DNA from: Bacteroidota bacterium
GTDB taxonomy: Bacteria; Bacteroidota; Bacteroidia; UBA8524
Assembly: GCA_008933805.1 (NCBI GenBank)
Contig: WBUH01000005.1
Span: 128,822-192,821 of the forward strand
DNA length: 64,000 nucleotides
Direction of reading: 5' to 3'
Shown: piece by piece, positions 1 through 64,000 of the stretch
Layout of the letters: each line of letters starts with the position of its first letter
How positions within the stretch are numbered: the stretch's first letter is position 1
The notes under the pieces: generated by a model
Told to the model about the DNA's origin: nothing
Seen by the model: only the letters and a program-made list of their open reading frames with translations
Database searches by the model: none
Made by a program: the position numbers and the translations under genes

Positions 1-369
<369 letters not shown>

Positions 370-640
370 CAGCTTTCGCAAATTTCACATTAATTTTGCG
401 ATTACAACCGCAGCATTTATATAAAATTTGCGGTTGTAATTGTGATTACTTATTAAATGGTTTGCCAAAAGTGTTCCGTCATCAAAATCAGGCGCACTGT
501 TATAGTAGTTGTAACAGCATTATAGGGTTACTCAACAATCAAAGAAGGGGGAATGCAAAACACCTTATCCAGCATATTGCAAACGAAACCTAACTATATT
601 AGCAACTTAAAACCCTAAACTAAAAACTGAAAACTACTAA

Positions 641-2128
641 TTAGTGTTTAAAGTGGCGGATGCCGGTAAACACCATCGCCATGTTGTGCTCGTTGCAGTA
701 GTTTATACTCAACTCATCTTTAATAGAGCCGCCGGGTTGTATCACGCTCACAATACCTGCTTTGTCGGCAATCTCCACACAATCAGGGAAAGGGAAAAAC
801 GCATCCGAGCCCATCGAAGCACCTTGCAGCGATAAACCAAATTCACCCGCTTTGGCAATGGCATTTTTCAACGCATCCACGCGAGAAGTTTGTCCGCAAC
901 CAATGCCCAACAACTGGTTGTCTTTAGCCAACACAATGGTGTTAGATTTGGTGTGCTTCACAATCTTATCGGCAAACAACATATCTGCCACCTCTTGTGT
1001 AGTAGGTTTGCGGTTGGTTGGATAGGTAAAATCGGCTTCGGTTACTACTTTGTTGTCAGCATCTTGGTAAATGCTGCCGTTCAACAAGGTTTTATGCACC
1101 ATCTCTTGTGCAGGAATACTCTTCAACTGCAACAACACACGGTTTTTCTTTTGTTTTAATATTTCAAGCGCATCTGCATCAAAGGCAGGGGCAATCAACA
1201 CCTCAAAAAACAGGTTATTAATTTCAGTAGCTGTTGCAGCATCTACCGTACGGTTGCAGGCTATTATACCGCCAAACGCACTGGTAGGGTCAGCAGCAAG
1301 GGCTTTGTGCCATGCTTGGGTAAGGTTTGCATCGGTTGCCAATCCGCAAGGGTTGGTGTGTTTAATAATAACAAACGTGGGGCCTTCAAACTCATTCAAC
1401 AGGTATAGGGCACTATCAACGTCGTTCAGGTTGTTATACGATATTTCTTTACCGTGCAATTGGGTAAATACTTCGTCCAAATTTCCACGGAAAAACGCCT
1501 TTTGGTGGGGGTTTTCGCCATAACGCAAGTGCGTATCCGTTACCCCTGCAAAGTAATTACCGATAGCAGTATCGTATTGCGAGGTACGGGCAAATGCTTG
1601 CTTAGCAAAATAACGACGGTCGTCTATACTGGTAGCACCACTTTTAGCCTTTAATACTTCGGTCAGCTTAGTATATTCAGCCTTATCAGCAATTACAATG
1701 GTGTCTTTAAAGTTTTTGGCCGCTGCGCGTATCAATGAAACTCCGCCAATATCAATCTTCTCAATAATCTCCGCCTCGTTATCGGTGTTTTTCAGGGTCT
1801 CTTCAAAAGGATAAAGGTCAACAATTACTAAATCAATCTCAGGTATTGCATATTCGCCCAAGGTTTTCATATCCTCGGCGTTATCCCTGCGAGCCAAAAT
1901 ACCGCCAAACACTTTGGGGTGAAGGGTTTTTACACGACCGCCCAATATTGAAGGGTACGCGGTTAACTCTTCTACAGGAACCACAGGCATTCCCAAACCT
2001 TCGATAAATGCTTGTGTTCCGCCGGTTGAGTAAAACGTTACTCCGTTGGCATGAAGTGTTTTGATTAGCTCGTCAAGATGGTCTTTGTGATATACAGATA
2101 CTAACGCCGATTTGATTTTTTTGTCCAT
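641..2128 (-). CDS. purH: Bifunctional AICAR transformylase / IMP cyclohydrolase
   Basis: Full-length similarity to PurH, including the MGS-like N-domain and AICARFT motifs. The start is set at MDKKIKSALVSVYHKD because the ORF-track start at 2188 would add an unlikely 20-aa leader. Confidence 0.93.
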   Translation of the reverse strand: MDKKIKSALVSVYHKDHLDELIKTLHANGVTFYSTGGTQAFIEGLGMPVVPVEELTAYPSILGGRVKTLHPKVFGGILARRDNAEDMKTLGEYAIPEIDLVIVDLYPFEETLKNTDNEAEIIEKIDIGGVSLIRAAAKNFKDTIVIADKAEYTKLTEVLKAKSGATSIDDRRYFAKQAFARTSQYDTAIGNYFAGVTDTHLRYGENPHQKAFFRGNLDEVFTQLHGKEISYNNLNDVDSALYLLNEFEGPTFVIIKHTNPCGLATDANLTQAWHKALAADPTSAFGGIIACNRTVDAATATEINNLFFEVLIAPAFDADALEILKQKKNRVLLQLKSIPAQEMVHKTLLNGSIYQDADNKVVTEADFTYPTNRKPTTQEVADMLFADKIVKHTKSNTIVLAKDNQLLGIGCGQTSRVDALKNAIAKAGEFGLSLQGASMGSDAFFPFPDCVEIADKAGIVSVIQPGGSIKDELSINYCNEHNMAMVFTGIRHFKH

Positions 2129-2197
2129 TCCCTTTGGTTTTGAAATAAACCGCGAAAAAACAACATTAAACCGACATTTTATAAACAAGTTGCCGAC

Positions 2198-3022
2198 TCA
2201 CTTTGCAGCCTTGTTTTTGCGAAACCGTTTCCAATCCAAATAAAGGCCAAAGGTGGTAAAGTTTACAAACCCCACCCCAAACTTATAATTGCTTTGCAAG
2301 TTCCACATTTGTATATCACCCGTTGGGTAATTAAAAGGAGCGTAGCCCACATTGGTATACCCAAAAATCGGAAGTTTCTTACTTTCAAAAGCAAAAAATA
2401 CCCAAGCACCCGTACCGGTAAAAGTGGTGTTGGGGGCATTAATATCTTTATTCCCTGTTGCTGAGGGCTGCCCGTTCACAAAAAAAGAGCGTTTAAAATA
2501 TAGCCTATCGTATAATGCTCTGGTAAACATAAAGCTGCCCCCCATTTTTACCCTATCGTTTTTACCTACATCAAGAGAGGTATAAAGAGAAGGCGTAATA
2601 GAAGTTGCCAGGTAAGACACATCTACTTCCATTCTACTTTCGCTGTTGTTCACAAATGGGGCATTATCCGTAAAATTTCGTTGATGCCTGCCGTGTGCTC
2701 GTTCCACTTGTAACGAGGCATAAAAACGCCCCGCTTTTTTGGTTGTAAAGAGGGGTGCATACAGTTGTCCTGCGTAGTTATAGCAAGTAAACCCTTTGTA
2801 GCCCAAAAAATAACCACCGGTAATACCCACATATTTTACAGGTGAAGTAGATACTTGTGCATGCGCACCCAACACCCCTATCGTTCCTGTGGCGCGTACT
2901 TGCCCACCATCGGTATAGGCGGCAGTATCAGGCAAAGGGTTAATGTAGGTGTAGCCAAACGGTGAGCAGGAAGCCACCATCAGCAGCAAGCCAATACACA
3001 CCAGTTTTTGCGTCAATGCCAT
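2198..3022 (-). CDS. Lipoprotein, member 1 of a four-member paralogous family in this window (function unknown, possibly an outer-membrane beta-barrel)
   Basis: Signal peptide with lipobox LLLMVASC. An N-terminal block (CSPFGYTYINPLPDTAAY...SPVKYVGITGGYFLG) closely matches the protein at 10457 and, more distantly, those at 46317 and 47144. Confidence 0.55.
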   Translation of the reverse strand: MALTQKLVCIGLLLMVASCSPFGYTYINPLPDTAAYTDGGQVRATGTIGVLGAHAQVSTSPVKYVGITGGYFLGYKGFTCYNYAGQLYAPLFTTKKAGRFYASLQVERAHGRHQRNFTDNAPFVNNSESRMEVDVSYLATSITPSLYTSLDVGKNDRVKMGGSFMFTRALYDRLYFKRSFFVNGQPSATGNKDINAPNTTFTGTGAWVFFAFESKKLPIFGYTNVGYAPFNYPTGDIQMWNLQSNYKFGVGFVNFTTFGLYLDWKRFRKNKAAK

Positions 3023-3098
3023 GCCGCAAGATAAAAGAATTGCTATCATCTTTTATCCGTCTGCAAACCTGCGCTTTTGTATTTTCGTTAAGTTAATA

Positions 3099-3815
3099 AT
3101 GAACAAACGCATTTTCATCGGAGCCATCGTTTTGCTGTTATTTTCCTGCAAGCAAACAGCAGAGAAACAAGAACTCCCCTCCTATTTCTGTCGACCTGAA
3201 CTGGAAACCTTTTTCGGCGGCTCAGATACATTGCCGGTGGTTACATTTTCTCCGAGTGATTCGTTTGGAAGTATTAAGCCATCATTTTTAAGACACTTTG
3301 ATTCTATTAGCGAGAATATTTCAATTAGAGTTCCGATAAGTATAGATAGCCTCAAAAAAACTGTATACGTTAAGACTACCTTCGAAAATCCATTTGTAAT
3401 TAAACCTATAGGATGCTATAGCCGAAGCAACATACTTAGAATACACCTTGATAATGATTCAATAACTATCAATAATGAAAATAAAATTCCTTATGATTCT
3501 CTGAAAAAACTCATCACAGCAGATATTCTAAACTACGGAAGAAATATGTATTTATCCGGAAGCCCCAACAAAATGGTAGTTATACTCAGATGGAATATGC
3601 AAATAAAAACAGAAGTTTTTAACCTGGCTTTAAAAAGCATTATCGACGGACACATCGAAGCTCTGAACATAACAAGTTCAAAGTATATTAATAAACACTT
3701 ATGCAGTATTACAAAAGATGATTTTACAAAACTTACTTCATCTTTCAGATTCAACTTAATTCTTGCTTTTCCTGAGATACCGAGCGAATATTTAATTTTC
3801 CCTTCTATTGGGTAG
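3099..3815 (+). CDS. Hypothetical lipoprotein (visibly AT-rich gene)
   Basis: ORF with signal peptide and lipobox LLLFSCKQ. Its composition is clearly more A/T-rich than its neighbours. No recognisable domain. Confidence 0.45.
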   Translation: MNKRIFIGAIVLLLFSCKQTAEKQELPSYFCRPELETFFGGSDTLPVVTFSPSDSFGSIKPSFLRHFDSISENISIRVPISIDSLKKTVYVKTTFENPFVIKPIGCYSRSNILRIHLDNDSITINNENKIPYDSLKKLITADILNYGRNMYLSGSPNKMVVILRWNMQIKTEVFNLALKSIIDGHIEALNITSSKYINKHLCSITKDDFTKLTSSFRFNLILAFPEIPSEYLIFPSIG

Positions 3816-3884
3816 TTAATCGTTAATCGAAAATTAATACCTCGCGAATTAGTTTCTCATATATTGCTGGTCAATATATTATCC

Positions 3885-4817
3885 ATGAAAAAACTTTTAC
3901 TTCTTTTTAGTCTATTGTGGCTTATTGCCCCCCAATTAAAAGCCGTTAACGAAGAGCCGGACAGTCTTTCAACAGAAAATGCTGAATTGCTTGATGCCCT
4001 TAAAGTGCTTGATTCTGCCCAACGCTTAAAATACCAAACCGGAACCGTTACCATTGGTGATGGACTGGCCACTATTAATGTTCCCAAAGGTTTTAAGTAT
4101 TTAGACCCTGAACAAACTGAGTTTGTGTTGCACAAACTATGGAACAACCCTCCCGGCGGCGGCTATTTGGGGATGTTGTTACTTGAGAATGCTGATTTAT
4201 TAGATTCAGCCTCGTGGGTGTTTACCATACAATACGACGCTATTGGCTACGTGAGCGATAAGGATGCTAACGAGGTTGATTATGAAGAGCTGCTGGCCGA
4301 CATGAAAAAAGAGTCAGAAGAAGAAAATAAAACCCGTGTGCAATTGGGTTATGAAGCCATGCATTTTATGGGCTGGGCATCAACCCCGTATTACGACGAA
4401 AACAAAAAGATATTACACTGGGCTAAAGAATTTAGCGTTGATGAAACCTCAACCAATACCCTCAACTACAATGTTCGCATATTAGGCCGCAAAGGTGTTT
4501 TGGTTTTAAATGCCATTGCTGCAATGCCACAGCTTGAGGATGTAAAAAAGAACATCGACCCGCTTACAAATGCTGTAGAGTTTAGCGCAGGCAATAAATA
4601 CAGTGATTTTAACCCCGATGTGGACGAAGTGGCTGCATGGACTATAGGCGGCTTGGTAGCAGGTAAAGTGCTTGCAAAAGCGGGTTTATTTGCCGGATTA
4701 GCAAAATTTGGCAAAGTAATCATCTTAGGCTTGATTGCCTTGGGTGCCGGAGCTGTTAAGCTGTTTAGGGGTAAGAAAAATAAAGAAACTGCTACCGACG
4801 GTAATACCACCGCATAA
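3885..4817 (+). CDS. DUF2167-family membrane-anchored protein
   Basis: Signal peptide, a conserved DUF2167-like body, and a C-terminal Gly/Ala-rich transmembrane segment (GGLVAGKVLAKAGLFAGLAKFGKVIILGLIALGAGA). Confidence 0.55.
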   Translation: MKKLLLLFSLLWLIAPQLKAVNEEPDSLSTENAELLDALKVLDSAQRLKYQTGTVTIGDGLATINVPKGFKYLDPEQTEFVLHKLWNNPPGGGYLGMLLLENADLLDSASWVFTIQYDAIGYVSDKDANEVDYEELLADMKKESEEENKTRVQLGYEAMHFMGWASTPYYDENKKILHWAKEFSVDETSTNTLNYNVRILGRKGVLVLNAIAAMPQLEDVKKNIDPLTNAVEFSAGNKYSDFNPDVDEVAAWTIGGLVAGKVLAKAGLFAGLAKFGKVIILGLIALGAGAVKLFRGKKNKETATDGNTTA

Positions 4818-4865
4818 CAATAATTATTGCACAATTTTAAACCGCAATCTTACCTTTGATAGTGT

Positions 4866-6023
4866 ATGAAATTGCTCAAAGGTTTTATTAAATGGTTTTT
4901 AATCGCATTGATAATATTCAATGTAGGGGTACTGGTTACAGGCAATGCACATTTGTACAAAGCACTGTCGCGTACCTATTTTATCGGGCGCACAGGCCCC
5001 TCCATTGATGATTATACAGCGTTTGAAAATCGTGATGTAAAAACGGGTACCCCGCAGCCGTGGCCTTTTGCAGCCAACTACAATAAAACTCCGCTGAAAG
5101 ATGCGGACAAGAAATACCACGAGAGTATTGGTACAGTAGCCTATTTGGTGATACACAACGATAGTATTGTACACGAAAGCTATTGGGACGGTTATGGTGA
5201 AAACTCATACTCAAATTCATTTTCCGTAGCTAAAAGTGTGGTTTCTATGTTAGTGGGATGTGCCATTGGGGACGGTTTGATAAAAGATGAAAACGAACCC
5301 GCCGTGAAATACCTGCCCGAGTTTAAAGAAACATTGGGCGATAAAATCACTATCCGGCACTTGCTTACCATGAGCTCAGGCATTGGCTTTGACGAGAGCT
5401 ACGGAAACCCCTTCGGGATGATGGCAAAAGCCTATTACGGAAAAGGGGTAAAAGAACTGGTAGGCGACTACAAACCTGCCACTGAACCGGGCAAACAGTT
5501 TGATTATATGGGAGGAAATACCCTACTGTTGGGCTTTATTGTAGAAAAAGTAACCGGAAAAAAATTGGGTGATTATGCCGCTGAAAAGATATGGCAACCC
5601 ATTGGTGCGCAAAACCCTGCCAAATGGACGATTGATGCCAAAGACGGTGATGAACGTTCGTACTGCTGCTTTTACACCAATGCCCGCGATTTTGCCCGAT
5701 TAGGTAAATTATATAAAGACAGTGGCCGCTGGAACGGTAAACAACTGATACCCCAAGAGTTTGTGCTAAACTCGGTAAAGCCTGCTTCTGATGTGATGGA
5801 CGGTACTCAACCCCTCAAAATTTACGGCTACCAATGGTGGTGTATGCAATACCAAAACCGCCCGTTGTTTTATGCAAGGGGTATTAAAGGCCAATATATT
5901 TTGGTGGATTATGCCACCAACACTATTGTAGTAAGGCTTGGACACAGGCGCGAAGGTAAAAACATTGACGGTCATCCATCAGAAACCTTCCGCTGCCTTG
6001 AAATGGCCGAATACCTTAAATAA
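4866..6023 (+). CDS. Serine hydrolase of the beta-lactamase / transpeptidase-like family
   Basis: N-terminal transmembrane segment. S-x-x-K motif (SVAKSV) sits in a class-C-beta-lactamase-like context. Confidence 0.7.
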   Translation: MKLLKGFIKWFLIALIIFNVGVLVTGNAHLYKALSRTYFIGRTGPSIDDYTAFENRDVKTGTPQPWPFAANYNKTPLKDADKKYHESIGTVAYLVIHNDSIVHESYWDGYGENSYSNSFSVAKSVVSMLVGCAIGDGLIKDENEPAVKYLPEFKETLGDKITIRHLLTMSSGIGFDESYGNPFGMMAKAYYGKGVKELVGDYKPATEPGKQFDYMGGNTLLLGFIVEKVTGKKLGDYAAEKIWQPIGAQNPAKWTIDAKDGDERSYCCFYTNARDFARLGKLYKDSGRWNGKQLIPQEFVLNSVKPASDVMDGTQPLKIYGYQWWCMQYQNRPLFYARGIKGQYILVDYATNTIVVRLGHRREGKNIDGHPSETFRCLEMAEYLK

Positions 6024-6083
6024 TTACCCTATTAAACTAAAAGCAAGGGTGAAAATCCTATTGCGTGTAATACCGTTGAACGT

Positions 6084-7373
6084 ATGAGAAATTGCATTTT
6101 ATTCATTTTCGTTGTCGCTATCTCTTTTATCAACCCGTTGAAATCACAAACATTGGGCACTGATATGAGCGGAAACTCGCCACTTGTGCATCAAGGCGGT
6201 AGTGCTTATGCCGACTTGGTAAATTCCAATTTCGGGGCATCGTTTTTTGCGTTTGACGATAACCTGTATTACCGACAATCCACCCTTTTTGGCGTAACAA
6301 TAAACGGTTCTGACAGGGCCGGCATGGCTGCCTTTTTAAACAAGGGGATTACAGCTCCTCAAGCATCTGCGGCCTTTACCGTAGGCATGAGCAAAACAAA
6401 CAACTTTATTAACCGGTATAAACCCCGTGCTGAGTATTGGGCATTGCTGGATGAAGAAGATTTGAGGCTCACCAGCCGGATGAACGCTTTGGTAAAAGAC
6501 AGTAACCAACTGAACAAAATGCTGGAAAGCATAGACAAAAAGTTTCCTGCCGAAACCGACACACTAAAACAGTTGTTCTTTTCTATTGAGACTCCGGGTT
6601 TTGAACAATTAAAACTGGTATGGATAGCTTATGCCAAAACCGTAACAAAAACTGATTTTTACAATGAGGTTATTTCCCTGCTTTTGGGAGCCAACAGTGA
6701 GTTTACGTACCTTTTTACTGAGTATAAGGATTTAAAACAAAAACACGACCAGATTATTCTGCAAAAACAAACTATTGATAAACCAGTAAGGCCATTTGTA
6801 CAGAACATATTGTACCTTACAACTGGGTTAAAACACAATGGTTTTTACCAAATTGACTCTCAAAACAATGCTATTAATGTTATCTTTAATAATATCACCG
6901 CGGGCTTTGTTGCCATAGGGGGCAGCCATTGCTTTGGCAACCGTGTTTTTTTAGGTTATCAAATAGGCCAAACCATGCTTGATAATTTTGAAGCCCTTGC
7001 TCCAATGGCCTACGATACAACAAAAACAGCCACAAAATCCCAAGCAGCTGCCACCCGTAGCTATCAAGTATATACAGGCACCTTTAATCGTTTTGTTTCG
7101 CCGTTTTTTTCATTCCACTTAGCCCTACGGCAAAAAGTAGGAAAAATAGGCCACGCCATTATCACCCCAATACAGTTTACTTATTCTGCTAAATCAACCA
7201 TCGGGGCATCGGTACAGTTAATTACAAACAGCGGGGTAAGTTTTGGTGCCTCCATTGAAAACAGAATTATTAGCGATGCCAGACTGAAACAGCCAGGCCA
7301 AGAAACATTCAGTCAGGTCTATTTCGGCTTTAGATTAGGCCTTATTCTTGCCGATTTTGATTTTATGAATTAG
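6084..7373 (+). CDS. Hypothetical secreted protein
   Basis: Long ORF with an N-terminal signal peptide. No recognisable domain. Confidence 0.45.
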   Translation: MRNCILFIFVVAISFINPLKSQTLGTDMSGNSPLVHQGGSAYADLVNSNFGASFFAFDDNLYYRQSTLFGVTINGSDRAGMAAFLNKGITAPQASAAFTVGMSKTNNFINRYKPRAEYWALLDEEDLRLTSRMNALVKDSNQLNKMLESIDKKFPAETDTLKQLFFSIETPGFEQLKLVWIAYAKTVTKTDFYNEVISLLLGANSEFTYLFTEYKDLKQKHDQIILQKQTIDKPVRPFVQNILYLTTGLKHNGFYQIDSQNNAINVIFNNITAGFVAIGGSHCFGNRVFLGYQIGQTMLDNFEALAPMAYDTTKTATKSQAAATRSYQVYTGTFNRFVSPFFSFHLALRQKVGKIGHAIITPIQFTYSAKSTIGASVQLITNSGVSFGASIENRIISDARLKQPGQETFSQVYFGFRLGLILADFDFMN

Positions 7374-8657
7374 CGGCTTGCAATTATAAATTGCTACTAC
7401 TACCGCAACCACCAGCAACGGGTAAACAGGTACTTTAAACCTTGCACTGCCTATAGGCCCTGTAAGAAACCAAATATACCCTGCCATAACCAATAAGTAT
7501 ATTTTTGGCCACAATGGGGTTTTGATAAATACAAACACCACACACATTAGCAATATCAACACGTTTGCTATCATTTGCAGCAGCAGTACAATTATTAAGG
7601 CAATAGGCTGGGTTTTAATAAACCGTTTCAGTTCACCTATATCTCCTTTGCTGATGTAGTGCAACAGCCCTAAACCATCTGTTTGCGGGATATTAAAAAA
7701 ACTAACGTAATCGTACCTGCCGGGGTCGGCCATAAAATTAAGCATCCCTCTTGCATGAAACTTGCCATAAGCAGGCACATCACTTAGTAATATTTGTTTG
7801 CAGGTATCTTTAATGTATTCGCATTGTTGCGCATAACTGCCCTTTTTTGCTACGGCTGAATCAATTACCACAATTACACTATCGCCGTACTCACTACCAT
7901 ACTTGGCAAACAAAAAATATTTAGTGTTATAATCTTTTAAATTAACATGGGTGATGGATGAATAATGCCTGTACCCTGTTTCTTGATAGTTTACCCCGCT
8001 CCACCAATAGGCTACCAATGGTAGCAACACTACTGTTAACGGCAAAAAATAATGCCTGTTTTTAATCGCAAAAATTAAAAGTACGACCAAGCTAATTACC
8101 CAAAAATACAGCATTACGGGTTTGGTAAGCAATGCCAATATTAGCAATGCTGTATTACCTATTATCCAATATTGTTTGTTGGTTTTTAAATAGCGTAAAA
8201 AGCAATAAAAAGCACCTGTTAAAAATGCCTGCAACAAGGTTTCGCTCATCACCATGTTGGCGTATAACAGTTGATTAGGAAATAGCACCCATAAAATTCC
8301 TGCCCACAAAGCAGGCTTTTCTATTCCAAAATCATCCCGTAATAATTTATATACCAGCCATGAACAAAAAATACTGATGATATTTTGCAACAACAGCACG
8401 GCATACAACGACCCGAAAATACTAGTTACTCCCCAAATAAATAGCCCGTACAAAGGCGGACGTTTACTGTAATAATCAATTTTTATAGGCTGGGTTGGGT
8501 CGTTGGCGTAAAAACTACCCGTAGCTTCAAAGTTTTTTGCCTGCCATATATAATCACCGCTATCAGGTAGCTGTATGTTACCCTTGTACAAGGCCAATAC
8601 AAAAAATACCGCATGCAGTAAGGTTATAAACAGCAGGTATTTTCGGGCATTACTCAA
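7335..8657 (-). CDS. Polytopic membrane protein, putative GT-C glycosyltransferase (ArnT/PMT, GT39/GT83-like)
   Basis: At least ten predicted transmembrane helices with a periplasmic loop. The architecture is typical of 4-amino-arabinose or mannosyl transferases. Function is tentative. Confidence 0.4.
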   Translation of the reverse strand: MSNARKYLLFITLLHAVFFVLALYKGNIQLPDSGDYIWQAKNFEATGSFYANDPTQPIKIDYYSKRPPLYGLFIWGVTSIFGSLYAVLLLQNIISIFCSWLVYKLLRDDFGIEKPALWAGILWVLFPNQLLYANMVMSETLLQAFLTGAFYCFLRYLKTNKQYWIIGNTALLILALLTKPVMLYFWVISLVVLLIFAIKNRHYFLPLTVVLLPLVAYWWSGVNYQETGYRHYSSITHVNLKDYNTKYFLFAKYGSEYGDSVIVVIDSAVAKKGSYAQQCEYIKDTCKQILLSDVPAYGKFHARGMLNFMADPGRYDYVSFFNIPQTDGLGLLHYISKGDIGELKRFIKTQPIALIIVLLLQMIANVLILLMCVVFVFIKTPLWPKIYLLVMAGYIWFLTGPIGSARFKVPVYPLLVVAVVVAIYNCKPLIHKIKIGKNKA

Positions 8658-8668
8658 CAGTGCAAGTA

Positions 8669-9466
8669 TTATTTTTTGAAATTATCCTTAATTACACCGT
8701 AAAACTCTTTATAAACTCCGGGGCAACAGGCCACAATTTCTTTCCCGAAAAGATAATTTCCCTTGCCTGAAAAATCAACCACTTTGCCCCCCGCCTGCTG
8801 CACAATAAATGCGCCCGCAGCCACATCCCAAGGACTAAGCCCCATCTCGAAAAACCCTTCAAAACGGCCCACAGCAGTGTAAGCTAAATCAATAGCGGCA
8901 CTACCCATACGACGCAAACCGCGTGTAGATTTCATATAATGGCGCAAACTATTCACATAGCCGTCCATACCATCAAACTCATAATAAGGGAAGCCTGTAG
9001 CCAACAACGAGTCTTTCAACGCCGATACAGGCGATACTTTAATCTCAGTACCGTTTAGATATGCCGCAGAATCTTTCCACGCATAAAAACACTCATCCTT
9101 GCACACCTCATACACAATCCCCATCACCAACTTGTCTTTCTCAAGCAGTCCCACACTCACTGAAAACACAGGGATACCGTGAATAAAATTTGTAGTTCCG
9201 TCAAGCGGGTCAACCACCCAACGGTATTTGTGCCCTTCGGTTTGGGCTATCGTATTCTCTTCAGTAATAAATCCGCAGTCTTCTATCAATTGGTCCAACC
9301 CCTCAACAAGTATCTTTTCAGCTGTCACATCCACATAACTCACCAATTGGTTCAGGCTTTTTTCCTCAGTAGCCGTGCGGTCAAAGCTTGTAAACTCCTT
9401 GCGGATAAAAGCTCCTGCCTCCTGCACTACCTCAATAGCCTCACGGCACAACTTTTCATAATTCAT
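8669..9466 (-). CDS. suhB: Inositol monophosphatase family protein
   Basis: WVVDPLDGTTNFIHGIPVFSVSVGL and the C-terminal AAG motifs are diagnostic of the IMPase family. Confidence 0.8.
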   Translation of the reverse strand: MNYEKLCREAIEVVQEAGAFIRKEFTSFDRTATEEKSLNQLVSYVDVTAEKILVEGLDQLIEDCGFITEENTIAQTEGHKYRWVVDPLDGTTNFIHGIPVFSVSVGLLEKDKLVMGIVYEVCKDECFYAWKDSAAYLNGTEIKVSPVSALKDSLLATGFPYYEFDGMDGYVNSLRHYMKSTRGLRRMGSAAIDLAYTAVGRFEGFFEMGLSPWDVAAGAFIVQQAGGKVVDFSGKGNYLFGKEIVACCPGVYKEFYGVIKDNFKK

Positions 9467-9577
9467 GCCGCTAAGGTAAAACGCATTGATGAAATGTGTA
9501 AGTAAAGAATAGAAAGAAACCGTTAATGACTAATTGGATATACTACCAACCCCTAATCACTAAACATTAACAACCAA

Positions 9578-9790
9578 TCACTTCTTCACCGAAGTATCCT
9601 CTTGCAAAGGTTGGGGTACAGAAAGCTGCTTGCGCTGTATAGGCGGCTCAGCACCTTCTCTGTAGTAATTTTTCCAGATAAGGAAACCACCGTAAAACAC
9701 AATAAATATCATGGTGATAAATATCGAACGCTTGAACGCCTTAGGACTGGGCTCGCGGTCGTAAACAGGTATTTTGGGTTTATTCTCCAT
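9578..9790 (-). CDS. Small membrane protein of 70 aa
   Basis: Starts at MENKPKIPVY. Single transmembrane segment (IFITMIFIVFYGGFLIW). Overlaps the upstream QueD-like gene by 11 nt, consistent with translational coupling. Confidence 0.4.
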   Translation of the reverse strand: MENKPKIPVYDREPSPKAFKRSIFITMIFIVFYGGFLIWKNYYREGAEPPIQRKQLSVPQPLQEDTSVKK

Positions 9791-10211
9791 AATATTCAAC
9801 AAAATTGCGTTCGGTTTCCACCAGTTTAAGGTAGTGCAGTTGGCATCCGTGCTCGCTGATAGGTTCGGCAAGTTGGTCCCAAATCTCCACCACAATATTT
9901 TCAATACTTGCCATTTTTCCGTGCATAAAATCAACATCCTCGTTAATGTTACGGTGGTCAAGTTTATCAATCACACGGTCGCGGATAATCTTTTTCAGTT
10001 CCTTTAAGTCGATAATGAAACCTGTGTCAGGGTTTGGCGACCCTTTTACGGTTACAAACAACTCAAAATTGTGACCGTGCCAGTTTTTATTGGCACAACG
10101 ACCAAATACTGCGTCATTCTGCTCCTCCGTCCAATTAGGGTTGTACAGTTTGTGGGCAGCATTAAAATGCTCCTTGCGGGTTATGTATAGTAATTTAGGT
10201 TTCTCAGCCAT
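9780..10211 (-). CDS. queD: 6-carboxytetrahydropterin synthase / 6-pyruvoyl-tetrahydropterin synthase family
   Basis: C-x5-HGH zinc motif (CANKNWHGHNF) and the PTPS fold signature. QueD and PTPS cannot be distinguished without a homology search. Confidence 0.8.
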   Translation of the reverse strand: MAEKPKLLYITRKEHFNAAHKLYNPNWTEEQNDAVFGRCANKNWHGHNFELFVTVKGSPNPDTGFIIDLKELKKIIRDRVIDKLDHRNINEDVDFMHGKMASIENIVVEIWDQLAEPISEHGCQLHYLKLVETERNFVEYYGE

Positions 10212-10302
10212 AGCTGTAGGTTATCCGTTGTTACAAAAAAGTGTGCAAAGGTAGTCATATAAAAACAGATTATCAAAAGCACTGTAAACCGCCTGTAAAA
10301 TC

Positions 10303-10354
10303 AACGTTTTTGCATTTTTCCGTAAAAACGTTTTAGGCATTTGCAAAAACTGCC
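10303..10354. promoter_or_regulatory. Nested inverted repeats (AACGTTTTTGCA ... GTAAAAACGTTTTAG ... TGCAAAAAC) in the divergent intergenic region upstream of the QueD-like gene
   Basis: Read directly from the sequence. Related to the TGCAAACGTTTGCA palindrome at 20226. Confidence 0.3.
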
Positions 10355-10456
10355 TGAGAAAGCCAATCCAAGCACCCCACCTTTGTATTACAAACTATGA
10401 TTACAAAAGGGGCAGCCCCATAAAAGCTGCCCATATTTTTTTAAAGCCAACTGCCT

Positions 10457-11239
10457 ATGAAACCACAATTACTGTTTTGTTTGCTGTTCACCGTATTTGC
10501 AAGTAGTTGCGCCTTTAACACCTATACCTACATACCACAAATGCCTAACTCAGCTGCATTTAGCAATGCTGAGCAATTTAAAGCAAATGCTGCGCTGGGA
10601 CGTTCCCACCTCGAAGCACAAGTAGCCTATTCACCTGTGAAACATCTTGCTGTAAATGGTGGTGCATTTTTGGGAGAGCATAACCAAATGGCACTTGAGG
10701 GTGGCTTAACAGCATACACAAGGCTTATAAGAAGTAAGCATTTATTTGTAACAGCAGGAGGCTCACTTTCTCAAGGCAATATCAATACTTCGTTTGATGA
10801 TAAAAAGGATATTAAACAAGTAGATTTTTACTCAATCAACTGTAGCTATACCGGGAAACATTTTCAATACGGAATATATTGGCACGGTAACGATGTGTAT
10901 TTGAACCGTGGGCATAACAGAAGAACATTCGGGTTTATTATTAAACACAGCTACATTAATTATGAAAACTACAGTTATACTGAAATAGACAGGAGTTTCA
11001 GAGGAATTCCAACCATACTGAATGCCGTAAACAGAACACAATTAAGTATTAAGTCTTTAACGTTGATGGCTTTTTTAGAAAACGAAATTTCTAAGTATGC
11101 TATCATACTCGTTCAAACGGGACTTCAACCCAAATCAACTCCGATGATAGGTTTATTCGATGCCCCACGTCAGCAGCGGATATTTTGGCTACCTAGCCGC
11201 CCCTTTCTCAACATCGCGCTCGGTATTAAAATCGATTAA
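10457..11239 (+). CDS. Lipoprotein, member 2 of the paralogous family
   Basis: Lipobox FASSCA. The N-terminal block FNTYTYIPQMPNSAAF...SPVKHLAVNGGAFLG matches the protein at 2198. Confidence 0.55.
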   Translation: MKPQLLFCLLFTVFASSCAFNTYTYIPQMPNSAAFSNAEQFKANAALGRSHLEAQVAYSPVKHLAVNGGAFLGEHNQMALEGGLTAYTRLIRSKHLFVTAGGSLSQGNINTSFDDKKDIKQVDFYSINCSYTGKHFQYGIYWHGNDVYLNRGHNRRTFGFIIKHSYINYENYSYTEIDRSFRGIPTILNAVNRTQLSIKSLTLMAFLENEISKYAIILVQTGLQPKSTPMIGLFDAPRQQRIFWLPSRPFLNIALGIKID

Positions 11240-11256
11240 TGGTTTGTATAAAGGCA

Positions 11257-11283
11257 AAAGCCCCGACGATGCGGGGCCTTTTA
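11257..11283. terminator. Bidirectional rho-independent terminator
   Basis: GCCCCG-acgat-CGGGGC hairpin flanked by an A-run and a T-run, lying between convergent genes. Confidence 0.6.
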
Positions 11284-11310
11284 CACAACAAACATAATCT
11301 ATGAGAAATT

Positions 11311-13020
11311 TTACTGCTTATAGAATTTAAGATTCGCCTGCCCCTTCCCATCAGCACTTATCACTTTTGCTATGTAATATCCTTGGGGTAAGTGTGCAAT
11401 TGCAATTTCCAGCGTTGCCCCGTGTTCTGCAATGTATTGACCCTTGTAATACATCACCCCGTTTGCATTGCTTATCACAATTTCCGCAGTTTGCACACCA
11501 CCTACAGTTAGGTTTAGCACCTCTTGAGCAGGGTTGGGGAACAAGGCCATTTCAACTACTGGTGCGTTTTGGGCAGTTTGCTCAGTACCACAGTTACAAG
11601 TTCCTTCGGGAATAGCAGGGGTATTATCTGCCACAAGATCATGACCTTTATTTCCGCCTGTAGGAGCACGATGATTGGGTCGTTTTATTTCAATTTCAGT
11701 GCAATAGCTATCCTTGCACCTGCCATCACGATTACTGATATACAAACAGATGCGGTGCTTGCCGGGAGCTAATTTAGCAATGTAGTTTTCTAAGTTGCTA
11801 ACCCTTTGTCCGTCAATTACCCATGAATAGCTAAGATTGGTGCCTTTACTCATGTTGTAAAGCAACACTTTATACTCGTTCACCTCATACCTAAAGGCAG
11901 CCTGCAAGCGGCATGGTTCGGGCAACTTCACCTCTACTACTTTGCAAACGTGTTTCACACAGTTAGTGCCTTTAATTTTTACAGTAACGCAAACATTATA
12001 ACGACCCGACTCTCTGAATTGGAACATGAATCCTTCTCGTTCTGATACTTTACGTCCGTTTATGGTCCACTCGTACACCAAATCTTTACCTTCGGCTTCA
12101 GCAATAAATAAGGCTTTACCGCTATTATTAATCCTGTATTTAAATTCAACTTTCAGTTTAGCACAAGGGTCGGGACGTTTAATCTCTACCACCTTGCAAA
12201 TACGTTTTACGCAGTCTGTACCTTTAATTTTTACAACAAGGCAAACAGTATAGCGGCCGGGCTCCTTAAACTCAAACCTAAAGCCCTCTTTTTCAGAAAC
12301 CTTACGGCCATCCACAGTCCATTCATATACCAAGTTTTGTCCTTTTGTAGTACTTACAAATCCAACATTCTTCCCGTCAATCTCAAACCTGTAAGAGGCT
12401 TCCAATTCGTGGCAAGGGTCGCGCTTCACTTCAATGGTTTTGCAAATTGTTTCGCGGCATTTACCATCCCTGCTCACCACTGTAAGGCATACTTTGTAGA
12501 TTCCGGGTTGTTTAAAATCAAACTCCGGGTTAGGGCGGTCGCTTGTATGTCCGTTACCAAACTCCCACTTATATACCCAATCGTTCAGGTTGCTTTTAAC
12601 TTCACTTTTCAAATAGGCTACAGTTCCTTTTAATTCCACCCCAAAGCCAATTTCAAGGCGGCAAGGTTCTTTTATTTCCACCCGTTTACACACCGTATCG
12701 GCACAACGACGCACAGTGTTTTCAAACTTGTATTCACGTTTCACAATCAGGCACACCACATACACACCCTGTTTTTTAAAAGTATGTTCGGTACTACTGT
12801 TATGAGCCGTTGTATTATCGCCAAAGCTCCACAAATATTCAGTCCCGGTAGTTTGTGAACCTGTAGATTTTGCAGTGATTTTATAACCGTCTGTTTTCAG
12901 TTCAAAATTTGCATTGCATTCCCTGTTTTGTGCTTGTACGGCATTCCCTGCCAATAAGCAAATGGCCATCACCATCAATGATGCCAACACTTTAGTCAAA
13001 ATAGTAATCGTGTTTTTCAT
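11311..13020 (-). CDS. Secreted protein with five tandem PKD/Ig-like repeats of about 83 aa and a T9SS C-terminal sorting domain
   Basis: Signal peptide. Five repeats share W-x-FGDG-like motifs (YLWSFGDNT, YKWEFGNGH, YEWTVDG) and four conserved Cys each. The C-terminal tail LFPNPAQEVLNL...YYIAKV is a T9SS type-A CTD. Confidence 0.75.
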   Translation of the reverse strand: MKNTITILTKVLASLMVMAICLLAGNAVQAQNRECNANFELKTDGYKITAKSTGSQTTGTEYLWSFGDNTTAHNSSTEHTFKKQGVYVVCLIVKREYKFENTVRRCADTVCKRVEIKEPCRLEIGFGVELKGTVAYLKSEVKSNLNDWVYKWEFGNGHTSDRPNPEFDFKQPGIYKVCLTVVSRDGKCRETICKTIEVKRDPCHELEASYRFEIDGKNVGFVSTTKGQNLVYEWTVDGRKVSEKEGFRFEFKEPGRYTVCLVVKIKGTDCVKRICKVVEIKRPDPCAKLKVEFKYRINNSGKALFIAEAEGKDLVYEWTINGRKVSEREGFMFQFRESGRYNVCVTVKIKGTNCVKHVCKVVEVKLPEPCRLQAAFRYEVNEYKVLLYNMSKGTNLSYSWVIDGQRVSNLENYIAKLAPGKHRICLYISNRDGRCKDSYCTEIEIKRPNHRAPTGGNKGHDLVADNTPAIPEGTCNCGTEQTAQNAPVVEMALFPNPAQEVLNLTVGGVQTAEIVISNANGVMYYKGQYIAEHGATLEIAIAHLPQGYYIAKVISADGKGQANLKFYKQ

Positions 13021-13177
13021 AATTGTAAGGGTTTGATTTTATTAATTAGTCGGGATGGTTTATAAACGGTTGTAAAATTTTTTAAACTATTTTTTATCAC
13101 CAACGGATATACACAAAAAAGCCACTGTTAGCAATTACTTGCACACAGTGGCTAATATCAAAAATGCTCTGTTGGCG

Positions 13178-15661
13178 TTACTGTTTCACAAACTTTGTGT
13201 GTGTGGTGGTGGTACCTGTTGAAACTGTCAAAAAGTAAACCCCTTGCGCCAGTCCTGTAATATCAATATCTGTTTTTCCCCCGCTAAAGGGTTGCGTTGC
13301 AAGGCAAATACGTCCCTGCATATCACTAATTGTAATCTTACTTTCACCCTCATCCTCAGTAACCACCGTTAATTGTGTAGTTGCGGGATTGGGATACACC
13401 GCAATGCCTTGTTCACTAATTAGCATAGCCGCACTTTGCAGCCTATCCATAGTGCAATACACTTTATTGGTAGTATGTTGGGTAGCAAAGTCAAACCACA
13501 CTTCGGCCTTGTTCTTCACAAGTGTTCCGGCAGGTGTTTTATCACTCATACGTATCTTAAACCGTATGTGTCCCCTGTTATCAACAAAATCACTGCTGTG
13601 TAATAAGTTGGGCGGTAAATTAATATTAGAAAAAGTCCATATTAATACCCCTTTACCCAATTGCGGGGGCAGATTTACCACCTGTGTGGTGTATGGATGG
13701 CTGGCACCTAATTCTTGTATGTATTCAATACTCAGGTTCAAATCTATTGTATCCACCACCACCACCGTTTGTATGGTATCGTTGGTAGTGTTTTCAAACC
13801 GTATCAGATACTCAACATCGTGCTGGCCGCCATTAATATCAAATATTGTTACACTGTCGCCCGTTTTCGGCTCAGGAAAAATATACTTCCAGTTAATTAT
13901 AGTGTCATTATCAACCGTTTGTTGCAGTGTGTCGTAATTATCAGTACCAAAAACATCGTTCACACTGGCTGCATCTGCTAAAAACTCAATTTGTCCCGTA
14001 GAAGCACCTTCAACCTTGCCTTTAAACGCAATCGTTTTTTCTTCGCCGGGGTCAAGACTACTAAACTCCCATTGCGCCACCCCACCCGTAATAGATTGTG
14101 GCGGAGGTATGGCCGAGAAGTTTTTAAACCCTGTATCGATTTTCAATTTCAACTTGCCTTGAGAAATAGCTTTACCTCCATTATTTTTATAACTCAACGT
14201 GTAAAACTCTGTTATCCCCCTGCGGGCTTTGTAACCTGCATTAGGCAATATTTTAATCCCCACATCCTCAATACTTCCATCAAGGCGAAGGGCAAAATCG
14301 GCTGTATCAAAAATCACATTGTTGGTAGCTGGCGTAAACTGGTATAACGTAGGATTACAGCTACTTAGCGACCAATATTTTTTGGGTAAAATGGTAATGG
14401 GGTAAGTTCCGCTGCGGGGCACTACAAAAAAGTATATCCCTTCCCTATCCGTATAGGTAACCACCAACCCGTTAAATAAGCGCAATACTTGGCCAGCCAA
14501 AGGTTTCTCGCCTACATCACGACGGCAGTTATTATTTGCATCGTGGTACACTCTGCCGGCTATAATGGCTAAATCGTTATCAAACTCAGCAACGCGGTTC
14601 AATTGTATCCTGCCGAAACTTAAAAAGTTACCCGTAGCAAAAAAACGGTTTTTAAATCCCTTTAAAAATCTTACACCTGTTAGGTTTATCTCATCAAGCG
14701 TTAGCCATGAGGTATCCGACCATTTAATAATACTGTTGTTTTTGGGTGAGATATTAAACGACCCGCAAGCCCATATTTCATTATCAAAAAACTCAAGGTC
14801 ACTGAATACCGCAAGGTGTAAGTTGGGAAAACCCTTTGTACGGCTTTGCCAACCGCCATTTATGTATGAATAGATTATACGGTCTGAGTTATTTCCCAAG
14901 CCAACGGCCATTAATTCGGTTTTTGCGTTTTGCAAATGAGCAATTGAATGAAACGGACTTGTAGAATCGGCAATGGTGGATGAGCCTTTCAGTTTAAATA
15001 TGGGTACGCTTTTATTGCTTATGGCATGGGTATAATTACCACACACAAACAACGAATCATTAAACACTTCCAAATTAAGTGCTTGACCTATATAGGCCCC
15101 GCCTTGCAGTCCGTCAACCCCTTCCCACTTAAACCCGTTAAATTTTGCTATTCCGTTGGCTCTGGTGGTATCAATACGCGAAAACCCGCCCGCAGCATAT
15201 AAAAACCCGTCAAACACTTTTAAAGCATTTATACGGATAGGGCTTTGGTCTTCAACACGACGTCTGGCTGCATTCAGCCATTTTTTACCGTCAAGTACTA
15301 ATAGTCCTGTTTTTGGTGATGCTAAAAACACAGTATCAAAAAAACCGCCTGCATATAACTTATCCTTATACCATTCTACAGAGGTAATGTATGATTCAGG
15401 GCCGGCTACAAACGTTGACAAGTCTTGCCAAAAGAACCCGTTCCAACGTGCCACAGCAAATATTTTGTTTTTGTTGGGTGCCGTAGTCGAGTCAACAAAG
15501 GCAAAATACATATTATCGTTTGTTGAAGTAACTGCAACAGGAATTTGCTGAAAACCCTGTCCCAGCGGCTTCCATATTTGTGCAGTAGTGTTCAGGGTAC
15601 CTAATATACCCAACAATAACAGTATGCCTGTAAGTCTCAAAAACTTCATCAACGGATTCAC
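13178..15661 (-). CDS. Large T9SS-secreted protein with an N-terminal beta-propeller-like region, an SdrD/CnaB-like domain and a DUF11-like repeat
   Basis: Signal peptide. CnaB-like segment GRVYHDANNNCRRDVGEKPLAGQV. C-terminal tail VYPNPATTQLTV...GVYFLTV is a T9SS CTD. Overlaps the upstream gene by 4 nt, so it belongs to the same operon. Confidence 0.7.
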   Translation of the reverse strand: MNPLMKFLRLTGILLLLGILGTLNTTAQIWKPLGQGFQQIPVAVTSTNDNMYFAFVDSTTAPNKNKIFAVARWNGFFWQDLSTFVAGPESYITSVEWYKDKLYAGGFFDTVFLASPKTGLLVLDGKKWLNAARRRVEDQSPIRINALKVFDGFLYAAGGFSRIDTTRANGIAKFNGFKWEGVDGLQGGAYIGQALNLEVFNDSLFVCGNYTHAISNKSVPIFKLKGSSTIADSTSPFHSIAHLQNAKTELMAVGLGNNSDRIIYSYINGGWQSRTKGFPNLHLAVFSDLEFFDNEIWACGSFNISPKNNSIIKWSDTSWLTLDEINLTGVRFLKGFKNRFFATGNFLSFGRIQLNRVAEFDNDLAIIAGRVYHDANNNCRRDVGEKPLAGQVLRLFNGLVVTYTDREGIYFFVVPRSGTYPITILPKKYWSLSSCNPTLYQFTPATNNVIFDTADFALRLDGSIEDVGIKILPNAGYKARRGITEFYTLSYKNNGGKAISQGKLKLKIDTGFKNFSAIPPPQSITGGVAQWEFSSLDPGEEKTIAFKGKVEGASTGQIEFLADAASVNDVFGTDNYDTLQQTVDNDTIINWKYIFPEPKTGDSVTIFDINGGQHDVEYLIRFENTTNDTIQTVVVVDTIDLNLSIEYIQELGASHPYTTQVVNLPPQLGKGVLIWTFSNINLPPNLLHSSDFVDNRGHIRFKIRMSDKTPAGTLVKNKAEVWFDFATQHTTNKVYCTMDRLQSAAMLISEQGIAVYPNPATTQLTVVTEDEGESKITISDMQGRICLATQPFSGGKTDIDITGLAQGVYFLTVSTGTTTTHTKFVKQ

Positions 15662-17079
15662 TTCGTTAAATTATAATTTATACCCAAATGTAACCCAAAA
15701 TTACGCGGACGCACTACTGTGCCAATCGCATTGCTATACAAGCCACCTGCAAAACGACTCATTTGCAAGCCCACATTTACCTGCCATTGCGGGCTTAACT
15801 TATAATATACCCCCGTTTGTATAGCTACACTTGCGTTCCATTTGCGCAAAACATCTTTTTGTTTTGCTGCATCGATACTAAACAAGCTAAAGGGACTTAT
15901 CGCCTCACCGCTCACACTTGCCAGTCGCTGCAACTGAATACTGCCGCCAAATTGCAGCCCGATTTTTTCGGTTAGTTTCAAGTTATAACTTGCTTGTAAA
16001 GGCAATGTAACGTAGGTATATCTGCTACTAATGGTAAGGTTTTGGCTGCTGTCCCTAAAATTGGTATAAAAATACCCGATAATTTGTCCGCCGGGGTTAA
16101 ATACAGGTACCGAGTCGTACACCTGATGGGTATAGCGGTAATTACCGCGGGTTCCTACAGAAGTAATACCAATACCGGAGCCAAAAGACCAGTCATTGAT
16201 TTTGTAATTGATGGTGATAAGCGATGTTATTGCCAAGCCGGCTTTAGTGCCGTTGCGCAATATGCTGCCGTACTTGGTTTGGTCTTGAGCTGCAAACATT
16301 GAGGCTGTAGGCGATAAATTAAACCCGATACTAAAAGGCGAGAGTTTGCCAAGCGTTGGGTTTTTTGTTGTTTTTGACTCAGGCTCAATACTATCAACCT
16401 TCGCTACTGAAGGTTCTGACTCCTCTTGGGGTTTTGTGGTATCATTAGTCGCTATCACTATTGGTTTTGTGTCGGCTATCGGAGTTTCATCATGGCTTGC
16501 CTCAATGGGCTTACTGTCTTCTTTATTCTCAGTTTCTTTTGCTGTTGATGTTTCCTTGCTGCCTGCACCCGCACCATTATCAGTGCTTGGCTTGTCGGTA
16601 GTTTCTTTTCCGCCCGATTTATTATTACCCGACTGTTTAGGGGCAGTTTTTTGCTTAGGCTGTACAGACTTATTATCATCCGCAAACTTCGATTCAGATT
16701 GAGTTGTGGTAGTATCAGAACCTAAACCACTGTTGCTGTTTTCTGTTTCAGAAGATGGGGTTTGTGTACTTCCGTTTTGTGGGCTGTGAGAAGAAGTGTT
16801 TGAATTTGTAGGCTGCTCGGTTGAGTTTGTTGTTTGTTGTTGAGCGAACGTAGCAGCATTAGTATCTTTAGTATCACTGATAAGATAAATACCCGTGCCT
16901 GTGCCTAACAGCAACAAAACTCCCACTACCCACAGCCACATTATGCGACGTTTCCGGCGTTTTTGGGCAGCAGCCAACGAGGCCTGCATAGCAAACCAAT
17001 CGTTGCCCTCAACAGGTAACTGCATATTACCCAAGCCACGGCGGAAAAAATCGTCAATATGTATTCTCTTCTTAGTCAA
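15658..17079 (-). CDS. Anti-sigma-like membrane protein with a C-terminal outer-membrane beta-barrel (PorT/OmpA-like) domain
   Basis: Short cytoplasmic N-terminus, one transmembrane segment, an S/T/N-rich low-complexity linker, and a C-terminal beta-barrel of about 230 aa with an aromatic terminal residue pattern. Overlaps the ECF sigma gene by 8 nt. Confidence 0.55.
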   Translation of the reverse strand: MTKKRIHIDDFFRRGLGNMQLPVEGNDWFAMQASLAAAQKRRKRRIMWLWVVGVLLLLGTGTGIYLISDTKDTNAATFAQQQTTNSTEQPTNSNTSSHSPQNGSTQTPSSETENSNSGLGSDTTTTQSESKFADDNKSVQPKQKTAPKQSGNNKSGGKETTDKPSTDNGAGAGSKETSTAKETENKEDSKPIEASHDETPIADTKPIVIATNDTTKPQEESEPSVAKVDSIEPESKTTKNPTLGKLSPFSIGFNLSPTASMFAAQDQTKYGSILRNGTKAGLAITSLITINYKINDWSFGSGIGITSVGTRGNYRYTHQVYDSVPVFNPGGQIIGYFYTNFRDSSQNLTISSRYTYVTLPLQASYNLKLTEKIGLQFGGSIQLQRLASVSGEAISPFSLFSIDAAKQKDVLRKWNASVAIQTGVYYKLSPQWQVNVGLQMSRFAGGLYSNAIGTVVRPRNFGLHLGINYNLTK

Positions 17080-17620
17080 TTAGTTTCTTGTCTTTTAATG
17101 CTTTTTTAAGCAAATCTCTTGCACGCGATAACTGCGATTTTGATGTACCCTCAGATATTCCCAGCATTTGGGCTATATCCTTGTGCCCGTATCCTTCAAT
17201 AGCATATAAATTAAATACCAGTTTACTGCCCTTAGGCAACTCATCCACCAGCTGCAACAACACATCTTCACTCACTTCGGGGCCCGGGTCGTCAATCTCG
17301 TGCTCCACATCATACTCCTCACCGTCCTTCATGTTATCAAACAACTGCGAAACCTTCGTTTTCTTCTTAAAAAAATCAATCGAAGTGTTTATCATAATCC
17401 GCGTTATCCATGTTTCCAGCGTGCTGTTAAACTTAAACTTGCCGATATTCATAAACACCTTCACAAATGCCTCGTGCATTATATCCTTGGCATCGTCCCT
17501 ATCGTTGCAGTAGCGGTAGCACACCGCCAGCATTTTAGGCGCTAGCCTTTGGTACAACACCTGTTGCATCTTAGGGTCGTTATCAGCACAGCCCTTAACT
17601 ATATCGTTATCATTCCACAC
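17072..17620 (-). CDS. ECF-type RNA polymerase sigma-70 factor
   Basis: Sigma-70 region 2 (LAPKMLAVCYRYCNDRDDAKDIMHEAFVKVF) and a region 4 helix-turn-helix (GYGHKDIAQMLGISEGTSKSQLSRAR). Confidence 0.85.
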   Translation of the reverse strand: MWNDNDIVKGCADNDPKMQQVLYQRLAPKMLAVCYRYCNDRDDAKDIMHEAFVKVFMNIGKFKFNSTLETWITRIMINTSIDFFKKKTKVSQLFDNMKDGEEYDVEHEIDDPGPEVSEDVLLQLVDELPKGSKLVFNLYAIEGYGHKDIAQMLGISEGTSKSQLSRARDLLKKALKDKKLID

Positions 17621-17764
17621 GCAGGTTTAAACACTATTTTGACATAGATACTTAACGAAGGTTGGAAAATTTCTTCAAAAATTTCTCTGCACTTGCCAAA
17701 GCATCAAAACAAAGTTAGGAAATGATGTTAACCCTAATGACTAGAGACCTTCCTAAAACAGAAA

Positions 17765-17961
17765 AGCGGAGCAGGGTTTAAACCTTGCTCCGCTTATAGC
17801 TCAACAACGGTGGGTTTCATACCCACCTCCACCGCCCCCCAACGGCCATTCCGTCACCCCGACGGGCATAAAGCCCGCCGCTATCAAAGGGTTCCGTCCC
17901 GAATGGTTTTAAACCATTCGGGACGTTACACCCCAAAAGCCCTGAATTTTATATTCAGGGC
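17765..17961. other. Cluster of five consecutive strong hairpins. The last one, followed by a T-run on the minus strand, is the terminator of the glycosyltransferase gene.
   Basis: H1 17765-17795 AGCGGAGCAGGGTTTAAACCTTGCTCCGCT. H2 17809-17827 GGTGGGTttcatACCCACC. H3 about 17860-17880. H4 17896-17924 with a 14-bp perfect stem GTCCCGAATGGTTT/AAACCATTCGGGAC. H5 17938-17961 GCCCTGAATtttatATTCAGGGC. Confidence 0.6.
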
Positions 17962-19067
17962 AACATTGGGTTTTGTACCCACCTTAAATAATTATTTAGC
18001 ACATCTTCCCTAACCCCGTTCACCCTATCCATCACATAATGCTCGCGTACGGTTTCGTGCAGGGCTTCGCCCAACTCTTGGCGCAACGTGGGCGTTTGTA
18101 TCAACTTCTTAATGTACTTGTACCAATCGGTTTTATTATTCTCAACAAACAGCAAGTTCTTATAATGCTCGCCCAGCAACGTGTACGGATACACCTTTGA
18201 TACCACACAAGGCTTCTTAAACCAGCCTGCCTCCAGCAATTTCAACGGGCTTTTACAGCGATTAAACGACGTATCGGCCAACGGCACAATACACACATCC
18301 AGTTTATTGTATAACGTGGCATAATGCCGTATATCAAGCCCATGCACCCGTTGGTAATTAGGCCTTGCCCGGCCTGCCGTAAAAATTTGCTCGTAATACC
18401 CCCACACATCAAAATTTTGGGGACTATACCCGCACAAATTCACCCCGAAATGAGGCTGCAACGGCGCATCTTCATACAGCTTCTCAAACCCACGCTGCAA
18501 CAACGGTATATCATCCGTATGGCACAAACCGCCCACCCAACCCACACGCACCACATCGCTGTACAAAGGTTGCGGCACAAATTGCGGCTGCTCAGGGTCG
18601 ATAGCATTAGGGGCAACCGCCACATTCTTATTCAGCTTGCGCACTTGGGCGGCCAAATGCGGTGTAGTCGTAATCACCGCAGTTGCATTTTTAAGCGCCA
18701 ACTCAATACGGTCGGCCATTCGGTGTTGCCGCCATTGGTCGTACAACAAATGCGAGGTTGGCAACCGCCAATAGTCGTCTACATCCACCACAAACGGAAT
18801 ACCCGCCTTTTTAAGTGCATTCAGCACCAACTCATCGCGGCCAAAATTGCTTAACACACGACTAAACACTACCACATCAAAATTTTCAAGACGGGTATTC
18901 TCAGGGTCAATTTCATTAATCTGATGCAATTCGATAGGGCTGCGCTGACTAAGATGGATAAAGGGTATCAGCAGGCGGTGGTATTCAACACCGCCCACAT
19001 TAAAAGGGTCGCTCTTACTCCTGTAATTTACCACCAGCAACACCTTAGTCTTGGTCGGCATACGCAC
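17955..19067 (-). CDS. Glycosyltransferase, GT-B fold, family 1/4-like
   Basis: Rossmann-like N- and C-halves and a C-terminal EX7E-like region. The function is clear only at family level. Confidence 0.6.
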   Translation of the reverse strand: MRMPTKTKVLLVVNYRSKSDPFNVGGVEYHRLLIPFIHLSQRSPIELHQINEIDPENTRLENFDVVVFSRVLSNFGRDELVLNALKKAGIPFVVDVDDYWRLPTSHLLYDQWRQHRMADRIELALKNATAVITTTPHLAAQVRKLNKNVAVAPNAIDPEQPQFVPQPLYSDVVRVGWVGGLCHTDDIPLLQRGFEKLYEDAPLQPHFGVNLCGYSPQNFDVWGYYEQIFTAGRARPNYQRVHGLDIRHYATLYNKLDVCIVPLADTSFNRCKSPLKLLEAGWFKKPCVVSKVYPYTLLGEHYKNLLFVENNKTDWYKYIKKLIQTPTLRQELGEALHETVREHYVMDRVNGVREDVLNNYLRWVQNPMLP

Positions 19068-19560
19068 GCACCTCCTTCACGTATTTCCTAAACATGTATA
19101 TCACCGATTTTAAAGGGATACCCGTCCTACGGCTCGCCTCTCTAAACGATTTACATTCCGAAACCTCTACACACAAACGCGCAGGGTAAAAATGGGGCGG
19201 CTCTTTACGACTATCATCTGCAATCTTCTTCAAAGCCCTCAACTCCCTACGGTTAATACCCTCGTGGTCAATAATCTCCTCCGCCACATCATACGTCTCA
19301 TCATCCCACGGCGAAAAAGGCTGTGTATATTTCTTGTTAAACAAACTGTACTTATCGTTCTTTTGCCAAATAATCATGCGGGCCACATACAATTTCAAAT
19401 AACCCTTCGCATGTATTTCAAGCACCTTTTCAGGTTTATCGTATAACTGGCATATTACTTCGTGCAATAAATCTTCATTATCCTGTTTTCCAACCGTTCC
19501 GCTAAGCAATTTCAATTGCGGGTCATTATATATCTCTTCAATTATTTTATTTAATTCCAT
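19045..19560 (-). CDS. Small divergent ECF-sigma-like protein of 171 aa
   Basis: Region-2-like segment DLLHEVICQLYDKPEKVLEIHAKGYLKLYVARMIIWQ and a C-terminal region-4-like helix-turn-helix (FREASRRTGIPLKSVIYMFRKYVKEVRA). Overlaps the glycosyltransferase start by 23 nt. Confidence 0.45.
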   Translation of the reverse strand: MELNKIIEEIYNDPQLKLLSGTVGKQDNEDLLHEVICQLYDKPEKVLEIHAKGYLKLYVARMIIWQKNDKYSLFNKKYTQPFSPWDDETYDVAEEIIDHEGINRRELRALKKIADDSRKEPPHFYPARLCVEVSECKSFREASRRTGIPLKSVIYMFRKYVKEVRAYADQD

Positions 19561-19792
19561 AACCTTTTGTTCTTATTTTGCTTCGTTCATCCGTTTTATG
19601 CGCATACCTTTACCTGTCAGTAGTTTTCACCGCTGTTTTGTAGGTTTACAGTTATGGTATCCTGTTATTTTTTTTGAAGGGCCTTTTACGATAGGGCGGC
19701 ACCCTTCCACTCCGAAAAATTCTTTTCCAATGTATTTTTTAGGCAGAGGTTATATCCTCCAAATCATTTTTTGCAATTAATAGGGCTGCGCT

Positions 19793-20104
19793 TCAACTCT
19801 TGTCTGCATTTGGCGCAGGCATCGATAAAATATCCTTAGGCAATGGTAAACTATCGGTAGTTAATCCCGCCACTTGATTATATAGTAGCGTGAGCGCCAT
19901 CCGCCACTCGGTATCCGTTCCTGCAAGGCCGTACCGTTCGTACGTTTCAATGTAGCTGGGTTGGTGCAGCAAACTCACCGTAAACGTCCCTTTCGTCCAC
20001 TTGCCCTCAATCTCAGCCAGTTGATTACCCTCAATGCGGGCTATACAAAAATTTTTTCCGTGGCGCACCGGCCCGTTCGTTAATTTTTTAATTAATACGT
20101 TCAT
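19793..20104 (-). CDS. Hypothetical protein of 104 aa
   Basis: ORF only. Start chosen at MNVLIKK. Confidence 0.35.
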   Translation of the reverse strand: MNVLIKKLTNGPVRHGKNFCIARIEGNQLAEIEGKWTKGTFTVSLLHQPSYIETYERYGLAGTDTEWRMALTLLYNQVAGLTTDSLPLPKDILSMPAPNADKS

Positions 20105-20225
20105 TTTTAAGCTATAAATAATTGTAAATAGTAAGAGGTGTGCCTTGAAGGCTTGCAATTAGAAATCCAAAAGGAAGGGAGAAGAAATCAATAGTTTTGT
20201 TTAATAGCGGTTTAAAAAAGCATCC

Positions 20226-20239
20226 TGCAAACGTTTGCA
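20226..20239. promoter_or_regulatory. Perfect 14-bp palindrome TGCAAACGTTTGCA
   Basis: Read directly from the sequence. Lies between two small minus-strand genes. Related half-sites (GTTTTTGCA / TGCAAAAAC) recur at 10303-10354. Confidence 0.3.
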
Positions 20240-20308
20240 AGTATCATGGCTACCGTAAGCACAAGAATCAATACTTCAATGTCGTTCACCTGCTTTGCTC
20301 CGCGGGGT

Positions 20309-20542
20309 TTAAATAGCTGCTTCATGCTGATAGGGTTTGGGGCTGGTGTGTATTGTTGGCTGAAGCTGCTCTTTGTACTCTTCCCAAGCCTTATCAACCA
20401 AACGGCCCAGTTTTTCTTTAATCGCCACCAGGGCATCGTGCGTGGGGTGCAGTTCCCACATCATCTCGTACAATTCGTCGTTAATCACCTTAAGTTGCAT
20501 CGTTACTTCCTTGTTTATTAATAATTCTGTTTCAATCGACAT
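20309..20542 (-). CDS. Hypothetical small protein of 77 aa
   Basis: ORF only. Confidence 0.3.
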   Translation of the reverse strand: MSIETELLINKEVTMQLKVINDELYEMMWELHPTHDALVAIKEKLGRLVDKAWEEYKEQLQPTIHTSPKPYQHEAAI

Positions 20543-20856
20543 GACAAAAGTATATGTTTTTGTTTACTAATAGAAACATTTTTGAATATGTTTTAAAGAA
20601 AAAATGCTACTGATTGATTATCAGTAGAAAAAATTTTGAAACCTCATAAATATGCATTTAACGTTTGATTTATAGCGATTTGAGCAATGAAAAAGAGCCA
20701 TATTTTTGTCACAAACCACCTAAGCACTACGCAACCAATATGTAAACAAAATCATTTCTATAAAGACTGATAGCTTACCGAATCTTTATTCGGTTATTTA
20801 CCCGCCCGAGTGCTTGCAAGAACTTTGCACCAGCAAAATTTAATAGTACTCAAACA

Positions 20857-21483
20857 ATGAAATACAAGACTTTATCATTGGATAGAACCGACGTTGCCCC
20901 TTTTGTACTTTGGGCAATAGTGGCATTCTTAACATGGCTGTTTATGCACAGCGCCGATCATTACCTTACCCTTACACCCGAAGCATTGGGCAAATACTTT
21001 AGCCTGCGTTGGGTATTAATCTCCCACATTACCGCCGGTGGTGGTGCGTTATTATTAGGACTTATACAGTTTTGGCCCAAACTGCGGAACTTTAGCTACA
21101 AAGTGCACCGCATTATCGGCATACTGTATTTGCTGGCTATTTTAGTAAGCAGTATTTGCGCGGTAATACTGGCCTTTACCACAGCATACAAAGTAAACTG
21201 GGCGTATGCGTTTTCGGTACAAGTATGGGCATTCGTATGGATTAGCTCCACAGCCATTGCTTACTATACCGCCATTAAAAAGAAATTTACCCAGCACCGC
21301 CAATGGATGACAAGAAGTTACTTGGTAACTCTTGCTTTTATTATATCAGGCTTATCGCTACAAACCCCTTATGTAAAGAGCCTGGGCAGTTTTGAAGATA
21401 TATCACCCTCTTTATTTTGGATGGGTTGGGCAGTACCCTTGTACATGTACGAGATACTTTTAAGCCGCAAAGCAAAAGTATAA
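20857..21483 (+). CDS. DUF2306-like integral membrane protein
   Basis: Five to six transmembrane helices. The family pattern is HxxxGG in TM2 (HITAGGGALLLG). Confidence 0.5.
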   Translation: MKYKTLSLDRTDVAPFVLWAIVAFLTWLFMHSADHYLTLTPEALGKYFSLRWVLISHITAGGGALLLGLIQFWPKLRNFSYKVHRIIGILYLLAILVSSICAVILAFTTAYKVNWAYAFSVQVWAFVWISSTAIAYYTAIKKKFTQHRQWMTRSYLVTLAFIISGLSLQTPYVKSLGSFEDISPSLFWMGWAVPLYMYEILLSRKAKV

Positions 21484-21504
21484 AAAGTATGGATTGGCCG
21501 AAGG

Positions 21505-21858
21505 TTAAACAGCCTCGGCCAATTTATCCATTAATTCATGTTTATAGGTATTACCCCAATCGTCCAACTGTTTCACAATGGGCAAAAAACTCCTGCCCAG
21601 CTCAGTAAGGCGGTACTCGCTACACAGCGGAAACCCCTCAGTAGTCTCTTTAACCACCACGCCAATCCCCAGTAATTCACTCAGTTGCATATCCAGCACC
21701 CGTGGCGTAGCCTCAGGTATGTAGCGGTGTATTTCGCTCGGCCTTGTGCAGCCCTTGTCTATCGCATCAATAATACAGGGTTTCCATTTAGCACCAAACA
21801 CCCGCATGGCCACAGTAATGCCACAACTAAAATCTTCCTTAATTTTTCGTTCGTACAT
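21505..21858 (-). CDS. HxlR-family winged-helix transcriptional regulator
   Basis: CGITVAMRVFGAKWKPCIIDAI...RPSEI...IPEATPRVLDMQLSEL matches the HxlR signature. Confidence 0.85.
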   Translation of the reverse strand: MYERKIKEDFSCGITVAMRVFGAKWKPCIIDAIDKGCTRPSEIHRYIPEATPRVLDMQLSELLGIGVVVKETTEGFPLCSEYRLTELGRSFLPIVKQLDDWGNTYKHELMDKLAEAV

Positions 21859-21999
21859 ACCTCACAAAATTACGAGTTCCCAAAGTCAAAAATCAGGCCG
21901 CCAATACCGAATAATTATTCGGTACACCGATTATAAACCCTACCCCTGTTTTCCGTGCCTGCGGAAAGCCGCAATAAACTGACTACTCTATAGCACAAG

Positions 22000-22235
22000 C
22001 CGCTATCCACCAACAACTATCAACCACCAACATCCCCGACATCCGACATCTGACATCAGACATCCATCCCCACCAACAACCACCAACTATCAACCACCAC
22101 CACACCCCTGACATCCAACATCTGCCATCTGACATCCATCCCCACCAACAACCATCAACCATCAACAACCATCAACCATCAACTACCAACCAACAACACC
22201 CCCGACATCAAAAATTTCCTCCCCCACATTGCACA
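22000..22235. repeat. C/A-rich, G-poor degenerate tandem repeat of about 2.5 copies of a 65-75 bp unit built from CCACCAACAAC, CATCAACCA and GACATC(C/T)GACATC sub-motifs
   Basis: Read directly from the sequence. The strong strand asymmetry creates a spurious W/G-rich ORF on the minus strand. It sits immediately upstream of the head-like module. Confidence 0.7.
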
Positions 22236-22263
22236 CTTTGCACCCCCTCCAATTACAGGGCAA

Positions 22264-22860
22264 ATGCAAAAACAACTCCCTGTTTACAAATTAAAAATTA
22301 CCGATGAAGACCCTGTATCAGGGGTTGATTACGTAGCATTGGTAGATGTGCCCGCCACCGAATTTAATTGGGTGGCATTTAACCGCCAAAAACCCATGCA
22401 GTTTAAGGTGCAGCACGCCGAGCAACGCATTATCTGCGGTGCGCTGATGGTAGCCAACCTGCCCATTTACCGCAAAGAGGGCGACCGCGAGTACTACGTG
22501 GTATTTGATGAGCCTACCATTAAAAGTGTTTGTTATAAATACTTCCGCAACCGTTACACCGCCAATGTAAATGTAATGCACAACCCGCAGCAAAAAGTGG
22601 GCGGCGTGTACATGGTGCAAAGCTATTTGATTGACAAACAAAACGGCGTAAATGCCCCTGCTTACTACCCCGAATTGCCTGACGGCAGCTGGTTTGGATG
22701 TTTTAAGGTGGATAACCCGCAAGTGTGGGACAACTACATAAAAACAGGCAAACTGCAAGGGTTTAGCGTGGAAGGGATGTTTGGCCAAATGCACGTAACC
22801 GATGCATCGGAAATTATTATCCAACAATTAATTGAGATTATCAAAAATGAAAATGACTAA
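22264..22860 (+). CDS. Hypothetical protein, first gene of the phage head-like module (possibly prohead protease / XkdF-like)
   Basis: The ORF is confident. The function is tentative and comes only from its position ahead of the scaffold-like and capsid-like genes. Confidence 0.3.
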   Translation: MQKQLPVYKLKITDEDPVSGVDYVALVDVPATEFNWVAFNRQKPMQFKVQHAEQRIICGALMVANLPIYRKEGDREYYVVFDEPTIKSVCYKYFRNRYTANVNVMHNPQQKVGGVYMVQSYLIDKQNGVNAPAYYPELPDGSWFGCFKVDNPQVWDNYIKTGKLQGFSVEGMFGQMHVTDASEIIIQQLIEIIKNEND

Positions 22861-23440
22861 AGAAAAAATCCTGAAGGCCATTGGTACCGATGCCTGGGAT
22901 AAAATTAAAAAACTGGCCTTTGGCGAACAGCCCGCAGGCGAAGTAACCGAAACAATGCTGACCGACGGCACTGAAATTATGTACGAAGGCGCGCTGGCAG
23001 TAGGCACATTGGTGATGGTAATTACCCCCGAAGGTGAAATGCCCATTGCCGACGGTAAGTACGAATTGGAAGACGGTACCCGCTTCACCACCAAAAAAGG
23101 AGCGGTAGCAACCTTAGCCGCAGGCGGCGGAAAAGGCGTGAAAACAGGCTCGAAACCACAAACGGGCGCAATAAACCAAGCATCAGACCTGAAAGAGAAA
23201 ATAGAAATGATGTACCGACAGCACGAAGAAAACGCGGTGGAGTTGGCCGCTATAAAAAAGCAATTCAGTACTATGCAGGCCGATAACAAAGCCTTGCGCC
23301 AAAACCTGAGCAAAATTAGCCGCGTACTGGAAATACTGGTAGAAAACACCCCCGACGAGCCTATCCGCAACCGCCAGTTTGCCCATAACACCAATAACCC
23401 CACCAAAGCCGAGCGCATCGCCGCATTACTGAAAAGCTAA
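22847..23440 (+). CDS. Coiled-coil protein, putative capsid scaffold-like protein
   Basis: Starts at MKMTKEK and overlaps the previous gene by 14 nt. The C-terminal half is a long heptad-rich helix (EKIEMMYRQHEENAVELAAIKKQFSTMQADNKALRQNLSKISRVLE). Size and position are typical of a scaffold. Confidence 0.35.
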   Translation: MKMTKEKILKAIGTDAWDKIKKLAFGEQPAGEVTETMLTDGTEIMYEGALAVGTLVMVITPEGEMPIADGKYELEDGTRFTTKKGAVATLAAGGGKGVKTGSKPQTGAINQASDLKEKIEMMYRQHEENAVELAAIKKQFSTMQADNKALRQNLSKISRVLEILVENTPDEPIRNRQFAHNTNNPTKAERIAALLKS

Positions 23441-23567
23441 TTCATTGCTTTTGGGAATTGGCCTTTAACCCTTAGCAATGACACTATGCTTTCATCTGCT
23501 AAAAGCCAAAGGCTAACGGCTAATAGCGATTAAAAATACTATCAACTCAAAACGATACAACACAACA

Positions 23568-24539
23568 ATGAAACACAACTCAATTCCCCGATTGCTTAAG
23601 CATTCGTTTGCATACAGCATCAGCTCGCTGGATAACTATACCGAGCAAAACGTAGTACCCTTGGTAACCAAATCACTGTTTGGCAGCCGCACCGCCGAAT
23701 TGTTCCCCGTACAAACAGGTATCAAATCAGCCGAGGTCATCAACATCATGGACGACCAAGTGTATTTTCAAAGCGGCACAGGATGCGGCTTCACCGCCAG
23801 CGGCGATACCACCTTCACCCAACGCACCATCACTGTAGGTAAAATCAAAGTGAATAAAAAATGGTGTCCCGATGAATTGGAAAGCAAATGGACACAATTT
23901 TTGCTAAACGCAGGCAGCTACTACGAAACCCTTGTGCCCGAAGAAGCCCTTGCCGATTTTATGACCGCTATTATTGCGCAGGAAATGGAAAAAGCTTACT
24001 GGCGCGGTGATACCACCAGCGGCAACCCAAACCTGAACAAATTTGATGGTTTTGTAAAAATTATCGACGCTGCCGGAACTGCCGTAGCAGGTAACACAAG
24101 CGCGCAAACTTCTATCACAGTGGCTAACGCCGTGGCAATACACAACAATATCCTTACTGCATTGCCCGCAAGTCTTTTAGACAAAGACGATGTGGTAATC
24201 TTAGAAGGATGGGACACTTTCCGCAAATTGATTTTAGGTCTTCAAGACGAAAACAACTTCTTTTACGATGCTGCCGGACCTGATAATCACATTGCAGGCG
24301 AATTGAGGTTGCCCGGAACTAACATTCGTGTGGTGGCTGTTCACGGTCTAAACGATACCAACCGCATTTTTGCAGGCCGCAGCAGCAATTTCTTCATCGG
24401 CACTGATTTGCTGAACGATTTTGAAAACTTCAACATCTGGTACAGCAAAGACAACGACGAGGTGCGCATGAAGGCCCGTTGGAAAGCCGGCGTACAAGTA
24501 GCATTCCCCAACGAAATTGTACAATACACCAACGCATAA
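23568..24539 (+). CDS. Putative phage major capsid-like protein of 323 aa
   Basis: Size, Gly/Thr/Ala-rich composition and position after the scaffold-like gene. No motif-level proof is available without a profile or structure search. Confidence 0.35.
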   Translation: MKHNSIPRLLKHSFAYSISSLDNYTEQNVVPLVTKSLFGSRTAELFPVQTGIKSAEVINIMDDQVYFQSGTGCGFTASGDTTFTQRTITVGKIKVNKKWCPDELESKWTQFLLNAGSYYETLVPEEALADFMTAIIAQEMEKAYWRGDTTSGNPNLNKFDGFVKIIDAAGTAVAGNTSAQTSITVANAVAIHNNILTALPASLLDKDDVVILEGWDTFRKLILGLQDENNFFYDAAGPDNHIAGELRLPGTNIRVVAVHGLNDTNRIFAGRSSNFFIGTDLLNDFENFNIWYSKDNDEVRMKARWKAGVQVAFPNEIVQYTNA

Positions 24540-24656
24540 TAGCTGTTTGCTCTTGGCTCTTGGCAATTAGCTAAAAGCCAAATGCTAATTGCCAAAAGCA
24601 GCCAACCCAAAATAAAAATCAAAACTCTTAAAACATAAAACTTAACAACTAAAAAT

Positions 24657-25169
24657 ATGTCATGTGCATTAACCACAGGCTTCACGCTGGATTGCCGACA
24701 AAGCAACGGCGGTATAGAAGCCGTATATTTTACAGAAATAGCCAACAAGGCAACATTAACTGCTGCAAGCGGTGTCATCACTGCATTCACATTGGCAGCC
24801 ACTAAAAAATTCTTCAAATACGAGTTGAGAAAAAAAACAGGGCAGTTGGAACAAAACATACAGGTAAACAACGAAAACGGCACTGTATTTTACGAACAAA
24901 CTCTTACCGTTAAATTAGATAAGTTGGAGGTAAATAAACGCAACGAAATTTTGTTGCTGGCCAAAAACAACCTGATGGTAATTGTGAAGGATAACAACGG
25001 CAAATACTGGCTGGTGGGCGAAACCCGCGGTGCTTTGTTAAGTGCCGGAAAAGGAACCACAGGAACCGCCTTTGGCGATATGAGCGGCTTTGAACTAACC
25101 TTTACAGGTGAAGAGCCCGAATTGGCCAAAGAAGTTGACTCAACCCTTATTGCTACATTAACAGCATAA
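24657..25169 (+). CDS. Putative phage tail-tube / major-tail-like protein of 170 aa
   Basis: Small beta-rich protein directly after the capsid-like gene (VIVKDNNGKYWLVGETRGALLSAGKGTTGTAFGDMSGFELTF). Tentative. Confidence 0.3.
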   Translation: MSCALTTGFTLDCRQSNGGIEAVYFTEIANKATLTAASGVITAFTLAATKKFFKYELRKKTGQLEQNIQVNNENGTVFYEQTLTVKLDKLEVNKRNEILLLAKNNLMVIVKDNNGKYWLVGETRGALLSAGKGTTGTAFGDMSGFELTFTGEEPELAKEVDSTLIATLTA

Positions 25170-25214
25170 CCTTACAACGTACCGGTTTCATTCATCCGTT
25201 CTCCGGTATTTGTG

Positions 25215-25250
25215 CCCCGTTTGCAGCAATGCAAGCGGGGTTTTGTTTTA
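25215..25250 (+). terminator. Rho-independent terminator closing the head-like module
   Basis: CCCCGTTTGCA-gcaa-TGCAAGCGGGG stem of 11 bp with one mismatch, followed by TTTTGTTTTA. Confidence 0.65.
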
Positions 25251-25330
25251 TAGTGAAATGATAATCGCACGCAAGGGAGCAATAAAGCATAAATTTGTTA
25301 GTGCCTTGGTGTCTTAGCGGCAGAAAAACC

Positions 25331-25900
25331 TTACAGTTTCTCCAAATACTTCTTTATAGCAAGTGGGAAATGCTTGTACTCCAACTCGTGTACCTTTTTA
25401 GCCAACGTTTCAGGCGTATCATCAGCATCAATCCTTGTTACAGCCTGCAACACAATTTCACCCTTATCGTATTCAGCGTCCACCGTGTGTATAGTTATAC
25501 CGCTTTCCTCTTCCCCGGCTTCAATAACAGCAATATGTACATTCATTCCGTACATTCCCTTACCGCCGTACTTAGGCAACAACGCAGGGTGTATATTCAA
25601 AATCCTGTTAGGAAACGCCTCGATAAGATTAGCAGGCACCAGCCATAAAAACCCGGCCAACACTACCAAATCAGCATCAAAAGCCTCAATCAAATCAACA
25701 ATTTTGCGGGTATTGTAAAACTCGTCCCTATCAAAAACCACACAGGGTACATCAAGGTCTTCGCAACGTTTTATTACGCCAGCTTTAGGGTTATTGCAAA
25801 AAACAGCCTCAACACTTGCAGTGCCGTCTTTCCTAAAAAATTCAATAATATTTTGGGCATTACTGCCTGAGCCCGAGGCAAAAATCACTATGTTTTTCAC
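25331..25900 (-). CDS. purN: Phosphoribosylglycinamide formyltransferase
   Basis: IFASGSGSN at the N-terminus, the NIHPALLP motif and the formyltransferase catalytic region. Confidence 0.9.
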   Translation of the reverse strand: MKNIVIFASGSGSNAQNIIEFFRKDGTASVEAVFCNNPKAGVIKRCEDLDVPCVVFDRDEFYNTRKIVDLIEAFDADLVVLAGFLWLVPANLIEAFPNRILNIHPALLPKYGGKGMYGMNVHIAVIEAGEEESGITIHTVDAEYDKGEIVLQAVTRIDADDTPETLAKKVHELEYKHFPLAIKKYLEKL

Positions 25901-25915
25901 CCCCGCAAGATACGG

Positions 25916-27412
25916 CTAAAACTCAAGTTCGGTATTAATGGCCTGCCCCATAAACGCATTGAAGTTAGACAAGCCGTTAAACAAGTGCATGGGCACAACA
26001 CTGATAATGAAATCGGTTTTGTTGTCAGACTTACGAACGCGCTTAGAAACAAGTGTCGATGTACCTGTCCATGGCGAAACCACACTGTTGTTTTCACGAG
26101 TAATACGGCCGTTGTACAATACCGAGTAAGCATACAGGTTGTTATCAATCGGCAACTCATACGGCCTGATACCTGTTAAAAAATTAGGGGTGCGCAAAAT
26201 TGGCCATGCGCCGCTCACAGGCAACAACGAGTCGTTTTGTTGCATCAAAAACGCATCTTTATTGGTAACAGGTAAATAAGATTTTATGGGGGTAAAGTCT
26301 AAGTAAGCAGGGTCGGTGGGTAAATTATCATTGGCAGCACTCACCACCATCATACGCCCGCCTTTATCAAAAAACACCGACGACGATTTTTGCAGTAATC
26401 CCAAACTGGCTTCGGTATCATCGCTAAACCACAATATGCGTTTAAAGAAACCGAATATCTGTGCTTGGGTAAAAGGGTCGGGAGATAGTTCTGTATAATT
26501 ATTTCCGTTCCGCTCGGTAGCCATCATCAAATCATACGGTTTTGAGGTTGCCGATGCCAACGCAGTTAAATAAAAGTTTTGCACCGATGCCCTTAAAAAC
26601 TGCGATTCAATAGCATTTACCACCAATATATCGCCTTGCGGTTTGCGTACAAACAAGGTGTAAGACGCAGTAAATGATGACTTACTGCCTGTTTTATCAA
26701 TGGCACGTATATACAGCTTGTTGCTGTCGTTCAGTTTTAAACCCCCAATGGTGCGGTTCCATGGGGTTTGGTTGCTTCCTAAATAAATATCGCAGTCGGT
26801 AATACTTCCGGTAAGGTTTTTACCCACTACTAATATATCGCGGATACCGGGGGCAATTTTAGTAAACGGACCGTTGGTATCGTTAAAACAAATCTCAAAC
26901 GAGTCCAGCGAAATATCACCGTCCAAATCGCCTGCCTGCCAAGTATAACGGATAGCGGGGAAACTACGCACAGGGGTGCGCGAAGGCACAGCCGACGATA
27001 CATAAAAGTTAACCGTAGGGGCTGAGTTTTTTACAGGGAAAAACAAACGAGCAGGAGAAGCATCAGCGTTGCCGTTGTTATCTATGGTACGAACTTCAAA
27101 ATCAAAATCAAACGTATCAGAATTGGTAGGGATTATCAGCGTAAAAACTGAGTCCTGCTTTTTGGTTGCCTGCCAAGCTGAATTGTTGATACGGTATTCA
27201 TACCCGGTAACAAAACCATCAGCATCAGTACCCCACCATTGCACCCGCACTTGCGAAGTGAAACGGTTATCCCCTTGCCTCACAATAGTATCAGCTACCA
27301 AATGTGTTTCAGGCGCGGTATTGGGTTTGGCAGTTCCGTCAAAATCCTTTTTGCAGGCGGCCAGCATTGCCACACAGGCCAATATGTATATGCAGCGAAG
27401 TACTCCCTTCAT
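25916..27412 (-). CDS. Hypothetical lipoprotein of 498 aa
   Basis: Lipobox MLAACKK. No recognisable domain. Lies 16 nt upstream of purN on the same strand. Confidence 0.5.
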   Translation of the reverse strand: MKGVLRCIYILACVAMLAACKKDFDGTAKPNTAPETHLVADTIVRQGDNRFTSQVRVQWWGTDADGFVTGYEYRINNSAWQATKKQDSVFTLIIPTNSDTFDFDFEVRTIDNNGNADASPARLFFPVKNSAPTVNFYVSSAVPSRTPVRSFPAIRYTWQAGDLDGDISLDSFEICFNDTNGPFTKIAPGIRDILVVGKNLTGSITDCDIYLGSNQTPWNRTIGGLKLNDSNKLYIRAIDKTGSKSSFTASYTLFVRKPQGDILVVNAIESQFLRASVQNFYLTALASATSKPYDLMMATERNGNNYTELSPDPFTQAQIFGFFKRILWFSDDTEASLGLLQKSSSVFFDKGGRMMVVSAANDNLPTDPAYLDFTPIKSYLPVTNKDAFLMQQNDSLLPVSGAWPILRTPNFLTGIRPYELPIDNNLYAYSVLYNGRITRENNSVVSPWTGTSTLVSKRVRKSDNKTDFIISVVPMHLFNGLSNFNAFMGQAINTELEF

Positions 27413-27504
27413 TCAACTGCAAACTTAGCTAATTTATACCTTTTGTTAAGTTAATGATATGTTAGCTTTTGAGATAAACTAATGCCGATTCTTACACGCA
27501 GCCC

Positions 27505-28542
27505 TTATTTGATAGACTTTAACAGCTCCGCAGCCTCTTTCTTCAATTTTTCATCTGTAAAAATCAACGACTCAAGCACTCTCTTAGCCTCAGCAGGGTT
27601 GTTTTGCTTCATTAGTGCTTTTGCCCTAAGCAGTTGGCCCTGCTCGTAATAGGTAAAAACCACGTTCTGCAATACCAGCAAACAACTGTCGTATAGTTTT
27701 GCATCAAAGTAACTTTGTGCAGTCAGGTAATTTAAAGAATCCTGTTGAGGGCTAAAGAAATTCAAGTTAGACACCTCTAAATTGTTATTAGAGATATTAT
27801 TATTCCTGAAATTGTTACTGACGTTATTATGTGAGGGATAAATATCCCTTCTCTGCTCCTTTTTAAGGGGTTGAGTAGCTTCTTTTTTATAATCAACTGC
27901 GGGTGGCGAAACTGTACTTTCTGTTATTACCACCTCTTTTTCTTCCATATCATCCGCACCCGCAACTTTTTCCGTTTCCTCTGCTTCACTTTTAAAAACA
28001 CTTTCAGGTAAAATGCTGCTTTCATCTTTACTCACAGAAACACTTTCGACATTCACAGGCGCACTATTAACTTCTCGTTCTTTTGAAGGAACAGAACCTG
28101 AGGGAACCGAACGTAATTCAGTAACACTATCTCTTTTGACAACGCTCTCTTCCACTTCAGAAGAAGCCGCTCCTTCCTCAGCCTTTCTTATATTCTCACT
28201 TTTAACTATCCTATCATCAGCAACGGGCGTAAGATTGTACCAACCTATGCCTAACCCAACCAGCAAAACAGCAGCGGCACTCCAATACCATAAAACCGCC
28301 ATTCGTTTCCGTTTGGGTTTCAGGTATTCGTCCACTTCTGCATTAATAGCAGCCACCGTTTGGGGCAGCATTTCGGGATGTGCAAGCGTATCAATACCTT
28401 CCTTCATATCCGCGCACAACTCACACCCTGCAACGTGTTGCTGCAAGGCTTGCAATTGGTTGGGGCTAAGCGTTTTTTGCGCATAGCCTTCCCACATCTC
28501 ATTGCTTATACATTGTGCTGTATCCATACTAGTAATGCCCAT
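27505..28542 (-). CDS. Zinc-finger (ChrR/ZAS-like) anti-sigma factor with a transmembrane segment and C-terminal TPR-like repeats
   Basis: HxxxCxxC motif (HVAGCELCADM), a single transmembrane segment, a low-complexity linker and a helical-repeat C-terminus. Overlaps the ECF sigma gene. Confidence 0.55.
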   Translation of the reverse strand: MGITSMDTAQCISNEMWEGYAQKTLSPNQLQALQQHVAGCELCADMKEGIDTLAHPEMLPQTVAAINAEVDEYLKPKRKRMAVLWYWSAAAVLLVGLGIGWYNLTPVADDRIVKSENIRKAEEGAASSEVEESVVKRDSVTELRSVPSGSVPSKEREVNSAPVNVESVSVSKDESSILPESVFKSEAEETEKVAGADDMEEKEVVITESTVSPPAVDYKKEATQPLKKEQRRDIYPSHNNVSNNFRNNNISNNNLEVSNLNFFSPQQDSLNYLTAQSYFDAKLYDSCLLVLQNVVFTYYEQGQLLRAKALMKQNNPAEAKRVLESLIFTDEKLKKEAAELLKSIK

Positions 28543-29126
28543 CCAAAAAGAATTCCTTTTTGTGCAAGGGCGTTTTTTAAATTACGTTTACCGTTTTGTA
28601 TATAACTCTTCACCTCATTAGCGGTGTAGCCCGTTTGCAGGCTTATCTCCTCATAACTTTTCTGTTTCAAAAAAAACAAATCAATACATTCCCGCTGCTT
28701 CTCATTCAACTGTGCCAATGCATTTTCCAACGCTTGCAGTTTGTGCTCTTTTTCCTCCCCTTCACCCTCTTGATGCAGTAACTCACCAAATTTCACAAAA
28801 AAAGTTTCACTTTCTTCTTCAGGCTCAGCTACCAGCACTTCCAGTGCGGGTTTGCGTAATTGCATCAAACAATAGTTTTTGCAAACACTGTATAGCCAAC
28901 TTTTAAAATTTTGCGGACTGTGCTTCAATAAGTCGGTAAACAGCTTTTCAAAAACAGCCATGCTGGCATCTTTGGCTGCGGCCTCATCCCTCAAGTATTT
29001 ATGGCATACCGTAAAACTAAGTAATGAGTACCGCTTAAACAGCTCACCCACCACCCATTTGTTATGGGTGTGTTGGTACTCTGCCACCAGTTCCTCATCC
29101 GTTTTATGGTGCTCAAATGCCGCCAT
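28506..29126 (-). CDS. ECF-type RNA polymerase sigma factor
   Basis: Region 2 (FEKLFTDLLKHSPQNFKSWLYSVCKNYCL) and region 4 (QKSYEEISLQTGYTANEVKSYIQNGKRNL). Confidence 0.75.
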   Translation of the reverse strand: MAAFEHHKTDEELVAEYQHTHNKWVVGELFKRYSLLSFTVCHKYLRDEAAAKDASMAVFEKLFTDLLKHSPQNFKSWLYSVCKNYCLMQLRKPALEVLVAEPEEESETFFVKFGELLHQEGEGEEKEHKLQALENALAQLNEKQRECIDLFFLKQKSYEEISLQTGYTANEVKSYIQNGKRNLKNALAQKGILFGWALLVWIQHNV

Positions 29127-29213
29127 TTACAAGGGTTTCAAAAAAATTTTATTTCAGCTTATGGAATTTCAATTATAGCTGCATCAAATAGCAAACCAAA
29201 TACATCATCAAAT

Positions 29214-30884
29214 ATGAAACAAATTCTTGTCGTATTCGCCATTATCTGTTGCGGCGTCGCAAATGCACAATCCCCCAAAGCCATCAATGCCAAACTGCAA
29301 AAAGTTACTGTGTATTTGCAGGGAGCTGATTTACATTATACCGAGAACGTGAACCTGAGTGCAGGCATCAACGAGTTTGCCTTTGAGAACATATCGCCTT
29401 ACATCAATCAACCGTCGCTGCAAGCCAGTATTAAAAACGGAGTGGTGATGGATGTGAAATATGAACTTGTGTACGAAGAAGCCAAACCGAAACCGACTGC
29501 CAATAAAAAATACGACAAGGAGATTGAACAGGTGTTAGACTCTTTGGATGATTTGAGGTATGAAGAAAAGGATGCGGACAACCATTTAAAAGCCCTGACT
29601 ACTGAAAAAAATATGTTGATGAACAACCGCATCATTAAAGGTGAGCCGTTGAAAGACTCGTTGCAGTTGTTGCAACAAGGGATGGCTTTTTTGAAAGAAC
29701 GACTAAATGCCATTTATGCCGAAGAGTTGAAGTATGAAAAGATTAAGGACAAAATTGCAAAGGTGCGCAACCGACTTAACAACCGCCACAAAGCATTGCT
29801 ACTATTGCAAAGTGGTGAAGGCGCAGACAATAGCGGCGATGCCAAGCCCATACACAAAGTATTGGTAACGGTGTACGCTGAAAACCCAACCACCACACAA
29901 CTTAGTTTTAGTTATTTTGTTGATGCTGCAAACTGGGTACCCGCTTATGATTTGCAAGCCTCTTCTGTAAACGGTTCGTTAAAGCTGAACTACTTTGCCA
30001 ACGTTACACAAAATACCGGCCTTGATTGGAAAAACACTCAGCTTACCTTAAGCACCTCCACTCCTACCGAAAGCAATACCAAACCTACCCTTAGCCCTTG
30101 GTACCTTAGTTTTTACGAGTATAAAAGTTATTCACCCGCACCTTCCACAAACTCAGCAATGCCGCTTAAAAAGGAAAGTTTAGCCTTTAGACATAATAAT
30201 GCTGACGATATGACCGACCTGGAGGAAAAGGACTTGAACTCGCTGTTAGATTATATCAGCGTTACAGAAAACCTGTTGCGCGTAGAGTACGAGATAAAGC
30301 TGAACTACACATTGAACAGTGACGGAAAAACCCATAAAGTACTGATTAACGATAAGGATGTGCCGATGACCTTGCAGTTTGCCGCTGTTCCTAAAATAAG
30401 TTCTGACGCATTTTTAATGGCTCGTATCACCGGATGGGAAGAAATGAACATCATTCCGGGCAATGCCCGTTTGTATTTTGACGGTGCATTTGTAGGCCAG
30501 ATGTATTTAGACCCTTCAACCACCGAAGATACACTAAGCGTAAACTTAGGCAGGGATAAGAGTTTTGCCCTAACCCGCAAAAAGGTAAAAGAAAAACACA
30601 AAGAGAGATTTATAGGGGATGAAAAGATTGAAACCCGCACCATTGAGATTGTAGTACGGAACACTAAAAACCAAGCCATTGATGTGGAGGTAGAAGACCA
30701 GATACCCGTAGTAAGCGGCACAAACGAAATAAAAGTGGTATTGAAAGAAAGCGACGATGCAGAGTTGGACGAACCCAGCGGCAGCCTGAAATGGAAACTG
30801 AAGCTAAAAGCCAAAGAAACCAAAAAACTTAAGTTTACGTACGAAATCCATTACCCCAAAGACAAACCCATAGCGGGGCTATAA
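29214..30884 (+). CDS. DUF4139 / DUF4140 (MuiA-like) domain protein
   Basis: Signal peptide plus the conserved N-terminal block VTVYLQGADLHYTENVNLSAGINEFAFENISPY and the C-terminal DUF4139 body. The start is set at MKQILVV. Confidence 0.6.
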   Translation: MKQILVVFAIICCGVANAQSPKAINAKLQKVTVYLQGADLHYTENVNLSAGINEFAFENISPYINQPSLQASIKNGVVMDVKYELVYEEAKPKPTANKKYDKEIEQVLDSLDDLRYEEKDADNHLKALTTEKNMLMNNRIIKGEPLKDSLQLLQQGMAFLKERLNAIYAEELKYEKIKDKIAKVRNRLNNRHKALLLLQSGEGADNSGDAKPIHKVLVTVYAENPTTTQLSFSYFVDAANWVPAYDLQASSVNGSLKLNYFANVTQNTGLDWKNTQLTLSTSTPTESNTKPTLSPWYLSFYEYKSYSPAPSTNSAMPLKKESLAFRHNNADDMTDLEEKDLNSLLDYISVTENLLRVEYEIKLNYTLNSDGKTHKVLINDKDVPMTLQFAAVPKISSDAFLMARITGWEEMNIIPGNARLYFDGAFVGQMYLDPSTTEDTLSVNLGRDKSFALTRKKVKEKHKERFIGDEKIETRTIEIVVRNTKNQAIDVEVEDQIPVVSGTNEIKVVLKESDDAELDEPSGSLKWKLKLKAKETKKLKFTYEIHYPKDKPIAGL

Positions 30885-30960
30885 TAAAGAATGTTATCAC
30901 GCAAGTAAGTGTTACTGTCCCTTTTTGCCACGATAAGTTAAAACCTATCGCTTTTGTGAT

Positions 30961-31000
30961 TTCCTCCCCGCGCAGGACTTAAGTCCTGCGCGGGGAGGAA
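30961..31000. terminator. 40-nt perfect palindrome (TTCCTCCCCGCGCAGGACTT|AAGTCCTGCGCGGGGAGGAA) followed by a second hairpin and a T-run
   Basis: Read directly from the sequence. Lies between convergent genes, so it is probably a bidirectional terminator or a REP-like element. Confidence 0.6.
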
Positions 31001-31050
31001 ATTTTAATAATAGGGGTTTTCAAACCCCTGCCTTCTGAGTCGGCCCTTTT

Positions 31051-32184
31051 TTATTTTGGGTTACTGCTAAATAAATTTATGTACTCTTTAAATGCATATA
31101 ATTTACCTCGTTGTGCGCTTTTTATTTCACTCAATATTCCACGTGTTTCAAAATCACTTAGAAGTTTATACGCCGTCACATTTGATTTACCTATTATCCC
31201 CTCAATTTCCTGTACAGTGATGATAGGTTTTTTGTACAAATACTCTATCACCTTTTTTGCATCACTACCTCTGCTACCTAACTTAGCCGCTTCAGCCTCC
31301 ATGTTTTTTTGCAGTTGTAAAATAGCGTCAAACGTGGTAACCCCACTCTTAGCAGTTTCTATCACACCCGTTAAAAAAAATTTAAGCCATTGGTTTAAGT
31401 CATTGTGTGTTCTTACCCGGGTTAAATTATCGTAATACAGAATTCTATTGCGTTCAAAAAAATCCGACAAATACAAAATGGGACGTTTTAAAATCCCTTT
31501 ACCCACCAAATACAGCGTAATAAGCAATCTACCCACCCTGCCGTTACCATCCAAAAAAGGATGTATAGTCTCAAACTGATAATGTATTAACGCCACCTTC
31601 AACAAATCGGGCAACGGATTTAACTCATCATTGGCAAACTTTTCAATATCTGACATTAACTCATCTATCGAAGTATGGACAGGCGGCACAAATACAGCAT
31701 CATTTATAGTTGCTCCCCCTATCCAATTTTGGCTCTTGCGGTATTCACCGGGCATCTTGTGCTCCCCCCTAACCCCCTGCAACAATATTTTATGGGTTTG
31801 TTTAATAAGTCTTGAAGAAAATGGCAACCTGTGCAGCATATTCACAGCATCATTCATTGCCACTATATAATTCTGCACCTCTTCCCAATCGTCCCTCTTT
31901 TCAGAAGAAACTTCATCTTTACTCAAAAAAGCTTCTTCAACATTTGTTTGCGTACCCTCAATTTTTGATGATTGAGTAGCCTCTTTAGCAATGTGCATTT
32001 TAACAAACAAGTCTATATCAACGTACTCAGAGTACATATCCAGCCTGCCCAAATTTCTGTCGGCTTGACTCAGTAAAGACAGCACTTCCATATTGGGCAA
32101 CTGCCAATCTCTGTTTATAAAATTGGGCTGAAAGCTTTTGTAGTAGCCTTGACTGATTAAGCTGCCTGCTATAAAGGTATTCAT
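31051..32184 (-). CDS. Fic/DOC-family protein (putative AMPylase)
   Basis: HPFLDGNGRVGR is the canonical Fic motif HPFx[DE]GNGR. A C-terminal winged helix-turn-helix is present. Confidence 0.85.
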   Translation of the reverse strand: MNTFIAGSLISQGYYKSFQPNFINRDWQLPNMEVLSLLSQADRNLGRLDMYSEYVDIDLFVKMHIAKEATQSSKIEGTQTNVEEAFLSKDEVSSEKRDDWEEVQNYIVAMNDAVNMLHRLPFSSRLIKQTHKILLQGVRGEHKMPGEYRKSQNWIGGATINDAVFVPPVHTSIDELMSDIEKFANDELNPLPDLLKVALIHYQFETIHPFLDGNGRVGRLLITLYLVGKGILKRPILYLSDFFERNRILYYDNLTRVRTHNDLNQWLKFFLTGVIETAKSGVTTFDAILQLQKNMEAEAAKLGSRGSDAKKVIEYLYKKPIITVQEIEGIIGKSNVTAYKLLSDFETRGILSEIKSAQRGKLYAFKEYINLFSSNPK

Positions 32185-32319
32185 AATAATGTTGCCAAAT
32201 CTTAAACAACAAGTCTCTATAGTTAAGATTTTTTAATAAAGTTTAATCAAAGATATATGTTATTTAAGAAAATGTCATTAAAACTTAAATTTAATTTTTT
32301 TTAGTTAAGAGGAACTTAA

Positions 32320-32360
32320 TTTAACTAAAAAAGCAGGCTGTGAGCCTGCTTTTTTAGTTA
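32320..32360. terminator. 41-nt perfect inverted repeat with 18-bp arms TTAACTAAAAAAGCAGGC/GCCTGCTTTTTTAGTTAA and a 5-nt loop
   Basis: Read directly from the sequence. It lies downstream of the SDR gene and upstream of the Fic gene, and A/T runs on both sides make it bidirectional. Confidence 0.65.
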
Positions 32361-32379
32361 AATTATATCGTGTTGCAAC

Positions 32380-33225
32380 TTATGCAGTTTGTGAAGCCGG
32401 AGCATCCGCACCTATGGTAGTTTCTTCCCAAGCATCGTAATCCTTCTTCAACGAATCAAGCTTGGCAAGCGCTCCTTTAAATGCCCCTACTCCTAGCAGA
32501 AGATGCAAAGGCGGGTTTTCAACCTCTGTTACCTTGATAATAGCCTGCGCTGCACGAACAGGGTCACCGGGTTGGTTACCACTGTAGCCTCTTATCGTGT
32601 TTTTGTTTACCTCTGCCGTTTGTGCATAGTCATCAATCACAATCGCACTGTTTTTGGCTGAACGTCCGGCCCAATCAGTACGGAAGCCGCTCGGGGCAAT
32701 TACCGTTACTTTAATACCCAACGGTGCAGTTTCTTTTGCCAATGCCTCTGATAAGCCGTCAACCGCAAACTTAGTAGCGTTGTAGTGGCCTAACGCTGGA
32801 AATCCAACCAAACCGCCAATAGAGGCTATATTAATAATATGACCGCTACGTTGGCTGCGCATAATAGGCAACACTTCTTTAGTCATGTTAGCTAAGCCAA
32901 AGTAGTTAATCTCAAACATACGACGTACTTCATCGTCCTCGCTTTCTTCTACAGCCCCAAAGTACCCTATGCCGGCATTGTTTACCAACACATCCACACG
33001 TCCGAATTTTTGTTTCACTTGCTCCACCGCTGATTTAATTTCATCAAGCTTGGTTACATCCAACTTCACCGCCAAAGCAGTTTCAGGGTAAGCCTCAACA
33101 ATATCTTTCACATCATCCGTATTGCGTGAAGCCACTCCTACTTTATACCCTTGTTTCAGGGTAAGTTTTGCCAACTCGCGGCCAAAGCCTGTTGAGCATC
33201 CTGTTATTATCCAAACTTTGTTCAT
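32380..33225 (-). CDS. Short-chain dehydrogenase/reductase (SDR) family oxidoreductase
   Basis: TGCSTGFG cofactor-binding motif, NNAG, and the catalytic Y-x3-K (YNATK). Confidence 0.85.
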   Translation of the reverse strand: MNKVWIITGCSTGFGRELAKLTLKQGYKVGVASRNTDDVKDIVEAYPETALAVKLDVTKLDEIKSAVEQVKQKFGRVDVLVNNAGIGYFGAVEESEDDEVRRMFEINYFGLANMTKEVLPIMRSQRSGHIINIASIGGLVGFPALGHYNATKFAVDGLSEALAKETAPLGIKVTVIAPSGFRTDWAGRSAKNSAIVIDDYAQTAEVNKNTIRGYSGNQPGDPVRAAQAIIKVTEVENPPLHLLLGVGAFKGALAKLDSLKKDYDAWEETTIGADAPASQTA

Positions 33226-33282
33226 TGTTATTTCTATTTATTGTTTAAACAACGTTTATACTGCAACGGTTTTGCCAAAAAC

Positions 33283-33310
33283 AAAAAAGCAGACACAAGG
33301 CCTGCTTTTT
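33283..33310 (-). terminator. Rho-independent terminator downstream of the E2 gene
   Basis: AAAAAAGCAG-loop-CTGCTTTTTT stem. Confidence 0.5.
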
Positions 33311-33334
33311 TACTGTTATATTTTTGTTAAACGA

Positions 33335-34675
33335 TTACATCTCGCGGTTCACGTCCCATTGCTCAAGGTAATCAGCAACGCGGCGAACAAACATACCGCC
33401 CAAAGCACCATCCACTACACGGTGGTCGTAGCTGTGGCTTAGGTACATCATGTGGCGTATGGCAATTACATCGCCATACTCAGTTTCTACTACCGCAGGT
33501 TTTTTGCGGATAGCACCTGCTGCCATAATGGCTACTTGAGGCTGGTTGATAATGGGTGTCCCCATTACGTTACCAAAAGTACCAACGTTAGTCAAGGTAT
33601 AAGTACCGCCTTGTATTTCGTCAGGGGTAAGTTTATTGTTACGGGCGCGGTTAGCAAGGTCATTCACATCCTTCACCAATCCCAATAGGTTTTTAGTGTC
33701 AGCGTTTTTAATTACCGGTACTATCAAATTACCGCTGGGTAGTGCAGCTGCCATACCAATATTAATAGCCTTACGGCGAATAAGATTAGTACCGTCAACT
33801 GATATATTTATCATCGGGAAATCCTTGATGGCTTTCGCAATGGCTTCAATCAGCATTGGAGTGAAGGTCAGCTTCTCGCCGTCACGTTTTTGGAAAACAT
33901 CCTTCATTTTTTCTCTCCAACGCACCATATTGGTCACATCAGCCTCAACAAACGAAGTAACGTGCGGAGAAGTATGCTTGCTCATTACCATGTGGTCGGC
34001 AATCAGCTTACGCATACGATCCATTTCTATAATCTCATCGCCTGCGTTTAAGCTTACCGCGGGAGCAGTAATTTTAGGCTGGCTAACTTGGGCGGCAGGT
34101 TTTTCAACCACTTTCACCTCAGGTTGAGCAGCAGGAGTAGCTGCAGGAGCAACACCATTTTGACGTTGTTGAACGTATGCTAAAATATCTTTCTTAGTTA
34201 CACGGCCTTCACTACCGGTACCGGGCAAGCCTTCAAGCTCAGCCATACTGATATTTTCACTACGGGCAATGTTTAATACCAACGGCGAGTAAAAACGGGC
34301 ACCGCCTGCAACAGGGGCAACAGTTTCGCGCGCTTGTGTGATTGTATTTTGAACTGAAGCAACAGGTGTTGGTGCAGTTTCAACTGGTTTTTCAGCGGGT
34401 TGGCTGGCAGGGGCAGCAGGTTGTGCACCCGCGCCTTCAAGACCGATAATAGCAATGGGCTTGCCCACTTCTACTACATCGTTTACGTTGTATAGCTTCT
34501 TAAGTAGAACACCACCCTTAGGAGATGGTACTTCGCTATCAACTTTATCCGTTGCTATTTCAAGTACGCTTTCGTCGGCTTCAATTTTATCGCCTTCGTT
34601 CTTTAGCCAGTTAATAATAGTGGCTTCAGCAATACTCTCGCCCATTTTAGGCATTATCAGTTCAAATTCAGTCAT
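33335..34675 (-). CDS. 2-oxoacid dehydrogenase E2 component (dihydrolipoyllysine-residue acyltransferase)
   Basis: Lipoyl domain (EIATDKVDSEVPSP), an Ala/Pro-rich linker, and a catalytic domain carrying the DHRVVDGA motif. Confidence 0.85.
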   Translation of the reverse strand: MTEFELIMPKMGESIAEATIINWLKNEGDKIEADESVLEIATDKVDSEVPSPKGGVLLKKLYNVNDVVEVGKPIAIIGLEGAGAQPAAPASQPAEKPVETAPTPVASVQNTITQARETVAPVAGGARFYSPLVLNIARSENISMAELEGLPGTGSEGRVTKKDILAYVQQRQNGVAPAATPAAQPEVKVVEKPAAQVSQPKITAPAVSLNAGDEIIEMDRMRKLIADHMVMSKHTSPHVTSFVEADVTNMVRWREKMKDVFQKRDGEKLTFTPMLIEAIAKAIKDFPMINISVDGTNLIRRKAINIGMAAALPSGNLIVPVIKNADTKNLLGLVKDVNDLANRARNNKLTPDEIQGGTYTLTNVGTFGNVMGTPIINQPQVAIMAAGAIRKKPAVVETEYGDVIAIRHMMYLSHSYDHRVVDGALGGMFVRRVADYLEQWDVNREM

Positions 34676-34790
34676 AGTAAATTCTATACCCAATTACGCC
34701 GCAAAGAAACACAATCTTTGCCATTGCAACAACACAATTTAAGGCCGTATTGCCAACGCAATAAGTTCCTAAACTGCAGCAGAAAACACA

Positions 34791-36053
34791 CTATCGCATA
34801 ATCGTTTGAGCCCTGTCAGGTCCAACCGAGATGATGCCAATAGGCTTCTGAATAATTGTTTCAACGGCTTTTATGTAATCGCAGAAAGTTTGGGGTAGTT
34901 TATCGTAGTCAGTTATTTTAGTTAAGTCCTCTTGCCAGCCGGCATAAGCGGTGTAATGCGGGGTAACTTCCCCATCGTTATAGGTATGCGGCAGCTGCCT
35001 AGTAAGTTGTCCGTTCACAACATACTCAGTAGCCACGTTCACCTCGGGCAAGCCGCTTAATACGTCTGCCTTCATCATTATCAATTCATCTACACCATTC
35101 AACATGATGGCATAATTCAAAGCCACCAAATCCAACCAGCCTGTACGACGTGGACGGCCTGTAGTTGCACCGTACTCGTGGCCTTTATCTCGTAGCTCTT
35201 GTCCCAACGCATCATTCAATTCAGAAGGGAAAGGCCCGCTGCCCACACGGGTGCAGTAAGCTTTAAAAATACCGTACACCTTGTTGATGTGCTTAGGCGC
35301 AATACCCAAACCTACACAAGCACCACCACTAATAGTGTTGCTGCTGGTAACATAAGGGTAGGTACCAAAGTCAACATCCAGCATGCTGCCTTGTGCACCC
35401 TCGGCAAGTATTTTCTTGCCTTGGCTAATCAAGTCATTAATGAAATATTCACTATCCACCTGTTTAAACTGAGTAAGGTATTCTACCGCCTCAAAAAACT
35501 CAGCTTCAAGCGCATCCAAATCACACGCATAATTATAAAAATTAATCACCGCCATGTGCTTTTTCTTCACTTGCTCGTAACGACTTTTAAAGTCGCTGCT
35601 TTGCATATCACCCACACGCAATCCGTAACGTCCGTACTTATCTTGGTAAGTAGGGCTGATACCGCGCAGTGTACTGCCTATTTTCTGGTCGCCTTTAAAG
35701 CTTTCGCTGGCAGCATCCCACATACGGTGAGTGGGTAAAATCAAATGCGCCTTGCGCGATATGTATAAGCTGTCCTTTATGTTAGCTCCGGCAGCTATTG
35801 TTTTCTCAATTTCTTTACGCAACAAAATAGGGTCGATAACCACTCCGTTGCCGATAAGGTTGATACATCCCTCGTGGAACACGCCTGAAGGCAAAGTGTT
35901 CAACACGTGTTTCATCCCGTTTATTTCCAGCGAGTGCCCTGCATTTGGCCCACCCTGAAAACGAGCTACCACATCGTAGCGGGGAGTTAAAAAGTCAGCT
36001 ATTTTTCCTTTTCCTTCATCGCCCCATTGCAGGCCCAATACTACATCTACCAT
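34791..36053 (-). CDS. purA: Adenylosuccinate synthetase
   Basis: GLQWGDEGKGK P-loop and full-length similarity. The start is set at MVDVV. Confidence 0.93.
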   Translation of the reverse strand: MVDVVLGLQWGDEGKGKIADFLTPRYDVVARFQGGPNAGHSLEINGMKHVLNTLPSGVFHEGCINLIGNGVVIDPILLRKEIEKTIAAGANIKDSLYISRKAHLILPTHRMWDAASESFKGDQKIGSTLRGISPTYQDKYGRYGLRVGDMQSSDFKSRYEQVKKKHMAVINFYNYACDLDALEAEFFEAVEYLTQFKQVDSEYFINDLISQGKKILAEGAQGSMLDVDFGTYPYVTSSNTISGGACVGLGIAPKHINKVYGIFKAYCTRVGSGPFPSELNDALGQELRDKGHEYGATTGRPRRTGWLDLVALNYAIMLNGVDELIMMKADVLSGLPEVNVATEYVVNGQLTRQLPHTYNDGEVTPHYTAYAGWQEDLTKITDYDKLPQTFCDYIKAVETIIQKPIGIISVGPDRAQTIMR

Positions 36054-36072
36054 CGTATGTAATCTATCTGTT

Positions 36073-36579
36073 TTAAGCGGTTTGTTCTTCTGGTTTAAAA
36101 TTTTTGCTGCAAGCCGTGCAAGTGCCTGCATCGTCTAATTTTGGCGAACCAAACAAGTTTAGCGAGTGGCTGGTGATATCAAATTTCAGCAACTCACCCA
36201 TCATACTCTGTATTTGCTGTATACGGGGGTCGCAAAATTCAATCACATTATTACAACGGTTACAAATCAGGTGGTCGTGCTGGCGGTAACCGAAGCTACG
36301 TTCAAACTGAGCCATGTTTTTACCAAACTGGTGCTTGGTAACAAGGCCGCAATCCAGCAACAAATCAAGCGTGTTATACACCGTAGCCCTGCTAACATGG
36401 TAGTTGCGGTTCTTCATCTGTATGTATAACGACTCAACATCAAAATGCTCCTTTTTGCTGTATATCTCATCCAATATAGCATAACGTTCGGGCGTTTTGC
36501 GCTGCTTCTTTTGCTCAAGGTAATCTGTAAATATTTTACGTACTTCCTCTGGGGCAGTTTGTCGGCTCATTGTACTCAC
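36073..36579 (-). CDS. fur: Fur-family metalloregulator with a C-terminal Cys-containing extension
   Basis: Winged-helix DNA-binding N-domain and the HHDHLIC...C metal-binding site. An extra tail of about 25 aa carries C-x2-C. The gene lies 19 nt upstream of purA. Confidence 0.75.
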
Positions 36580-36735
36580 CTAAAATAAAAGGCAAAGGTA
36601 TCACTTTTAAAATTTATCGGTTTGAAGATTTGAGGATTTGTGGATTAGTATTTAATTATCAATAACTTGATTTATATTTATCTGTTCATCAAACTTGAAA
36701 CATTAAACTAAAAACTCTTGACTTATTTGGCAAAC

Positions 36736-36769
36736 AATTTGATGTTTAAACATTGATTTAGTATCTTTG
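36736..36769 (+). promoter_or_regulatory. Putative Bacteroidetes sigma-A promoter (-33 TTG, -7 TATCTTTG) overlapping the operator-like 26-mer AATTTGATGTTTAAACATTGATTTAG
   Basis: TAnnTTTG lies 16 nt upstream of the ATG at 36786. The 26-mer is about 77% identical to one at 50188-50213. Confidence 0.45.
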
Positions 36770-36785
36770 AGTAAATTATATCGGG

Positions 36786-37664
36786 ATGAAACGCTCGGAC
36801 TTTATAAAAACAGTAGGACTTGTTATGGCAACCACCCCTTTGATGGGCCTGAAAGATTGGCACAAAATAACTGAGAATGCAGAACCCACCGCAAAAGCAC
36901 CGCTTTTGTTCATAGGGCATGGCAATCCAATGAATGCCTTGTATAACAATACTTTTACCCAAACCCTAACTAAACTGGGCCAAACGGTTGAAAAACCCAA
37001 AGCAATATTGGTGGTTTCTGCCCATTGGCTCACCAACGGAACATGGGTAGCCACTACTGCAAAGCCTGAAACCATCCACGATTTCGGAGGATTCCCCCAA
37101 GCCTTGTTTGATGTGCAATACCCTGCACCTGGCTCTCCAACGTTTGCTACAGAAACACAAACGCTATTAAAAGATAAAACCACAGTTCAAGCGGATACAA
37201 GTTGGGGACTTGATCATGGTGCCTGGACTGTTCTAAAACACATATACCCCAATGCCGATGTACCCGTTTTTCAATTAAGTATTGATTACTCAAAGCCTCC
37301 CCAATACCACTACGACTTAGCAAAATACTTAGCTAAACTAAGGGACAAAGGGGTAATGATTTTGGGCAGTGGCAACATTGTACACAATTTGGGCCGTATA
37401 GATTGGAACAACCCCAACACGGGCTATGACTGGACTATTGAGTTTGACGAGGCGGTAAAAAAACATATTAATGATGGTAACCACCAGCCTTTGATTGATT
37501 ACATCACCCTTACTAAAGGAGCTAATTTGGCCGTACCCACTAACGACCATTATTTGCCTTTGCTATATACATTGGCCTTGCAGGATGCAAAAGAAAAGCC
37601 CTCGCATATATACGAGGGCAATGAAATGGGTAGCATTAGTATGCGTAGTGTATTGTTTAGCTAA
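36786..37664 (+). CDS. 4,5-DOPA dioxygenase extradiol (DODA / YgiD) family protein with a Tat-like signal
   Basis: Conserved LFIGHGNPMNAL, SAHW and LDHGAW motifs of class III extradiol dioxygenases. Confidence 0.75.
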   Translation: MKRSDFIKTVGLVMATTPLMGLKDWHKITENAEPTAKAPLLFIGHGNPMNALYNNTFTQTLTKLGQTVEKPKAILVVSAHWLTNGTWVATTAKPETIHDFGGFPQALFDVQYPAPGSPTFATETQTLLKDKTTVQADTSWGLDHGAWTVLKHIYPNADVPVFQLSIDYSKPPQYHYDLAKYLAKLRDKGVMILGSGNIVHNLGRIDWNNPNTGYDWTIEFDEAVKKHINDGNHQPLIDYITLTKGANLAVPTNDHYLPLLYTLALQDAKEKPSHIYEGNEMGSISMRSVLFS

Positions 37665-37665
37665 A

Positions 37666-40095
37666 CTATACTACTACCGACTGGTCTTCTATCACTTTTA
37701 CTTTTTGTTGGGCACTACGGATATCAGCCTCAGTTACAAACACCTTCAAAGGTTCAGGGCTGTGCTGGCGGGCAATAATTTGGGTACTACCGATTTGTGG
37801 CGCACTGATTTGGGGTGCTGAAACCGAAGGTGCTGAAGGTGCTCCTCCCCCGCCACCAATACTTCCTCCACTTGACAATACCTTATGAGCTTGTGCCACT
37901 GCTGAGGCTATTTGGGCGGATATGGCCGCAAATTTTGCAATACCGGCAATACCCCCTGTAGCAACGTTATCAGGTGTCGGCGCATTAGTATTGGAAATGG
38001 CACTACTTATCGCCTTTGCGGAATCAATGCCGATTTTTACTAAGGTTATTGCCTTCTCAATATCGTTTTGAGTCTTGGCATTCTTAATCAGGTTTTTATT
38101 AACGGTATCAATTACATCCAATCCATCTTTAGCAGCCTTTTCTGCAAACTCCCACTTCGCCTTGGTAATTGCTTTCTCGCGTTCAATTTGGGCAAGAAGT
38201 CGGGCATTCTTTTCTTCTTCAATAGCAGTGTCTAGTTCATTCTCTGCCTCCTGTTGTTGAACTTTTAATGATGCCTCATCTTCGATTTTCTGAGCCCGTA
38301 ATGCTTTTTCAATGGCATCGTACTCTTCAACGCTCAGTTGGTTATTGGTTTTCTTTTCCAACTCGGCAGCAAGCAGCTCATCATAATGCGTTTGTAAATC
38401 TGCCTTTTGCTGTGCGTAGAAATCCTGAGTAAGGCTTTGCTTACGTCTAAGAGCTTCCTCCTCAGTAATCTCCTTATCTTTCAAACTCTTCTCCAGCAGC
38501 TTAAACTCGTTCTCAAGGCTTTTCCGTTTATTTTCCTCGTTACGTTTTACCCACTTCTCATTTGCCTCTAAAACCGCCTTCTGTCTTTCTTCTCGCTCCT
38601 TTTGCTCTTTTGCATCCCACTCTTTGTTAATGTCATTTACCCGCTTTTCATGCAGTTTTTTCAACTCTTCAAGAGCGTTAGTATTGTCCTTGTAGCGTTC
38701 CTTTTCCCCAGCATATTTCAACTCTTCCTCTGCCAACTCTTTCTTCCTGCCTTCCTCCATATTAGCTAATCGGAGTTGCTCATAATCCTGCTCTTGCTTT
38801 GCCTTGCTTTTGGCTGATTCTATGTCAATATTTTTTAAGCTGAGTTCAAATCCAGCCTTTTGGTTTTCAAACTCCAGTAGCTTTTCCTTAGACGCATCTA
38901 TAGCCTCTTGACCCTTTTTCTCTACTTCTTCTGGATTAAAAAACTGTGAAGCAGCAAAATCCGCTAGTTTCTCACGCAAGTTTAACTCTTTGTCAAACAA
39001 ACTCGCTATCTTATCAACAGCAGCCAACACAGGTGATAAGCCTATCAAAACAAACTCCAATACACTTTTTAAGATTCTTTTATTTCGTGTTTCTGCTTCA
39101 ATTTGAGCCGCTAATACCTTTTCTTGGTTTTCAATGTCTGCTTTACCTGTACTAATTACAACCCCTAATTGCTCTATCTTAGTTTTAAGTATAGCCCGCT
39201 CACTTTTCCCTTTTTGTCTTTCAATATTCTCTTGACCTTCAAGGCTAGTAAAGGTTTTCTGAGCATTATCATACAGCTTTGTGCCGGTTTTTAAATTCTC
39301 TTTTTGCTCTGAACTAACTCCGCTTATAGAATTTTTAATCTTGTCCCAATAAGAAGCTAAAGTGGCTACTGCTGTAATAATAATCCCAATAACATTTGCC
39401 GACATCACTTTATTAAGCACCTTAAAGCTACCCGTAGCGCCTACCAATGAACCTGAAAGTTTTTGATTAGCATCGCTTCCCTTTTGAGAAGAACTTACCG
39501 ACTCTTTATGTAAAGCATTTGATAGCTTCTGAATAGAGTTTTGTATGGCTTGAATTTTTGATAAATTACCAATAATTTGTGAAAGTCGACCTGTTTCCAA
39601 ACTAAACAATTCTGCGGCAGCTTTGGCACCTTCAAATCCAGTCTTAACATTTTCGCCAACATATATCATTTTGTCAACATTGGGTGTCAATGAACCAAGT
39701 TCATTTATTAACTTATTAGTTTGAGCAATCTTCCTATTGTACTCTCCAACTTTAATAGCTGCTTTGTTAAATTCTTCGGAACCAATCTCTTGATTTTTCA
39801 AAACAACATTTAAATCTTCAATAGAATAGTTCAGGTCAGCTAAACTGCCACTAAGCAAAATAATATCCTTTACTGATTTAGCAGACTTTTCAACATCTAC
39901 TAATGCTCTCTCGTAAAGCATAATTTTGTCATTGGCAGTGCTAATGCTTTTACCTAAACTCAAAAAAGCTTCTGAACCAATATCAGCTTTACTAACTTGT
40001 TCTTTCAATAAATCCAGCCAAATTTTCAAATCCCTTAGATTTGATTCTGCTAATTCAGTATTTATATCGAAATTAAACTTAAAATCCTTTTCCAT
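37666..40095 (-). CDS. Long coiled-coil protein of 809 aa, putative tape-measure-like protein
   Basis: Almost entirely heptad-rich helix, with one hydrophobic segment (VIGIIITAVATLASYW) and a Gly/Ala/Ser-rich C-terminus. It is the last gene of a three-gene operon. Tentative. Confidence 0.35.
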   Translation of the reverse strand: MEKDFKFNFDINTELAESNLRDLKIWLDLLKEQVSKADIGSEAFLSLGKSISTANDKIMLYERALVDVEKSAKSVKDIILLSGSLADLNYSIEDLNVVLKNQEIGSEEFNKAAIKVGEYNRKIAQTNKLINELGSLTPNVDKMIYVGENVKTGFEGAKAAAELFSLETGRLSQIIGNLSKIQAIQNSIQKLSNALHKESVSSSQKGSDANQKLSGSLVGATGSFKVLNKVMSANVIGIIITAVATLASYWDKIKNSISGVSSEQKENLKTGTKLYDNAQKTFTSLEGQENIERQKGKSERAILKTKIEQLGVVISTGKADIENQEKVLAAQIEAETRNKRILKSVLEFVLIGLSPVLAAVDKIASLFDKELNLREKLADFAASQFFNPEEVEKKGQEAIDASKEKLLEFENQKAGFELSLKNIDIESAKSKAKQEQDYEQLRLANMEEGRKKELAEEELKYAGEKERYKDNTNALEELKKLHEKRVNDINKEWDAKEQKEREERQKAVLEANEKWVKRNEENKRKSLENEFKLLEKSLKDKEITEEEALRRKQSLTQDFYAQQKADLQTHYDELLAAELEKKTNNQLSVEEYDAIEKALRAQKIEDEASLKVQQQEAENELDTAIEEEKNARLLAQIEREKAITKAKWEFAEKAAKDGLDVIDTVNKNLIKNAKTQNDIEKAITLVKIGIDSAKAISSAISNTNAPTPDNVATGGIAGIAKFAAISAQIASAVAQAHKVLSSGGSIGGGGGAPSAPSVSAPQISAPQIGSTQIIARQHSPEPLKVFVTEADIRSAQQKVKVIEDQSVVV

Positions 40096-40113
40096 AAAAC
40101 AATGCTTTATTAA

Positions 40114-43053
40114 TTAATTTAATTTAAACCACTTTTCCCCGTTGCTCACTATTACAACTTTATCGTACTGTGAAGTCAGGCTGTATGATGCAGCCCCATT
40201 GATAAGCTCGCTTTCAAACCCATCGATATAAATAATATCACTTGAACTGTCGGTTTTTATAATTTCAAATATTTTACCGTTACGGTTTTGAGCTGTGGGT
40301 AAATTCACGGTAATCTCTCCATCGGTTGCATCACAAAACAACGTTCGGACAGCATCCGTAAGCGTGTAGGGAGAATCATCGTTCACGATAGAAACAGCAT
40401 CCCCCATCAACGCGGTAAAATACTTTTGGTTATTGATGTACAATACCCCGGGCTCAGTAACGGTGATGCCGCTACTGTTAATCAGTGTTACGTCTTGCAG
40501 CCCTGCCGAAATAAAATTACCCCCGCCGCCAAGCACTGTTATTCGCTCACTGCCGCTTAATACATTGTTATTAGTACCTGTAAGTAGCACCGAAGCAGAG
40601 GTGGTATCAATGGTATTAAACCAACCGGTAACTACCCGTGGTCCGTTATCAGGAGTGCCGGCAGGTGCAGCAGTGCCGCCTATTGTAGGTATTGTGTAGG
40701 TAGTTTCATTGGTTCCGAAAGTACCGCGCCCGCCATTAACCCTTGTACGGTTTTGCAATGGAGCATCAAACTCAAGTACTTTAATAAACTGGCACTTGGT
40801 AACTTTATTAAAAACAGGGTCGTAATTCTCAACTTTTAATAATCGGTAATACGCATCTTTAATAAAATAATATTTACGAAAGGACAGACTGTTAATATCA
40901 GCGGGTGTAAGATAAAACCAGCCTTCCACCAGTTTACTGTTAACGTCGGTTATCTCCTTAATTTGTGCATACCAATACCTTGTGTATAGGTTTTGGTTAG
41001 TGTATTCAAACAAGCGTTCTGATGTAGATTGATAATACACTTCAAACGGCGGGGCAAAACTCAGGTCAAATGTGCTTGAGTAGGGGTCGTCCAAATGACC
41101 GCTGTAAGGGTATTCATCAAATGGATAAGGACTAAAACCTGATGCATCAAATTGCCAACGTTCACACTCCTTTAACCCTCCGTAATACAGCAGGCGTATT
41201 TTACTTGCTTTTGAGGTAACAGGGGTTTTGTTGTCAGAAAAAGCTATGTAAGGCAAAACCCTTGAGTTAGGGTCGTTCAGCTCCTTAAACAAAGGTGTTG
41301 GGGCAAAAATTATCTCTATTTTTTTGGTGCTTTTTACAAAATCATTGTCAATTTTCAGCTTGTAGTCGCCATACGTGCGGTCAAAATTATTTTTATAGGT
41401 TTTATTCAATAAATCCCCGTCATCAGCATATTTAAAATAATATTGCCCTGCATCTAATGCCGACATCGGACTAATTGTGAACTCCTTACTTATATCCAAT
41501 TTATCGGTCCAGTCAGTAGACTGTCCGGTATAATAATCTGCCCTTGGTTCAATAATTAAATCCTTTTCTTTATCAGCGTTAGGTTCGGTATATAAATTAA
41601 AAGCCTTAATGATAGAGCCTAAAAAGTCACGTTGCTTAATCCCTGTCGGGATGCAAGAGTTAAGCGAAACTTCCTCCCCTTCGCTTACCTTAGCACTTGA
41701 TACTCCATTGGCAAAAAAAGTATTAGAAGTGGCTGCTGTAATTAGCTTATAACCGGGTCGTTTCTCTGATAAATATTTATATCCGTTATTAAGTACCAAA
41801 TAATCCAGCCGTATCGGGGCAACAAAAATTTGTTCGCCTTCTTTAATAGTTACCTCGTTTGATTGTAAAACCGCCGTTTTTTGGATACTGGTGATATTAT
41901 GACCCACCGATACAGGGTGTGTTTGTGGTGCAAAATATACGTTTGAGTTTACTGAACATAAGTGTTTATCAACTCCGGATACCCTGTGAACAATACTTAA
42001 AACAATATTAAAGTCGTTGTAATTATAATTATAGGTGGTAAAAGAGGTATTACGCACCTTACAATCAACGCTGGCTTTAAACTTATATTTACCTGTTTTA
42101 TTGCATGTAAATATTCCCGTAGTATTATCGTATTGAAATGAATTATCAAAATAGGGACTGCCGCTGTCGATATCAAAAATTATCGGCGAAACTCCCGAAA
42201 AAGAACCCGGGTCAGGAAGGAAATCAGTAGTTAATTCTGCTGAAAGTCCTGCGTAAAACAATCGGCTTTCAACTTCATCTTTGCTTAATAAAAACTGCTC
42301 GCTATTAAACGGTACAATCAGCCGCTTAAAAAATTCAGAATTAAAAAAATTACTGGTATAGGTAAATCCCGCCTTTTCAAAAATCTTATCAAGGTATTGT
42401 TTCACGTATATGGCAGGCCTAAACTGCTCAACACCCCAATGATCTTCGGCTGTGCCGGGGGTATATCGTTTTTGGTAGCCGTAATCAACCATCGGATACA
42501 CATATCCTTTACCCAACGCAAACGGAACTGTTACACCATCCTCATAAATTTGGGTTTCCCAAGAGTCAGCAATATTTCCACGGCTATAAATGTGGTCAAA
42601 CTCACTCATGTCAAGGTCGGTCAATTCACCTTTTACCACATTGCCCAAACTGTCTTTTTGATTATCAATGCTGGCAAACAAATTGCCTACCTCACCGTAA
42701 CAAACAATTTTATATTCAATCTTATTACCCTGCTCCACCACAATGTCCTTCAACTGGCAATAGCCTTTTAATTGGGTCAGGCTGTCAATAAAAATAATAA
42801 CGGGGGCTTTTTTATTGGGGTTAAAGTGTTTCACTGCCTGTCCCGTGTCAGGCTCACTTAAATCCACATTCACATCAAAAAGGTACCCGAACAACAGATC
42901 ATTGTTTGTGCTGCCGGGTATTTCAATCGTAAGAGTACGGTCGGTTTTTCGTTGCTCAGGGTTTTGTATGTCCACCAACTGCTTGGTAATATTCAAACTC
43001 ACCTCTTTCAGCAAATCAATCTGTGTACTATTAATAACTATTTGTGTTCTCAT
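40114..43053 (-). CDS. Large beta-rich protein of 979 aa, putative phage tail / host-specificity (Tal/fibre)-like protein
   Basis: No signal peptide. Overlaps the upstream gene by 4 nt. The call rests on size and position only. Confidence 0.3.
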   Translation of the reverse strand: MRTQIVINSTQIDLLKEVSLNITKQLVDIQNPEQRKTDRTLTIEIPGSTNNDLLFGYLFDVNVDLSEPDTGQAVKHFNPNKKAPVIIFIDSLTQLKGYCQLKDIVVEQGNKIEYKIVCYGEVGNLFASIDNQKDSLGNVVKGELTDLDMSEFDHIYSRGNIADSWETQIYEDGVTVPFALGKGYVYPMVDYGYQKRYTPGTAEDHWGVEQFRPAIYVKQYLDKIFEKAGFTYTSNFFNSEFFKRLIVPFNSEQFLLSKDEVESRLFYAGLSAELTTDFLPDPGSFSGVSPIIFDIDSGSPYFDNSFQYDNTTGIFTCNKTGKYKFKASVDCKVRNTSFTTYNYNYNDFNIVLSIVHRVSGVDKHLCSVNSNVYFAPQTHPVSVGHNITSIQKTAVLQSNEVTIKEGEQIFVAPIRLDYLVLNNGYKYLSEKRPGYKLITAATSNTFFANGVSSAKVSEGEEVSLNSCIPTGIKQRDFLGSIIKAFNLYTEPNADKEKDLIIEPRADYYTGQSTDWTDKLDISKEFTISPMSALDAGQYYFKYADDGDLLNKTYKNNFDRTYGDYKLKIDNDFVKSTKKIEIIFAPTPLFKELNDPNSRVLPYIAFSDNKTPVTSKASKIRLLYYGGLKECERWQFDASGFSPYPFDEYPYSGHLDDPYSSTFDLSFAPPFEVYYQSTSERLFEYTNQNLYTRYWYAQIKEITDVNSKLVEGWFYLTPADINSLSFRKYYFIKDAYYRLLKVENYDPVFNKVTKCQFIKVLEFDAPLQNRTRVNGGRGTFGTNETTYTIPTIGGTAAPAGTPDNGPRVVTGWFNTIDTTSASVLLTGTNNNVLSGSERITVLGGGGNFISAGLQDVTLINSSGITVTEPGVLYINNQKYFTALMGDAVSIVNDDSPYTLTDAVRTLFCDATDGEITVNLPTAQNRNGKIFEIIKTDSSSDIIYIDGFESELINGAASYSLTSQYDKVVIVSNGEKWFKLN

Positions 43054-44255
43054 AAACGTTGGCGGTAATTAGGTTGTGCTAATTGAATAGTAAGATTTAG
43101 GCTAAACAGCTTTTTGTTGGCATACTTTTTTACCTCGTAACTATCTTCAGTTATAGTTACTGCAACCGTTTTCTTTGGGTCTGACGGATCAATTTGCCAA
43201 TACACGGCCGGACTACCTGCCAGCTCTTGCAGCCAAACACTTTCTTCCTCCGTTATCCAGCCTGTATTTATTGAGTATTGCTCCGTTTCAACAGTATCAA
43301 AGTTTACTGTACCCCGTGCATACGAGTTATTTGTCCAAGCCATCGTATCCAAATCTGTATAGCCTGTAAACTTTTGGTAACCGCTGCGCTTAAACTGTGT
43401 AGTTTGCTTATGGCTGCCCGTAAACGTATAGCTGTCAAACCGTCCTAAACGGTTCAGAAAGTGCAACCTGAATAACTGATGGCGACCACAATCCCTATCT
43501 ACCACAAACGTGAAAGTCTCGCTAACTGGGCTGTTATCGCTTGCTAAAAAAACCACCGTGTAGCGTACCACCTCACTGGTAATGATACTGCCGCCCAAAT
43601 TGTATGGGCCGCACATAAAATCAAGCGAGTAGCTGATGCCTTGGTCGCTGCCTGAATACAACGTATGAGTAACTGTATAGGCATTAATCACTCCGCCCGC
43701 TGCATTGTATGTAGTTACCAACGCTTTAGACACCTGTTTACCAATAGAGATATGGCTCAGCGATGCGGCCTCATCCTCCCTTATTTTTAATGTGCGAGGC
43801 GAGTTTGTAAGCAGTCTCCTTTGTGTACCGCTTAACAAATCATAGTCGGTATAATCAAAGTCAATCCAATCAAGGTATTTCAACGCTGCATTAAATGCGT
43901 ACCCCGAAGCCGAAACCATACCGCTGGCAATAGGAAGGTTGTTTATTTCTTCGGTAAACTCAACCTTATAATCAGCCATTGTACCCCTTGCCACCTTAAA
44001 TCCTGTTGCACCTTTAGCAAGATTTTCAATTACAGGATTGTAGCGGGGTTCAAGCATACGGTGCACATCCGCTTGTATGTAGTTACCGTGCGGCCACTTA
44101 TCATATTTAAGTGTTTTTTTCAGCGTGCCTGCATGGTACACCTTAACTACCATTTTAAAATATTGGGTGGCCGCCAACGTGCTGCCCACAATAAACATCA
44201 TATCATTGTACACAGGGGTGAGTGCCTGCGGACGGTTGTGAAGTGTAATTGCCAT
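43050..44255 (-). CDS. Hypothetical protein of 401 aa, first gene of the tail-like operon (possibly a distal tail / baseplate-like protein)
   Basis: ORF is confident. The function is tentative. Confidence 0.3.
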   Translation of the reverse strand: MAITLHNRPQALTPVYNDMMFIVGSTLAATQYFKMVVKVYHAGTLKKTLKYDKWPHGNYIQADVHRMLEPRYNPVIENLAKGATGFKVARGTMADYKVEFTEEINNLPIASGMVSASGYAFNAALKYLDWIDFDYTDYDLLSGTQRRLLTNSPRTLKIREDEAASLSHISIGKQVSKALVTTYNAAGGVINAYTVTHTLYSGSDQGISYSLDFMCGPYNLGGSIITSEVVRYTVVFLASDNSPVSETFTFVVDRDCGRHQLFRLHFLNRLGRFDSYTFTGSHKQTTQFKRSGYQKFTGYTDLDTMAWTNNSYARGTVNFDTVETEQYSINTGWITEEESVWLQELAGSPAVYWQIDPSDPKKTVAVTITEDSYEVKKYANKKLFSLNLTIQLAQPNYRQRL

Positions 44256-44302
44256 AAAATTTTTTCTTTTTAGTTTGATTTGAAAAAATTTGTTCGCGGC
44301 GA

Positions 44303-44842
44303 GTGACTCAAAGACTATATATTATACTTATGAAATTCTGGCCTCAAAAAAAGTTTGTTATAGAAAGTGAATTATCTACTGGTGAGATAAAAGAGCGATT
44401 AAGAAAAGTAACTCATGAAGTAAAACCACAACGGATATTCCCCCGCAGGATCTTTAAAAAAACAACAGAGAATTTTGAAGGTGAAATTGAGTATGACCGA
44501 TTCGTAATAACGCCGGTGTATTATATCATCAATGGTTTTTTCGACCATAGCGACAGAGGTTACATTGTTCTCGAAGGCGAAATCAAGGCTTCAACCGATG
44601 GTAGCATAATAAACGTAACCACACAATTCAGTTACGGCATAAAACTATTTCTGCGAATAATGTACATATTAGTGGCTTTTATATTGGTTGCTTCACAATG
44701 GGCAGACCAAAAAAACGGTGCAAAAACATCCTTGCAAATGCTTGGTACAATATTGGGTATCATTCCATCGCTCGGTTTGTTTTTTATGCTGCTACGCCTT
44801 ACAAAAAAGAGTAAAGCTGCTTTTACCATGCTCTTTAAATAA
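44303..44842 (+). CDS. Hypothetical membrane protein
   Basis: Two C-terminal transmembrane helices. Divergent from the tail-like operon. Confidence 0.4.
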   Translation: MTQRLYIILMKFWPQKKFVIESELSTGEIKERLRKVTHEVKPQRIFPRRIFKKTTENFEGEIEYDRFVITPVYYIINGFFDHSDRGYIVLEGEIKASTDGSIINVTTQFSYGIKLFLRIMYILVAFILVASQWADQKNGAKTSLQMLGTILGIIPSLGLFFMLLRLTKKSKAAFTMLFK

Positions 44843-44948
44843 ATTCCTCATAGATAACAGCCTAGCCTCTCTTTTCACTTATCTAATTAATAGAAAAGAT
44901 TCCATCCCCTTTGCAGAAACAATCCCCGCTGTTTCCAATTAACAGCCG

Positions 44949-45599
44949 ATGAACATAGCAAAAAATTGGAACCAGATTTCTATAGGGCAGTTTCAGCAAA
45001 TAAATGCCGCCATTAAAAACTACCCTGATAATGCCATCACCCAAGCGGTTTGGATACTTAGCGCACTCACCGAAAATACCCGAGATGAGTTGCTTGCCCT
45101 TGATTTTACAAAAGATTTTAAACCCCTGATGCGTCAACTGGATTGGATACACAGTACCGCCCTACCCACCCAATTACCCAAACAGTTTGAATTGGAAGGC
45201 GAAAACTACCAATTGGTGTATGATATGAAACAGCGTACCACCGGACAGTTTGTCGATTTGGCTCATTTCACAGCCGACCCTGAGCAAATCATTCCCAACC
45301 TGCATTTCATACTTGCAGTGCTGTGCATACCTGTAGGTCAAAAGAACCATGCCGATGGCTTTGAACAACGGGCAAAGCTGTTTCAGCAAAAGCTAAGCAT
45401 AGCCATCGCATACCCAATTGCCACTTTTTTTTTGAAGCTTTGGGTCGACTCGTTGCCGCATATCCTAACTTATTTGGAACAACAAGCCGCCCCGAAGAAG
45501 AAGTGGTGGATGAAGATAATTGGTTCACTGCGCGCTACGGGTGGCTGGCTACGATTGATTCGGTTGCGGAAAACCGCACCCAATGGGACTTCTACCTGA
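44949..45599 (+). CDS. Hypothetical protein of 216 aa
   Basis: ORF only. Confidence 0.4.
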   Translation: MNIAKNWNQISIGQFQQINAAIKNYPDNAITQAVWILSALTENTRDELLALDFTKDFKPLMRQLDWIHSTALPTQLPKQFELEGENYQLVYDMKQRTTGQFVDLAHFTADPEQIIPNLHFILAVLCIPVGQKNHADGFEQRAKLFQQKLSIAIAYPIATFFLKLWVDSLPHILTYLEQQAAPKKKWWMKIIGSLRATGGWLRLIRLRKTAPNGTST

Positions 45600-45674
45600 T
45601 GATGCCCATTGTTGAGTTCTTAAACTACCTATGCTTTTTAAAAGACAAAAACGAATACCAAAGCACCCAAAAGC

Positions 45675-46226
45675 ATGAGCAATATTAATCAGCTACTTCG
45701 CCAAGCGTTTGAAGAGTTTGCAACCACTATTGAAACCGAGGCTCATAAAATATTGGCCGACGAGGGATTAGAAAAGGTGATACCCCAAACTGAAATCACC
45801 GATACTGCATTTGGAGTGAGTTATGAGTTTAGCCTTAGCGGACTTAACCCTTACATTGAATATGGCGTGAAAGGGGTTTTTTATACCCGCAAAGGGGCTG
45901 AAAACAGCCCCTTTCAATACAAACATTTAGGGCCATCGGAAAAAATGATTGACAATATCTTCTCATGGACATTGAAGAAAGGAATATTCGCCAAGCCTAA
46001 GAAGGCATCCCTTAAAAACAAACAGCCGAAAGAAGAAACAAGTAAAACAATTTACGACCGACAAATTGCATTAACGTTTGCCATAGCCCGAAATGTAAAA
46101 AAGCGGGGAATAGCACCCAAAGGGGTATTAACACAATTATTTACCGAAGAACGATTAAAAGAATTGTCTGAAAAAGTATCTGATATTGTCTGCAGAGAAA
46201 TTACCATCCAAGTAGCAAAACTGTAA
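45675..46226 (+). CDS. Hypothetical protein of 183 aa
   Basis: ORF only. Confidence 0.4.
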   Translation: MSNINQLLRQAFEEFATTIETEAHKILADEGLEKVIPQTEITDTAFGVSYEFSLSGLNPYIEYGVKGVFYTRKGAENSPFQYKHLGPSEKMIDNIFSWTLKKGIFAKPKKASLKNKQPKEETSKTIYDRQIALTFAIARNVKKRGIAPKGVLTQLFTEERLKELSEKVSDIVCREITIQVAKL

Positions 46227-46316
46227 CTTTTGCATTTTCTGCAAAACATAATACTTGCAGTGGCAAATTTTACCAATTAATGTCGTCCACCGCTCCATAG
46301 TTTTGAAATACAAACT

Positions 46317-47147
46317 ATGAAAACCATTTACTTATTGATTGGGGCGGCCGTCTTTGCCTCTTGCTCACCTACTTCGCACGTACCAACAATGCCAAGCGAA
46401 CCTAATTTTACAGGCGCATTGCAGGCACAAGCAACAGGCGGGGTAGCTACAGACCACATTGAATTACAAGGTGCTGTCTCTGTTCTACCCTTTTTAGGTG
46501 TTACTTACGATTATTATTGGGGTACAAAAGGTATAAACCAACAGGAATATGGAGCTAATTTATTTTTCCCGGTAAACAACCAAAAAACGTGGTTTATTTC
46601 TTTTTCGGCAGGAAAGGGGAATGGTATTTTTAATGGGGATTACAAAACAAGCAGTGCATTAGTAGGTGCAGAAAAAAGTTATGCAATTGATACAAAATTC
46701 AATTCTGAATATCTCCAAGCATCCACTTATTATGTCGATAAAAGCAATACTGATGTAATAGTAAAATACTCAATAGCTTTTAAACAGGAAAACATTAGTT
46801 ATGATAGATTTAAGGTTGCTTATCGTAGTAGGTCCGGTCAAAGCTATTACACCTACAACATTCTCAGCGAAGCCGAAAACGCCCGAACAACAATAAAAAC
46901 TGCCTTCATCGGAGTAACAGTAGAGCCAAAAAAGAGGCCGCTTATCATGCAATTTCAATTAGGTGTAAGGGACGTTACACGAGGATTTAAAACCACAATC
47001 ACAGCGATGAGTGGAGGCACAAGTATTAAATCTGGTATTGATATTCTTAACGCACAACTACACCCGCTTTTCGAACCCTTTATGTTCAATATGACCGTTG
47101 GTTTTAAGCTTGATTATTTCAAACACCGTACTAAAAAGAGAATATGA
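46317..47147 (+). CDS. Lipoprotein, member 3 of the paralogous family
   Basis: Lipobox FASCSP. Shares the ATDHIELQGAVS block with the next gene, whose version is SPTHIEFQGSCAI. Confidence 0.5.
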   Translation: MKTIYLLIGAAVFASCSPTSHVPTMPSEPNFTGALQAQATGGVATDHIELQGAVSVLPFLGVTYDYYWGTKGINQQEYGANLFFPVNNQKTWFISFSAGKGNGIFNGDYKTSSALVGAEKSYAIDTKFNSEYLQASTYYVDKSNTDVIVKYSIAFKQENISYDRFKVAYRSRSGQSYYTYNILSEAENARTTIKTAFIGVTVEPKKRPLIMQFQLGVRDVTRGFKTTITAMSGGTSIKSGIDILNAQLHPLFEPFMFNMTVGFKLDYFKHRTKKRI

Positions 47148-47923
47148 AACCTATTTACCTGATTTTAATTAGCCTACTTATTACCTCGTGCGGAATTAAG
47201 AGAAATACTTTCATCGCCCTTTTGCCCAATAACCCGATGTTTACTGAAAAGGGCGACGTTACTTTCAATTCAGCAGCATCGCCCACGCATATAGAGTTTC
47301 AAGGCAGTTGTGCAATCACCAACCATTTAGATATCACCGTAGGGCGGTTTTATGGCGGCAGTCCCCGAAAAAGCGATGAAATAGGAATTAATGCTTACTC
47401 CAGAGTTTATAAATCCCTGTACTTTTCAACGGGATTCGGCTGGGGGAAAACCGCAATTAATAATAAACATGAAAGTGCTTTTATAAGCAATGAAAACATT
47501 AACGTTAGAGTAAATTACAACACACTCTTTGTACAACCTTCACTATACTTAGTACTACAGGATGAGGACATGGATGCCGCAACACGGGTTGGCATCTCGT
47601 TCAAATACGGAATAAACACCCTAAATGATTATTATTACTACACTTTTGAAAACGAATGGCACTCAAGCCGATTGAGTGAAGAAACTATTATTACTGCCGA
47701 TAGGCAACGGTTTTTCAGTGTCAGCCCATTGCTGTCGGTAGAAAGGAGTATCGGCAATTTCACCGTTGGCATACACACAGGTCTTGCGCTAACTTCATCA
47801 TTCAAGGCAAGGTATCAATACCATACGCCAAACTCGTCGTGGAACAATCGCGACTATTTTATACAAGAAGACTTATACTACATGCCTTTTGTTTTTAGTG
47901 GTTTTATCGGCATCCGCTTATAA
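47144..47923 (+). CDS. Lipoprotein, member 4 of the paralogous family (tandem duplicate; overlaps the previous gene by 4 nt)
   Basis: Lipobox ITSCGI. Same architecture as member 3. Confidence 0.5.
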   Translation: MKPIYLILISLLITSCGIKRNTFIALLPNNPMFTEKGDVTFNSAASPTHIEFQGSCAITNHLDITVGRFYGGSPRKSDEIGINAYSRVYKSLYFSTGFGWGKTAINNKHESAFISNENINVRVNYNTLFVQPSLYLVLQDEDMDAATRVGISFKYGINTLNDYYYYTFENEWHSSRLSEETIITADRQRFFSVSPLLSVERSIGNFTVGIHTGLALTSSFKARYQYHTPNSSWNNRDYFIQEDLYYMPFVFSGFIGIRL

Positions 47924-47959
47924 AACAAAAACCCCTCACCCGTATTGCAGGATGAGGGG
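47922..47959 (-). terminator. Rho-independent terminator of the isc operon
   Basis: CCCCTCA-loop-TGAGGGG hairpin, followed on the minus strand by TTTTTGTTTT. Confidence 0.6.
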
Positions 47960-47982
47960 AAATATTAAAAAAAAGAAAAAAT

Positions 47983-48309
47983 CTAGACGGCAAAGCTTTC
48001 GCCACAACCGCAAGTGCGGGTAGCATTGGGGTTGATGAAGTTAAAACCTTTACCATTCAGCCCGTCGCTAAAATCAAGCTCGGTACCGATTAAATAAAGG
48101 AAACTCTTCACATCCACCACCACTTTTACGCCATTATCTTCAAAGGCTTGGTCGCCATCTTTCAATTCGTTATCAAAATCAAGCTTGTACGATAAGCCTG
48201 AACAGCCTCCGCCAGCCACCGATACACGCAAAAAGTATTCGCTGGGAAGGTTTGCTTCGCTGCGCAGAGCATACACACGCTCTTGTGCTTTTGGTGTTAC
48301 TGTTATCAT
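47983..48309 (-). CDS. iscA: Fe-S cluster insertion protein, IscA/HesB/ErpA family (A-type carrier)
   Basis: Family signature GGGCSG ... CGCGESF at the C-terminus. Confidence 0.75.
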   Translation of the reverse strand: MITVTPKAQERVYALRSEANLPSEYFLRVSVAGGGCSGLSYKLDFDNELKDGDQAFEDNGVKVVVDVKSFLYLIGTELDFSDGLNGKGFNFINPNATRTCGCGESFAV

Positions 48310-48389
48310 TTTCTTAGTCTTCTGTTTTAAGTTTACAGTTTTAAGTTATTATGCTGCTTACCCGATAACGGATAACCGATATAACCAAC

Positions 48390-48794
48390 TTAATGTTTCT
48401 CTTCAATTGCAGGTAATCCGTTTTTAACGCGGTAATCATTAATTGCAGCCTTTATAGCATCTTCTGCCAATACCGAGCAGTGAATTTTTACCGGAGGCAA
48501 TGAAAGCTCTTCAACAATATCCATATTGTCAATAGCAAGGGCCTCATCAACCGTTTTACCCTTCAGCCACTCTGTAGCCAATGATGACGAAGCGATAGCA
48601 CTACCGCAACCAAATGTTTTAAATTTAGCATCGGTAATCATTCCGTCGTCACCCACCTCAATTTGCAAACGCATTACGTCTCCGCATTCAGGGGCACCTA
48701 CAAGGCCGGTACCTACGTTGTTTTTGCTTTTATCCAACGTCCCGATATTGCGGGGGTTGCTGTAATGGTCTATTACTTTTTCTGAATATGCCAT
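48390..48794 (-). CDS. iscU: Fe-S cluster scaffold protein IscU/NifU-like
   Basis: The three conserved Cys (GAPECGD, FGCGS, HCS) and the LPPVK motif. Confidence 0.9.
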   Translation of the reverse strand: MAYSEKVIDHYSNPRNIGTLDKSKNNVGTGLVGAPECGDVMRLQIEVGDDGMITDAKFKTFGCGSAIASSSLATEWLKGKTVDEALAIDNMDIVEELSLPPVKIHCSVLAEDAIKAAINDYRVKNGLPAIEEKH

Positions 48795-48898
48795 GATTTT
48801 AGTTTCAAGTTTTTAGTTTTCAGTTTCAAGTTGCTTTTGGCAACCACATCAATGTATATAATTTGCACATTATCAAATTTGCACATCGGCACATTTGA

Positions 48899-50113
48899 TT
48901 AATGTTCTTGCCACTCTATACTTTTTAAATCAATACCCTCTTTAAACATTTCCCACAACGGGCTCATGTCGCGCAACTTGGCAACCGCTTCCTTCACGTG
49001 AGAAATAGTATAATCTATCTCTTCTTCGGTGGTGTATTTACTTAACCCGAAACGAAGCGAAGAGTGTGCCAATTCGTCATCCAACCCTAAGTTTTTCAAT
49101 ACATACGAAGGCTCTAAAGATGCCGATGTACAAGCCGAACCCGATGAAACGGCGATGTCTTTCACACCCATCATCAAGCCTTCTCCCTCAACATATTTAA
49201 ACGATATGTTTGCTACGTGAGGCAAACGGTGTTCTTTATTACCGTTCAAATACGCTTCTTCCACTTCCAGCAAACTGGTTTCTAACCTATCGCGCAAAGC
49301 ACGCAAACGTTTTGCATCGCTTTCCATTTCGGCAATGGCTATTTCGCAAGCCTTACCAAAACCCACAATACCGGGCACGTTTAGTGTTCCGCTGCGCATT
49401 CCGCGCTCGTGTCCGCCACCGTCCATTTGGGCAGTAACTTTTACCCTTGGATTTTTGCGGCGCACATACAAAGCACCAACCCCTTTAGGACCGTACATTT
49501 TATGTGCTGTAAACGAAAGCAAATCAATACCGTCAGCAATCACATCCACGGGTATTTTACCGGTAGCTTGTGTGGCATCAGTATGAAAAAGAGCTCCGTG
49601 TTTTTTGGCAATAGCCGATATCTGGCGAATAGGTTGCACCACTCCTATTTCATTATTGGCATACATTATAGTTACCAAAATGGTATCGGGGCGCATGGCC
49701 TTTTCTAGTTCGTCAAGATTAATCAATCCATCTTCACCCACAGCAAGATACGTGATTTCGGCACCTAGTTTTTCAAGGTGCTTACAGGTATCCAATACCG
49801 CTTTGTGTTCTGTAGTGGCAGTAATAATGTGTTTGCCTTTTTCGGCATACATTTCAAATACTCCCTTTATGGCAAGGTTGTTACTTTCTGTAGCTCCCGA
49901 AGTAAAAATAATTTCCTTTTCGTTGGCGTTTATCAGTTTGGCAACTTGCTCGCGGGCATAATCAACAGCCTCCTCGGCGCTCCATCCAAATGGATGGTTG
50001 CGGCTGGCTGCATTCCCAAAATTTTGGGTAAAATAAGGTATCATAGTTTGCAATACACGCTCGTCAACAGGCGTGGTTGCATTGCTATCAAGATATATGG
50101 GCAGTTTTAACAT
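48899..50113 (-). CDS. iscS: Cysteine desulfurase (class V aminotransferase, IscS/NifS)
   Basis: LDSNATTP N-terminus, the PLP-lysine region ([12 protein letters not shown]) and the SSGSACTS active-site Cys loop. Confidence 0.9.
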
Positions 50114-50187
50114 TGTGTGCAGAATTTGACTTATTTAGACTAATTCTAACTACAAAGGTAGTAATGATTTTGTTCATTCAACAAAAA

Positions 50188-50240
50188 AATTTGATGTTTG
50201 AACGTTGTAATTGTTGATTGCTTGATTTGCTGATTTGTGT
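50188..50240. promoter_or_regulatory. 26-mer AATTTGATGTTTGAACGTTGTAATTG followed by three 9-bp-periodic (C)TGATTTG repeats
   Basis: Read directly from the sequence. Both elements also occur in the fur/DODA intergenic region (36619-36646 and 36736-36761). Confidence 0.45.
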
Positions 50241-50277
50241 ATTAATGAATAACCTTGCCAAACTAAAACTCACCCAA

Positions 50278-50682
50278 ATGTTTGGCAAAATTGAACACCT
50301 TGGCATAGCCGTTAAAGACCTTACCCTTAGCAATACCTTGTTTGAAAAGCTTTTGGGTACCGCACCCTACAAGCAAGAAGCCGTTGAAAGCGAAAATGTA
50401 ATCACATCATTTTTTAAGGCGGGTGAGAACAAAATCGAACTATTACAAGCCACCCACCCTGATAGTGCCATTGCAAAGTTTATTGAAAAAAAAGGCGAAG
50501 GTATACACCACGTAGCCTTTGATGTGGAGGATATTTATGCCGAAATAGAACGCCTAAAGGCAGAAGGCTTTGTGTTTATTAATGAAACGCCTAAAGATGG
50601 TGCCGACAATAAACTAATCGCCTTCCTACATCCAAAAAGCACCAACGGTATGCTGGTAGAGTTGTGCATGGAGAAGAAGTGA
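50278..50682 (+). CDS. mce: Methylmalonyl-CoA epimerase (VOC/glyoxalase fold)
   Basis: IEHLGIAV ... GIHHVAF ... metal ligands, and the typical 134-aa size. The start is set at MFGKIEH. Confidence 0.8.
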   Translation: MFGKIEHLGIAVKDLTLSNTLFEKLLGTAPYKQEAVESENVITSFFKAGENKIELLQATHPDSAIAKFIEKKGEGIHHVAFDVEDIYAEIERLKAEGFVFINETPKDGADNKLIAFLHPKSTNGMLVELCMEKK

Positions 50683-50685
50683 GCT

Positions 50686-51249
50686 ATGAAAACTCTTTTC
50701 GAAGATAAAATAATACGTTTGGTTGACATGTCGGCAGAGAACACAGCTTTTTTGTTGGCAAACAGCGTACAAAAGCAATTTGCCAAAGGCGATGTAATAG
50801 CTGTTGAGGGCAAAGTATGCACTAACTGTTGGTTTATTGAAGATGGTTATTTACGAGCTACTACTACAAAAGACGGGAAAGAAATACACCTTAATTTTTG
50901 GCTTGAAGACACTTTTGCTAGCAACCTAAAAAGTATGCGCACCCAAGCCGTTTCTGAGTTTTCTATCGTAGCGGGTGAAAAAACGAGGGTGAGGGAGTTT
51001 GAAGGAGCAATGCTGCTGAAACTTTATGAACGCTCGCCGCAGTTCGAGTCGTTTGGCCGCAAGCTGCTTGAAGAACTTCTGATAGAACAGGAAGAACATA
51101 TCAACCTGTTTAAACTTACCACCCCAACCGAACGCTACCAATATATTGTAAAACATAAGCCTAAGCTATTGCAACGCATTTCACTTACTATGTTATCATC
51201 GTATTTGGGTATTAGCAGGGAAACATTGAGTAGAATAAGAAAGCGGTAA
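50686..51249 (+). CDS. Crp/Fnr-family transcriptional regulator
   Basis: cNMP-binding beta-roll followed by a C-terminal helix-turn-helix (LSSYLGISRETLSRIRK). Confidence 0.8.
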   Translation: MKTLFEDKIIRLVDMSAENTAFLLANSVQKQFAKGDVIAVEGKVCTNCWFIEDGYLRATTTKDGKEIHLNFWLEDTFASNLKSMRTQAVSEFSIVAGEKTRVREFEGAMLLKLYERSPQFESFGRKLLEELLIEQEEHINLFKLTTPTERYQYIVKHKPKLLQRISLTMLSSYLGISRETLSRIRKR

Positions 51250-51545
51250 CAAACAACAGGGCAATTGCAGCCACACCATATTCAACTCAGCCCAACATAA
51301 CAATGCACTCGCATCTCGGTCATCCCGACCTTGTTTAGTGTTCTTACTAACCAATAACTTTTATTCAAATAGAGATAGCGTCCCAAAAGTATTCGGGGTC
51401 AGAATGAACAGCCGATGTTACCCTCATTTTGAGAAAACTTCCTTAACAACGAAACATTACAGATGACTCTCATTTTGTGACTTTTGACGCAGGAGCCTCT
51501 CACCTGCCTACCCCAACTTTGCACTATCATTTCAAAACAAACCAC

Positions 51546-52157
51546 ATGAAAAAATTACTAACACTATTGGGTGCGGCTTTATTGGCCATTGCCCTTCATG
51601 CTCAACAAAATAAGAAAATGAAAATTAACGTAAACGACACCGCACCTGATTTCATTGTTACAGATGTAAACAACAACAATGTAACCCTTTCAAAATTCAA
51701 AGGCAAAAAGGTACTACTTACCTTTTACCGCAATGTGGGCTGCCCTGTGTGTAATCTTAGATTCCACGAGTTAAGTCAGCACGATTCTTTTTTCAAAGCC
51801 AATAATGTAGTACTGATAGCCGTATACGAAAGCAGTAGTGAAAATATGCTTACCTACTTGGCTAATGAAGAAGTATACCCACGCATGATACCCGATAGCT
51901 CGCTACTATTATATGCGCTATACGATTTAGAACGCTCTACTGGTAAAATGCTAAAAAGTATGTTTAAGGGGGCTATGGGCAAAATGAAAAAGGGGGGGAA
52001 GCTATTTAAAGCAGAGATGAAACAAGACGGTAATGCTAACCGGATTGGTGCCGAATTTTTGATTGATGAAAACGGTATTGTGAGTATAGCCCACTATGGC
52101 AGCTACATTGGCGATGATTTACCTATTGAACAAATAATAACCGCAATCACAAAATAA
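51546..52157 (+). CDS. Thioredoxin-fold redoxin (AhpC/TSA or TlpA-like) with a signal peptide
   Basis: Signal peptide, and a CPVC motif in GKKVLLTFYRNVGCPVCN. Confidence 0.6.
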   Translation: MKKLLTLLGAALLAIALHAQQNKKMKINVNDTAPDFIVTDVNNNNVTLSKFKGKKVLLTFYRNVGCPVCNLRFHELSQHDSFFKANNVVLIAVYESSSENMLTYLANEEVYPRMIPDSSLLLYALYDLERSTGKMLKSMFKGAMGKMKKGGKLFKAEMKQDGNANRIGAEFLIDENGIVSIAHYGSYIGDDLPIEQIITAITK

Positions 52158-52160
52158 ACT

Positions 52161-52577
52161 ATGAAGCAATTAATCATCGGTTTCATTGAAACCATTTGGA
52201 ACCAACAACGATTTGAAAAAATTGACGACTTTCTGAGCAATGACTTTATTGATTTTTCGCTGCCTGAGGCTTTGCCAACAACAAAAGAGGGCACATTAAT
52301 GTGGATAGAAAACACAGGTAAATCATTTAAACATCATACTGATATTGATACATTGGTGGCTGAAGGTAATATGGCCATTGCAAAAATCAGTTTTACGGCT
52401 ACGCATATTGGTGAGTGGCGTGGAATACAAGCCGCAGGTATTAAATTTACTGTTACAGGCTACCGTACATTTAGGATAGAAAACGAAAAAATTACAGCAC
52501 ACTGGGGGCATATTGATGCTACTTCGATACACAATCAATTAACCCATACTGGCGCTGGATGCAAAATTCAGCAATAA
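52161..52577 (+). CDS. SnoaL-like / ester-cyclase (NTF2-fold) protein
   Basis: IETIWNQQRFEKIDDFLSNDFIDF follows the SnoaL polyketide-cyclase-like pattern. Confidence 0.55.
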   Translation: MKQLIIGFIETIWNQQRFEKIDDFLSNDFIDFSLPEALPTTKEGTLMWIENTGKSFKHHTDIDTLVAEGNMAIAKISFTATHIGEWRGIQAAGIKFTVTGYRTFRIENEKITAHWGHIDATSIHNQLTHTGAGCKIQQ

Positions 52578-52604
52578 ATAAAAACTTAAATACTAGGGCA
52601 AAAC

Positions 52605-55600
52605 TTACCACACCTGCCAGTCAAATCCTGCCGTTTCGGTGCGGCTGGTAGGTCGTTGTAAACCATCTGTCAGTCTCTCCACCTCAGTTCCTACAAATGT
52701 TTTTAACTCTTGTACGGTACAGGTTTGCTTTTCAGCTAATAACTGTAATACACAATAAGTAAATACCCCGTTTTGCAGCTCGCCCTTTTCATACGCTACT
52801 TGTGTTCCCGCCGCCGCTGATATAATTGTCGTCCCGGTACCTCTACCCACATCAGCAAACATTTCCTGCATCAGTTCAAAACTATTTTTCAGCCCCACAA
52901 CTTGCTCATCATCCACCAGCAATTCTATACCATTTTTGCCCCCGTTATTAATGTGCTTAGCAGTATCGGAGAAAACCACCCGCATGCTCTCCATCTCATC
53001 TTTATCCACCTCACCGCTGTGGCAGGCATCAATCAACAACAGCTTCCTGCGCATAGGCAAACTGTCAAGTAACTGTTCCATCATCGTATACGGCAACCCG
53101 CCCTCATTAGGGTTTCTAAAATTTACCATGTAAGTAGACAAATAATACTCCAGTTGTTTATCCAACAACCCATGCCCTGAGTATGAAACTATTAAACGGT
53201 CATTTACATTCGCTTGTAATAATCTGTTTCGCAATGCCATTACCTTTTCAAGCGATACATTGCTATTAAACAGAGTATCTATCACCAATTGGTCGCCAAG
53301 TTTTGCTTTTAGCCCCTCTGCAAAATTTACAATGTCTTTAACACTGTATTTGAGATTATGTCCCGGTTCTTTAAATTCATCAATTCCTATACCTATAAAA
53401 TAGATTTTAGAAGGGTTCGCTTCGTACTCAGCAACGATAGTAATTGTTTCGGTGGCGGATTTTACGCCGTTTACATCCGTTGCATATACTTGTACCACAT
53501 TATTGCCTTTTTGCAACTTCACTTTGCAATTCACCTTCGCTTCTCTTCCACCTGAAACGGGCATCCCCTCTTTGCCAAACACAGGTACTCCGTTAGCCAT
53601 AACTTGCAGTTTACTAACATCCGCATACAACGAACTGAGGGCTATTTCTAACACTACTTCATCAGAAGTTAGCACCAACGGAAGTTGGCTTTTGTTTACA
53701 ATTTTTACCTCAGGTTCTTTACCAATAATGTTCTCTATTGTTTTTGCTTTAATTCTCCGCAAACGTTTCGCAACAGCCCCCTTCAATAACTCGTTGAACG
53801 CTTCGTTAGACGACCCCGAAAGCAAAACAACCGTATCCGGACGGTTAAAATAAATATCATATTCAACGGGTAAATACCCTTTGCCTTTATAAGCAAACGC
53901 AAGGTTATTAACCGCTGATTTATCCCCTCGATAAAGATAATTATTTGCTACCTCAATAAACTTGCGACCCGCATAAGAGGTAAAATACAACTGTGTATTA
54001 TCATTTAATACCGTGTACATTTCTTCTTCAGTAGAAAACGTGAAACCATTACTTAAATGATTTACGTGAAAAAACGATTCACGCGGGGTTTGCTGCCACA
54101 ACAACTCACGATTGCTTAACTTAGCTACATACAGCTCGCTATATGCTTCAAATGCAACTCTATCCGCTCGCATATCTACTTCAAACGAAAAGAACCGACT
54201 ATCAGTAAATTCATACTTCTCTTTGGGTGTCGCTACTGATAAGTCAATACTATAAACCTCATTAATCAATTCACGACCATTTTTGGCTGTCCAATAATTG
54301 GTGCTATACCACAACACATCAAGGGTCTTATCAAACGTAAAATATCTTACCTCTACATCCTTTTTAAGCTCTATGGTAAATACTTTTTTAGCGCTCACCC
54401 AATCCCATATTTCTATACTGTGCCGCTTTTCTCCGGCATTTATTATTGCTAAGTATTTTTTTGAAGGGGAAACCGCAAACAATTCACCTGAAAACAGCCG
54501 TTTTAATTTATTTATCTCCAAAATCACCCCATTATTATTCACTACCATTACAGCATTATCACCTGCCAAGGCATAATTCCCCTCTGTCAATTTATTTACA
54601 TTAATAATAGATTTGGGAAGCTTTTCTTCACTAATATTTTCTGTCGAAAATATTGGCCCTAAAATATTCAACTCAGCATTAAAATCAATAGTATAACTAC
54701 TTAGTTGCATTTTATTAAACAGCAGCTTACACCACTTAGTCTGATTGTATTTAATAATGGCAAGGGAATTTTCTTTACTATCCAACACAAACTTGCACCA
54801 TTTGCAAGCTATAGTAGTAGGTTGGGTTTTATTGCTTGAAAATACCACAAGAGTATCTGAACTATAATCCGCTTTATAGGCTATGATGTGGTAATTTCCC
54901 TGTTCATCAAATACCTTAAAAAATTGCGAGTATTTATCCTGTAATTGAATTTTTCGGAATGCAGGTTGGAATTTTTTGCGGTTAATATCGTATAAATCTT
55001 GATTGCGAGATGAAGCAAACAAATCCTGAATATCATCCGTTGCTGAAAGTAATTGTGTGCTGTCAGTACTCCAACAATAAAACTTAGCCATGTTGAAGGA
55101 AATAGGATAATGTAATGTATCCGCAGTAGATAAACTTACTTTTAGTAAACGACTAAAGCCATAATTCACTACTACACTATTTTCATTTGGGTACTTTAAC
55201 ACCCTAAATATTGAAGACGAAGAGGCTAACATACTGTATTTATCAACAGGATCTTGCCCATCTAATAATAATTCGTGTTCGCGCTTCCCGTCTTTATAAA
55301 TACATATTCGTCCGTCGCCATAATCACCCCCCACATATTTAGCTGCTTGCGAAGGGATTGCAACTATACTTTTACCAACAGCTAACAGTTGATGAATGGC
55401 TGTGTCAAAGGCTCTGAACAAAGTGTTTTGTTGCAAACTCTCATTAATTCCGACGACATCTCCCGATAACGTCCCTGCCAATATTACACCATTTTGGGCC
55501 TGTGCTGCGAATGTTGTTATAAGATGTGCTGTTGGGGCAGTTTGTGTAACGGTTTCTGTCTTGGCATCAACTAAATATAACTTACAGTTAACAGGTCCTA

Positions 55601-56111
55601 AGTATTCGTTTTTCCCCTTATTATCAATTAAATAACTTATTGTGCTGTCCTTCTTCATAGGGTAGGTTTTAGTATGAATAAGCACTTTGGTTTCATCATC
55701 AGGCCACAGGGTAAAACTCTCTATTATCTCAGGAAATTTAATTTGGTTAAAAAAAGTATCCACCTTGCCGGTAATAAGATCGGCTTTTACTAATACCGAC
55801 CCAGTAGAGATCAATACTGTTCCATCAGCCATTAATGCTGTTTTGCCCACTCCTTGTGCCCCCCAACTACCTGCCTCAAATACCAACGTGCCTACCTGTA
55901 TTTTAGAGGTTTGGTCAATCAACGTGTAATTATTCCCGCTAATTACTAAAAACCAACTACCCTTTGCACTCGATTGCACATCCTCCAACCCTAAATCAAA
56001 CGTTACTTGGCTCACCAATTTGGGCATGGTTTGCCCATAACCCACCGTTACAAGAAAAACAATAGTAAAAAGAAGTATGAAGCGATGTATTGCCTGTTTC
56101 ATTACAGGCAA
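52605..56111 (-). CDS. Secreted 1168-aa protein with a beta-propeller (WD40/PQQ-like) region and a C-terminal caspase-like (peptidase C14) domain
   Basis: Signal peptide. The caspase domain, at about 52605-53420, holds a His in YSGHG and the catalytic Cys in LLLIDACHSG, so both dyad residues are present. Confidence 0.7.
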   Translation of the reverse strand: MPVMKQAIHRFILLFTIVFLVTVGYGQTMPKLVSQVTFDLGLEDVQSSAKGSWFLVISGNNYTLIDQTSKIQVGTLVFEAGSWGAQGVGKTALMADGTVLISTGSVLVKADLITGKVDTFFNQIKFPEIIESFTLWPDDETKVLIHTKTYPMKKDSTISYLIDNKGKNEYLGPVNCKLYLVDAKTETVTQTAPTAHLITTFAAQAQNGVILAGTLSGDVVGINESLQQNTLFRAFDTAIHQLLAVGKSIVAIPSQAAKYVGGDYGDGRICIYKDGKREHELLLDGQDPVDKYSMLASSSSIFRVLKYPNENSVVVNYGFSRLLKVSLSTADTLHYPISFNMAKFYCWSTDSTQLLSATDDIQDLFASSRNQDLYDINRKKFQPAFRKIQLQDKYSQFFKVFDEQGNYHIIAYKADYSSDTLVVFSSNKTQPTTIACKWCKFVLDSKENSLAIIKYNQTKWCKLLFNKMQLSSYTIDFNAELNILGPIFSTENISEEKLPKSIINVNKLTEGNYALAGDNAVMVVNNNGVILEINKLKRLFSGELFAVSPSKKYLAIINAGEKRHSIEIWDWVSAKKVFTIELKKDVEVRYFTFDKTLDVLWYSTNYWTAKNGRELINEVYSIDLSVATPKEKYEFTDSRFFSFEVDMRADRVAFEAYSELYVAKLSNRELLWQQTPRESFFHVNHLSNGFTFSTEEEMYTVLNDNTQLYFTSYAGRKFIEVANNYLYRGDKSAVNNLAFAYKGKGYLPVEYDIYFNRPDTVVLLSGSSNEAFNELLKGAVAKRLRRIKAKTIENIIGKEPEVKIVNKSQLPLVLTSDEVVLEIALSSLYADVSKLQVMANGVPVFGKEGMPVSGGREAKVNCKVKLQKGNNVVQVYATDVNGVKSATETITIVAEYEANPSKIYFIGIGIDEFKEPGHNLKYSVKDIVNFAEGLKAKLGDQLVIDTLFNSNVSLEKVMALRNRLLQANVNDRLIVSYSGHGLLDKQLEYYLSTYMVNFRNPNEGGLPYTMMEQLLDSLPMRRKLLLIDACHSGEVDKDEMESMRVVFSDTAKHINNGGKNGIELLVDDEQVVGLKNSFELMQEMFADVGRGTGTTIISAAAGTQVAYEKGELQNGVFTYCVLQLLAEKQTCTVQELKTFVGTEVERLTDGLQRPTSRTETAGFDWQVW

Positions 56112-56137
56112 GTTATAAATTTCAGTTGTACTTGCCG

Positions 56138-57526
56138 TTATTCTACCCCTTTAAACCTTGCGGTAAAGTGCCTTAAGAAGGGCGGTTCATACGTTATTGC
56201 ATAACCCTTGGCTTTATCGCGGTTTTCCAAAATATCATCAAACACATCTATCACATAATCGATGTGGCTTTGGGTGTAAACACGTCTAGGGATAGCAAGT
56301 CTAACCAACTCTTGCCTTGCAGGCACAAAGTTTTTGTTTTCATCGTACTTGCCAAACATTACGCTGCCAACTTCCACACAACGGATTCCACCGAATTTAT
56401 ATAACTCACACACCAATGCCTGCCCCGGAAACTCATGTTGGGGAATATGCGGATATAATTTTTGTGCGTCAATGTAGATGGCGTGCCCACCGCTGGGACG
56501 TACCACAGGAATTCCCTTGTTGTGCAAATGGTCGCCCAAGTAGGCTGTACTGCGAATACGGTAATTTAGATAATCCGCATCAAACACCTCTTGAAGACCT
56601 ACTGCAATTGCCTCCATATCCCTTCCCGTCAATCCGCCATACGTAGCAAACCCCTCCGAAATTATTAATAAATTGGTGCAGTCTTGCGCCAGTTTAGAGT
56701 CTCTAAGCGCCAATATTCCACCCATATTCACCAACGCATCTTTTTTGGCACTCATTACAAACGCATCTGCCAATGCAAACACCTCTTGGGCAATCTCCAA
56801 ATAGGTTTTGTGTTCAAAGCCTGCCTCGCGGTGCTTTATGAAATAGGCATTTTCAGCTATCCTGCACCCGTCAATTACCAACATAATACCCTGCTGTTTG
56901 CACAAAGCTGCCACATCACGTACGTTGCCCATACTCACAGGTTGTCCGCCTGCACTATTATTGGTAAGCGTCATAATCACGGCAGCAATATTTTGACTGC
57001 CATATTGTGCGATAGTAGTTTTTAATGCTTCCAAATCGATATCACCTTTAAACGGCGCTTCCTTAAAAGGGTCAGCAGCTTCGGGGCTTGGTAAGTCAAT
57101 TGCAATTGCACCGCTAAACTCAATATTGGCCCGGGTGGTATCAAAATGGGTATTACTGATAAACACCTTGCCTTTACCTCCGATTTTACCGTATAAAATA
57201 CGCTCGGCCGCTCGACCTTGGTGAGTAGGTAATATGTATGGCATCCCCGTAAGGTTCTTCACCACACTTTCAAAGTGCTCCCAGCTTTTAGCCCCTGCAT
57301 ACGATTCATCTCCGCGCATCATTGCCGCCCATTGATTATCACTCATTGCCGAAGTACCGCTATCTGTAAGCAAATCAATAAATACATCGTGTGATTTTAG
57401 TAAAAACGGGTTGTAACCTGCTTGTTTTAGCACTTCCTCACGGTATGCCTCAGTAGTAATAGTAAGCGGTTCCACCATCTTAATACGGAACGGCTCTGCC
57501 AATGTACGCTCTCTCTTTGCGGTCAT
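56138..57526 (-). CDS. tnaA: Tryptophanase / tyrosine phenol-lyase family (PLP-dependent beta-eliminating lyase)
   Basis: EPFRIKMVEP ... FIDLLTDSGTSAMSDNQWAAMMRGDE ... PTHQGRAAE. It cannot be assigned to tryptophanase or tyrosine phenol-lyase without an alignment. Confidence 0.75.
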   Translation of the reverse strand: MTAKRERTLAEPFRIKMVEPLTITTEAYREEVLKQAGYNPFLLKSHDVFIDLLTDSGTSAMSDNQWAAMMRGDESYAGAKSWEHFESVVKNLTGMPYILPTHQGRAAERILYGKIGGKGKVFISNTHFDTTRANIEFSGAIAIDLPSPEAADPFKEAPFKGDIDLEALKTTIAQYGSQNIAAVIMTLTNNSAGGQPVSMGNVRDVAALCKQQGIMLVIDGCRIAENAYFIKHREAGFEHKTYLEIAQEVFALADAFVMSAKKDALVNMGGILALRDSKLAQDCTNLLIISEGFATYGGLTGRDMEAIAVGLQEVFDADYLNYRIRSTAYLGDHLHNKGIPVVRPSGGHAIYIDAQKLYPHIPQHEFPGQALVCELYKFGGIRCVEVGSVMFGKYDENKNFVPARQELVRLAIPRRVYTQSHIDYVIDVFDDILENRDKAKGYAITYEPPFLRHFTARFKGVE

Positions 57527-57596
57527 AATTCAGAAAAATTTGACGCAAAACTATGCCTACACCAACGGACAAAAAATGATGAATATCAGCACATTC

Positions 57597-59903
57597 TTAC
57601 CAGCCGCCACCGCCGCCACCGCCTCTGCCACCGCCACTATACCCCGAACCTTTTGACGCACTGCCTGAATTAGTAGATTTTGAGACTGAACTTTTTGAGC
57701 TATTGCTTTCCGAGGCTCGTAGAGCTTCCGCTTCTATTTCTTTCTTTTTATAATCCACTAACTGCTTCAACTCTTCTGTCCTTCTGCTCAACATTTCAGC
57801 GGCAGCCCTGTCGCTACTATGCCTGAAAATTGTCAAATCAGGTCTATGTTTCTCTTCGCTTTCAGTAGTATTACTGTTGAGTTCCTCTGTTATTTCAGTC
57901 AACCTTCTTTGATAAAAGTTACTGTAATCAACCCCCCAACTTCTTCTCATACTGTTTGATAACAGATAATAACCACCGGTAGAGTAAACAACGCTGTTTA
58001 CCATTGTATTCTCTGCAAACCCGTCTGCTTCCAATGATTTCTTAATCGAATTTCCAAACGCAGAGGTCCATTCCTTTAAGCAATCTAAGGCAATTGCATA
58101 GGGCAACATTTTCTCAGGCACAAAATCCGCGTTAGGCTTGTTAATAGTGTTCATCCGCTGCGAGTCGGCAGTCGCTAAAAACATTCTCAGCCCCAAAATT
58201 TTGTTCAACAATGTTTCACCCGCTTGCGTGTACTTGGTATATCTTAAATCCAAAAGTTTGTGAACCAAGGCACACAACACAATTCCGGTTAAATAATACA
58301 CAAAGGTTAACGCCGAAGGCTTATAGTGAATAGTCATTAATAAAACTGAAATTGCCAATGAAACGCCGATTAGAACACGTCCCCATATTTGCCCGCCTCT
58401 TTTATAGACAAACAATGCAGCATTCTTATTTTTTGAGTCACAATACCTTTTCACCTGTGCATCAAAATAGGCAACTTCTTCACTTGCCTTGTCCGGCTTA
58501 ATATGGCCCGTCACAATTATTTCGGCATCCTCTATTAGCAGTTGTTCTGCCTCCTTACCGAAAGGTACTTTTTTATCAGTAGCTGCAATTAAATAATTGC
58601 CGCTACCGCTGCTATCTGCCGAAATAGTCAGGTATTTATTTACAGCTAAGTTTACCAAACTTGCAATGGTTTGGGATGGCTCATACCCTTTGTGGTAAAT
58701 ATAGCCTGCAAGTGCCGGGTTTACATCGTCGGGGGCTGTAAACTCAGGCACTATATTGGCCTTATTTTTATTCGAAGCCTTTAGTTTTCTCCAACCAAGT
58801 ATTACAAGGTTTCTAATCAGTAACAGGATAGCAACCCATATCATAAAAAAGGGGCCGCTGTTAGAAAACAAAATAATTGACCATTCAGGTTCACGGGAAA
58901 TAATGCCTTCAGGGATTGAGCAAGCAATGGTTAACCCTTCATTCTTTAGCATTCCTCCGTTTGCAGCAAAAACAAGACTTGAGGTTTTCGCGTCAAATTT
59001 ACCGTAGCAGTCTTTGGCAGAATCTCCATATTTTCCGGTGTAGCAAGAGAAAGAGTTTACTGTTGACCCCTCAGGAAACTTAACTGCGCAACTAATACTG
59101 TCAATATCAAACTCCCAACCATTCCCATTTACGTTCCAATACAGTTCATCATACCCTTCACCATACTTAAATGGCCTTTTTACAGTATAAATTATTTTAT
59201 AAACATGACTGCCAAATGATAAAATGGAGTCAGGATTACCAATATATAGCAGTTTACTTCCTGCTTCAAAATCATCGTCATATTTTACAGGCTGGTTGTT
59301 CAAGAGGATGCTGTCAACCCTAACAATCATTTTAAAATTAAGTCCTGAGCCTATATCATAACTATCAGGTATATACCTGACAATTCCTTTATTTATAGAC
59401 CCTGTTTCTGTGTTTAAAACCGCTATGGTCTCCACAACACGCATGGTTCCATCCTGGCGGATTTCAAAATCGGCGTGAAATGATTGAATTTTATCTGCCG
59501 CCAAACCGGCCTCAAAAACACTTTTAAGGTCATCCATCGCCTTAATTGTTGCCTTTGCTATATGTTTAGTGAGTTTACCGAACTCTTTAGCCTTCCCTTT
59601 TTTTGTAGCTATGGACTCTTTGCCGGGTACTACGTCTGCTCTATACAAAACCTCATCCCAAACTTTTTTATTAAATCCTTCTTTAACAGAATTAAAATAT
59701 TTTTCGAATTTTTTATTATCGAATTTGGAATCAGAAATTTTATTTGAATACACTAAAATACTGGCATCTATCGCACTATCTATTTGATGATCTACACAAT
59801 AGTGAAGCTGTTTTCCGTTACCATCTAAATATTTTTGTGTTTGGCTATACGATACATTAAAAATACCAATAACCAGCAGCAGGAAAAGTAATACCCTCAT
59901 CAA
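57597..59903 (-). CDS. DUF2207-family membrane protein
   Basis: Signal peptide, a large extracytoplasmic domain, transmembrane helices, and a characteristic poly-Gly C-terminus (GGGRGGGGGGGW). Confidence 0.65.
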   Translation of the reverse strand: MMRVLLFLLLVIGIFNVSYSQTQKYLDGNGKQLHYCVDHQIDSAIDASILVYSNKISDSKFDNKKFEKYFNSVKEGFNKKVWDEVLYRADVVPGKESIATKKGKAKEFGKLTKHIAKATIKAMDDLKSVFEAGLAADKIQSFHADFEIRQDGTMRVVETIAVLNTETGSINKGIVRYIPDSYDIGSGLNFKMIVRVDSILLNNQPVKYDDDFEAGSKLLYIGNPDSILSFGSHVYKIIYTVKRPFKYGEGYDELYWNVNGNGWEFDIDSISCAVKFPEGSTVNSFSCYTGKYGDSAKDCYGKFDAKTSSLVFAANGGMLKNEGLTIACSIPEGIISREPEWSIILFSNSGPFFMIWVAILLLIRNLVILGWRKLKASNKNKANIVPEFTAPDDVNPALAGYIYHKGYEPSQTIASLVNLAVNKYLTISADSSGSGNYLIAATDKKVPFGKEAEQLLIEDAEIIVTGHIKPDKASEEVAYFDAQVKRYCDSKNKNAALFVYKRGGQIWGRVLIGVSLAISVLLMTIHYKPSALTFVYYLTGIVLCALVHKLLDLRYTKYTQAGETLLNKILGLRMFLATADSQRMNTINKPNADFVPEKMLPYAIALDCLKEWTSAFGNSIKKSLEADGFAENTMVNSVVYSTGGYYLLSNSMRRSWGVDYSNFYQRRLTEITEELNSNTTESEEKHRPDLTIFRHSSDRAAAEMLSRRTEELKQLVDYKKKEIEAEALRASESNSSKSSVSKSTNSGSASKGSGYSGGGRGGGGGGGW

Positions 59904-59907
59904 TTAA

Positions 59908-60462
59908 TTATTTATCGGTAAAGTTAACTTTAGGGACTTTCTTGGCTTCAGGGTCTTCTGTAAAAAACACTTCGGGCTTAAACCCGAACATCCCGGCGAT
60001 AAGCACCTTAGGAAATACCGCTATCGATTGATTGTACTCCCTAACAGTACCGTTAAAATACTTGCGAGCTTCTCTTATATGCTCTTCTGTTTCGGTTAGT
60101 GTGTCGTACAAATCTTTAAAATTTGAATCTGCTTTTAGCTCAGGATAGTTCTGCGATATAGCAAATACATTTCGCAAAGCCGAGCTAAGACCAATCGCTA
60201 CCTCGCCTTGCTCTTTTGCTCCAACTGCAGCAATACCCTTACTGTGCCACATAGAAATTTCTTTCAAAATCTCTTTCTCGTGCGAGGCGTACCCTTTTAC
60301 AGTTTCAACAAGATTCGGTATCAAATCAAGTCGTTGTTGTAAATATGCTCCCAAAGTGCTTTGGCCTTCATGCACCAAAATACGTTCCTTTACTAACTCG
60401 TTGTAAATACGTACTACAAAAAATAAAATAGCTAATAAAACAATTCCTAATACAACTACCAT
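59908..60462 (-). CDS. LemA-family protein
   Basis: N-terminal transmembrane segment and the LemA signature (YNELVKERI ... QRLDLIPNLV). A LemA gene is commonly paired with a DUF2207 gene. Confidence 0.85.
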   Translation of the reverse strand: MVVVLGIVLLAILFFVVRIYNELVKERILVHEGQSTLGAYLQQRLDLIPNLVETVKGYASHEKEILKEISMWHSKGIAAVGAKEQGEVAIGLSSALRNVFAISQNYPELKADSNFKDLYDTLTETEEHIREARKYFNGTVREYNQSIAVFPKVLIAGMFGFKPEVFFTEDPEAKKVPKVNFTDK

Positions 60463-60634
60463 TTTAATTACAGTGATTTTAAAGTGTAATAATACTCCAT
60501 TCTACTATTTAATACAAATAAAGCGATGGTTTAATACCCTTCATTGTTAAAAAAGTAAACGCCTAAAATGTAGAGATATACATTACTTTATAATTTTTTT
60601 TGAAACAAAAACATCCCGTGCCAATTACAGGGGG

Positions 60635-61030
60635 ATGATACTGATAAATAAAGGCACCAACAACTTGGTTATCTTCACTCTGAAGGAAAAAACCACCCGC
60701 CCCAATCCTAAATACCTCTTCGAGTTTAGTAACTCTCAAACTAACGAAAGTATTACTTGTATCGCAGCCGATACCTCTGACTACCCCGAGCGTTATAATA
60801 GTTTTGAGATAGTAGAAATTACCAGCCCCAGCCCGCTGCTAGCACAGGTAGAGCTTACCCCCTCAGGTTTTTGGGAATACAAGGTATATGCTCAAGACAG
60901 TGCTACAAACTTACAACCCGCCAATGCCGACGAACTGGTTGAAACAGGGTTAGCCTACGTGGTGGGCACCGCTGAAACCACCTATACTTATAATGACCAA
61001 CCCACTAACGCATTTATATACAATGGATAA
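60635..61030 (+). CDS. Hypothetical beta-rich protein of 131 aa (phage-like locus 3)
   Basis: ORF only. Overlaps the next gene by 8 nt. Confidence 0.35.
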   Translation: MILINKGTNNLVIFTLKEKTTRPNPKYLFEFSNSQTNESITCIAADTSDYPERYNSFEIVEITSPSPLLAQVELTPSGFWEYKVYAQDSATNLQPANADELVETGLAYVVGTAETTYTYNDQPTNAFIYNG

Positions 61031-62276
61031 GCAAAAACACTTTTTTACAACCTTGCAAGTGCCTACGTGGCATAAACCGCCCCGATTTAAGGAAAGCCGC
61101 CGTTTCGATTGGGTTAATTATGGTGAAGCGAACGATTACCCCGACTATCTGATAAATCTTTTTAACGGTTCGCCTACCCATCAAGCCATTGTGAGCGGCA
61201 AAAAAGATTATATTTTTGGTAAAGGGGTAGAAATACCCAATAGCCCAAACACCGCTGATGCTGCTAAACTGCAACAGTTAATTCACAGAGCCAACCGCTT
61301 CGAATCGTTGAACCAATTGCTTGAAAAATTGATTCTAGATTATGAGCTTTTTAATGGTTTCGCTGTAAAAATCTACCAAAACATTGTTACAGGTAAGATT
61401 AGCGAGATGTACCACGTAGATTGGGCTACTTGCCGTATCAACGAAGACGCATCGGTAATTTACACTTCAAAACAGTGGACTGAGCAACAGTCGCTAACGA
61501 ACAAGTTTGCTGGAAGTACCCGTCAACCGGAAGACTTAAGAGGCCTCCCCGCTTTCGATATCAACGTTCCTCAGCGTGAAAGCATTTTGTATTTCCGTGA
61601 GTATAGCCCACAAATGAAGGTGTATCCATTACCGGGTTATTTAGGTTGCAATGCTTCCATTGAAACCGAAATAGAAATCAGTAACTTTCATCTAAACAAC
61701 ATAAAAACAGGGTTTTCTGCAGGCACCCTGCTTACATTTACTAACGGTGTGCCCACCGAAGATGAGCAACGGGATATTGAACGTCAGGTAAAGCGCAAAG
61801 TGGCGGGAACGGATAATGCGGGTGAAATTATATTATACTTTACAGACGGTGTAGAAAGTACCCCTCAAATATTACAACTGCGCCCCAACGATCTTGATAA
61901 ACAGTACGACCAACTTAAACAAACAGTAATGGACACCATTTTTGTGGGTCATAAAGTTACCAGCCCAATGTTGTTTGGTGTTAGGGCACCCGGCCAACTG
62001 GGAGGAAGAAATGAACTAAGGGAAGCTTACGAATTGTTTCAAAACACCTACGTCAACAAACGCAGGCAAACTATTGAGCAATTGTTGAAAAACCTTGCTG
62101 AAACCAATGGCATCAGTACGCCATTATGCCTTACTCCAACCGAACCGATCGGTTTAGGAATGTTGTTGAGCGAGCAGGACATTAGTGAAGTACTTACTTC
62201 TGATGAAAAACGTCGCTACTTGGCACAAATAGGTTTCCCTATCACTGTCAGCGATCCATCAATTGCAGATAATTAA
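61023..62276 (+). CDS. Putative phage portal-like protein of 418 aa
   Basis: Size and context only. No P-loop is present, which argues against a terminase. Tentative. Confidence 0.3.
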   Translation: MDKQKHFFTTLQVPTWHKPPRFKESRRFDWVNYGEANDYPDYLINLFNGSPTHQAIVSGKKDYIFGKGVEIPNSPNTADAAKLQQLIHRANRFESLNQLLEKLILDYELFNGFAVKIYQNIVTGKISEMYHVDWATCRINEDASVIYTSKQWTEQQSLTNKFAGSTRQPEDLRGLPAFDINVPQRESILYFREYSPQMKVYPLPGYLGCNASIETEIEISNFHLNNIKTGFSAGTLLTFTNGVPTEDEQRDIERQVKRKVAGTDNAGEIILYFTDGVESTPQILQLRPNDLDKQYDQLKQTVMDTIFVGHKVTSPMLFGVRAPGQLGGRNELREAYELFQNTYVNKRRQTIEQLLKNLAETNGISTPLCLTPTEPIGLGMLLSEQDISEVLTSDEKRRYLAQIGFPITVSDPSIADN

Positions 62277-62317
62277 TCCATTACAAATTTTCTTACACTA
62301 TCAATTAGCAAATCCTT

Positions 62318-62893
62318 ATGGAACAGGTCTATTTTATATCCGCCGACAGGCTGAAAGAAGATACCGTGATTAATGAGAACACGGATAATAAGTTAATCTC
62401 ACCCACAATACTCATGGTGCAGGATATTTATATACAGGGTATTATCGGCACCTCATTATACAACGAGTTGAGAACTCAGGTAAAGGCCGACACTGTAACA
62501 GCCCTTAACCAAACATTGCTTAATGACTATTTACAACCGGCTATAAAACACTATTGTATGGCCGAACTGTGTCTGCCGCTTACGTATAAGTTCATGAATA
62601 AATCCATCGTAACAAAAAATAGCGAGAACAGTGTTACTGCCTCACCGGAACAACTAAGTCAGATAAAAAACTATTACCTGAACCATGCGGAATGGTACGC
62701 GAAACGTATTGTAAAATACCTGCAGCAAAATCAATCTAAATACCCTTTATGGCTGAGCGGAAATACTACTATTGATGCCATTCACCCAAGAATCAACACT
62801 TATCACACAGGTATGTTTTTGGGAAATACTCGTGGGAATTCATTCTCAACCTCATTACCTATTGATAACGGCGAAAACAATTGTTGCGAATAG
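62318..62893 (+). CDS. Hypothetical protein of 191 aa (phage-like locus 3)
   Basis: ORF only. Confidence 0.35.
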   Translation: MEQVYFISADRLKEDTVINENTDNKLISPTILMVQDIYIQGIIGTSLYNELRTQVKADTVTALNQTLLNDYLQPAIKHYCMAELCLPLTYKFMNKSIVTKNSENSVTASPEQLSQIKNYYLNHAEWYAKRIVKYLQQNQSKYPLWLSGNTTIDAIHPRINTYHTGMFLGNTRGNSFSTSLPIDNGENNCCE

Positions 62894-62962
62894 TTATGAA
62901 TGAAAAGAGAATAAAAAAAGAAAACATCCAAAAATTACTCAATTATCTAGAAAAGAAAGACC

Positions 62963-64000
62963 ATGCAGTTTCAGACAAAAAATCAGGTAATAACAAAACT
63001 AAGGCAACTGGCTGAAAGTCATTTACTAGTCCGTGGGTTTGGCTATGGTGACCGTTGGGAACTTGAATCAGCTATGACCAAAGTGGATGGTACAACAATC
63101 GGACTCACCCATCCTTCAAAGCAGCCGTTTATGTGGGTTACCCCCATAATAGCCCGTGTAACCGAAGGTAGTCTCTTTTATGATTTTGAAATAATTGTAG
63201 GCGACTTGGTGAAACGGGATGAAAGTAATGAACTGGAAGTGGAGAGTGATACTTTACTTATTTGTTTGGACATCCTCTCAAAACTAAACGATGAAAGCTA
63301 TGAATGGGCTCTTTCAAAGCAAAGTAATCTTCAACCCTTTACCGAAAAGTGGGACAGCGAATTTACGGGCCACATTATGAATGTATCGCTGGAGTTTATG
63401 TTTGATTATGACTATTGTCAAGTTCCATTTACACGTCCGGATGAAGACATCACTGCATTTCTTGCGGCTACAGGCATTGACGATGAAACACAAATATTTG
63501 CCATTACTTATTTAGTAACGCAACTAAAAGAAAACGGACTTTGGAACAAAATGCACGCTCTATACCCGTTTGTAGGCGGTACGGCAAATAGGCACAGTAT
63601 AAACCTAAAAAATCCGGCTCAGTATAAAATAACGTGGAGTCCAACGGGAGTGACCCACAACGCAAATGGTATAACCGGAGACGGAATAGCCGGCTATGGC
63701 GACACCGGTTATATTATCGCCGCTGCAAACAAAGACAACTTCCATATGTCAGCTTATATAAGGAATGATGTTAGTGCTGGGGCTAAATGTGCTATCGGAG
63801 GCACTAGTGACAGTAATGTAATTCAACTCTTACCGTTTCAAACGGGAAATCTCTTCCAATCTTCAATAAACCAAAATACTGCATCAACAGCTTCAAATGT
63901 TTCTTCGAAAGGAAATTATATAGGTAGTAGACTTGCCCCAAATCGTTCAATTGCGTATAAAAATGTCACAAAATTATTTGAAAACACCACTGTGAGTACT
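62963..64000 (+). CDS. Hypothetical protein, at least 346 aa, 3' end outside the window; phage structural-protein-like
   Basis: I translated this by hand from the ATG at 62963. There is no stop codon before the window end. The conserved-looking N-terminal domain is followed by a Gly/Ser/Thr/Asn-rich region typical of fibre or adaptor proteins. Confidence 0.4.
   Translation, partial: MQFQTKNQVITKLRQLAESHLLVRGFGYGDRWELESAMTKVDGTTIGLTHPSKQPFMWVTPIIARVTEGSLFYDFEIIVGDLVKRDESNELEVESDTLLICLDILSKLNDESYEWALSKQSNLQPFTEKWDSEFTGHIMNVSLEFMFDYDYCQVPFTRPDEDITAFLAATGIDDETQIFAITYLVTQLKENGLWNKMHALYPFVGGTANRHSINLKNPAQYKITWSPTGVTHNANGITGDGIAGYGDTGYIIAAANKDNFHMSAYIRNDVSAGAKCAIGGTSDSNVIQLLPFQTGNLFQSSINQNTASTASNVSSKGNYIGSRLAPNRSIAYKNVTKLFENTTVST

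Follow-up and report, generated by a model that had tools for sequence, protein, structure and literature searches.

Gene transfer agents (GTAs) such as RcGTA and its alphaproteobacterial counterparts are encoded in the chromosome by head, tail and terminase genes that come from phages, and genes for replication or integration are absent. RcGTA comprises a main cluster of ~15 kb plus accessory loci and is regulated by CtrA/GafA. The phage-derived element described here, from a 64-kb stretch of Bacteroidia DNA (the window, meaning that whole stretch), resembles RcGTA in this gene content, in having several separate loci that need co-regulation, in its vertical inheritance and purifying selection across a clade, and in an HK97-fold capsid protein whose model matches the RcGTA capsid (6tb9, E 4e-11). 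It differs in showing no sequence-level kinship, being derived from Inhavirus-like Bacteroidota phages; in that even its core structural genes are divided among separate loci; in its regulation, apparently via a phage-derived ECF-like sigma factor; and in that its DNA packaging and transfer are predictions from gene content. Capsid-forming PICIs and other phage satellites also carry chromosomal genes for protease, scaffold, HK97 capsid protein, portal and TerS. A satellite is a single mobile block that encodes its own integrase and replication module but depends on a helper phage for TerL and tails, whereas the Bacteroidia element has its own TerL, probable tail genes, no integrase and dispersed loci.

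Outside the Alphaproteobacteria, FpGTA of Faecalibacterium and PBSX of Bacillus subtilis are likewise GTA-like and encoded by conserved chromosomal operons, but they belong to other phyla, have other phage ancestors and have had their packaging measured. The two operons of FpGTA lie ~125 kb apart, and in experiments FpGTA packaged fragments of 8.4-8.9 kb and PBSX fragments of 13.4 kb (Nat Commun 2026, PMC12946183). As the initial annotation had supposed, no GTA of Bacteroidota was found in the literature.

The closest phages are the Nonlabens (Persicivirga) phages P12024S and P12024L (Inhavirus), the IMG/VR contigs L009, L011, L016 and L039, and the Logan contig L050. These relatives share with the element TerL, p216, p401, p979, protease, scaffold, capsid, p170, p131, portal and DUF6712, with their relative order preserved, as well as a sigma-like gene 5' of the terminase (gp33, Sigma70_r2, in P12024S; homologues of p171 in L039 and L050). 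The TerL-to-portal block is collinear in L011 and L016 and its scaffold-to-portal part in L009, collinearity in L050 begins at the sigma factor and reaches p170, at the end of the retrieved stretch, and the cultured phage P12024S has the same gene order. Unlike the element, the phages keep these genes in one uninterrupted block; the P12024S genome measures 35.7 kb and includes genes for lysis and replication, and the 33-kb L050 contig has the early genes MazG and NinG. Identity between the element and these relatives is only 26-62%. Modules of this kind are missing from the element, core genes separate its pieces, and four of its loci have a conserved promoter-like motif of their own. We conclude from these gene comparisons that all of the pieces descend from one ancestral Inhavirus-like Bacteroidota prophage.

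Loci of the element and the host genes between them

The initial annotation recognised three phage-like loci, for head, tail and portal genes. Their coordinates and phage homology are real (Table 1), but the actual count is five to six. The parts that it lacked are p216/p183 (44949-46226), the regulatory operon (17955-20542) and a TerS-TerL locus.

Table 1. Features of the element within the window.
Feature	Position	Strand	Support
AAA_14/DUF4143 ATPase gene, 3' end; left boundary	1-369	+	window 1-435 matches L032 8154-7720 at 87%
GT4-like glycosyltransferase, phage-derived, last gene of regulatory operon	17955-19067	-	Pfam Glyco_trans_4_4, Glycos_transf_1, 1e-7 to 9e-6
p171, phage-derived ECF-like sigma factor	19045-19560	-	sigma-factor fold; sigma24 annotations
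p103, small ORF of regulatory operon	19796-20104	-	tblastn: window species and L025 only
p77, first gene of regulatory operon	20312-20542	-	66% conserved in distant species L035
AC-rich tandem repeats	22003-22197	+	72-bp unit, 2.3 copies, plus 7-17-nt units; directly 5' of head promoter
Promoter-like motif, head locus	22221-22263	+	TTGCACAC-N12-CCAATTACAGGG-N3-ATG
XkdF/S78_2-type prohead (head maturation) protease	22264-22860	+	PF14550 2e-11; phrog_24921 1.5e-26; phrog_3017 3e-8
Coiled-coil protein, scaffold position	22853-23440	+	between protease and capsid gene in all relatives
HK97-fold major capsid protein	23568-24539	+	phrog_11320 2e-25; AlphaFold2 model and Foldseek
p170, conserved structural-module protein	24657-25169	+	phrog_19091 9e-23
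Intrinsic-terminator-like hairpin, end of head operon	25214-25251	+	12-bp stem, 7 GC pairs, then T run
Terminator-like hairpin, end of tail operon	37598-37619	-	9-bp stem, 6 GC pairs, then T run
p809, tape-measure-like or internal virion protein	37666-40095	-	phrog_24676 (tape measure) 4.9e-11
p979, large structural protein	40114-43053	-	homologues within structural blocks of related phages
p401, structural protein, first gene of tail operon	43050-44255	-	phage proteins at same position
Promoter-like motif 5' of p216	44907-44948	+	GCAGAAACA-N13-CCAATTA-N7-ATG
p216, homologue of phage gene 3' of TerL	44949-45599	+	synteny and homology with related phages
p183, fast-evolving, invariably 3' of p216	45675-46226	+	phrog_29822 2e-5
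Promoter-like motif, portal/neck locus	60593-60634	+	TTGAAACA-N13-CCAATTACAGGG-N2-ATG
p131, conserved, 5' of portal gene	60635-61030	+	homologues precede portal gene in phages L008, L009, L011, L016
Portal protein, 417 aa	61023-62276	+	phrog_33693 1e-34; PF04860 1.8e-9 (Phage_portal, 37.7 bits, slightly below the 39.1-bit cutoff)
DUF6712 protein	62318-62893	+	PF20459 5.9e-25; 3' of portal gene in all phages compared
~400-aa protein (p400), ORF leaves window end	62963-64000	+	N-terminus homologous to ~145-aa phage protein

The HK97 fold and the portal that had been proposed for two of these genes both hold up. The AlphaFold2 model of the capsid protein (pLDDT 74.6) matches HK97 capsids in the PDB at E ~1e-11 to 1e-12 with a Foldseek probability of 1.0; phage capsids make up most of its top matches and encapsulins a few of them (best E ~3e-12 to 1e-10), and the cf-PICI capsid 9gyi is also among the fold matches. 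We infer a scaffold role for the protein encoded between protease and capsid gene, which gave only weak coiled-coil matches in Pfam. The p170 gene, for whose product the initial annotation had raised a possible tail tube fold, always lies immediately 3' of the capsid gene and has homologues in all related phages; neither p170 nor p216 found a match in the PDB or NCBIfam. An alignment places an ~80-aa C-terminal winged-helix extension on the portal of sister species that the window lineage lacks, and the identical 417-aa portal recurs in an independent assembly (L049). The DUF6712 protein is probably a neck or adaptor protein. The p400 protein is 59-73% identical to 384-406-aa orthologues of L029 and L020, and to call its C-terminal part fibre-like would be only a guess.

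An early suggestion that p809 is a tape-measure protein gained a PHROG match, and we infer a tail role for p401-p979-p809 from this one match together with synteny; the evidence includes no fold typical of a tail tube, sheath or baseplate. p809 is 49% identical to its L029 orthologue and 26% to its positional counterpart in phage L050, while p401 is 71% identical to its L029 orthologue and 22-29%, over its full length, to phage proteins at its position. p979 aligns at 29-35% identity over 800-990 aa with a ~900-1000-aa protein of the structural block of related phages and is probably a tail or receptor-binding protein; it has a weak C1q-like segment, and p401 a weak cerebellin/C1q-like match. 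p183 is 33-42% identical across species, with a 24% homologue at the same position in L050.

The three loci had been described as free of integrase, terminase, lysis and replication genes, and no integrase, replication or endolysin gene was indeed found, but a TerS-TerL locus lies 1.5-3 kb outside the left edge of the window. This packaging locus (p102, p88, TerS of 138 aa and TerL) lies just left of the AAA_14 gene in the same species, on the minus strand at about window position -0.9 to -3 kb. In L036, which carries the exact beta-lactamase of the window, the order is TerL (fragment), TerS, p88 and p102, followed by AAA_14 and then purH. TerS belongs to the GP3_package family and TerL to Terminase_3, TerS evolving faster than TerL. 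Having the terminase genes at a locus of their own fits the layout of a GTA spread over several loci. The glycosyltransferase of the regulatory operon adjoins the packaging locus in L035, and a 32% homologue lies immediately 5' of TerL in phage contig L016. In the search for an endolysin, the only proteins seen were p102, which is holin-like with two membrane segments, and p90, which has one membrane segment and a coiled coil.

Pfam confirms the core genes between the loci that were noted previously (purN, fur, purA, E2 and iscA/U/S), and likewise confirms an ECF sigma factor, Fic, SDR, LigB, glyoxalase, AhpC, a caspase-domain protein, a beta-eliminating lyase, DUF2207 and LemA. Defence-like genes (DUF4238, AbiC, AAA_14/DUF4143 and SLFN_AlbA_2) adjoin element promoters and differ among strains. 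The 64-kb window contains no tRNA gene, no integrase family turned up for those of its ORFs that were compared with Pfam, and no att site was found. Pfam labels at all loci in all species examined include no integrase, replication protein, repressor or endolysin. The element spans at least 67 kb, from TerL at about -3 kb to past 64 kb, compared with 35.7 kb for P12024S and mostly 28-36 kb for the related viral contigs retrieved.

Conservation and rearrangement across the clade

The genes of the element are phage-derived, intact (~20 ORFs), under purifying selection and co-diverging with their hosts in at least seven species, all from a single clade of uncultured Bacteroidia. The capsid gene of L029 has a frameshift, a 1-nt deletion in an A run that may reflect decay but more probably an error of assembly. 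The capsid protein is 82-100% identical across six GTDB species representatives and two further assemblies. Values of dN/dS are 0.01-0.24 over all element genes, with the protease at 0.013-0.059, the capsid gene at 0.025-0.069 and the others at 0.06-0.24 (p170, 0.06-0.09; p131, 0.09-0.16; p216, 0.16-0.18; scaffold-position protein, 0.10-0.24). Between the window and L025, element genes have dS values of 0.34-0.93 and host genes of 0.56-1.13. Moreover, the identity matrices of LemA and the capsid protein yield the same grouping, and RelA is 82.7% identical compared with 80.4% for the portal. The head genes, at 83-88% (83% for the capsid protein), are more conserved than purN at 66%.

The positions of the loci, for which a synteny check across related genomes had been suggested, are not conserved: the arrangement of the pieces differs in each species, with different host genes in between. 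The purH/purN neighbourhood of the element is kept despite this rearrangement, and in L029 and L007 most pieces still lie inside ~20 kb. The L029 element spans only ~44 kb, so self-packaging would be possible in L029 if the capsid is large.

Promoter motif and probable function

The consensus TGnAACA-N12-13-CCAATTA-N6-8-ATG lies 5' of the first gene at four loci in all species, which suggests one sigma-controlled regulon, and with 6-8 nt separating it from the start codon the mRNAs would be leaderless or nearly so. Eight species conserve the head-locus motif; a position weight matrix trained without the window species gives it 33.5 bits, against a maximum of 18.5 in shuffled windows, and the portal/neck motif, held out of training, scores 19.9 bits. 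The exact 12-mer of the head-locus motif occurs twice in the window, each time 5' of a first gene. The shared motif is absent from the p401-p979-p809 operon and was not found at equivalent positions in related phages. Directly 5' of p77 lies a TAnnTTTG-type box (TACTTTTG). We propose p171 as the activator, which would turn on the four units through the shared promoter TGnAACA-N12-13-CCAATTA.

We hypothesize, with a probability of roughly 0.6, that an ancient Inhavirus-like prophage was domesticated and scattered to become a GTA-like particle system that packages host DNA. Domestication would have removed the replication and integration genes and left no recognisable endolysin, and local rearrangements would have divided the prophage, now dispersed over at least 67 kb, among five or six transcription units, namely p77/p171/glycosyltransferase, p102-p88-TerS-TerL, p216-p183, p401-p979-p809, protease-scaffold-capsid-p170 and p131-portal-DUF6712-p400. 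Their products would form DNA-filled, probably tailed particles. With the encoding loci scattered among core genes, a particle could not hold the whole system, which points to GTA-like packaging of host DNA. We count against this reading the missing endolysin, the tail operon without the shared motif, the tail assignment from one PHROG match and synteny, the portal C-terminal domain lost in the window lineage, the L029 capsid frameshift and span, and a promoter read from sequence.

It is possible, though rather unlikely, that the element is domesticated and selected but serves its host in some other way, by interfering with or hijacking infecting Inhavirus-like phages in the manner of a defence system or satellite, as a killing particle, or by packaging one specific locus. 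Purifying selection and retention imply a function without saying which; strain-variable defence-like genes stand beside element promoters, metagenomes abound in related active phages, with 2496 homologues of the capsid protein, and the retention of a faster-evolving TerS makes sequence-specific packaging possible. However, a constrained packaging motor, portal, capsid and probable tail most simply make DNA-filled particles, the integrase and replication module of satellites are missing, and tailocin-type killing particles need no capsid, portal or terminase. That the pieces are inert, rearranged remnants of a defective prophage awaiting decay is very improbable, even though they trace to one prophage, all lie in one ~45-70 kb neighbourhood, and include the truncated portal and the frameshifted capsid gene with no endolysin found. 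At this distance, with synonymous sites near or past saturation, neutral sequence would show stop codons and deletions; the intact ORFs in at least seven species and their dN/dS largely refute such decay already, and head genes outlasting purN in identity and a promoter motif kept at four loci in all species argue the same way.

The structural and packaging gene set is complete and close phage relatives exist, as expected of an active temperate phage, or of several independent recent integrations, only seemingly interrupted. We regard this as scarcely credible in view of the single-copy core genes purA, purN, iscSUA, E2 and fur between the pieces, species-specific arrangements around a constant purH/purN neighbourhood, the same layout in independent assemblies including two complete chromosomes, closest true phages only 48-62% identical, and the failure to find integrase, replication or lysogeny genes or an att or tRNA site. 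The recent, rearranged prophage with nearby integrase and terminase that the initial annotation had set against its own proposal is right as to a terminase ~1.5-3 kb to the left and a single ancestral prophage, but the element is ancient and has no integrase. The proposal itself, a dispersed, domesticated GTA-like set and not one prophage, is upheld by intact, selected genes, host-tracking divergence and reshuffled loci. The element may thus best be read as a vertically inherited, domesticated phage particle system resembling a GTA and is a strong candidate for the first GTA-like particle system in Bacteroidota.

Phage-derived genes and the block from which they descend

All of the open reading frames to which the initial annotation had ascribed a phage origin were present, and searches of Pfam, PHROG and AlphaFold2/Foldseek confirmed their phage nature. 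The HK97 fold proposed for the capsid protein was recovered in an AlphaFold2 model computed with 38 homologues as input (pLDDT 74.6, pTM 0.72), which matches HK97-fold capsid proteins of the PDB with best E-values of about 3e-12 to 1e-10 at a probability of 1.0; the RcGTA and cf-PICI capsids are among these matches, as are encapsulins. Profile matches also bear out the portal and tape-measure suggestions, and an exact look-up of the portal returned a match with the start at 61023 and none with a start at 60993. Synteny and one PHROG family underlie the putative 'tail' label of the p401-p979-p809 operon. The PDB yielded nothing useful in sequence searches with the capsid protein, p979 or p401, nor in profile searches with p216 and p171; the p170 profile had no match in the PDB or in NCBIfam, and an NCBIfam search with ten proteins of the element (the dispersed phage-derived gene set) returned none. 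Five additional ORFs (25916-27412, 27505-28542, 44303-44842, 46317-47147 and 47144-47923) have no PHROG match and were left out of the parts list because other species do not show them in synteny with the element.

Features of the element in the window; dN/dS values are pairwise Nei-Gojobori estimates between species, with synonymous sites saturated for the more distant pairs
Feature	Coordinates	Evidence or remark	dN/dS
Regulatory locus (p77, p103, p171, GT4-like glycosyltransferase)	17955-20542
p171	19045-19560	putative ECF-like sigma factor	0.028 (vs sister stretch L025)
XkdF-type prohead protease	22264-22860	Pfam PF14550 2e-11; phrog_24921 1.5e-26; head-maturation-protease PHROGs ~3e-8	0.013-0.059
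Coiled-coil protein in scaffold position	22853-23440		0.10-0.24
Capsid protein	23568-24539	phrog_11320 2e-25; 'virion structural protein' PHROG	0.025-0.069
p170	24657-25169	phrog_19091	0.06-0.09
Terminator-like hairpin 3' of head operon	25214-25251
Terminator-like hairpin 3' of tail operon	37619-37598
Tape-measure-like gene	37666-40095	tape-measure PHROGs 4.9e-11
p216 and p183	44949-46226	fragment of the same ancestral phage block	p216 0.16-0.18
p183	45675-46226		0.11-0.30
p131			0.09-0.16
Portal	61023-62276	phrog_33693 1e-34; Pfam Phage_portal 1.8e-9, just below gathering cutoff
DUF6712 protein	62318-62893	adjoins portal in portal locus
ORF	from 62963	runs past window end

Public data contain 2496 homologues of the capsid protein. 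Cultured relatives are limited to two Nonlabens/Persicivirga phages of the genus Inhavirus, P12024S and P12024L (35.7 kb). Their annotated genomes carry, in order, TerL, p216-like, p401-like and p979-like genes, a gene for a 550-660-aa protein, protease, scaffold and capsid protein, and past the capsid gene p170-like, p131-like, portal, DUF6712 and a protein of about 145 aa; the lysis and replication genes of P12024S lie elsewhere on its genome, away from the structural block. The whole block is collinear on one strand in the uncultured viral contigs L011 and L016, and parts of it are collinear in L008, L009, L018, L039, L041 and L044-L046. The closest phage, the 33-kb Logan contig L050 (TerL 62% identical), gives the fullest view of the order upstream of the capsid gene: p171-like, p102-like, one intervening gene, TerS, TerL, p216, p183, p401, p979, p809-like, protease, scaffold, capsid protein and p170, with MazG and NinG early genes upstream of the structural block. 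All three loci of the initial annotation are thus fragments of one phage structural block, although its count of three falls short, as p216/p183, the regulatory set and a packaging locus are further fragments of the same block. Sequence-level relatives were found among Bacteroidota phages and their uncultured relatives, with weaker portal-only matches in Vibrio phages. Next in closeness come genuine phages, with identities of no more than 56% for the capsid protein and 63% for TerL, and the domesticated clade is therefore discrete.

That the three loci lack a terminase holds within the window, where TerL was not found and where the first 20 kb contain purH and other host genes but no terminase; a TerS-TerL locus nevertheless lies just outside the left edge. 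In sister genomes, an intact 395-aa Terminase_3 TerL comes after p102, a roughly 90-aa protein and a GP3_package small terminase. In L032, the closest sister species, this locus lies just past purH, DUF2167, beta-lactamase and PMT_2, which form the left end of the window, and window 1-435 aligns to L032 8154-7720. In L036, a contig with the exact beta-lactamase of the window, TerL(start)-TerS-p88-p102 lies on the minus strand and is followed by an AAA_14 gene, the 3' end of which forms window 1-369, and by purH. The packaging locus therefore lies about 0.9-3 kb to the left of the window; it also adjoins purH in another species (L051). Its upstream neighbor is an AAA_14/DUF4143 or an SLFN_AlbA_2 gene, depending on the species.

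No endolysin was recognized in the window or at the element loci of the species examined. The first packaging-locus gene, p102 (L036 959-1267), is holin-like, with two predicted membrane segments, and p90/p93, the last portal-locus gene in sister species, combines an N-terminal membrane segment with a coiled coil (L020 2384-2656; L029 3228-3509); on these predicted features, both are possible lysis components. Portals of the sister stretches L027, L020 and L029 carry a C-terminal winged-helix (HTH_24) extension of about 80 aa (L027 19728-19985), which BLAST did not detect in the related phage sequences fetched. The 417-aa portal of the window lineage lacks it (window 62200-62320), a deletion confirmed in the independent assembly L049.

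Conservation, rearrangement and selection

One genome per GTDB species was scanned, and six representatives encode a capsid protein 82-100% identical. Most are labelled 'Bacteroidia bacterium' MAGs, two are complete 3.8-Mb chromosomes, and two bear names (Agrobacterium, Burkholderiales) that are evidently binning errors; two further assemblies (L020 and L023) were added. Public records L024, L028 and P0001, which carry this Bacteroidia genome, go under the labels Agrobacterium sp., uncultured Burkholderiales and Oscillatoria amoena, evidently through mis-binning or contamination, because T9SS Por_Secre_tail proteins and genes with Bacteroidia relatives surround the loci.

The same element genes are present and intact in every species (at least seven), and their order differs. 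Locus positions, which the initial annotation had proposed to compare across relatives, are not conserved. In L029 and L007, the portal (-) and head (+) loci stand back to back, followed by LpxR and one gene, p183/p216 (-) and the tail operon (+), all within about 20 kb. L020 has the portal (-) and head (+) loci, isocitrate dehydrogenase, LysR, Sbt_1, LemA and DUF2207, then p183/p216. In L026, L027 and L023, the head locus is followed by LemA, DUF2207, 1-4 host genes and the portal locus. In the window and L025, purN follows the head locus; the window portal locus lies 35 kb downstream, and the L025 stretch ends before its portal. The whole set is nonetheless kept in one neighborhood, and in the L029 genome TerL lies about 25 kb from the cluster with purN-p498 in between. 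An assembly chimera was ruled out by the same layout in independent assemblies from NCBI, ENA, JGI and Logan, two complete chromosomes among them.

The genes between the window loci are, by Pfam, the core genes that the initial annotation had described (purN, E2, purA, fur, iscS/U/A, a glyoxalase-family epimerase and a beta-eliminating lyase) together with an ECF sigma factor, SDR, LigB, AhpC, DUF2207, LemA, a Fic/DOC protein (31051-32184) and a 1168-aa protein that has a caspase (Peptidase_C14) domain at its C terminus (52605-56111). No tRNA genes or Rfam RNA families were found in the window. The LemA and DUF2207 pair adjoins an element locus in five of eight arrangements (57597-60462; L026 11782-14741; L027 11769-14729; L020 13631-16709): the head locus in three species, p183/p216 in L020 and the portal locus in the window, where DUF2207 is only about 32% identical to that of other species.

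When the window is compared with L025, element genes (dS 0.34-0.93) and purN, purH, E2 and beta-lactamase (0.56-1.13) share one range of synonymous divergence. Against the most distant species, purN and p498 are 66% and 73% identical, and capsid protein, protease and portal 80-88%; RelA and portal are alike in divergence between L020 and L029 (82.7% and 80.4%), and identity matrices of LemA and the capsid protein group the species in the same way. Taken with the dN/dS ratios, these comparisons fit long vertical co-inheritance under constraint and are at odds with decay or repeated recent integration. The p183 protein, only 33-42% identical between species in which the capsid protein is 83-90% identical, evolves much faster than the other element proteins, as would fit one that touches the host or a recipient cell. 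The capsid gene of the complete chromosome OZ244977.1 appears split by a single-base deletion in an AAA run (L029 10001-10971), which is probably a long-read assembly error and could be early decay in that lineage. The GT4-like gene of this chromosome is likewise called as two ORFs (L035 6248-7333), again probably through long-read error, with early decay as the other possibility.

A shared promoter-like motif and a candidate sigma factor

We identified a motif, TG(A/C/G)(A/C)ACA - 12-13 nt - CCAATTA - 6-8 nt - ATG, in the 60 nt upstream of the first genes of four loci (protease, p131, p216 and p102), where it is kept in every species examined; the p401 (tail) operon has no copy. Two exact copies of the 12-mer CCAATTACAGGG are present in the 64-kb window, solely at first-gene motif sites. 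A position weight matrix, trained with all sequences of the window species left out, placed its top two window matches at the head (33.5 bits) and portal (19.9 bits) sites and scored 22.5 bits at the L036 packaging site, while the maximum over 100 shuffled windows was 18.5 bits. The short distance from motif to ATG would imply leaderless or nearly leaderless transcripts. We considered and rejected an inherited phage promoter as the source of the motif, which is absent at the equivalent places in related phages, CCAATTA being missing there; L050 has a loosely similar GTACAA...AGGGT-ATG before its p216-like and protease genes.

The upstream motif block appears to resemble the 'AAC' -35 element of ECF sigma promoters. 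Two of 12 database homologues of p171 bear the JGI label 'sigma24 family', the homologue in the phage contig L039 has weak Sigma70_r4 matches, and the top Foldseek matches of the AlphaFold model (pLDDT 78.7) are ECF sigma factors; BLASTP gave no alignment with P12024S gp33. Group IV (ECF) factors combine a two-domain sigma2-sigma4 architecture with a -35 'AAC'-type promoter; p171 is a putative ECF-like sigma factor, its sigma link coming from the fold matches and the L039 and L050 homologues. It shares one operon with p77 (66% conserved in the distant L035) and the glycosyltransferase, a homologue of which lies directly upstream of TerL in the phage L016. The host sigma factors at 17072-17620 and 28506-29126 were rejected as dedicated regulators, as both are ordinary ECF factors and neither stands beside the element in the fetched contexts of distant species.

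Repeats and variable genes also occur near these promoters. A 72-bp tandem repeat (2.3 copies) with nested AC-rich repeats of 7, 14 and 17 nt lies directly upstream of the head promoter (22003-22197), and other species likewise have AC-rich tracts ahead of the promoter. The octamer ACTATCAA is present in the window in 10 copies, where chance would give 2.3. Four of the copies are in intergenic regions of the element (22016, 22086, 23538 and 62297): the AC-rich repeats just described hold two, and the capsid and DUF6712 genes are each preceded by one at a distance of 14-23 nt, the latter two sites being conserved in other species. Strain- or species-variable defence-like genes adjoin element promoters (window 21859-22263 and 1-369; L001 7787-8695; L002 3135-4043; L035 7516-8835), including a DUF4238 gene between HxlR and protease that is present in some strains and absent in others, an AbiC-like gene in one strain, and the AAA_14/DUF4143 and SLFN_AlbA_2 genes next to the packaging locus.

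Nature of the system and its significance

Phage-derived particle and packaging genes (protease, HK97 capsid protein, portal, TerS, TerL and a tape-measure-like gene) thus reside in the chromosome, inherited vertically under purifying selection in at least seven species with congruent host and element identity matrices. In agreement with the initial annotation, replication and integration genes are lacking, and lysogeny genes too, in the window and in the 10-kb locus flanks of eight species. The loci span at least 67 kb in the window species and about 44 kb in L029, compared with 35.7 kb for the P12024S genome and 28-36 kb for most related contigs, and a particle, its capacity judged by the genome sizes of relatives, therefore probably could not hold the whole system; with the shorter span of L029, self-packaging would be possible there if the capsid is large.

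The gene set, the missing modules, constraint, the shared promoter-like motif and the putative sigma factor are consistent with a gene transfer agent (GTA) or similar domesticated particle system. A particle and packaging set without replication, integration or a recognizable endolysin, in which intact constrained genes are broken into units, four of them with a common promoter-like motif, and a sigma factor of its own is probably encoded, leads us to favor a domesticated, co-regulated particle system of GTA type (probability about 0.6). The dispersed GTA or domesticated-phage layout first proposed for this region is supported by the intact constrained genes, the differing layouts and the lack of integrase and replication genes. 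A true GTA in the strict functional sense is a more tentative proposition. Most of the remaining probability falls to a selected function other than that of a GTA. An inert remnant is improbable, as the selection and divergence pattern does not fit decay, and an active phage is more improbable still. The initial annotation had itself named a counter-case, one rearranged recent prophage with integrase and terminase nearby; the loci do descend from one phage with a terminase close by, but no integrase was found at any locus in the species examined, and the constraint and co-divergence speak against a recent origin. An intact or recently inactivated prophage would be contiguous, with integrase, att sites, replication and lysis genes, whereas here core genes lie between the pieces. 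Phage satellites and cf-PICIs are contiguous mobile islands that encode an integrase and replication genes and use the TerL and tail of a helper, while the element is dispersed, with its own TerL, probable tail genes and no integrase. Tailocins lack capsid, portal and terminase, and the element keeps capsid protein, portal, protease, TerS and TerL; encapsulins are HK97 shells that hold cargo and lack portal and terminase, both of which are present here, with the capsid gene set among prohead protease, scaffold and phage structural genes.

Only a handful of independent GTA origins are recognized (Rhodobacterales, Bartonella, Caulobacter, Brachyspira, Desulfovibrio, Methanococcus, PBSX and recently Faecalibacterium). 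Our literature search brought up no GTA or GTA-like element of Bacteroidota; those it returned belong to Alphaproteobacteria, Desulfovibrio, Brachyspira, Methanococcus, Bacillus (PBSX) and Faecalibacterium. The multi-locus RcGTA is functionally the nearest model, although its head-tail cluster has no sequence homology here and only the general HK97 fold is common to both; no described GTA is related to the element in sequence, and by descent its nearest relatives are Inhavirus-like phages. We hypothesize that the structural genes of a domesticated Inhavirus-like phage were split into five or six chromosomal loci, which a phage-derived ECF-like sigma factor would unite as one regulon through leaderless promoters copied to, or retained at, each locus. 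Possibly, though with less than even confidence, this would be the first GTA of Bacteroidota, an independent domestication of such a phage by an uncultured Bacteroidia clade, in five or six loci with its regulon held together by the sigma factor.

If particles are made, the system would extend the GTAs to another phylum and another phage ancestor and provide an unusually clear record of the dismantling and rewiring of a prophage. Sister species keep successive stages of this process, the L029 cluster being almost contiguous and the window genes fully scattered among core genes. The putative sigma factor and promoter offer a concrete handle for inducing the system. The host clade is found in activated sludge and cyanobacteria-associated cultures, so the system could matter for gene flow in those communities.

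Follow-up and report, generated by a model that had tools for sequence, protein, structure and literature searches.

A phage-derived head and tail-tube operon in Bacteroidota, part of a scattered, siphovirus-derived gene set that may encode a GTA-like particle

Four co-directional genes on the + strand of the 64,000-nt stretch of Bacteroidota DNA analyzed here (the window) constitute an operon coding for an XkdF-type prohead protease (22264-22860, 198 aa), a scaffold-like protein (22847-23440, 197 aa from the ATG, with a TTG at 22832 as an alternative start), a capsid protein with a predicted HK97 fold (23568-24539, 323 aa), and a tail tube protein (24657-25169, 170 aa). A sequence-only reading of this stretch had assigned protease-, scaffold-, capsid-, and tube-like roles to these genes; each of the four assignments is upheld, and the spacing that it gave, a 14-nt overlap between the first two genes and gaps of 127 and 117 nt between the others, is exact. 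The operon ends at an intrinsic terminator on the + strand (25214-25251) consisting of a stem-loop at 25214-25241 followed by UUUUGUUUUAU, with a folding energy of -32.7 kcal/mol (z = -6.0; 0 of 200 shuffles as stable). Its stem, previously described as 11 bp, which is essentially right, has 12 pairs, including two G-U pairs, and a GCAA loop. The gene that follows on the opposite strand (25331-25900) is indeed purN, as had been claimed (Formyl_trans_N, 6e-47). Two further stable hairpins lie on the + strand within the operon, one directly 3' of the scaffold stop codon (23444-23530; -27.3 kcal/mol, z = -4.1), which has counterparts of differing sequence in the related loci L009 and L003, and the other directly 3' of the capsid stop codon (24553-24605; -26.8 kcal/mol, z = -4.5). 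A search against Rfam found no known RNAs in or around the cassette. Upstream, at 22000-22215 (+ strand), is a G-poor, C/A-rich repeat tract that includes a 72-nt tandem duplication and six GACATC repeats and is the sole 100-nt stretch in the window with four or fewer G residues. The tract is variable, as its copy number differs from that in the near-identical locus L008; the GACATC repeats, which are variable and missing in several relatives, were rejected as a conserved operator.

The 198-aa protein matches the Pfam Peptidase_S78_2 (XkdF) family (PF14550) at 2e-11, with 44.4 bits against a cutoff of 24, over positions 6-121 of the 126 in the profile, and it also matches the PHROG families of head maturation proteases. 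The scaffold-like assignment of the 197-aa protein draws on gene position and on coiled-coil-like matches: in more than 20 phage or prophage loci, including every phage relative, its gene is preceded by the protease gene and followed by the capsid gene, and eight sub-threshold matches to Pfam coiled-coil families cluster at residues ~95-168. Support for the long coiled coil that had been described at the C-terminus of this protein is weak, with these sub-threshold matches covering about 60-70 residues. The sequence-only reading had staked itself on a capsid fold in the 323-aa protein. An AlphaFold model of this protein (pLDDT 76, pTM 0.74), compared by Foldseek with the PDB, retrieved 382 hits with E values of 1e-3 or less, and every one of the best 50 of the 382 is an HK97-fold protein, either a capsid or an encapsulin shell, with TM-scores of 0.45-0.6 and a probability of 1.00. 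The top matches are to the capsids of PhiTE, phiRSA1, RcGTA, and HK97. Together with a match to phrog_11320 at 2e-25, these results identify the protein as the major capsid protein, with an HK97 fold as judged from the model. The 170-aa protein shows the β-sandwich fold of tail-tube/Hcp proteins and is the tail tube (major tail) protein; the 11 strands and 2 helices predicted in its model fit the earlier description of it as beta rich. Sequence searches of the PDB with the capsid, tube, and portal proteins and with the 979-aa and 171-aa proteins described below yielded nothing useful, and fold comparison was needed; none of the protease, capsid, tube, and tape-measure-like proteins received a name from NCBIfam.

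In this clade, the cassette belongs to a phage-derived set that is distributed over at least five clusters, parted by housekeeping genes and spanning at least 68 kb (~70 kb). Cluster B, on the - strand, codes for an 809-aa protein (37666-40095) that is presumed to be tape-measure-like from weak PHROG matches (phrog_24676, 5e-11) and for proteins of 979 aa (40114-43053) and 401 aa (43050-44255) that are presumed to be tail or tail-tip components; these proteins share 60-71% identity within the clade. Next to them on the + strand are b_216 (44949-45599) and b_183 (45675-46226), homologues of genes that follow terL in prophages. Cluster C, also on the + strand and placed by tblastn against L003 and phage L001, comprises a 131-aa gene (60635-61030), the portal gene (60993-62276, 427 aa), a DUF6712 gene (62318-62893; family match, 6e-25), a 44-aa gene (62881-63012), and a homologue of a 406-aa protein (62963 onward) that is cut by the end of the window. 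The portal protein matches phrog_33693 at 1e-34 and TIGR01540 (portal_PBSX) at 2e-14, and its score against Pfam Phage_portal, 37.7 bits, is slightly below the cutoff of 39.1. At the left edge of the window (1-369, + strand) is the end of an AAA_14/DUF4143 ATPase gene, and beyond this edge lies cluster D (- strand, about -900 to -2165 and beyond in window coordinates), with a 102-aa gene, an 88-aa gene, terS (138 aa), and terL. It is seen in locus L035, which is 100% identical to window positions 1-7456, reaches 2165 nt further left, and ends with TerL residues 1-94, including the Walker A motif, in one open frame. L048, L031, L034, and L012 carry an intact 395-aa TerL (Terminase_3 and Terminase_3C) within this cluster, and terS and terL are both intact in four clade genomes. 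The earlier statement that no portal or terminase is adjacent to the cassette holds as far as adjacency goes, but a portal gene is present at 60993-62276, and terS/terL are found 1.5-2.2 kb past the left window edge.

A further group of genes on the - strand upstream of the cassette, cluster E, is probably part of the same phage-derived set. It codes for proteins of 77 aa (20309-20542), 121 aa (19793-20158), and 171 aa (19045-19560) and for a 370-aa glycosyltransferase (17955-19067) that matches the phage glycosyltransferase family phrog_7162 at 3e-55. The 77-, 171-, and 370-aa genes have homologues of 66-74% identity in OZ244977, where they adjoin the terminase cluster and not the head cassette. 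The 171-aa protein, which is a candidate regulator of the clusters, retrieved no Pfam, PHROG, or NCBIfam match. Its identification as a sigma factor was not confirmed; hhalign comparison with the two ECF sigma factors encoded in the window gave E = 0.056 over a short region-4-like helix-turn-helix only.

The genes that lead four of the clusters share a bipartite element with the consensus TGAAACA-N13-CCAATTA-N6-8-ATG, which we predict to act as a promoter. Before the protease gene (22229-22263, + strand), it consists of TTGCACAC (22229-22236), 12 nt, CCAATTA (22249-22255), and 8 nt followed by the ATG, and it is kept at this position in all eight of the clade loci. Before b_216 (region from 44913, + strand), it takes the form GAAACA-N13-CCAATTA (44935-44941)-N7-ATG, and before cluster C (60600-60627, + strand), it comprises TTGAAACA (60600-60607) and CCAATTA (60621-60627). 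Cluster D also carries the element, and it is missing at cluster B. The exact 12-mer CCAATTACAGGG has only two sites in the window, those before the cassette and before cluster C. In the clade, the element is restricted to cluster leaders, whereas the related Bacteroidota phages and prophages are without it (0 of 13 loci, apart from one spurious site).

Homologous cassettes, which the sequence-only reading had proposed to look for in Bacteroidota phages, are found in both phages and prophages. Bacteroidota siphophages and prophages possess the same gene families at 36-61% protein identity, with the same internal order of protease, scaffold, capsid, and tube, as in prophages of Chitinophaga polysaccharea and Mucilaginibacter pedocola and in 'uncultured Caudovirales phage UFOVP1624'; Nonlabens phages P12024S/L are more distant examples. 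In these phages and prophages, the genes form one co-linear block on a single strand that also contains terL, other phage genes, and genes for a holin or endolysin, and the homologues of cluster B lie directly upstream of the protease gene. The ancestral order can be given as terL, b_216, b_183, B1, B2, tape measure, protease, scaffold, capsid, tube, C1, portal, and DUF6712, an unusual arrangement for a phage in that the tube gene directly follows the capsid gene and the portal gene follows the tube gene. In the clade, which comprises at least six uncultured Bacteroidota species, this block is split, and its arrangement varies by species. The clusters are flanked by host genes that are syntenic in related species, and the genes between them are core host genes, namely, those for purH, purN, purA, the 2-oxoacid dehydrogenase E2, iscS/iscU, peroxiredoxin, and T9SS cargo. 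Among 2.9 million viral contigs, only relatives of 26-50% identity were found, and none came from the >80% clade. The sequence-only reading missed this context: the cassette is neither an isolated module nor an ordinary piece of a prophage but a fragment of a phage-derived set that is scattered and maintained by selection.

The gene set is vertically inherited and under strong purifying selection. It is present in six species-level genomes, and each of its roughly 20 genes has stayed intact in at least five other species despite near-saturated synonymous sites. The bacterium occurs in a non-axenic culture that was assembled as Oscillatoria amoena NRMC-F 0135, OZ252261 and OZ244977 are complete chromosomes, and SRR10172992 is among the samples containing the contigs. 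The protease has dN/dS values of 0.013-0.05, the capsid 0.025-0.06, the tube 0.06-0.09, and the scaffold 0.13-0.24, and TerL has a value of about 0.06 where it could be estimated; for the nearest host genes, compared with L009, the values are 0.012 (purN), 0.048 (DUF2306), and 0.068 (HxlR). In the same comparison, the cassette has dS values (0.34-0.93) similar to those of the neighboring host genes (0.76-0.97), which indicates co-divergence. Between the same genome pairs, the phage-derived proteins share 80-94% identity versus 70% for the neighboring host LemA. Codon usage of the head genes, considered as a possible sign of long residence, differs from that of host genes (GC3 of 0.45-0.56 versus a host-gene mean of 0.42) and does not demonstrate compositional amelioration. 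In OZ244977, the capsid gene is frameshifted and the glycosyltransferase is called as two ORFs; the capsid frameshift may reflect either genuine decay or an error in long-read assembly.

On the basis of these observations, we consider it fairly probable that the cassette is the head/tail-tube operon of a domesticated, multi-locus, siphovirus-derived GTA-like particle system, a candidate defined at present by its genes. As in GTAs, tailed-phage structural and packaging genes are found in a cellular genome with no integrase, replication, or lysogeny genes beside any cluster (in the ~66 kb inspected here and in pieces of about 20 kb from its relatives), and they show vertical inheritance with purifying selection across six species-level genomes (dN/dS, 0.01-0.24). 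No lysis genes were found in the ~66 kb of this genome, and no head-tail connector was positively identified in the gene set. The closest parallel is with RcGTA: both are siphovirus-derived sets with an HK97-fold capsid, prohead protease, portal, TerS/TerL, tail tube, and tape measure (in the clade, as genes), and both occupy several chromosomal loci, which in RcGTA number at least five (PMC7947584). Further, both are vertically inherited under purifying selection and are without integrase or replication genes, and both may be co-regulated from outside the structural genes. The RcGTA capsid and tube structures (6tb9, 6tba) are themselves among the fold matches of the clade proteins. However, there is no detectable sequence relationship between the two systems, with 12-16% identity in structural alignments, which suggests an independent origin of the clade set from a Bacteroidota phage lineage. 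FpGTA of Faecalibacterium, a recently proposed GTA-like element outside Alphaproteobacteria, is likewise divided, into two operons about 125 kb apart (PMC12946183). It differs in being podovirus-like, from Firmicutes, and unrelated in sequence to the clade set, and it has experimental packaging data.

The evidence for domestication would be identical if the particle had been retained for another selected role, such as PBSX-like or bacteriocin-type killing, defense against related phages as a decoy, or a part in DNA release or biofilms, with packaging being incidental. PBSX and PBSX-like defective prophages of Bacillus also represent phage-derived particle genes in a host, the portal and large terminase of the clade belong to PBSX-type families (TIGR01540; 'PBSX family' names), and the protease family is named after XkdF of PBSX. 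PBSX packages host DNA yet serves as a killer particle (PMC12946183). Against this, terS and terL are both kept under purifying selection, which suggests that DNA packaging matters, and PBSX, which is myovirus-like and has a contractile tail, occupies a single contiguous prophage block, as do elements of its type, whereas the clade genes are dispersed; no sheath gene was found in the clusters or in their phage and prophage relatives. We accordingly regard a role other than transfer as rather unlikely, though it is the most probable of the alternatives. That the genes are inert, decaying remains of an old prophage broken by rearrangement is strongly disfavored and improbable. The scattering of the genes, the missing integrase and replication genes, and the disrupted capsid and divided glycosyltransferase genes of OZ244977 would be in keeping with decay, but the intactness of the set in the other species, dN/dS values of 0.01-0.2, comparable to that of purN, and a regulatory element that is kept at cluster leaders and missing from the phages all argue otherwise.

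An active temperate phage, or a capsid-forming satellite of the cf-PICI-like type, that contains the cassette appears very improbable, despite the clear free-phage relatives at 36-61% identity and the protease, scaffold, and capsid modules carried by capsid-forming satellites, one structure of which (9gyi) is among the capsid fold matches. Such an element is at odds with the lack of an integrase, att site, or replication module, with clusters that lie across about 70 kb among housekeeping genes in an arrangement differing per species, and with syntenic host-gene flanks and the lack of a close relative among the viral contigs. Nor do the genes form the contiguous, att-bounded block of an intact or cryptic prophage, with housekeeping genes lying between the clusters and no integrase adjacent to them. 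An encapsulin-type nanocompartment shares the HK97 fold, and encapsulins are among the fold matches of the 323-aa protein, but this gene is orthologous to tailed-phage capsid genes and is co-inherited with those for the prohead protease, scaffold, tail tube, portal, and terminase. It is neither a stand-alone shell gene nor adjacent to a cargo gene, and we regard an encapsulin as exceedingly improbable.

Under the favored GTA-like reading, a dedicated regulator, for instance, an alternative sigma factor or an activator, possibly the 171-aa protein, would turn the clusters on together. The capsid protein and scaffold would build procapsids on the portal, the protease would clear the scaffold from them, TerS/TerL would load the heads with DNA, and a non-contractile tail made of tube, tape-measure, and tip proteins would be joined to the head. 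The resulting particles would carry mostly host DNA, and they would probably be unable to propagate the system, given that its genes, with host genes interleaved, span more DNA than the 35-58 kb of the related phage genomes. More tentatively, we propose that this may be the first GTA-like system of Bacteroidota, in which an independent siphovirus domestication was followed by shredding of the genes into at least five clusters that form one regulon via a promoter gained anew (TGAAACA-N13-CCAATTA, expected to yield mRNAs almost without leaders), which an alternative sigma factor or activator, encoded by either the system or the host, would recognize.

Only a few GTAs have been confirmed, most of them in Alphaproteobacteria, and our literature search, incomplete in its coverage, found none from Bacteroidota. 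Prophage finders and GTA classifiers are expected to miss such systems because no single locus looks complete, and annotation pipelines now label all of these genes 'hypothetical protein.' The motif at the cluster leaders offers a simple, testable signature by which the regulon could be delimited and other hidden systems of this kind could be sought. Every independent origin of a GTA bears on the question of whether the taming of tailed phages by cells, to their own ends, is a recurrent event. If the interpretation is correct, the Bacteroidota case would extend the GTA phenomenon to a major environmental phylum and would represent an extreme form of it, in which genes as central as those for the head, portal, and terminase lie physically apart and yet are strongly selected.

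The four genes of the cassette, all on the forward strand between 22264 and 25169, have exactly the positions, the 14-nt overlap of the first two and the gaps of 127 and 117 nt between the others that the sequence-only reading had given, and the protease-, scaffold-, capsid- and tube-like labels that it assigned to them are all supported. ORF1 (22264-22860; 198 aa) matches the Pfam XkdF prohead protease family Peptidase_S78_2 at 44.4 bits against a curated cutoff of 24 and also matches head maturation protease families in PHROG. ORF2 (22847-23440; 197 aa counted from the ATG) yields weak matches, to coiled-coil families throughout, over residues ~95 to 168, and sits at the scaffold position between protease and capsid in every phage relative examined. 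Although ORF3 (23568-24539; 323 aa) retrieved no match in Pfam, NCBIfam or the PDB sequences, an AlphaFold model made with 33 homologues (pLDDT 76) has 382 PDB matches at an E value of ≤1e-3, the best 50 of which are all shell proteins, either HK97-fold capsids or encapsulins, with PhiTE, phiRSA1, the capsid of RcGTA (the gene transfer agent [GTA] of Rhodobacter capsulatus) and HK97 at the top. The proposal that the 323-aa protein is a capsid is thus borne out by an HK97-type fold in its model. ORF4 (24657-25169; 170 aa) is the tube protein. The expected homologous cassette was also recovered, in the same order, from phage contigs and Bacteroidota prophages at 36 to 61% identity.

The strong terminator closing the cassette is a hairpin at 25214-25241 with a 12-pair stem, including two G-U pairs, and a GCAA loop, followed by UUUUGUUUUAU (-32.7 kcal/mol; z = -6.0); purN indeed comes next on the other strand (25331-25900). 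Two further forward-strand hairpins occupy the internal gaps, directly 3' of the stop codons of the scaffold (23444-23530; z = -4.1) and the capsid (24553-24605; z = -4.5), each followed by an unstructured A/C-rich leader. They recur at the same places, with differing sequences, in three species (that of the window, its closest other species L009, and L003). They may stabilize or attenuate message within the operon, and the proportions in which scaffold, capsid and tube message are made may depend on them. No Rfam family matched in or around the cassette. Upstream of the cassette's promoter-like element lies a G-poor, C/A-rich tract of 215 nt (22000-22215) in which 72 nt are duplicated in tandem (22030-22101 and 22102-22173) and GACATC occurs six times. 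Three copies are present in the near-identical strain L008, three in the clade member L007 and none in other relatives; the tract is hypervariable, its copy number differing even among near-identical strains.

The window is Bacteroidota chromosome, as is evident from its T9SS sorting domains, purH, purN, purA, iscS/iscU and similar genes, and the cassette itself is flanked by HxlR/DUF2306 genes on one side and purN on the other. The original interpretation of a phage head module holds, but it was incomplete in that other phage-derived clusters had been missed. Using tblastn with genes of related contigs, we located a tail-like cluster B (37666-44255, reverse strand) coding for proteins of 401, 979 and 809 aa, the last of which is tape-measure-like; the assignment of these as tail proteins is weak. 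Divergent from it are the small genes b_216 and b_183, which span 44949-46226. In cluster C, which runs from 60635 to past 64000, a 131-aa gene (C1) is followed by a portal gene (60993-62276; phrog_33693 at 1e-34 and TIGR01540 portal_PBSX at 2e-14), DUF6712 and a 44-aa gene, and the window ends within a gene whose product is homologous to a 406-aa protein. The portal protein has 427 aa in the window (the call in L030 gives 417 aa), 497 aa in L003 (4585-6078), L006 and L007, and 416 to 709 aa in phage relatives (e.g., phage L001, 12081-14210), and the differences are in the C-terminal part. A 9.6-kb public contig (L035), 100% identical to positions 1-7456 of the window, adds 2,165 nt leftwards and carries cluster D, in which genes of 102 and 88 aa accompany terS (GP3_package) and the start of terL, 94 codons that include the Walker A motif; an intact 395-aa TerL is found in cluster D of a strain 92 to 95% related. 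Cluster E (17955-20542, reverse strand) codes for a glycosyltransferase of phage type, which matches phrog_7162 at 3e-55, and for a 171-aa protein with no family match; in the clade's most distant genome, its genes instead adjoin the terminase cluster.

Between the clusters, ordinary host functions are encoded. The gene directly upstream of the promoter-like element of the terminase cluster is always of ATPase type (window 1-369, +/L035 1404-2534; L031 7783-8916; L034 7516-8835), namely, AAA_14/DUF4143 in the window's genome and L031 and SLFN_AlbA_2/HATPase_c_4 in L034. This gene may serve in regulation or defense. By purA, a 168-aa ORF (36073-36579, reverse strand) matches phrog_13084, of unknown function, at 5.7e-25; in the relatives examined, it did not turn up close to the clusters. 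A 1168-aa protein (52605-56111, reverse strand) encoded between clusters B and C has a C-terminal caspase (Peptidase_C14) domain and is probably unrelated to the cassette.

The capsid family has ~2,500 members. Its phage-side representatives, including a 58-kb metagenomic contig and prophages of Chitinophaga, Mucilaginibacter, Ferruginibacter and others, carry the genes on one strand in the fixed order terL, b_216, b_183, B1, B2 (both cluster B genes), tape measure, protease, scaffold, capsid, tube, C1, portal, DUF6712 and onward, with endolysin or holin genes near the block. Relatives at 82 to 100% identity come from six species-level genomes, all MAGs of uncultured Bacteroidia or Bacteroidota bacteria, of which two are closed chromosomes. 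When 2.9 million viral contigs were scanned, the relatives recovered all had identities of 26 to 50%. In every genome of this clade the block is broken up, and the arrangement of the pieces differs. One group has the portal cluster inverted relative to the head cassette, with LpxR and other genes before the tail cluster; another (L007, 3670-7350) has a 1226-aa MmeI-type restriction-modification fusion gene between portal cluster and head cassette; in a third, the tube gene and the portal cluster are separated by LemA/DUF2207 and ~6 kb. The arrangement seen in the window is also that of its two closest relatives. The terS/terL genes lie 24 to 30 kb from the head cassette, and their neighboring host genes differ by species. 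The host-like LemA and DUF2207 pair adjoins different phage-derived clusters in different genomes, namely, before the portal cluster in the window (57597-60462, reverse strand), after the tube gene in L010/L011 (11832-14555) and before b_183/b_216 in L003 (13631-16709), which may be left over from the site of the original insertion or reflect a functional link.

Identical or near-identical contigs have been deposited as Oscillatoria amoena NRMC-F 0135, an "Agrobacterium sp. 719_389" MAG and an "uncultured Burkholderiales" MAG. Bacteroidota contigs under such names point to culture contamination or misbinning, and the organism may be physically obtainable from the cyanobacterial culture.

Immediately 5' of the protease ATG, all clade members have TTGCACAC-N12-CCAATTA-N8-ATG. 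Exact copies of the 12-mer CCAATTACAGGG number just two in the 64-kb window, against ~0.008 expected, one lying 3 nt before the protease ATG and the other 2 nt before that of the first gene of cluster C. Three of the 13 CCAATTA sites in the window have the ATG of a long ORF within 7 to 8 nt, and these belong to the protease, b_216 and C1; applied to all clade loci, this rule selects the leaders of clusters A (the cassette), C and D and b_216 and nothing else. Apart from one spurious 60-codon ORF, such sites are missing from all 13 phage or prophage loci, and the element is absent from cluster B. These patterns suggest that the scattered clusters form one regulon and that the element was gained after domestication. 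Its closeness to the ATG implies that the mRNAs would be nearly leaderless. The consensus TG(A/C)AACA-N12-13-CCAATTA resembles ECF-type sigma promoters (sigma-W/X/M consensus), a likeness that serves as a lead only. The 171-aa protein of cluster E is a candidate regulator.

We consider the cassette to be best read, from its genes, as the operon for head and tail tube in a domesticated particle system of siphovirus origin. Nei-Gojobori dN/dS values for the window versus five to seven other members of the clade are 0.013 to 0.05 for the protease, 0.025 to 0.06 for the capsid, 0.06 to 0.09 for the tube, 0.13 to 0.24 for the scaffold and ~0.06 for TerL where estimable, with synonymous sites near saturation in the deeper pairs; the host genes purN, DUF2306 and HxlR give 0.012, 0.048 and 0.068. 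Against the closest other species, dS is 0.34 to 0.93 for the cassette and 0.76 to 0.97 for the flanking host genes, as vertical codivergence predicts, and the phage-derived proteins, at 80 to 94% identity, are more conserved than the neighboring host LemA (70%). These results make a decaying prophage very improbable. In the closed chromosome OZ244977, the capsid gene (L013, ~10415) lacks one A in a GAAATGG run, leaving ORFs of 155 and 184 aa, and the glycosyltransferase (L034, 6248-7309) is called as two ORFs of 156 and 187 aa. Either the system of that lineage is decaying or these are long-read assembly errors, as the capsid frameshift may be.

That these are selectively maintained, particle-forming domesticated phage genes is highly probable. 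Genes for terS, terL, portal, protease, scaffold, capsid, tube, a tape-measure-like protein and further tail proteins are present and under selection, a set predicted to cover all functions needed for a DNA-filled tailed particle. No integrase, replication or lysogeny control genes were seen adjoining any cluster, and neither lysis genes nor connectors were identified in the genome parts examined. The set spans at least 68 kb, interleaved with host genes, versus 35 to 58 kb for related phage genomes. Selected particle genes, unseen autonomous-phage functions and this span together give a profile at the level of the definition of a GTA, and a GTA-like system specifically is the reading toward which we lean, with less assurance; a killer particle or another role outside DNA transfer is a serious rival.

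The closest analogue is RcGTA, with its multilocus "genome" (PMC5026251, PMC7947584). The two have no sequence relationship and therefore are of independent origin. GTAs described in the literature are those of Alphaproteobacteria, Desulfovibrio, Brachyspira and Methanococcus, together with PBSX-like elements and a recently reported element of Faecalibacterium, and a search of incomplete coverage found none in Bacteroidota. The finding belongs among domesticated-phage and GTA-like systems, where it is distinguished by the phylum, by the extent to which the core morphogenesis genes are fragmented and by a simple common promoter-like signature, which makes the hypothesis directly testable.

Follow-up and report, generated by a model that had tools for sequence, protein, structure and literature searches.

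The 64,000-nucleotide stretch of Bacteroidota DNA analysed here (hereafter the window; GCA_008933805.1 WBUH01000005.1:128822-192821) contains two intergenic regions that carry related sequence elements, one between a Fur-family gene (fur) and a divergent DODA gene (region 1), and the other between iscS and mce (region 2). The question raised by this locus is whether the elements form a set of operators through which a single regulator would control both groups of genes. A sequence-only reading had proposed such a set for fur/purA and iscSUA, consisting of a 26-mer with an internal palindrome and an array of GATTTG repeats, with Fur itself or an IscR-like factor as its possible regulator. The gene calls for fur, for purA downstream of it, for DODA (a LigB-type 4,5-DOPA extradiol dioxygenase with its ATG at 36786) and for iscS, iscU and iscA were supported by Pfam and NCBIfam. 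The mce gene, encoding methylmalonyl-CoA epimerase, lies on the opposite strand upstream of iscS and is followed by a gene for a cNMP-binding protein, calls that had the same support. Based upon alignment, the start of fur is most likely the ATG at 36570 rather than the GTG at 36579, and that of mce most likely the ATG at 50278(+), which would give the 134-residue product called in relatives (134-136 amino acids in most, 145 in L092). Comparison of Fur-based loci from reference genomes assigned the window to a Bacteroidia lineage that is uncultured and close to Sphingobacteriales; the related genomes compared (loci numbered from L001) are few and phylogenetically nested. No Rfam match was obtained at gathering score across the whole window, and a scan of the fur-DODA spacer for sigma-70 promoters and terminators yielded nothing informative, as is usual in this phylum.

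The repeats reported for the two intergenic regions are real, and each quoted string was found in place. Region 1 contains the array GGTTTGAAGATTTGAGGATTTGTGGATTAG at 36619-36648 and the 26-mer AATTTGATGTTTAAACATTGATTTAG at 36736-36761, inside which lies the perfect palindrome ATGTTTAAACAT, and related sequences occupy 50188-50244 in region 2. The 26-mers of the two regions are identical at 20 of 26 bases, the best ungapped block (36732-36755 against 50184-50207) at 21 of 24, and the arrays (36627-36647 against 50224-50244) at 18 of 21. The arrangement was not as first described. The GATTTG units are spaced by 8 bp and not 9, starting at 36619/27/35/43 and 50216/24/32 with a period of 8 assigned to both arrays by TRF, and the elements do not follow the same order, which is array, about 85 bp, 26-mer in region 1 and 26-mer, 8 bp, array in region 2. 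With one mismatch or fewer, AATTTGATGTTNNAACATTG occurred at only two sites in the window, the 26-mer pair, and never in 100 shuffles, and GATTTGNNGATTTG gave five matches against 0.68 expected. When the 27 intergenic regions of the window were compared all against all, the fur-DODA/isc-mce pair ranked only about 3rd to 5th, so the resemblance on its own is weak evidence and is not exceptional; other pairs of low-complexity regions scored equally high, and the iscS-iscU and iscU-iscA spacers are as similar to the fur-DODA spacer as the isc-mce spacer is. The two regions also have in common an exact 11-mer, TTGACTTATTT (36718-28 and 50126-36), which was considered as a meaningful third shared element and was treated as chance because the region 1 copy is not kept in the close relatives L001 or L002. 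Intergenic DNA of this genome is rich in low-complexity tandem repeats of short period.

These comparisons bear directly on the proposal that nothing functional is shared, the likeness being a coincidence of low-complexity, TTG-rich promoter DNA and microsatellites born of slippage. The modest rank of the pair, the equal similarity of the two internal isc spacers, the abundance of short-period tandem arrays in the intergenic DNA of this genome and the lack of conservation of the 11-mer are all as it would predict, but this one pair of regions shows two separate similarities, the cores of the arrays are conserved across lineages, and the isc copy matches exactly the part of region 1 that is under the strongest selection. 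Coincidence is a possible but somewhat doubtful account.

In Bacteroidota promoters about 19-21 nt separate a TTTG at -33 from a TAnnTTTG at -7, an arrangement reportedly found in promoters of Bacteroides fragilis and Flavobacterium. The -7/-33 architecture in Bacteroidota is mentioned in PMC5609570. In the 64-kb window TTTG-N19-21-TANNTTTG is matched in full just four times, DODA and iscS accounting for two of these (Table 1). The full match before DODA, TTTG-N20-TATCTTTG, indicates that the 26-mer comprises the DODA -33 box together with its spacer, and the earlier identification of TATCTTTG as a -7 box is borne out, since it is of the Bacteroidota TAnnTTTG type. This geometry is kept in L001, L002, L087, L089 and L090, and not in L088. 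Likeness to the Bacteroidota sigma-A promoter extends to iscS, with the full match TTTG-N21-TACCTTTG, to mce, with TTTG-N20-TAACCTTG, and to fur, which has a -7 box; fur differs in that no -33 TTTG was found on its own strand at its promoter. A further difference is that at mce and fur the TTTG hexamer is repeated three to four times in 8-bp phase, which lies outside the described consensus. The fur-DODA spacer would contain a fur and a DODA promoter placed back to back, both of the Bacteroidota type. Positions relative to the transcription starts of fur, DODA, iscS and mce were inferred from these -7 boxes, with predicted starts near 36587(-), 36775(+), 50147(-) and 50263(+), respectively.

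Conservation in the close relatives follows the same division. The block from 36662 down to the fur ATG, which holds the array and the fur promoter, is nearly identical in the window, L001 and L002, as is the block that holds the DODA promoter and operator, and the roughly 75 bp between these two conserved blocks are scrambled in L001 and L002, at a silent-site divergence of 0.16-0.30. The DODA block also includes a TGGC that is invariant in 7/7 DODA promoters of the lineage and is missing from the isc copy. A sigma-54 reading of TGGCAA-N5-TTGAT was rejected, the -12 position being TTGA and not TTGC in all orthologues.

Table 1. Positions, strands and bases of the genes and predicted cis-elements in and around the two intergenic regions, with the isc 20-mer as it stands in relatives.
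Feature	Position	Strand	Remarks
fur	36073-36579	-	Fur-family gene
fur -7 box TACCTTTG	36593..36600	-	TAnnTTTG type
GATTTG array at fur, four units: GGTTTGAA GATTTGAG GATTTGTG GATTAG	36619..36648	+	8-bp period
TGGC, 6 nt upstream of DODA -33 box	36728..36731	+	within conserved DODA block TGGCAAaCaATTTGAT
DODA core promoter	36738..36769	+	-33 TTTG 36738-41, 20-nt spacer, -7 TATCTTTG 36762-69
12-bp palindrome ATGTTTAAACAT (ATGTT-NN-AACAT)	36742..36753	.	in DODA promoter spacer, between -33 and -7
DODA	36786-37664	+	LigB-type dioxygenase gene
iscS, iscU, iscA	50113-47983	-	
Candidate Fur box AGTTAGAATTAGTCTAAAT	50133..50151	-	directly 3' of iscS -7 box, over the predicted start
iscS core promoter	50153..50185	-	-33 TTTG 50185-82, 21-nt spacer, -7 TACCTTTG 50160-53
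DODA-element look-alike AATTTGATGTTTGAACGTTG	50188..50207	+	degenerate palindrome ATGTTTGAACGT at 50194-50205
GATTTG array at mce: GATTGCTT GATTTGCT GATTTGTG	50216..50239	+	8-bp period
Putative mce -7 box TAACCTTG	50250..50257	+	one mismatch to TAnnTTTG; conserved in relatives
isc 20-mer, L084			..GATGGTTGAACGTTG
isc 20-mer, L081			..GATGTTTGAACGCTATCC, then ~150 bp insertion
isc 20-mer, L085			AATTTATTGTTTACACATTG
isc 20-mer, L092			AATTTAATGTTTACACAAGG
isc 20-mer, L093 and L086			nothing comparable

The palindrome in the DODA promoter spacer was followed through the orthologous loci. Its arms, ATGTT and AACAT, are invariant in L001, L002, L087, L088, L089 and L090, and its centre alternates between TA and GC among the seven promoters of the lineage; because both dinucleotides are self-complementary, the dyad symmetry is kept despite the change. 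Every orthologous locus has the block TGGCAAaCaATTTGATGTT-(TA or GC)-AACATTGATT ... TAnnTTTG, which is present at DODA identities of 85, 80, 73 and 70%, comparisons in which the divergence from the window at four-fold sites is 0.54-0.69 and hence saturated. L087, L089 and L090 carry the 20-mer AATTTGATGTTnnAACATTG without any change, and L088 keeps the palindrome with one change in the flank. The gene upstream of DODA in L088 is an MmeI gene instead of fur, yet the palindromic element is present, and the fur promoters of L003-L005, which have no DODA neighbour, lack it. The 26-mer therefore follows DODA, and its assignment to fur/purA does not hold. The motif form cAATTTGATGTTnnAACATTGAT covers the DODA element, including the 12-bp core. 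The same class of palindrome was also sought upstream of more distant DODA genes, in 80 loci (49-57% identity) among the metagenome matches listed; the listed matches supplied no additional close fur promoters. In the 130 bp upstream of DODA in these 80 listed loci, TGT-N4-ACA occurred at 1.96 per kb against 0.21 per kb elsewhere, an enrichment of about ten-fold; TTTGTATATACAAA, overlapping the -7 box TACATTTG, was present in eleven of them, TTGTTGCAACAA in two and AATGTTGCAACATTG in one. A further palindrome form named upstream of DODA, beside TTTGTATATACAAA, is ATGTTGCAACAT.

Conservation where silent sites are saturated, linkage to DODA and enrichment of the class upstream of distant DODA genes together argue that the palindrome is an operator of the DODA gene for a dimeric regulator, a conclusion that is well supported by these sequence comparisons; the earlier proposal that the palindrome is a genuine regulator site holds. 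A dimeric transcription factor would bind the 12 bp, block RNA polymerase and repress DODA, a repressor role being the simplest reading of a site in this position.

Which protein would bind this operator was approached through operator shape and gene neighbourhood. The AraR box has the sequence ATTTGTACGTACAAAT. A literature search with the palindrome strings found only the TreR box, TTGTATATACAA / ATGTATATACAA (PMC11356801). Operators of this GntR/HutC group resemble the DODA site in being perfect palindromes of 12-16 bp with a TGT-N4-ACA core, in their A/T-rich or self-complementary centre and in their placement over the core promoter, and in distant DODA genes the string is literally TTTGTATATACAAA. 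This likeness is one of operator shape alone and is not proof of family, and a GntR-family gene was found neither beside DODA in 18 distant loci nor among the 25 commonest families listed for the genes of the window; such a gene may lie elsewhere in the genome. The same 18 distant loci had no consistent regulator gene of any kind beside DODA. Within the lineage of the window the only regulator adjoining DODA is fur, which is divergent to it in 5/6 contexts, and for this reason Fur itself is a possible binder of the palindrome. A comparable link between an extradiol dioxygenase gene and an iron regulator exists in Bacillus subtilis, where the catechol extradiol dioxygenase operon catDE is reportedly under Fur and MarR/DUF24 control (PMC6212828). 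DODA is divergent to fur in most genomes of the lineage, but here the link is gene adjacency alone, DODA has no Fur-type box, and its enzyme family, of the LigB/YgiD type, is a different one. Two other identities for the site were set aside: the Bacteroidota LexA-like motifs GGA-N5-TCC and CTAA-N5-TTAG (PMC8565304) do not fit the palindrome, and resemblance of TGTGGATTA to a DnaA box (8/9 to TTATCCACA) was treated as coincidence, the isc copy and the relatives giving a poorer match.

The copy of this element in region 2 has a different history. It sits just upstream of the iscS -33 box, at about -39 to -58 from the predicted iscS start and about -56 to -75 from that of mce, in the variable middle of the isc-mce spacer between the conserved iscS promoter/leader and the mce promoter. 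Compared with the cross-species DODA consensus, it matches at 17/18 fixed positions, and its counterparts in L085 and L092 at 15/18 and 14/18. Relatives keep the left half together with the A/T run beside it; the right half drifts, reading AACGTT, AACGCT, ACACAT or ACACAA, and no palindrome is maintained. The isc 20-mer has changed at 5/20 and 6/20 positions where silent-site divergence is 0.46-0.49, and since this is less change than at silent sites, some constraint is possible and the same factor may bind. An FNR/CRP-type reading (TTGAT-N4-ATCAA), prompted by the cNMP-binding gene beside mce, was dropped, as inspection by eye showed the second half-site to be missing in both copies.

Constraint of this kind would be expected if the DODA regulator had a two-member regulon, also binding 50194-50205 and modulating iscS and/or mce from upstream as an activator or anti-activator, with the arrays as unrelated promoter parts. 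The close match to the DODA consensus, which occurred in none of 100 shuffles at one mismatch or fewer, the matches that persist in L085 and L092 and the slower change than at silent sites agree with such a regulon. Several features of the copy speak against it: its symmetry is lost and its right half differs in every sub-lineage, L084 has also changed in the left half, L081 has lost the distal third to an insertion, L093 and L086 have no copy, and conservation within the isc-mce spacer is lowest at the copy, in contrast to the invariant DODA site. Some of the conservation that is seen can moreover be put down to the A/T tract adjoining the iscS -33 box. A regulon of these two members is thus considered rather unlikely, and the isc copy is better described as a degenerate, weakly constrained counterpart of the DODA element, which as a site is probably weak or in decay.

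The second class of shared element, the GATTTG arrays, is covered at both loci by the unit form GATTTGNN, and the two arrays are the only ones of period 8 that TRF found in the window. The array at fur, which is of CAAATC type when read in the direction of fur and spans about -32 to -63 relative to the predicted fur start, is identical in L002 and differs by one base in L001. L003 and L004, in which Fur is 89% identical and DODA is not a neighbour, have two GATTTG units and a GATAAG unit at positions within 1 bp of those of units 2-4; there the hexamer cores are intact and the 2-bp spacers have changed. No fur array is present in L005, L089 or L090. At mce, likewise, the window and L085/L092 share the hexamer cores and differ in the spacers, and this conservation of cores with free spacers argues for a function of the arrays. 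For one unit a function can be proposed from its position. The TTTG of unit 2 of the mce array (50226-29) stands exactly 20 nt upstream of TAACCTTG, the arrangement (T/C)TTG-N20-TAACCTTG is kept in 6/7 of the isc-mce regions compared (in the seventh, L086, mce is no longer adjacent), and AATAACCTTG is conserved in the window, L084, L081, L085, L092 and L093. Because L081 and L093 keep this -33/-7 geometry despite an insertion that has removed the rest of the array, we infer that unit 2 supplies the mce -33 box. The arrays would then be 8-bp-phased repeats of a TTTG hexamer that form part of the promoter architecture. At fur the array is inverted and occupies a position where an upstream element or an activator or repressor would act, but its role there is a guess, as TTTG is absent from the fur strand and a divergent -7 box could not be made out convincingly. 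The possibility that the fur array serves as the -33 box of a divergent promoter on the plus strand was considered and rejected; no -7 box is conserved, the candidate TAGTATTT having two mismatches and no equivalent in L003/L004.

How the arrays are distributed has a bearing on whether a dedicated protein might read direct hexamer repeats at 8-bp phase and control fur and mce/isc together. Three genome lineages (the window, L002 and L003) have arrays at fur as well as at isc/mce, and the L005 genome has them at neither; this joint presence and absence, more easily reconciled with a shared factor than with independent promoter parts, hints at a link between the loci. The distribution otherwise comes close to random scatter with no tie to iron or Fe-S genes, which would count against a shared regulator site: same-class arrays lie upstream of unrelated genes (near 2860 in L005, and in L064) and, in L088, once between convergent gene ends. 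The conserved cores with variable spacers at both loci and the fixed positions of units 2-4 upstream of fur, across a silent-site divergence of about 0.47, would also suit a dedicated protein. Against it, sites that follow one another at 8-bp phase lie on different faces of the helix, the mce -33 box accounts for one unit, the only one that mce keeps in L081, and the sample is small and drawn from related genomes. To our knowledge, no factor family matches direct hexamer repeats in 8-bp phase. A dedicated array protein is therefore judged unlikely, and the arrays are taken as probable promoter parts.

Neither class of element resembles the operators of the regulators first suggested. The classical Fur box GATAATGATAATCATTATC gave a best score of 12/19 in both regions, compared with 12-13 in other intergenic regions, and its 7-1-7 form TGATAATnATTATCA a best of 9/14 compared with 9-10 elsewhere, in agreement with the earlier remark that the canonical Fur box is a different motif. 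The GATTTG arrays are like the classical GATAAT arrays in being direct hexamer repeats near a promoter, adjoining a fur gene; they differ in phase (8 bp against 6 bp) and in three positions of the hexamer, and a search for at least three NAT(A/T)AT units at 6-bp phase found only GATTTG units at 8-bp phase. The IscR consensus is ATASYYGACTRWWWYAGTCRRSTAT for type 1 sites and AxxxCCxxAxxxxxxxTAxGGxxxT for type 2. For type 1 the two regions scored 18/25 and 16/25 where intergenic DNA elsewhere gave 16-17, and neither L001 nor L002 keeps the 18/25 site; type 2 scores were 6/9, compared with 6-7 elsewhere. No gene for an Rrf2-family regulator was found among the annotated neighbours of the isc operon. 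The suggestion of a Fur or IscR-like site in the 26-mer or the arrays thus finds no support above intergenic background.

A much better candidate Fur box, absent from the elements of the sequence-only reading, lies elsewhere in the isc promoter. The iscS core promoter holds the inverted repeat AATGA-N6-TCATT in its spacer (50163-50178), and AATGAACAAAATCATTAsTAyCTTTG is near-invariant in L081, L084, L085 and L086, with one or two bases varying in L092 and L093. Directly downstream of its -7 box, AGTTAGAATTAGTCTAAAT is the most conserved block of the promoter. The Fur box of Riemerella anatipestifer is ATTTAGAATTATTCTAAAT, for which EMSA with four promoters gave support (Guo et al. 2017, PMC5609570), and AGTTAGAATTAGTCTAAAT matches it at 17/19 positions, other intergenic regions reaching no more than 13. 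It is palindromic and overlaps the predicted start as a repressor site would, whereas the 26-mer and arrays do not match the Riemerella box and the best site in the fur-DODA spacer, at 11/19, is at background. A search of 1.48 Mb of sequence (window plus loci) for the core TTAGAATNATTCTAA, with one mismatch or fewer, gave iscS promoters as its only hits. Seven of the 13 near-matches with two mismatches at other loci were inspected and discarded, all being within ORFs or at their extreme end. The box is kept as TTAGATTTATTCTAA at the same position in L176/L177 (IscS 84% identity) and in all other relatives examined except Hymenobacter, the most distant. The pattern form of the element is TTAGAATnATTCTAA. 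Iron control of isc would run through this separate box over the iscS start, and any Fur control of isc is most likely exerted there rather than through the 26-mer or the arrays.

The shared operator set, in which one lineage-specific regulator (Fur or IscR-like) would bind both 26-mer and arrays and co-regulate fur/purA (and DODA) with iscSUA, can be weighed against these results. Within the window each element is indeed confined to the two intergenic regions and present in both, and the divergent placement of fur and DODA in most contexts, together with the joint presence and absence of the arrays, agrees with it. Its components separate on comparison, however: the 26-mer goes with DODA and not with fur, the isc copy is neither kept as a palindrome nor retained in L093 and L086, and the order and orientation of the elements relative to the genes differ between the loci. 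Both elements are at intergenic background for the classical Fur, Riemerella-type Fur and IscR type 1 and 2 sites, the isc promoter has its far better Fur-box match elsewhere, and similar arrays occur at unrelated genes. The proposal in this form is very unlikely. Still less probable, in our estimate, is a more elaborate version in which the arrays would be operators of an undescribed DNA-binding protein that, with the palindrome factor, couples fur, DODA and isc/mce in a lineage-specific iron/Fe-S circuit on top of a conventional iscS Fur box.

The explanation preferred, and one that we hold to be reasonably probable, comprises an operator in the DODA promoter, arrays that are promoter parts, a degenerate isc copy of the DODA element and a separate Fur box at iscS. 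The interpretation given by the sequence-only reading is in this respect partly supported, and the elements are all cis-elements of ordinary kinds.

The recurrence of the TGT-N4-ACA operator upstream of DODA across distant Bacteroidota suggests that one regulator may control this widespread DODA-type gene. With a Riemerella-type Fur box positioned over the iscS start, Fe-S cluster assembly by the ISC system is predicted to be controlled directly by Fur in a group that has no iscR beside the operon, and the TTTG-hexamer arrays appear to be a recurring piece of promoter architecture. No general principle is changed by these elements; as three testable cis-elements they may be useful for the reconstruction of regulons in Bacteroidota, where few operators are known.

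The iscS -7 box is immediately followed, on its 3' side, by a candidate Fur box, AGTTAGAATTAGTCTAAAT, which matches the Fur box of Riemerella anatipestifer at 17 of 19 positions. This element occupies the corresponding position in the related loci L081-L086, L092-L095 and L176-L177, and is kept down to an IscS identity of 84%. As judged from sequence, it is probably a Fur operator of the isc operon. The spacer of the iscS promoter contains an inverted repeat, AATGA-N6-TCATT, that is unchanged in L081, L084, L085 and L086, carries one or two base changes in L092 and L093, and is absent from L176. This repeat is a candidate second operator. In three relatives, insertions with hairpins of the CCCTCCC/GGGAGGG type, each about 150 bp long, separate the divergent iscS and mce (methylmalonyl-CoA epimerase) promoters; they have the appearance of small mobile elements or REP-like elements, and the inserted DNA seems to supply mce with a -33 (C)TTG of its own. 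A gene for a Crp/Fnr-like cNMP-binding protein is found near mce-isc in several relatives, not in all, and its product could be a local regulator; no HTH was detected in it by Pfam.

Positions of sequence features in the window and in comparison loci (L-numbers)
Feature	Position	Strand	Remarks
Candidate Fur box AGTTAGAATTAGTCTAAAT	50133-50151	minus	
Inverted repeat	50163-50178		
iscS-mce insertions	L081 ~3760-3910; L093 ~2790-2950; L086 ~3780-3950		
cNMP-binding protein gene	50686-51249; L092 181-744; L177 19-594		~187-191 aa product
TGTGGATTA	36641-36649		array end; reverse complement 8/9 to DnaA box TTATCCACA
TGTGTATTA	50238-50246		array end, isc side; 7/9 to DnaA box
TGGC	36728-36731		6 nt 5' of DODA -33 box
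TonB-dependent receptor gene	L096 and L123, 62-2605	minus	divergent from DODA at 3046
7-bp-period arrays	48797-48832; ~48320-48350		immediately 5' of iscU and iscA start codons
C/A-rich complex tandem repeats	21960-22200		inside 405-bp intergenic region

On the coding strand, the 7-bp-period arrays are rich in A and C (TTGAAAC TGAAAAC TAAAAAC ...), and part of the spacer between fur and DODA (36687-36715) is similar to them. Bacteroidota lack Shine-Dalgarno sequences and typically have A-rich translation leaders; the iscU and iscA arrays may be unstructured leaders of this type. The complex tandem repeats have periods of 7, 10, 14, 17 and 72 bp, with CCGACAT and ACCAACA among their units. The top-scoring intergenic pair of the window, 32185-32379 and 33226-33334, shares AAAAAAGCAGGC...GCCTGCTTTTTT hairpins that are likely bidirectional intrinsic terminators. 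The resemblance of TGTGGATTA and TGTGTATTA to DnaA boxes is probably coincidental.

The TGGC upstream of the promoter of DODA, a LigB-type extradiol dioxygenase gene, is the same in all seven lineage promoters. With its downstream sequence (TGGCAA-N5-TTGAT) it resembles a sigma-54 -24/-12 element, except that position -12 holds A in place of the essential C. Divergence at four-fold sites between DODA in the window (36786-37664) and in L001 (8905-9783) is 0.54, against 0.25-0.30 for fur and iscS in the same pair of genomes, which suggests that DODA has been recombined or replaced while its promoter/operator stayed identical. In two distant loci, DODA and a TonB-dependent receptor gene form a divergent pair; this pairing and the adjacency to fur in the window lineage together hint that DODA is connected with the metabolism of iron or of catechol siderophores.
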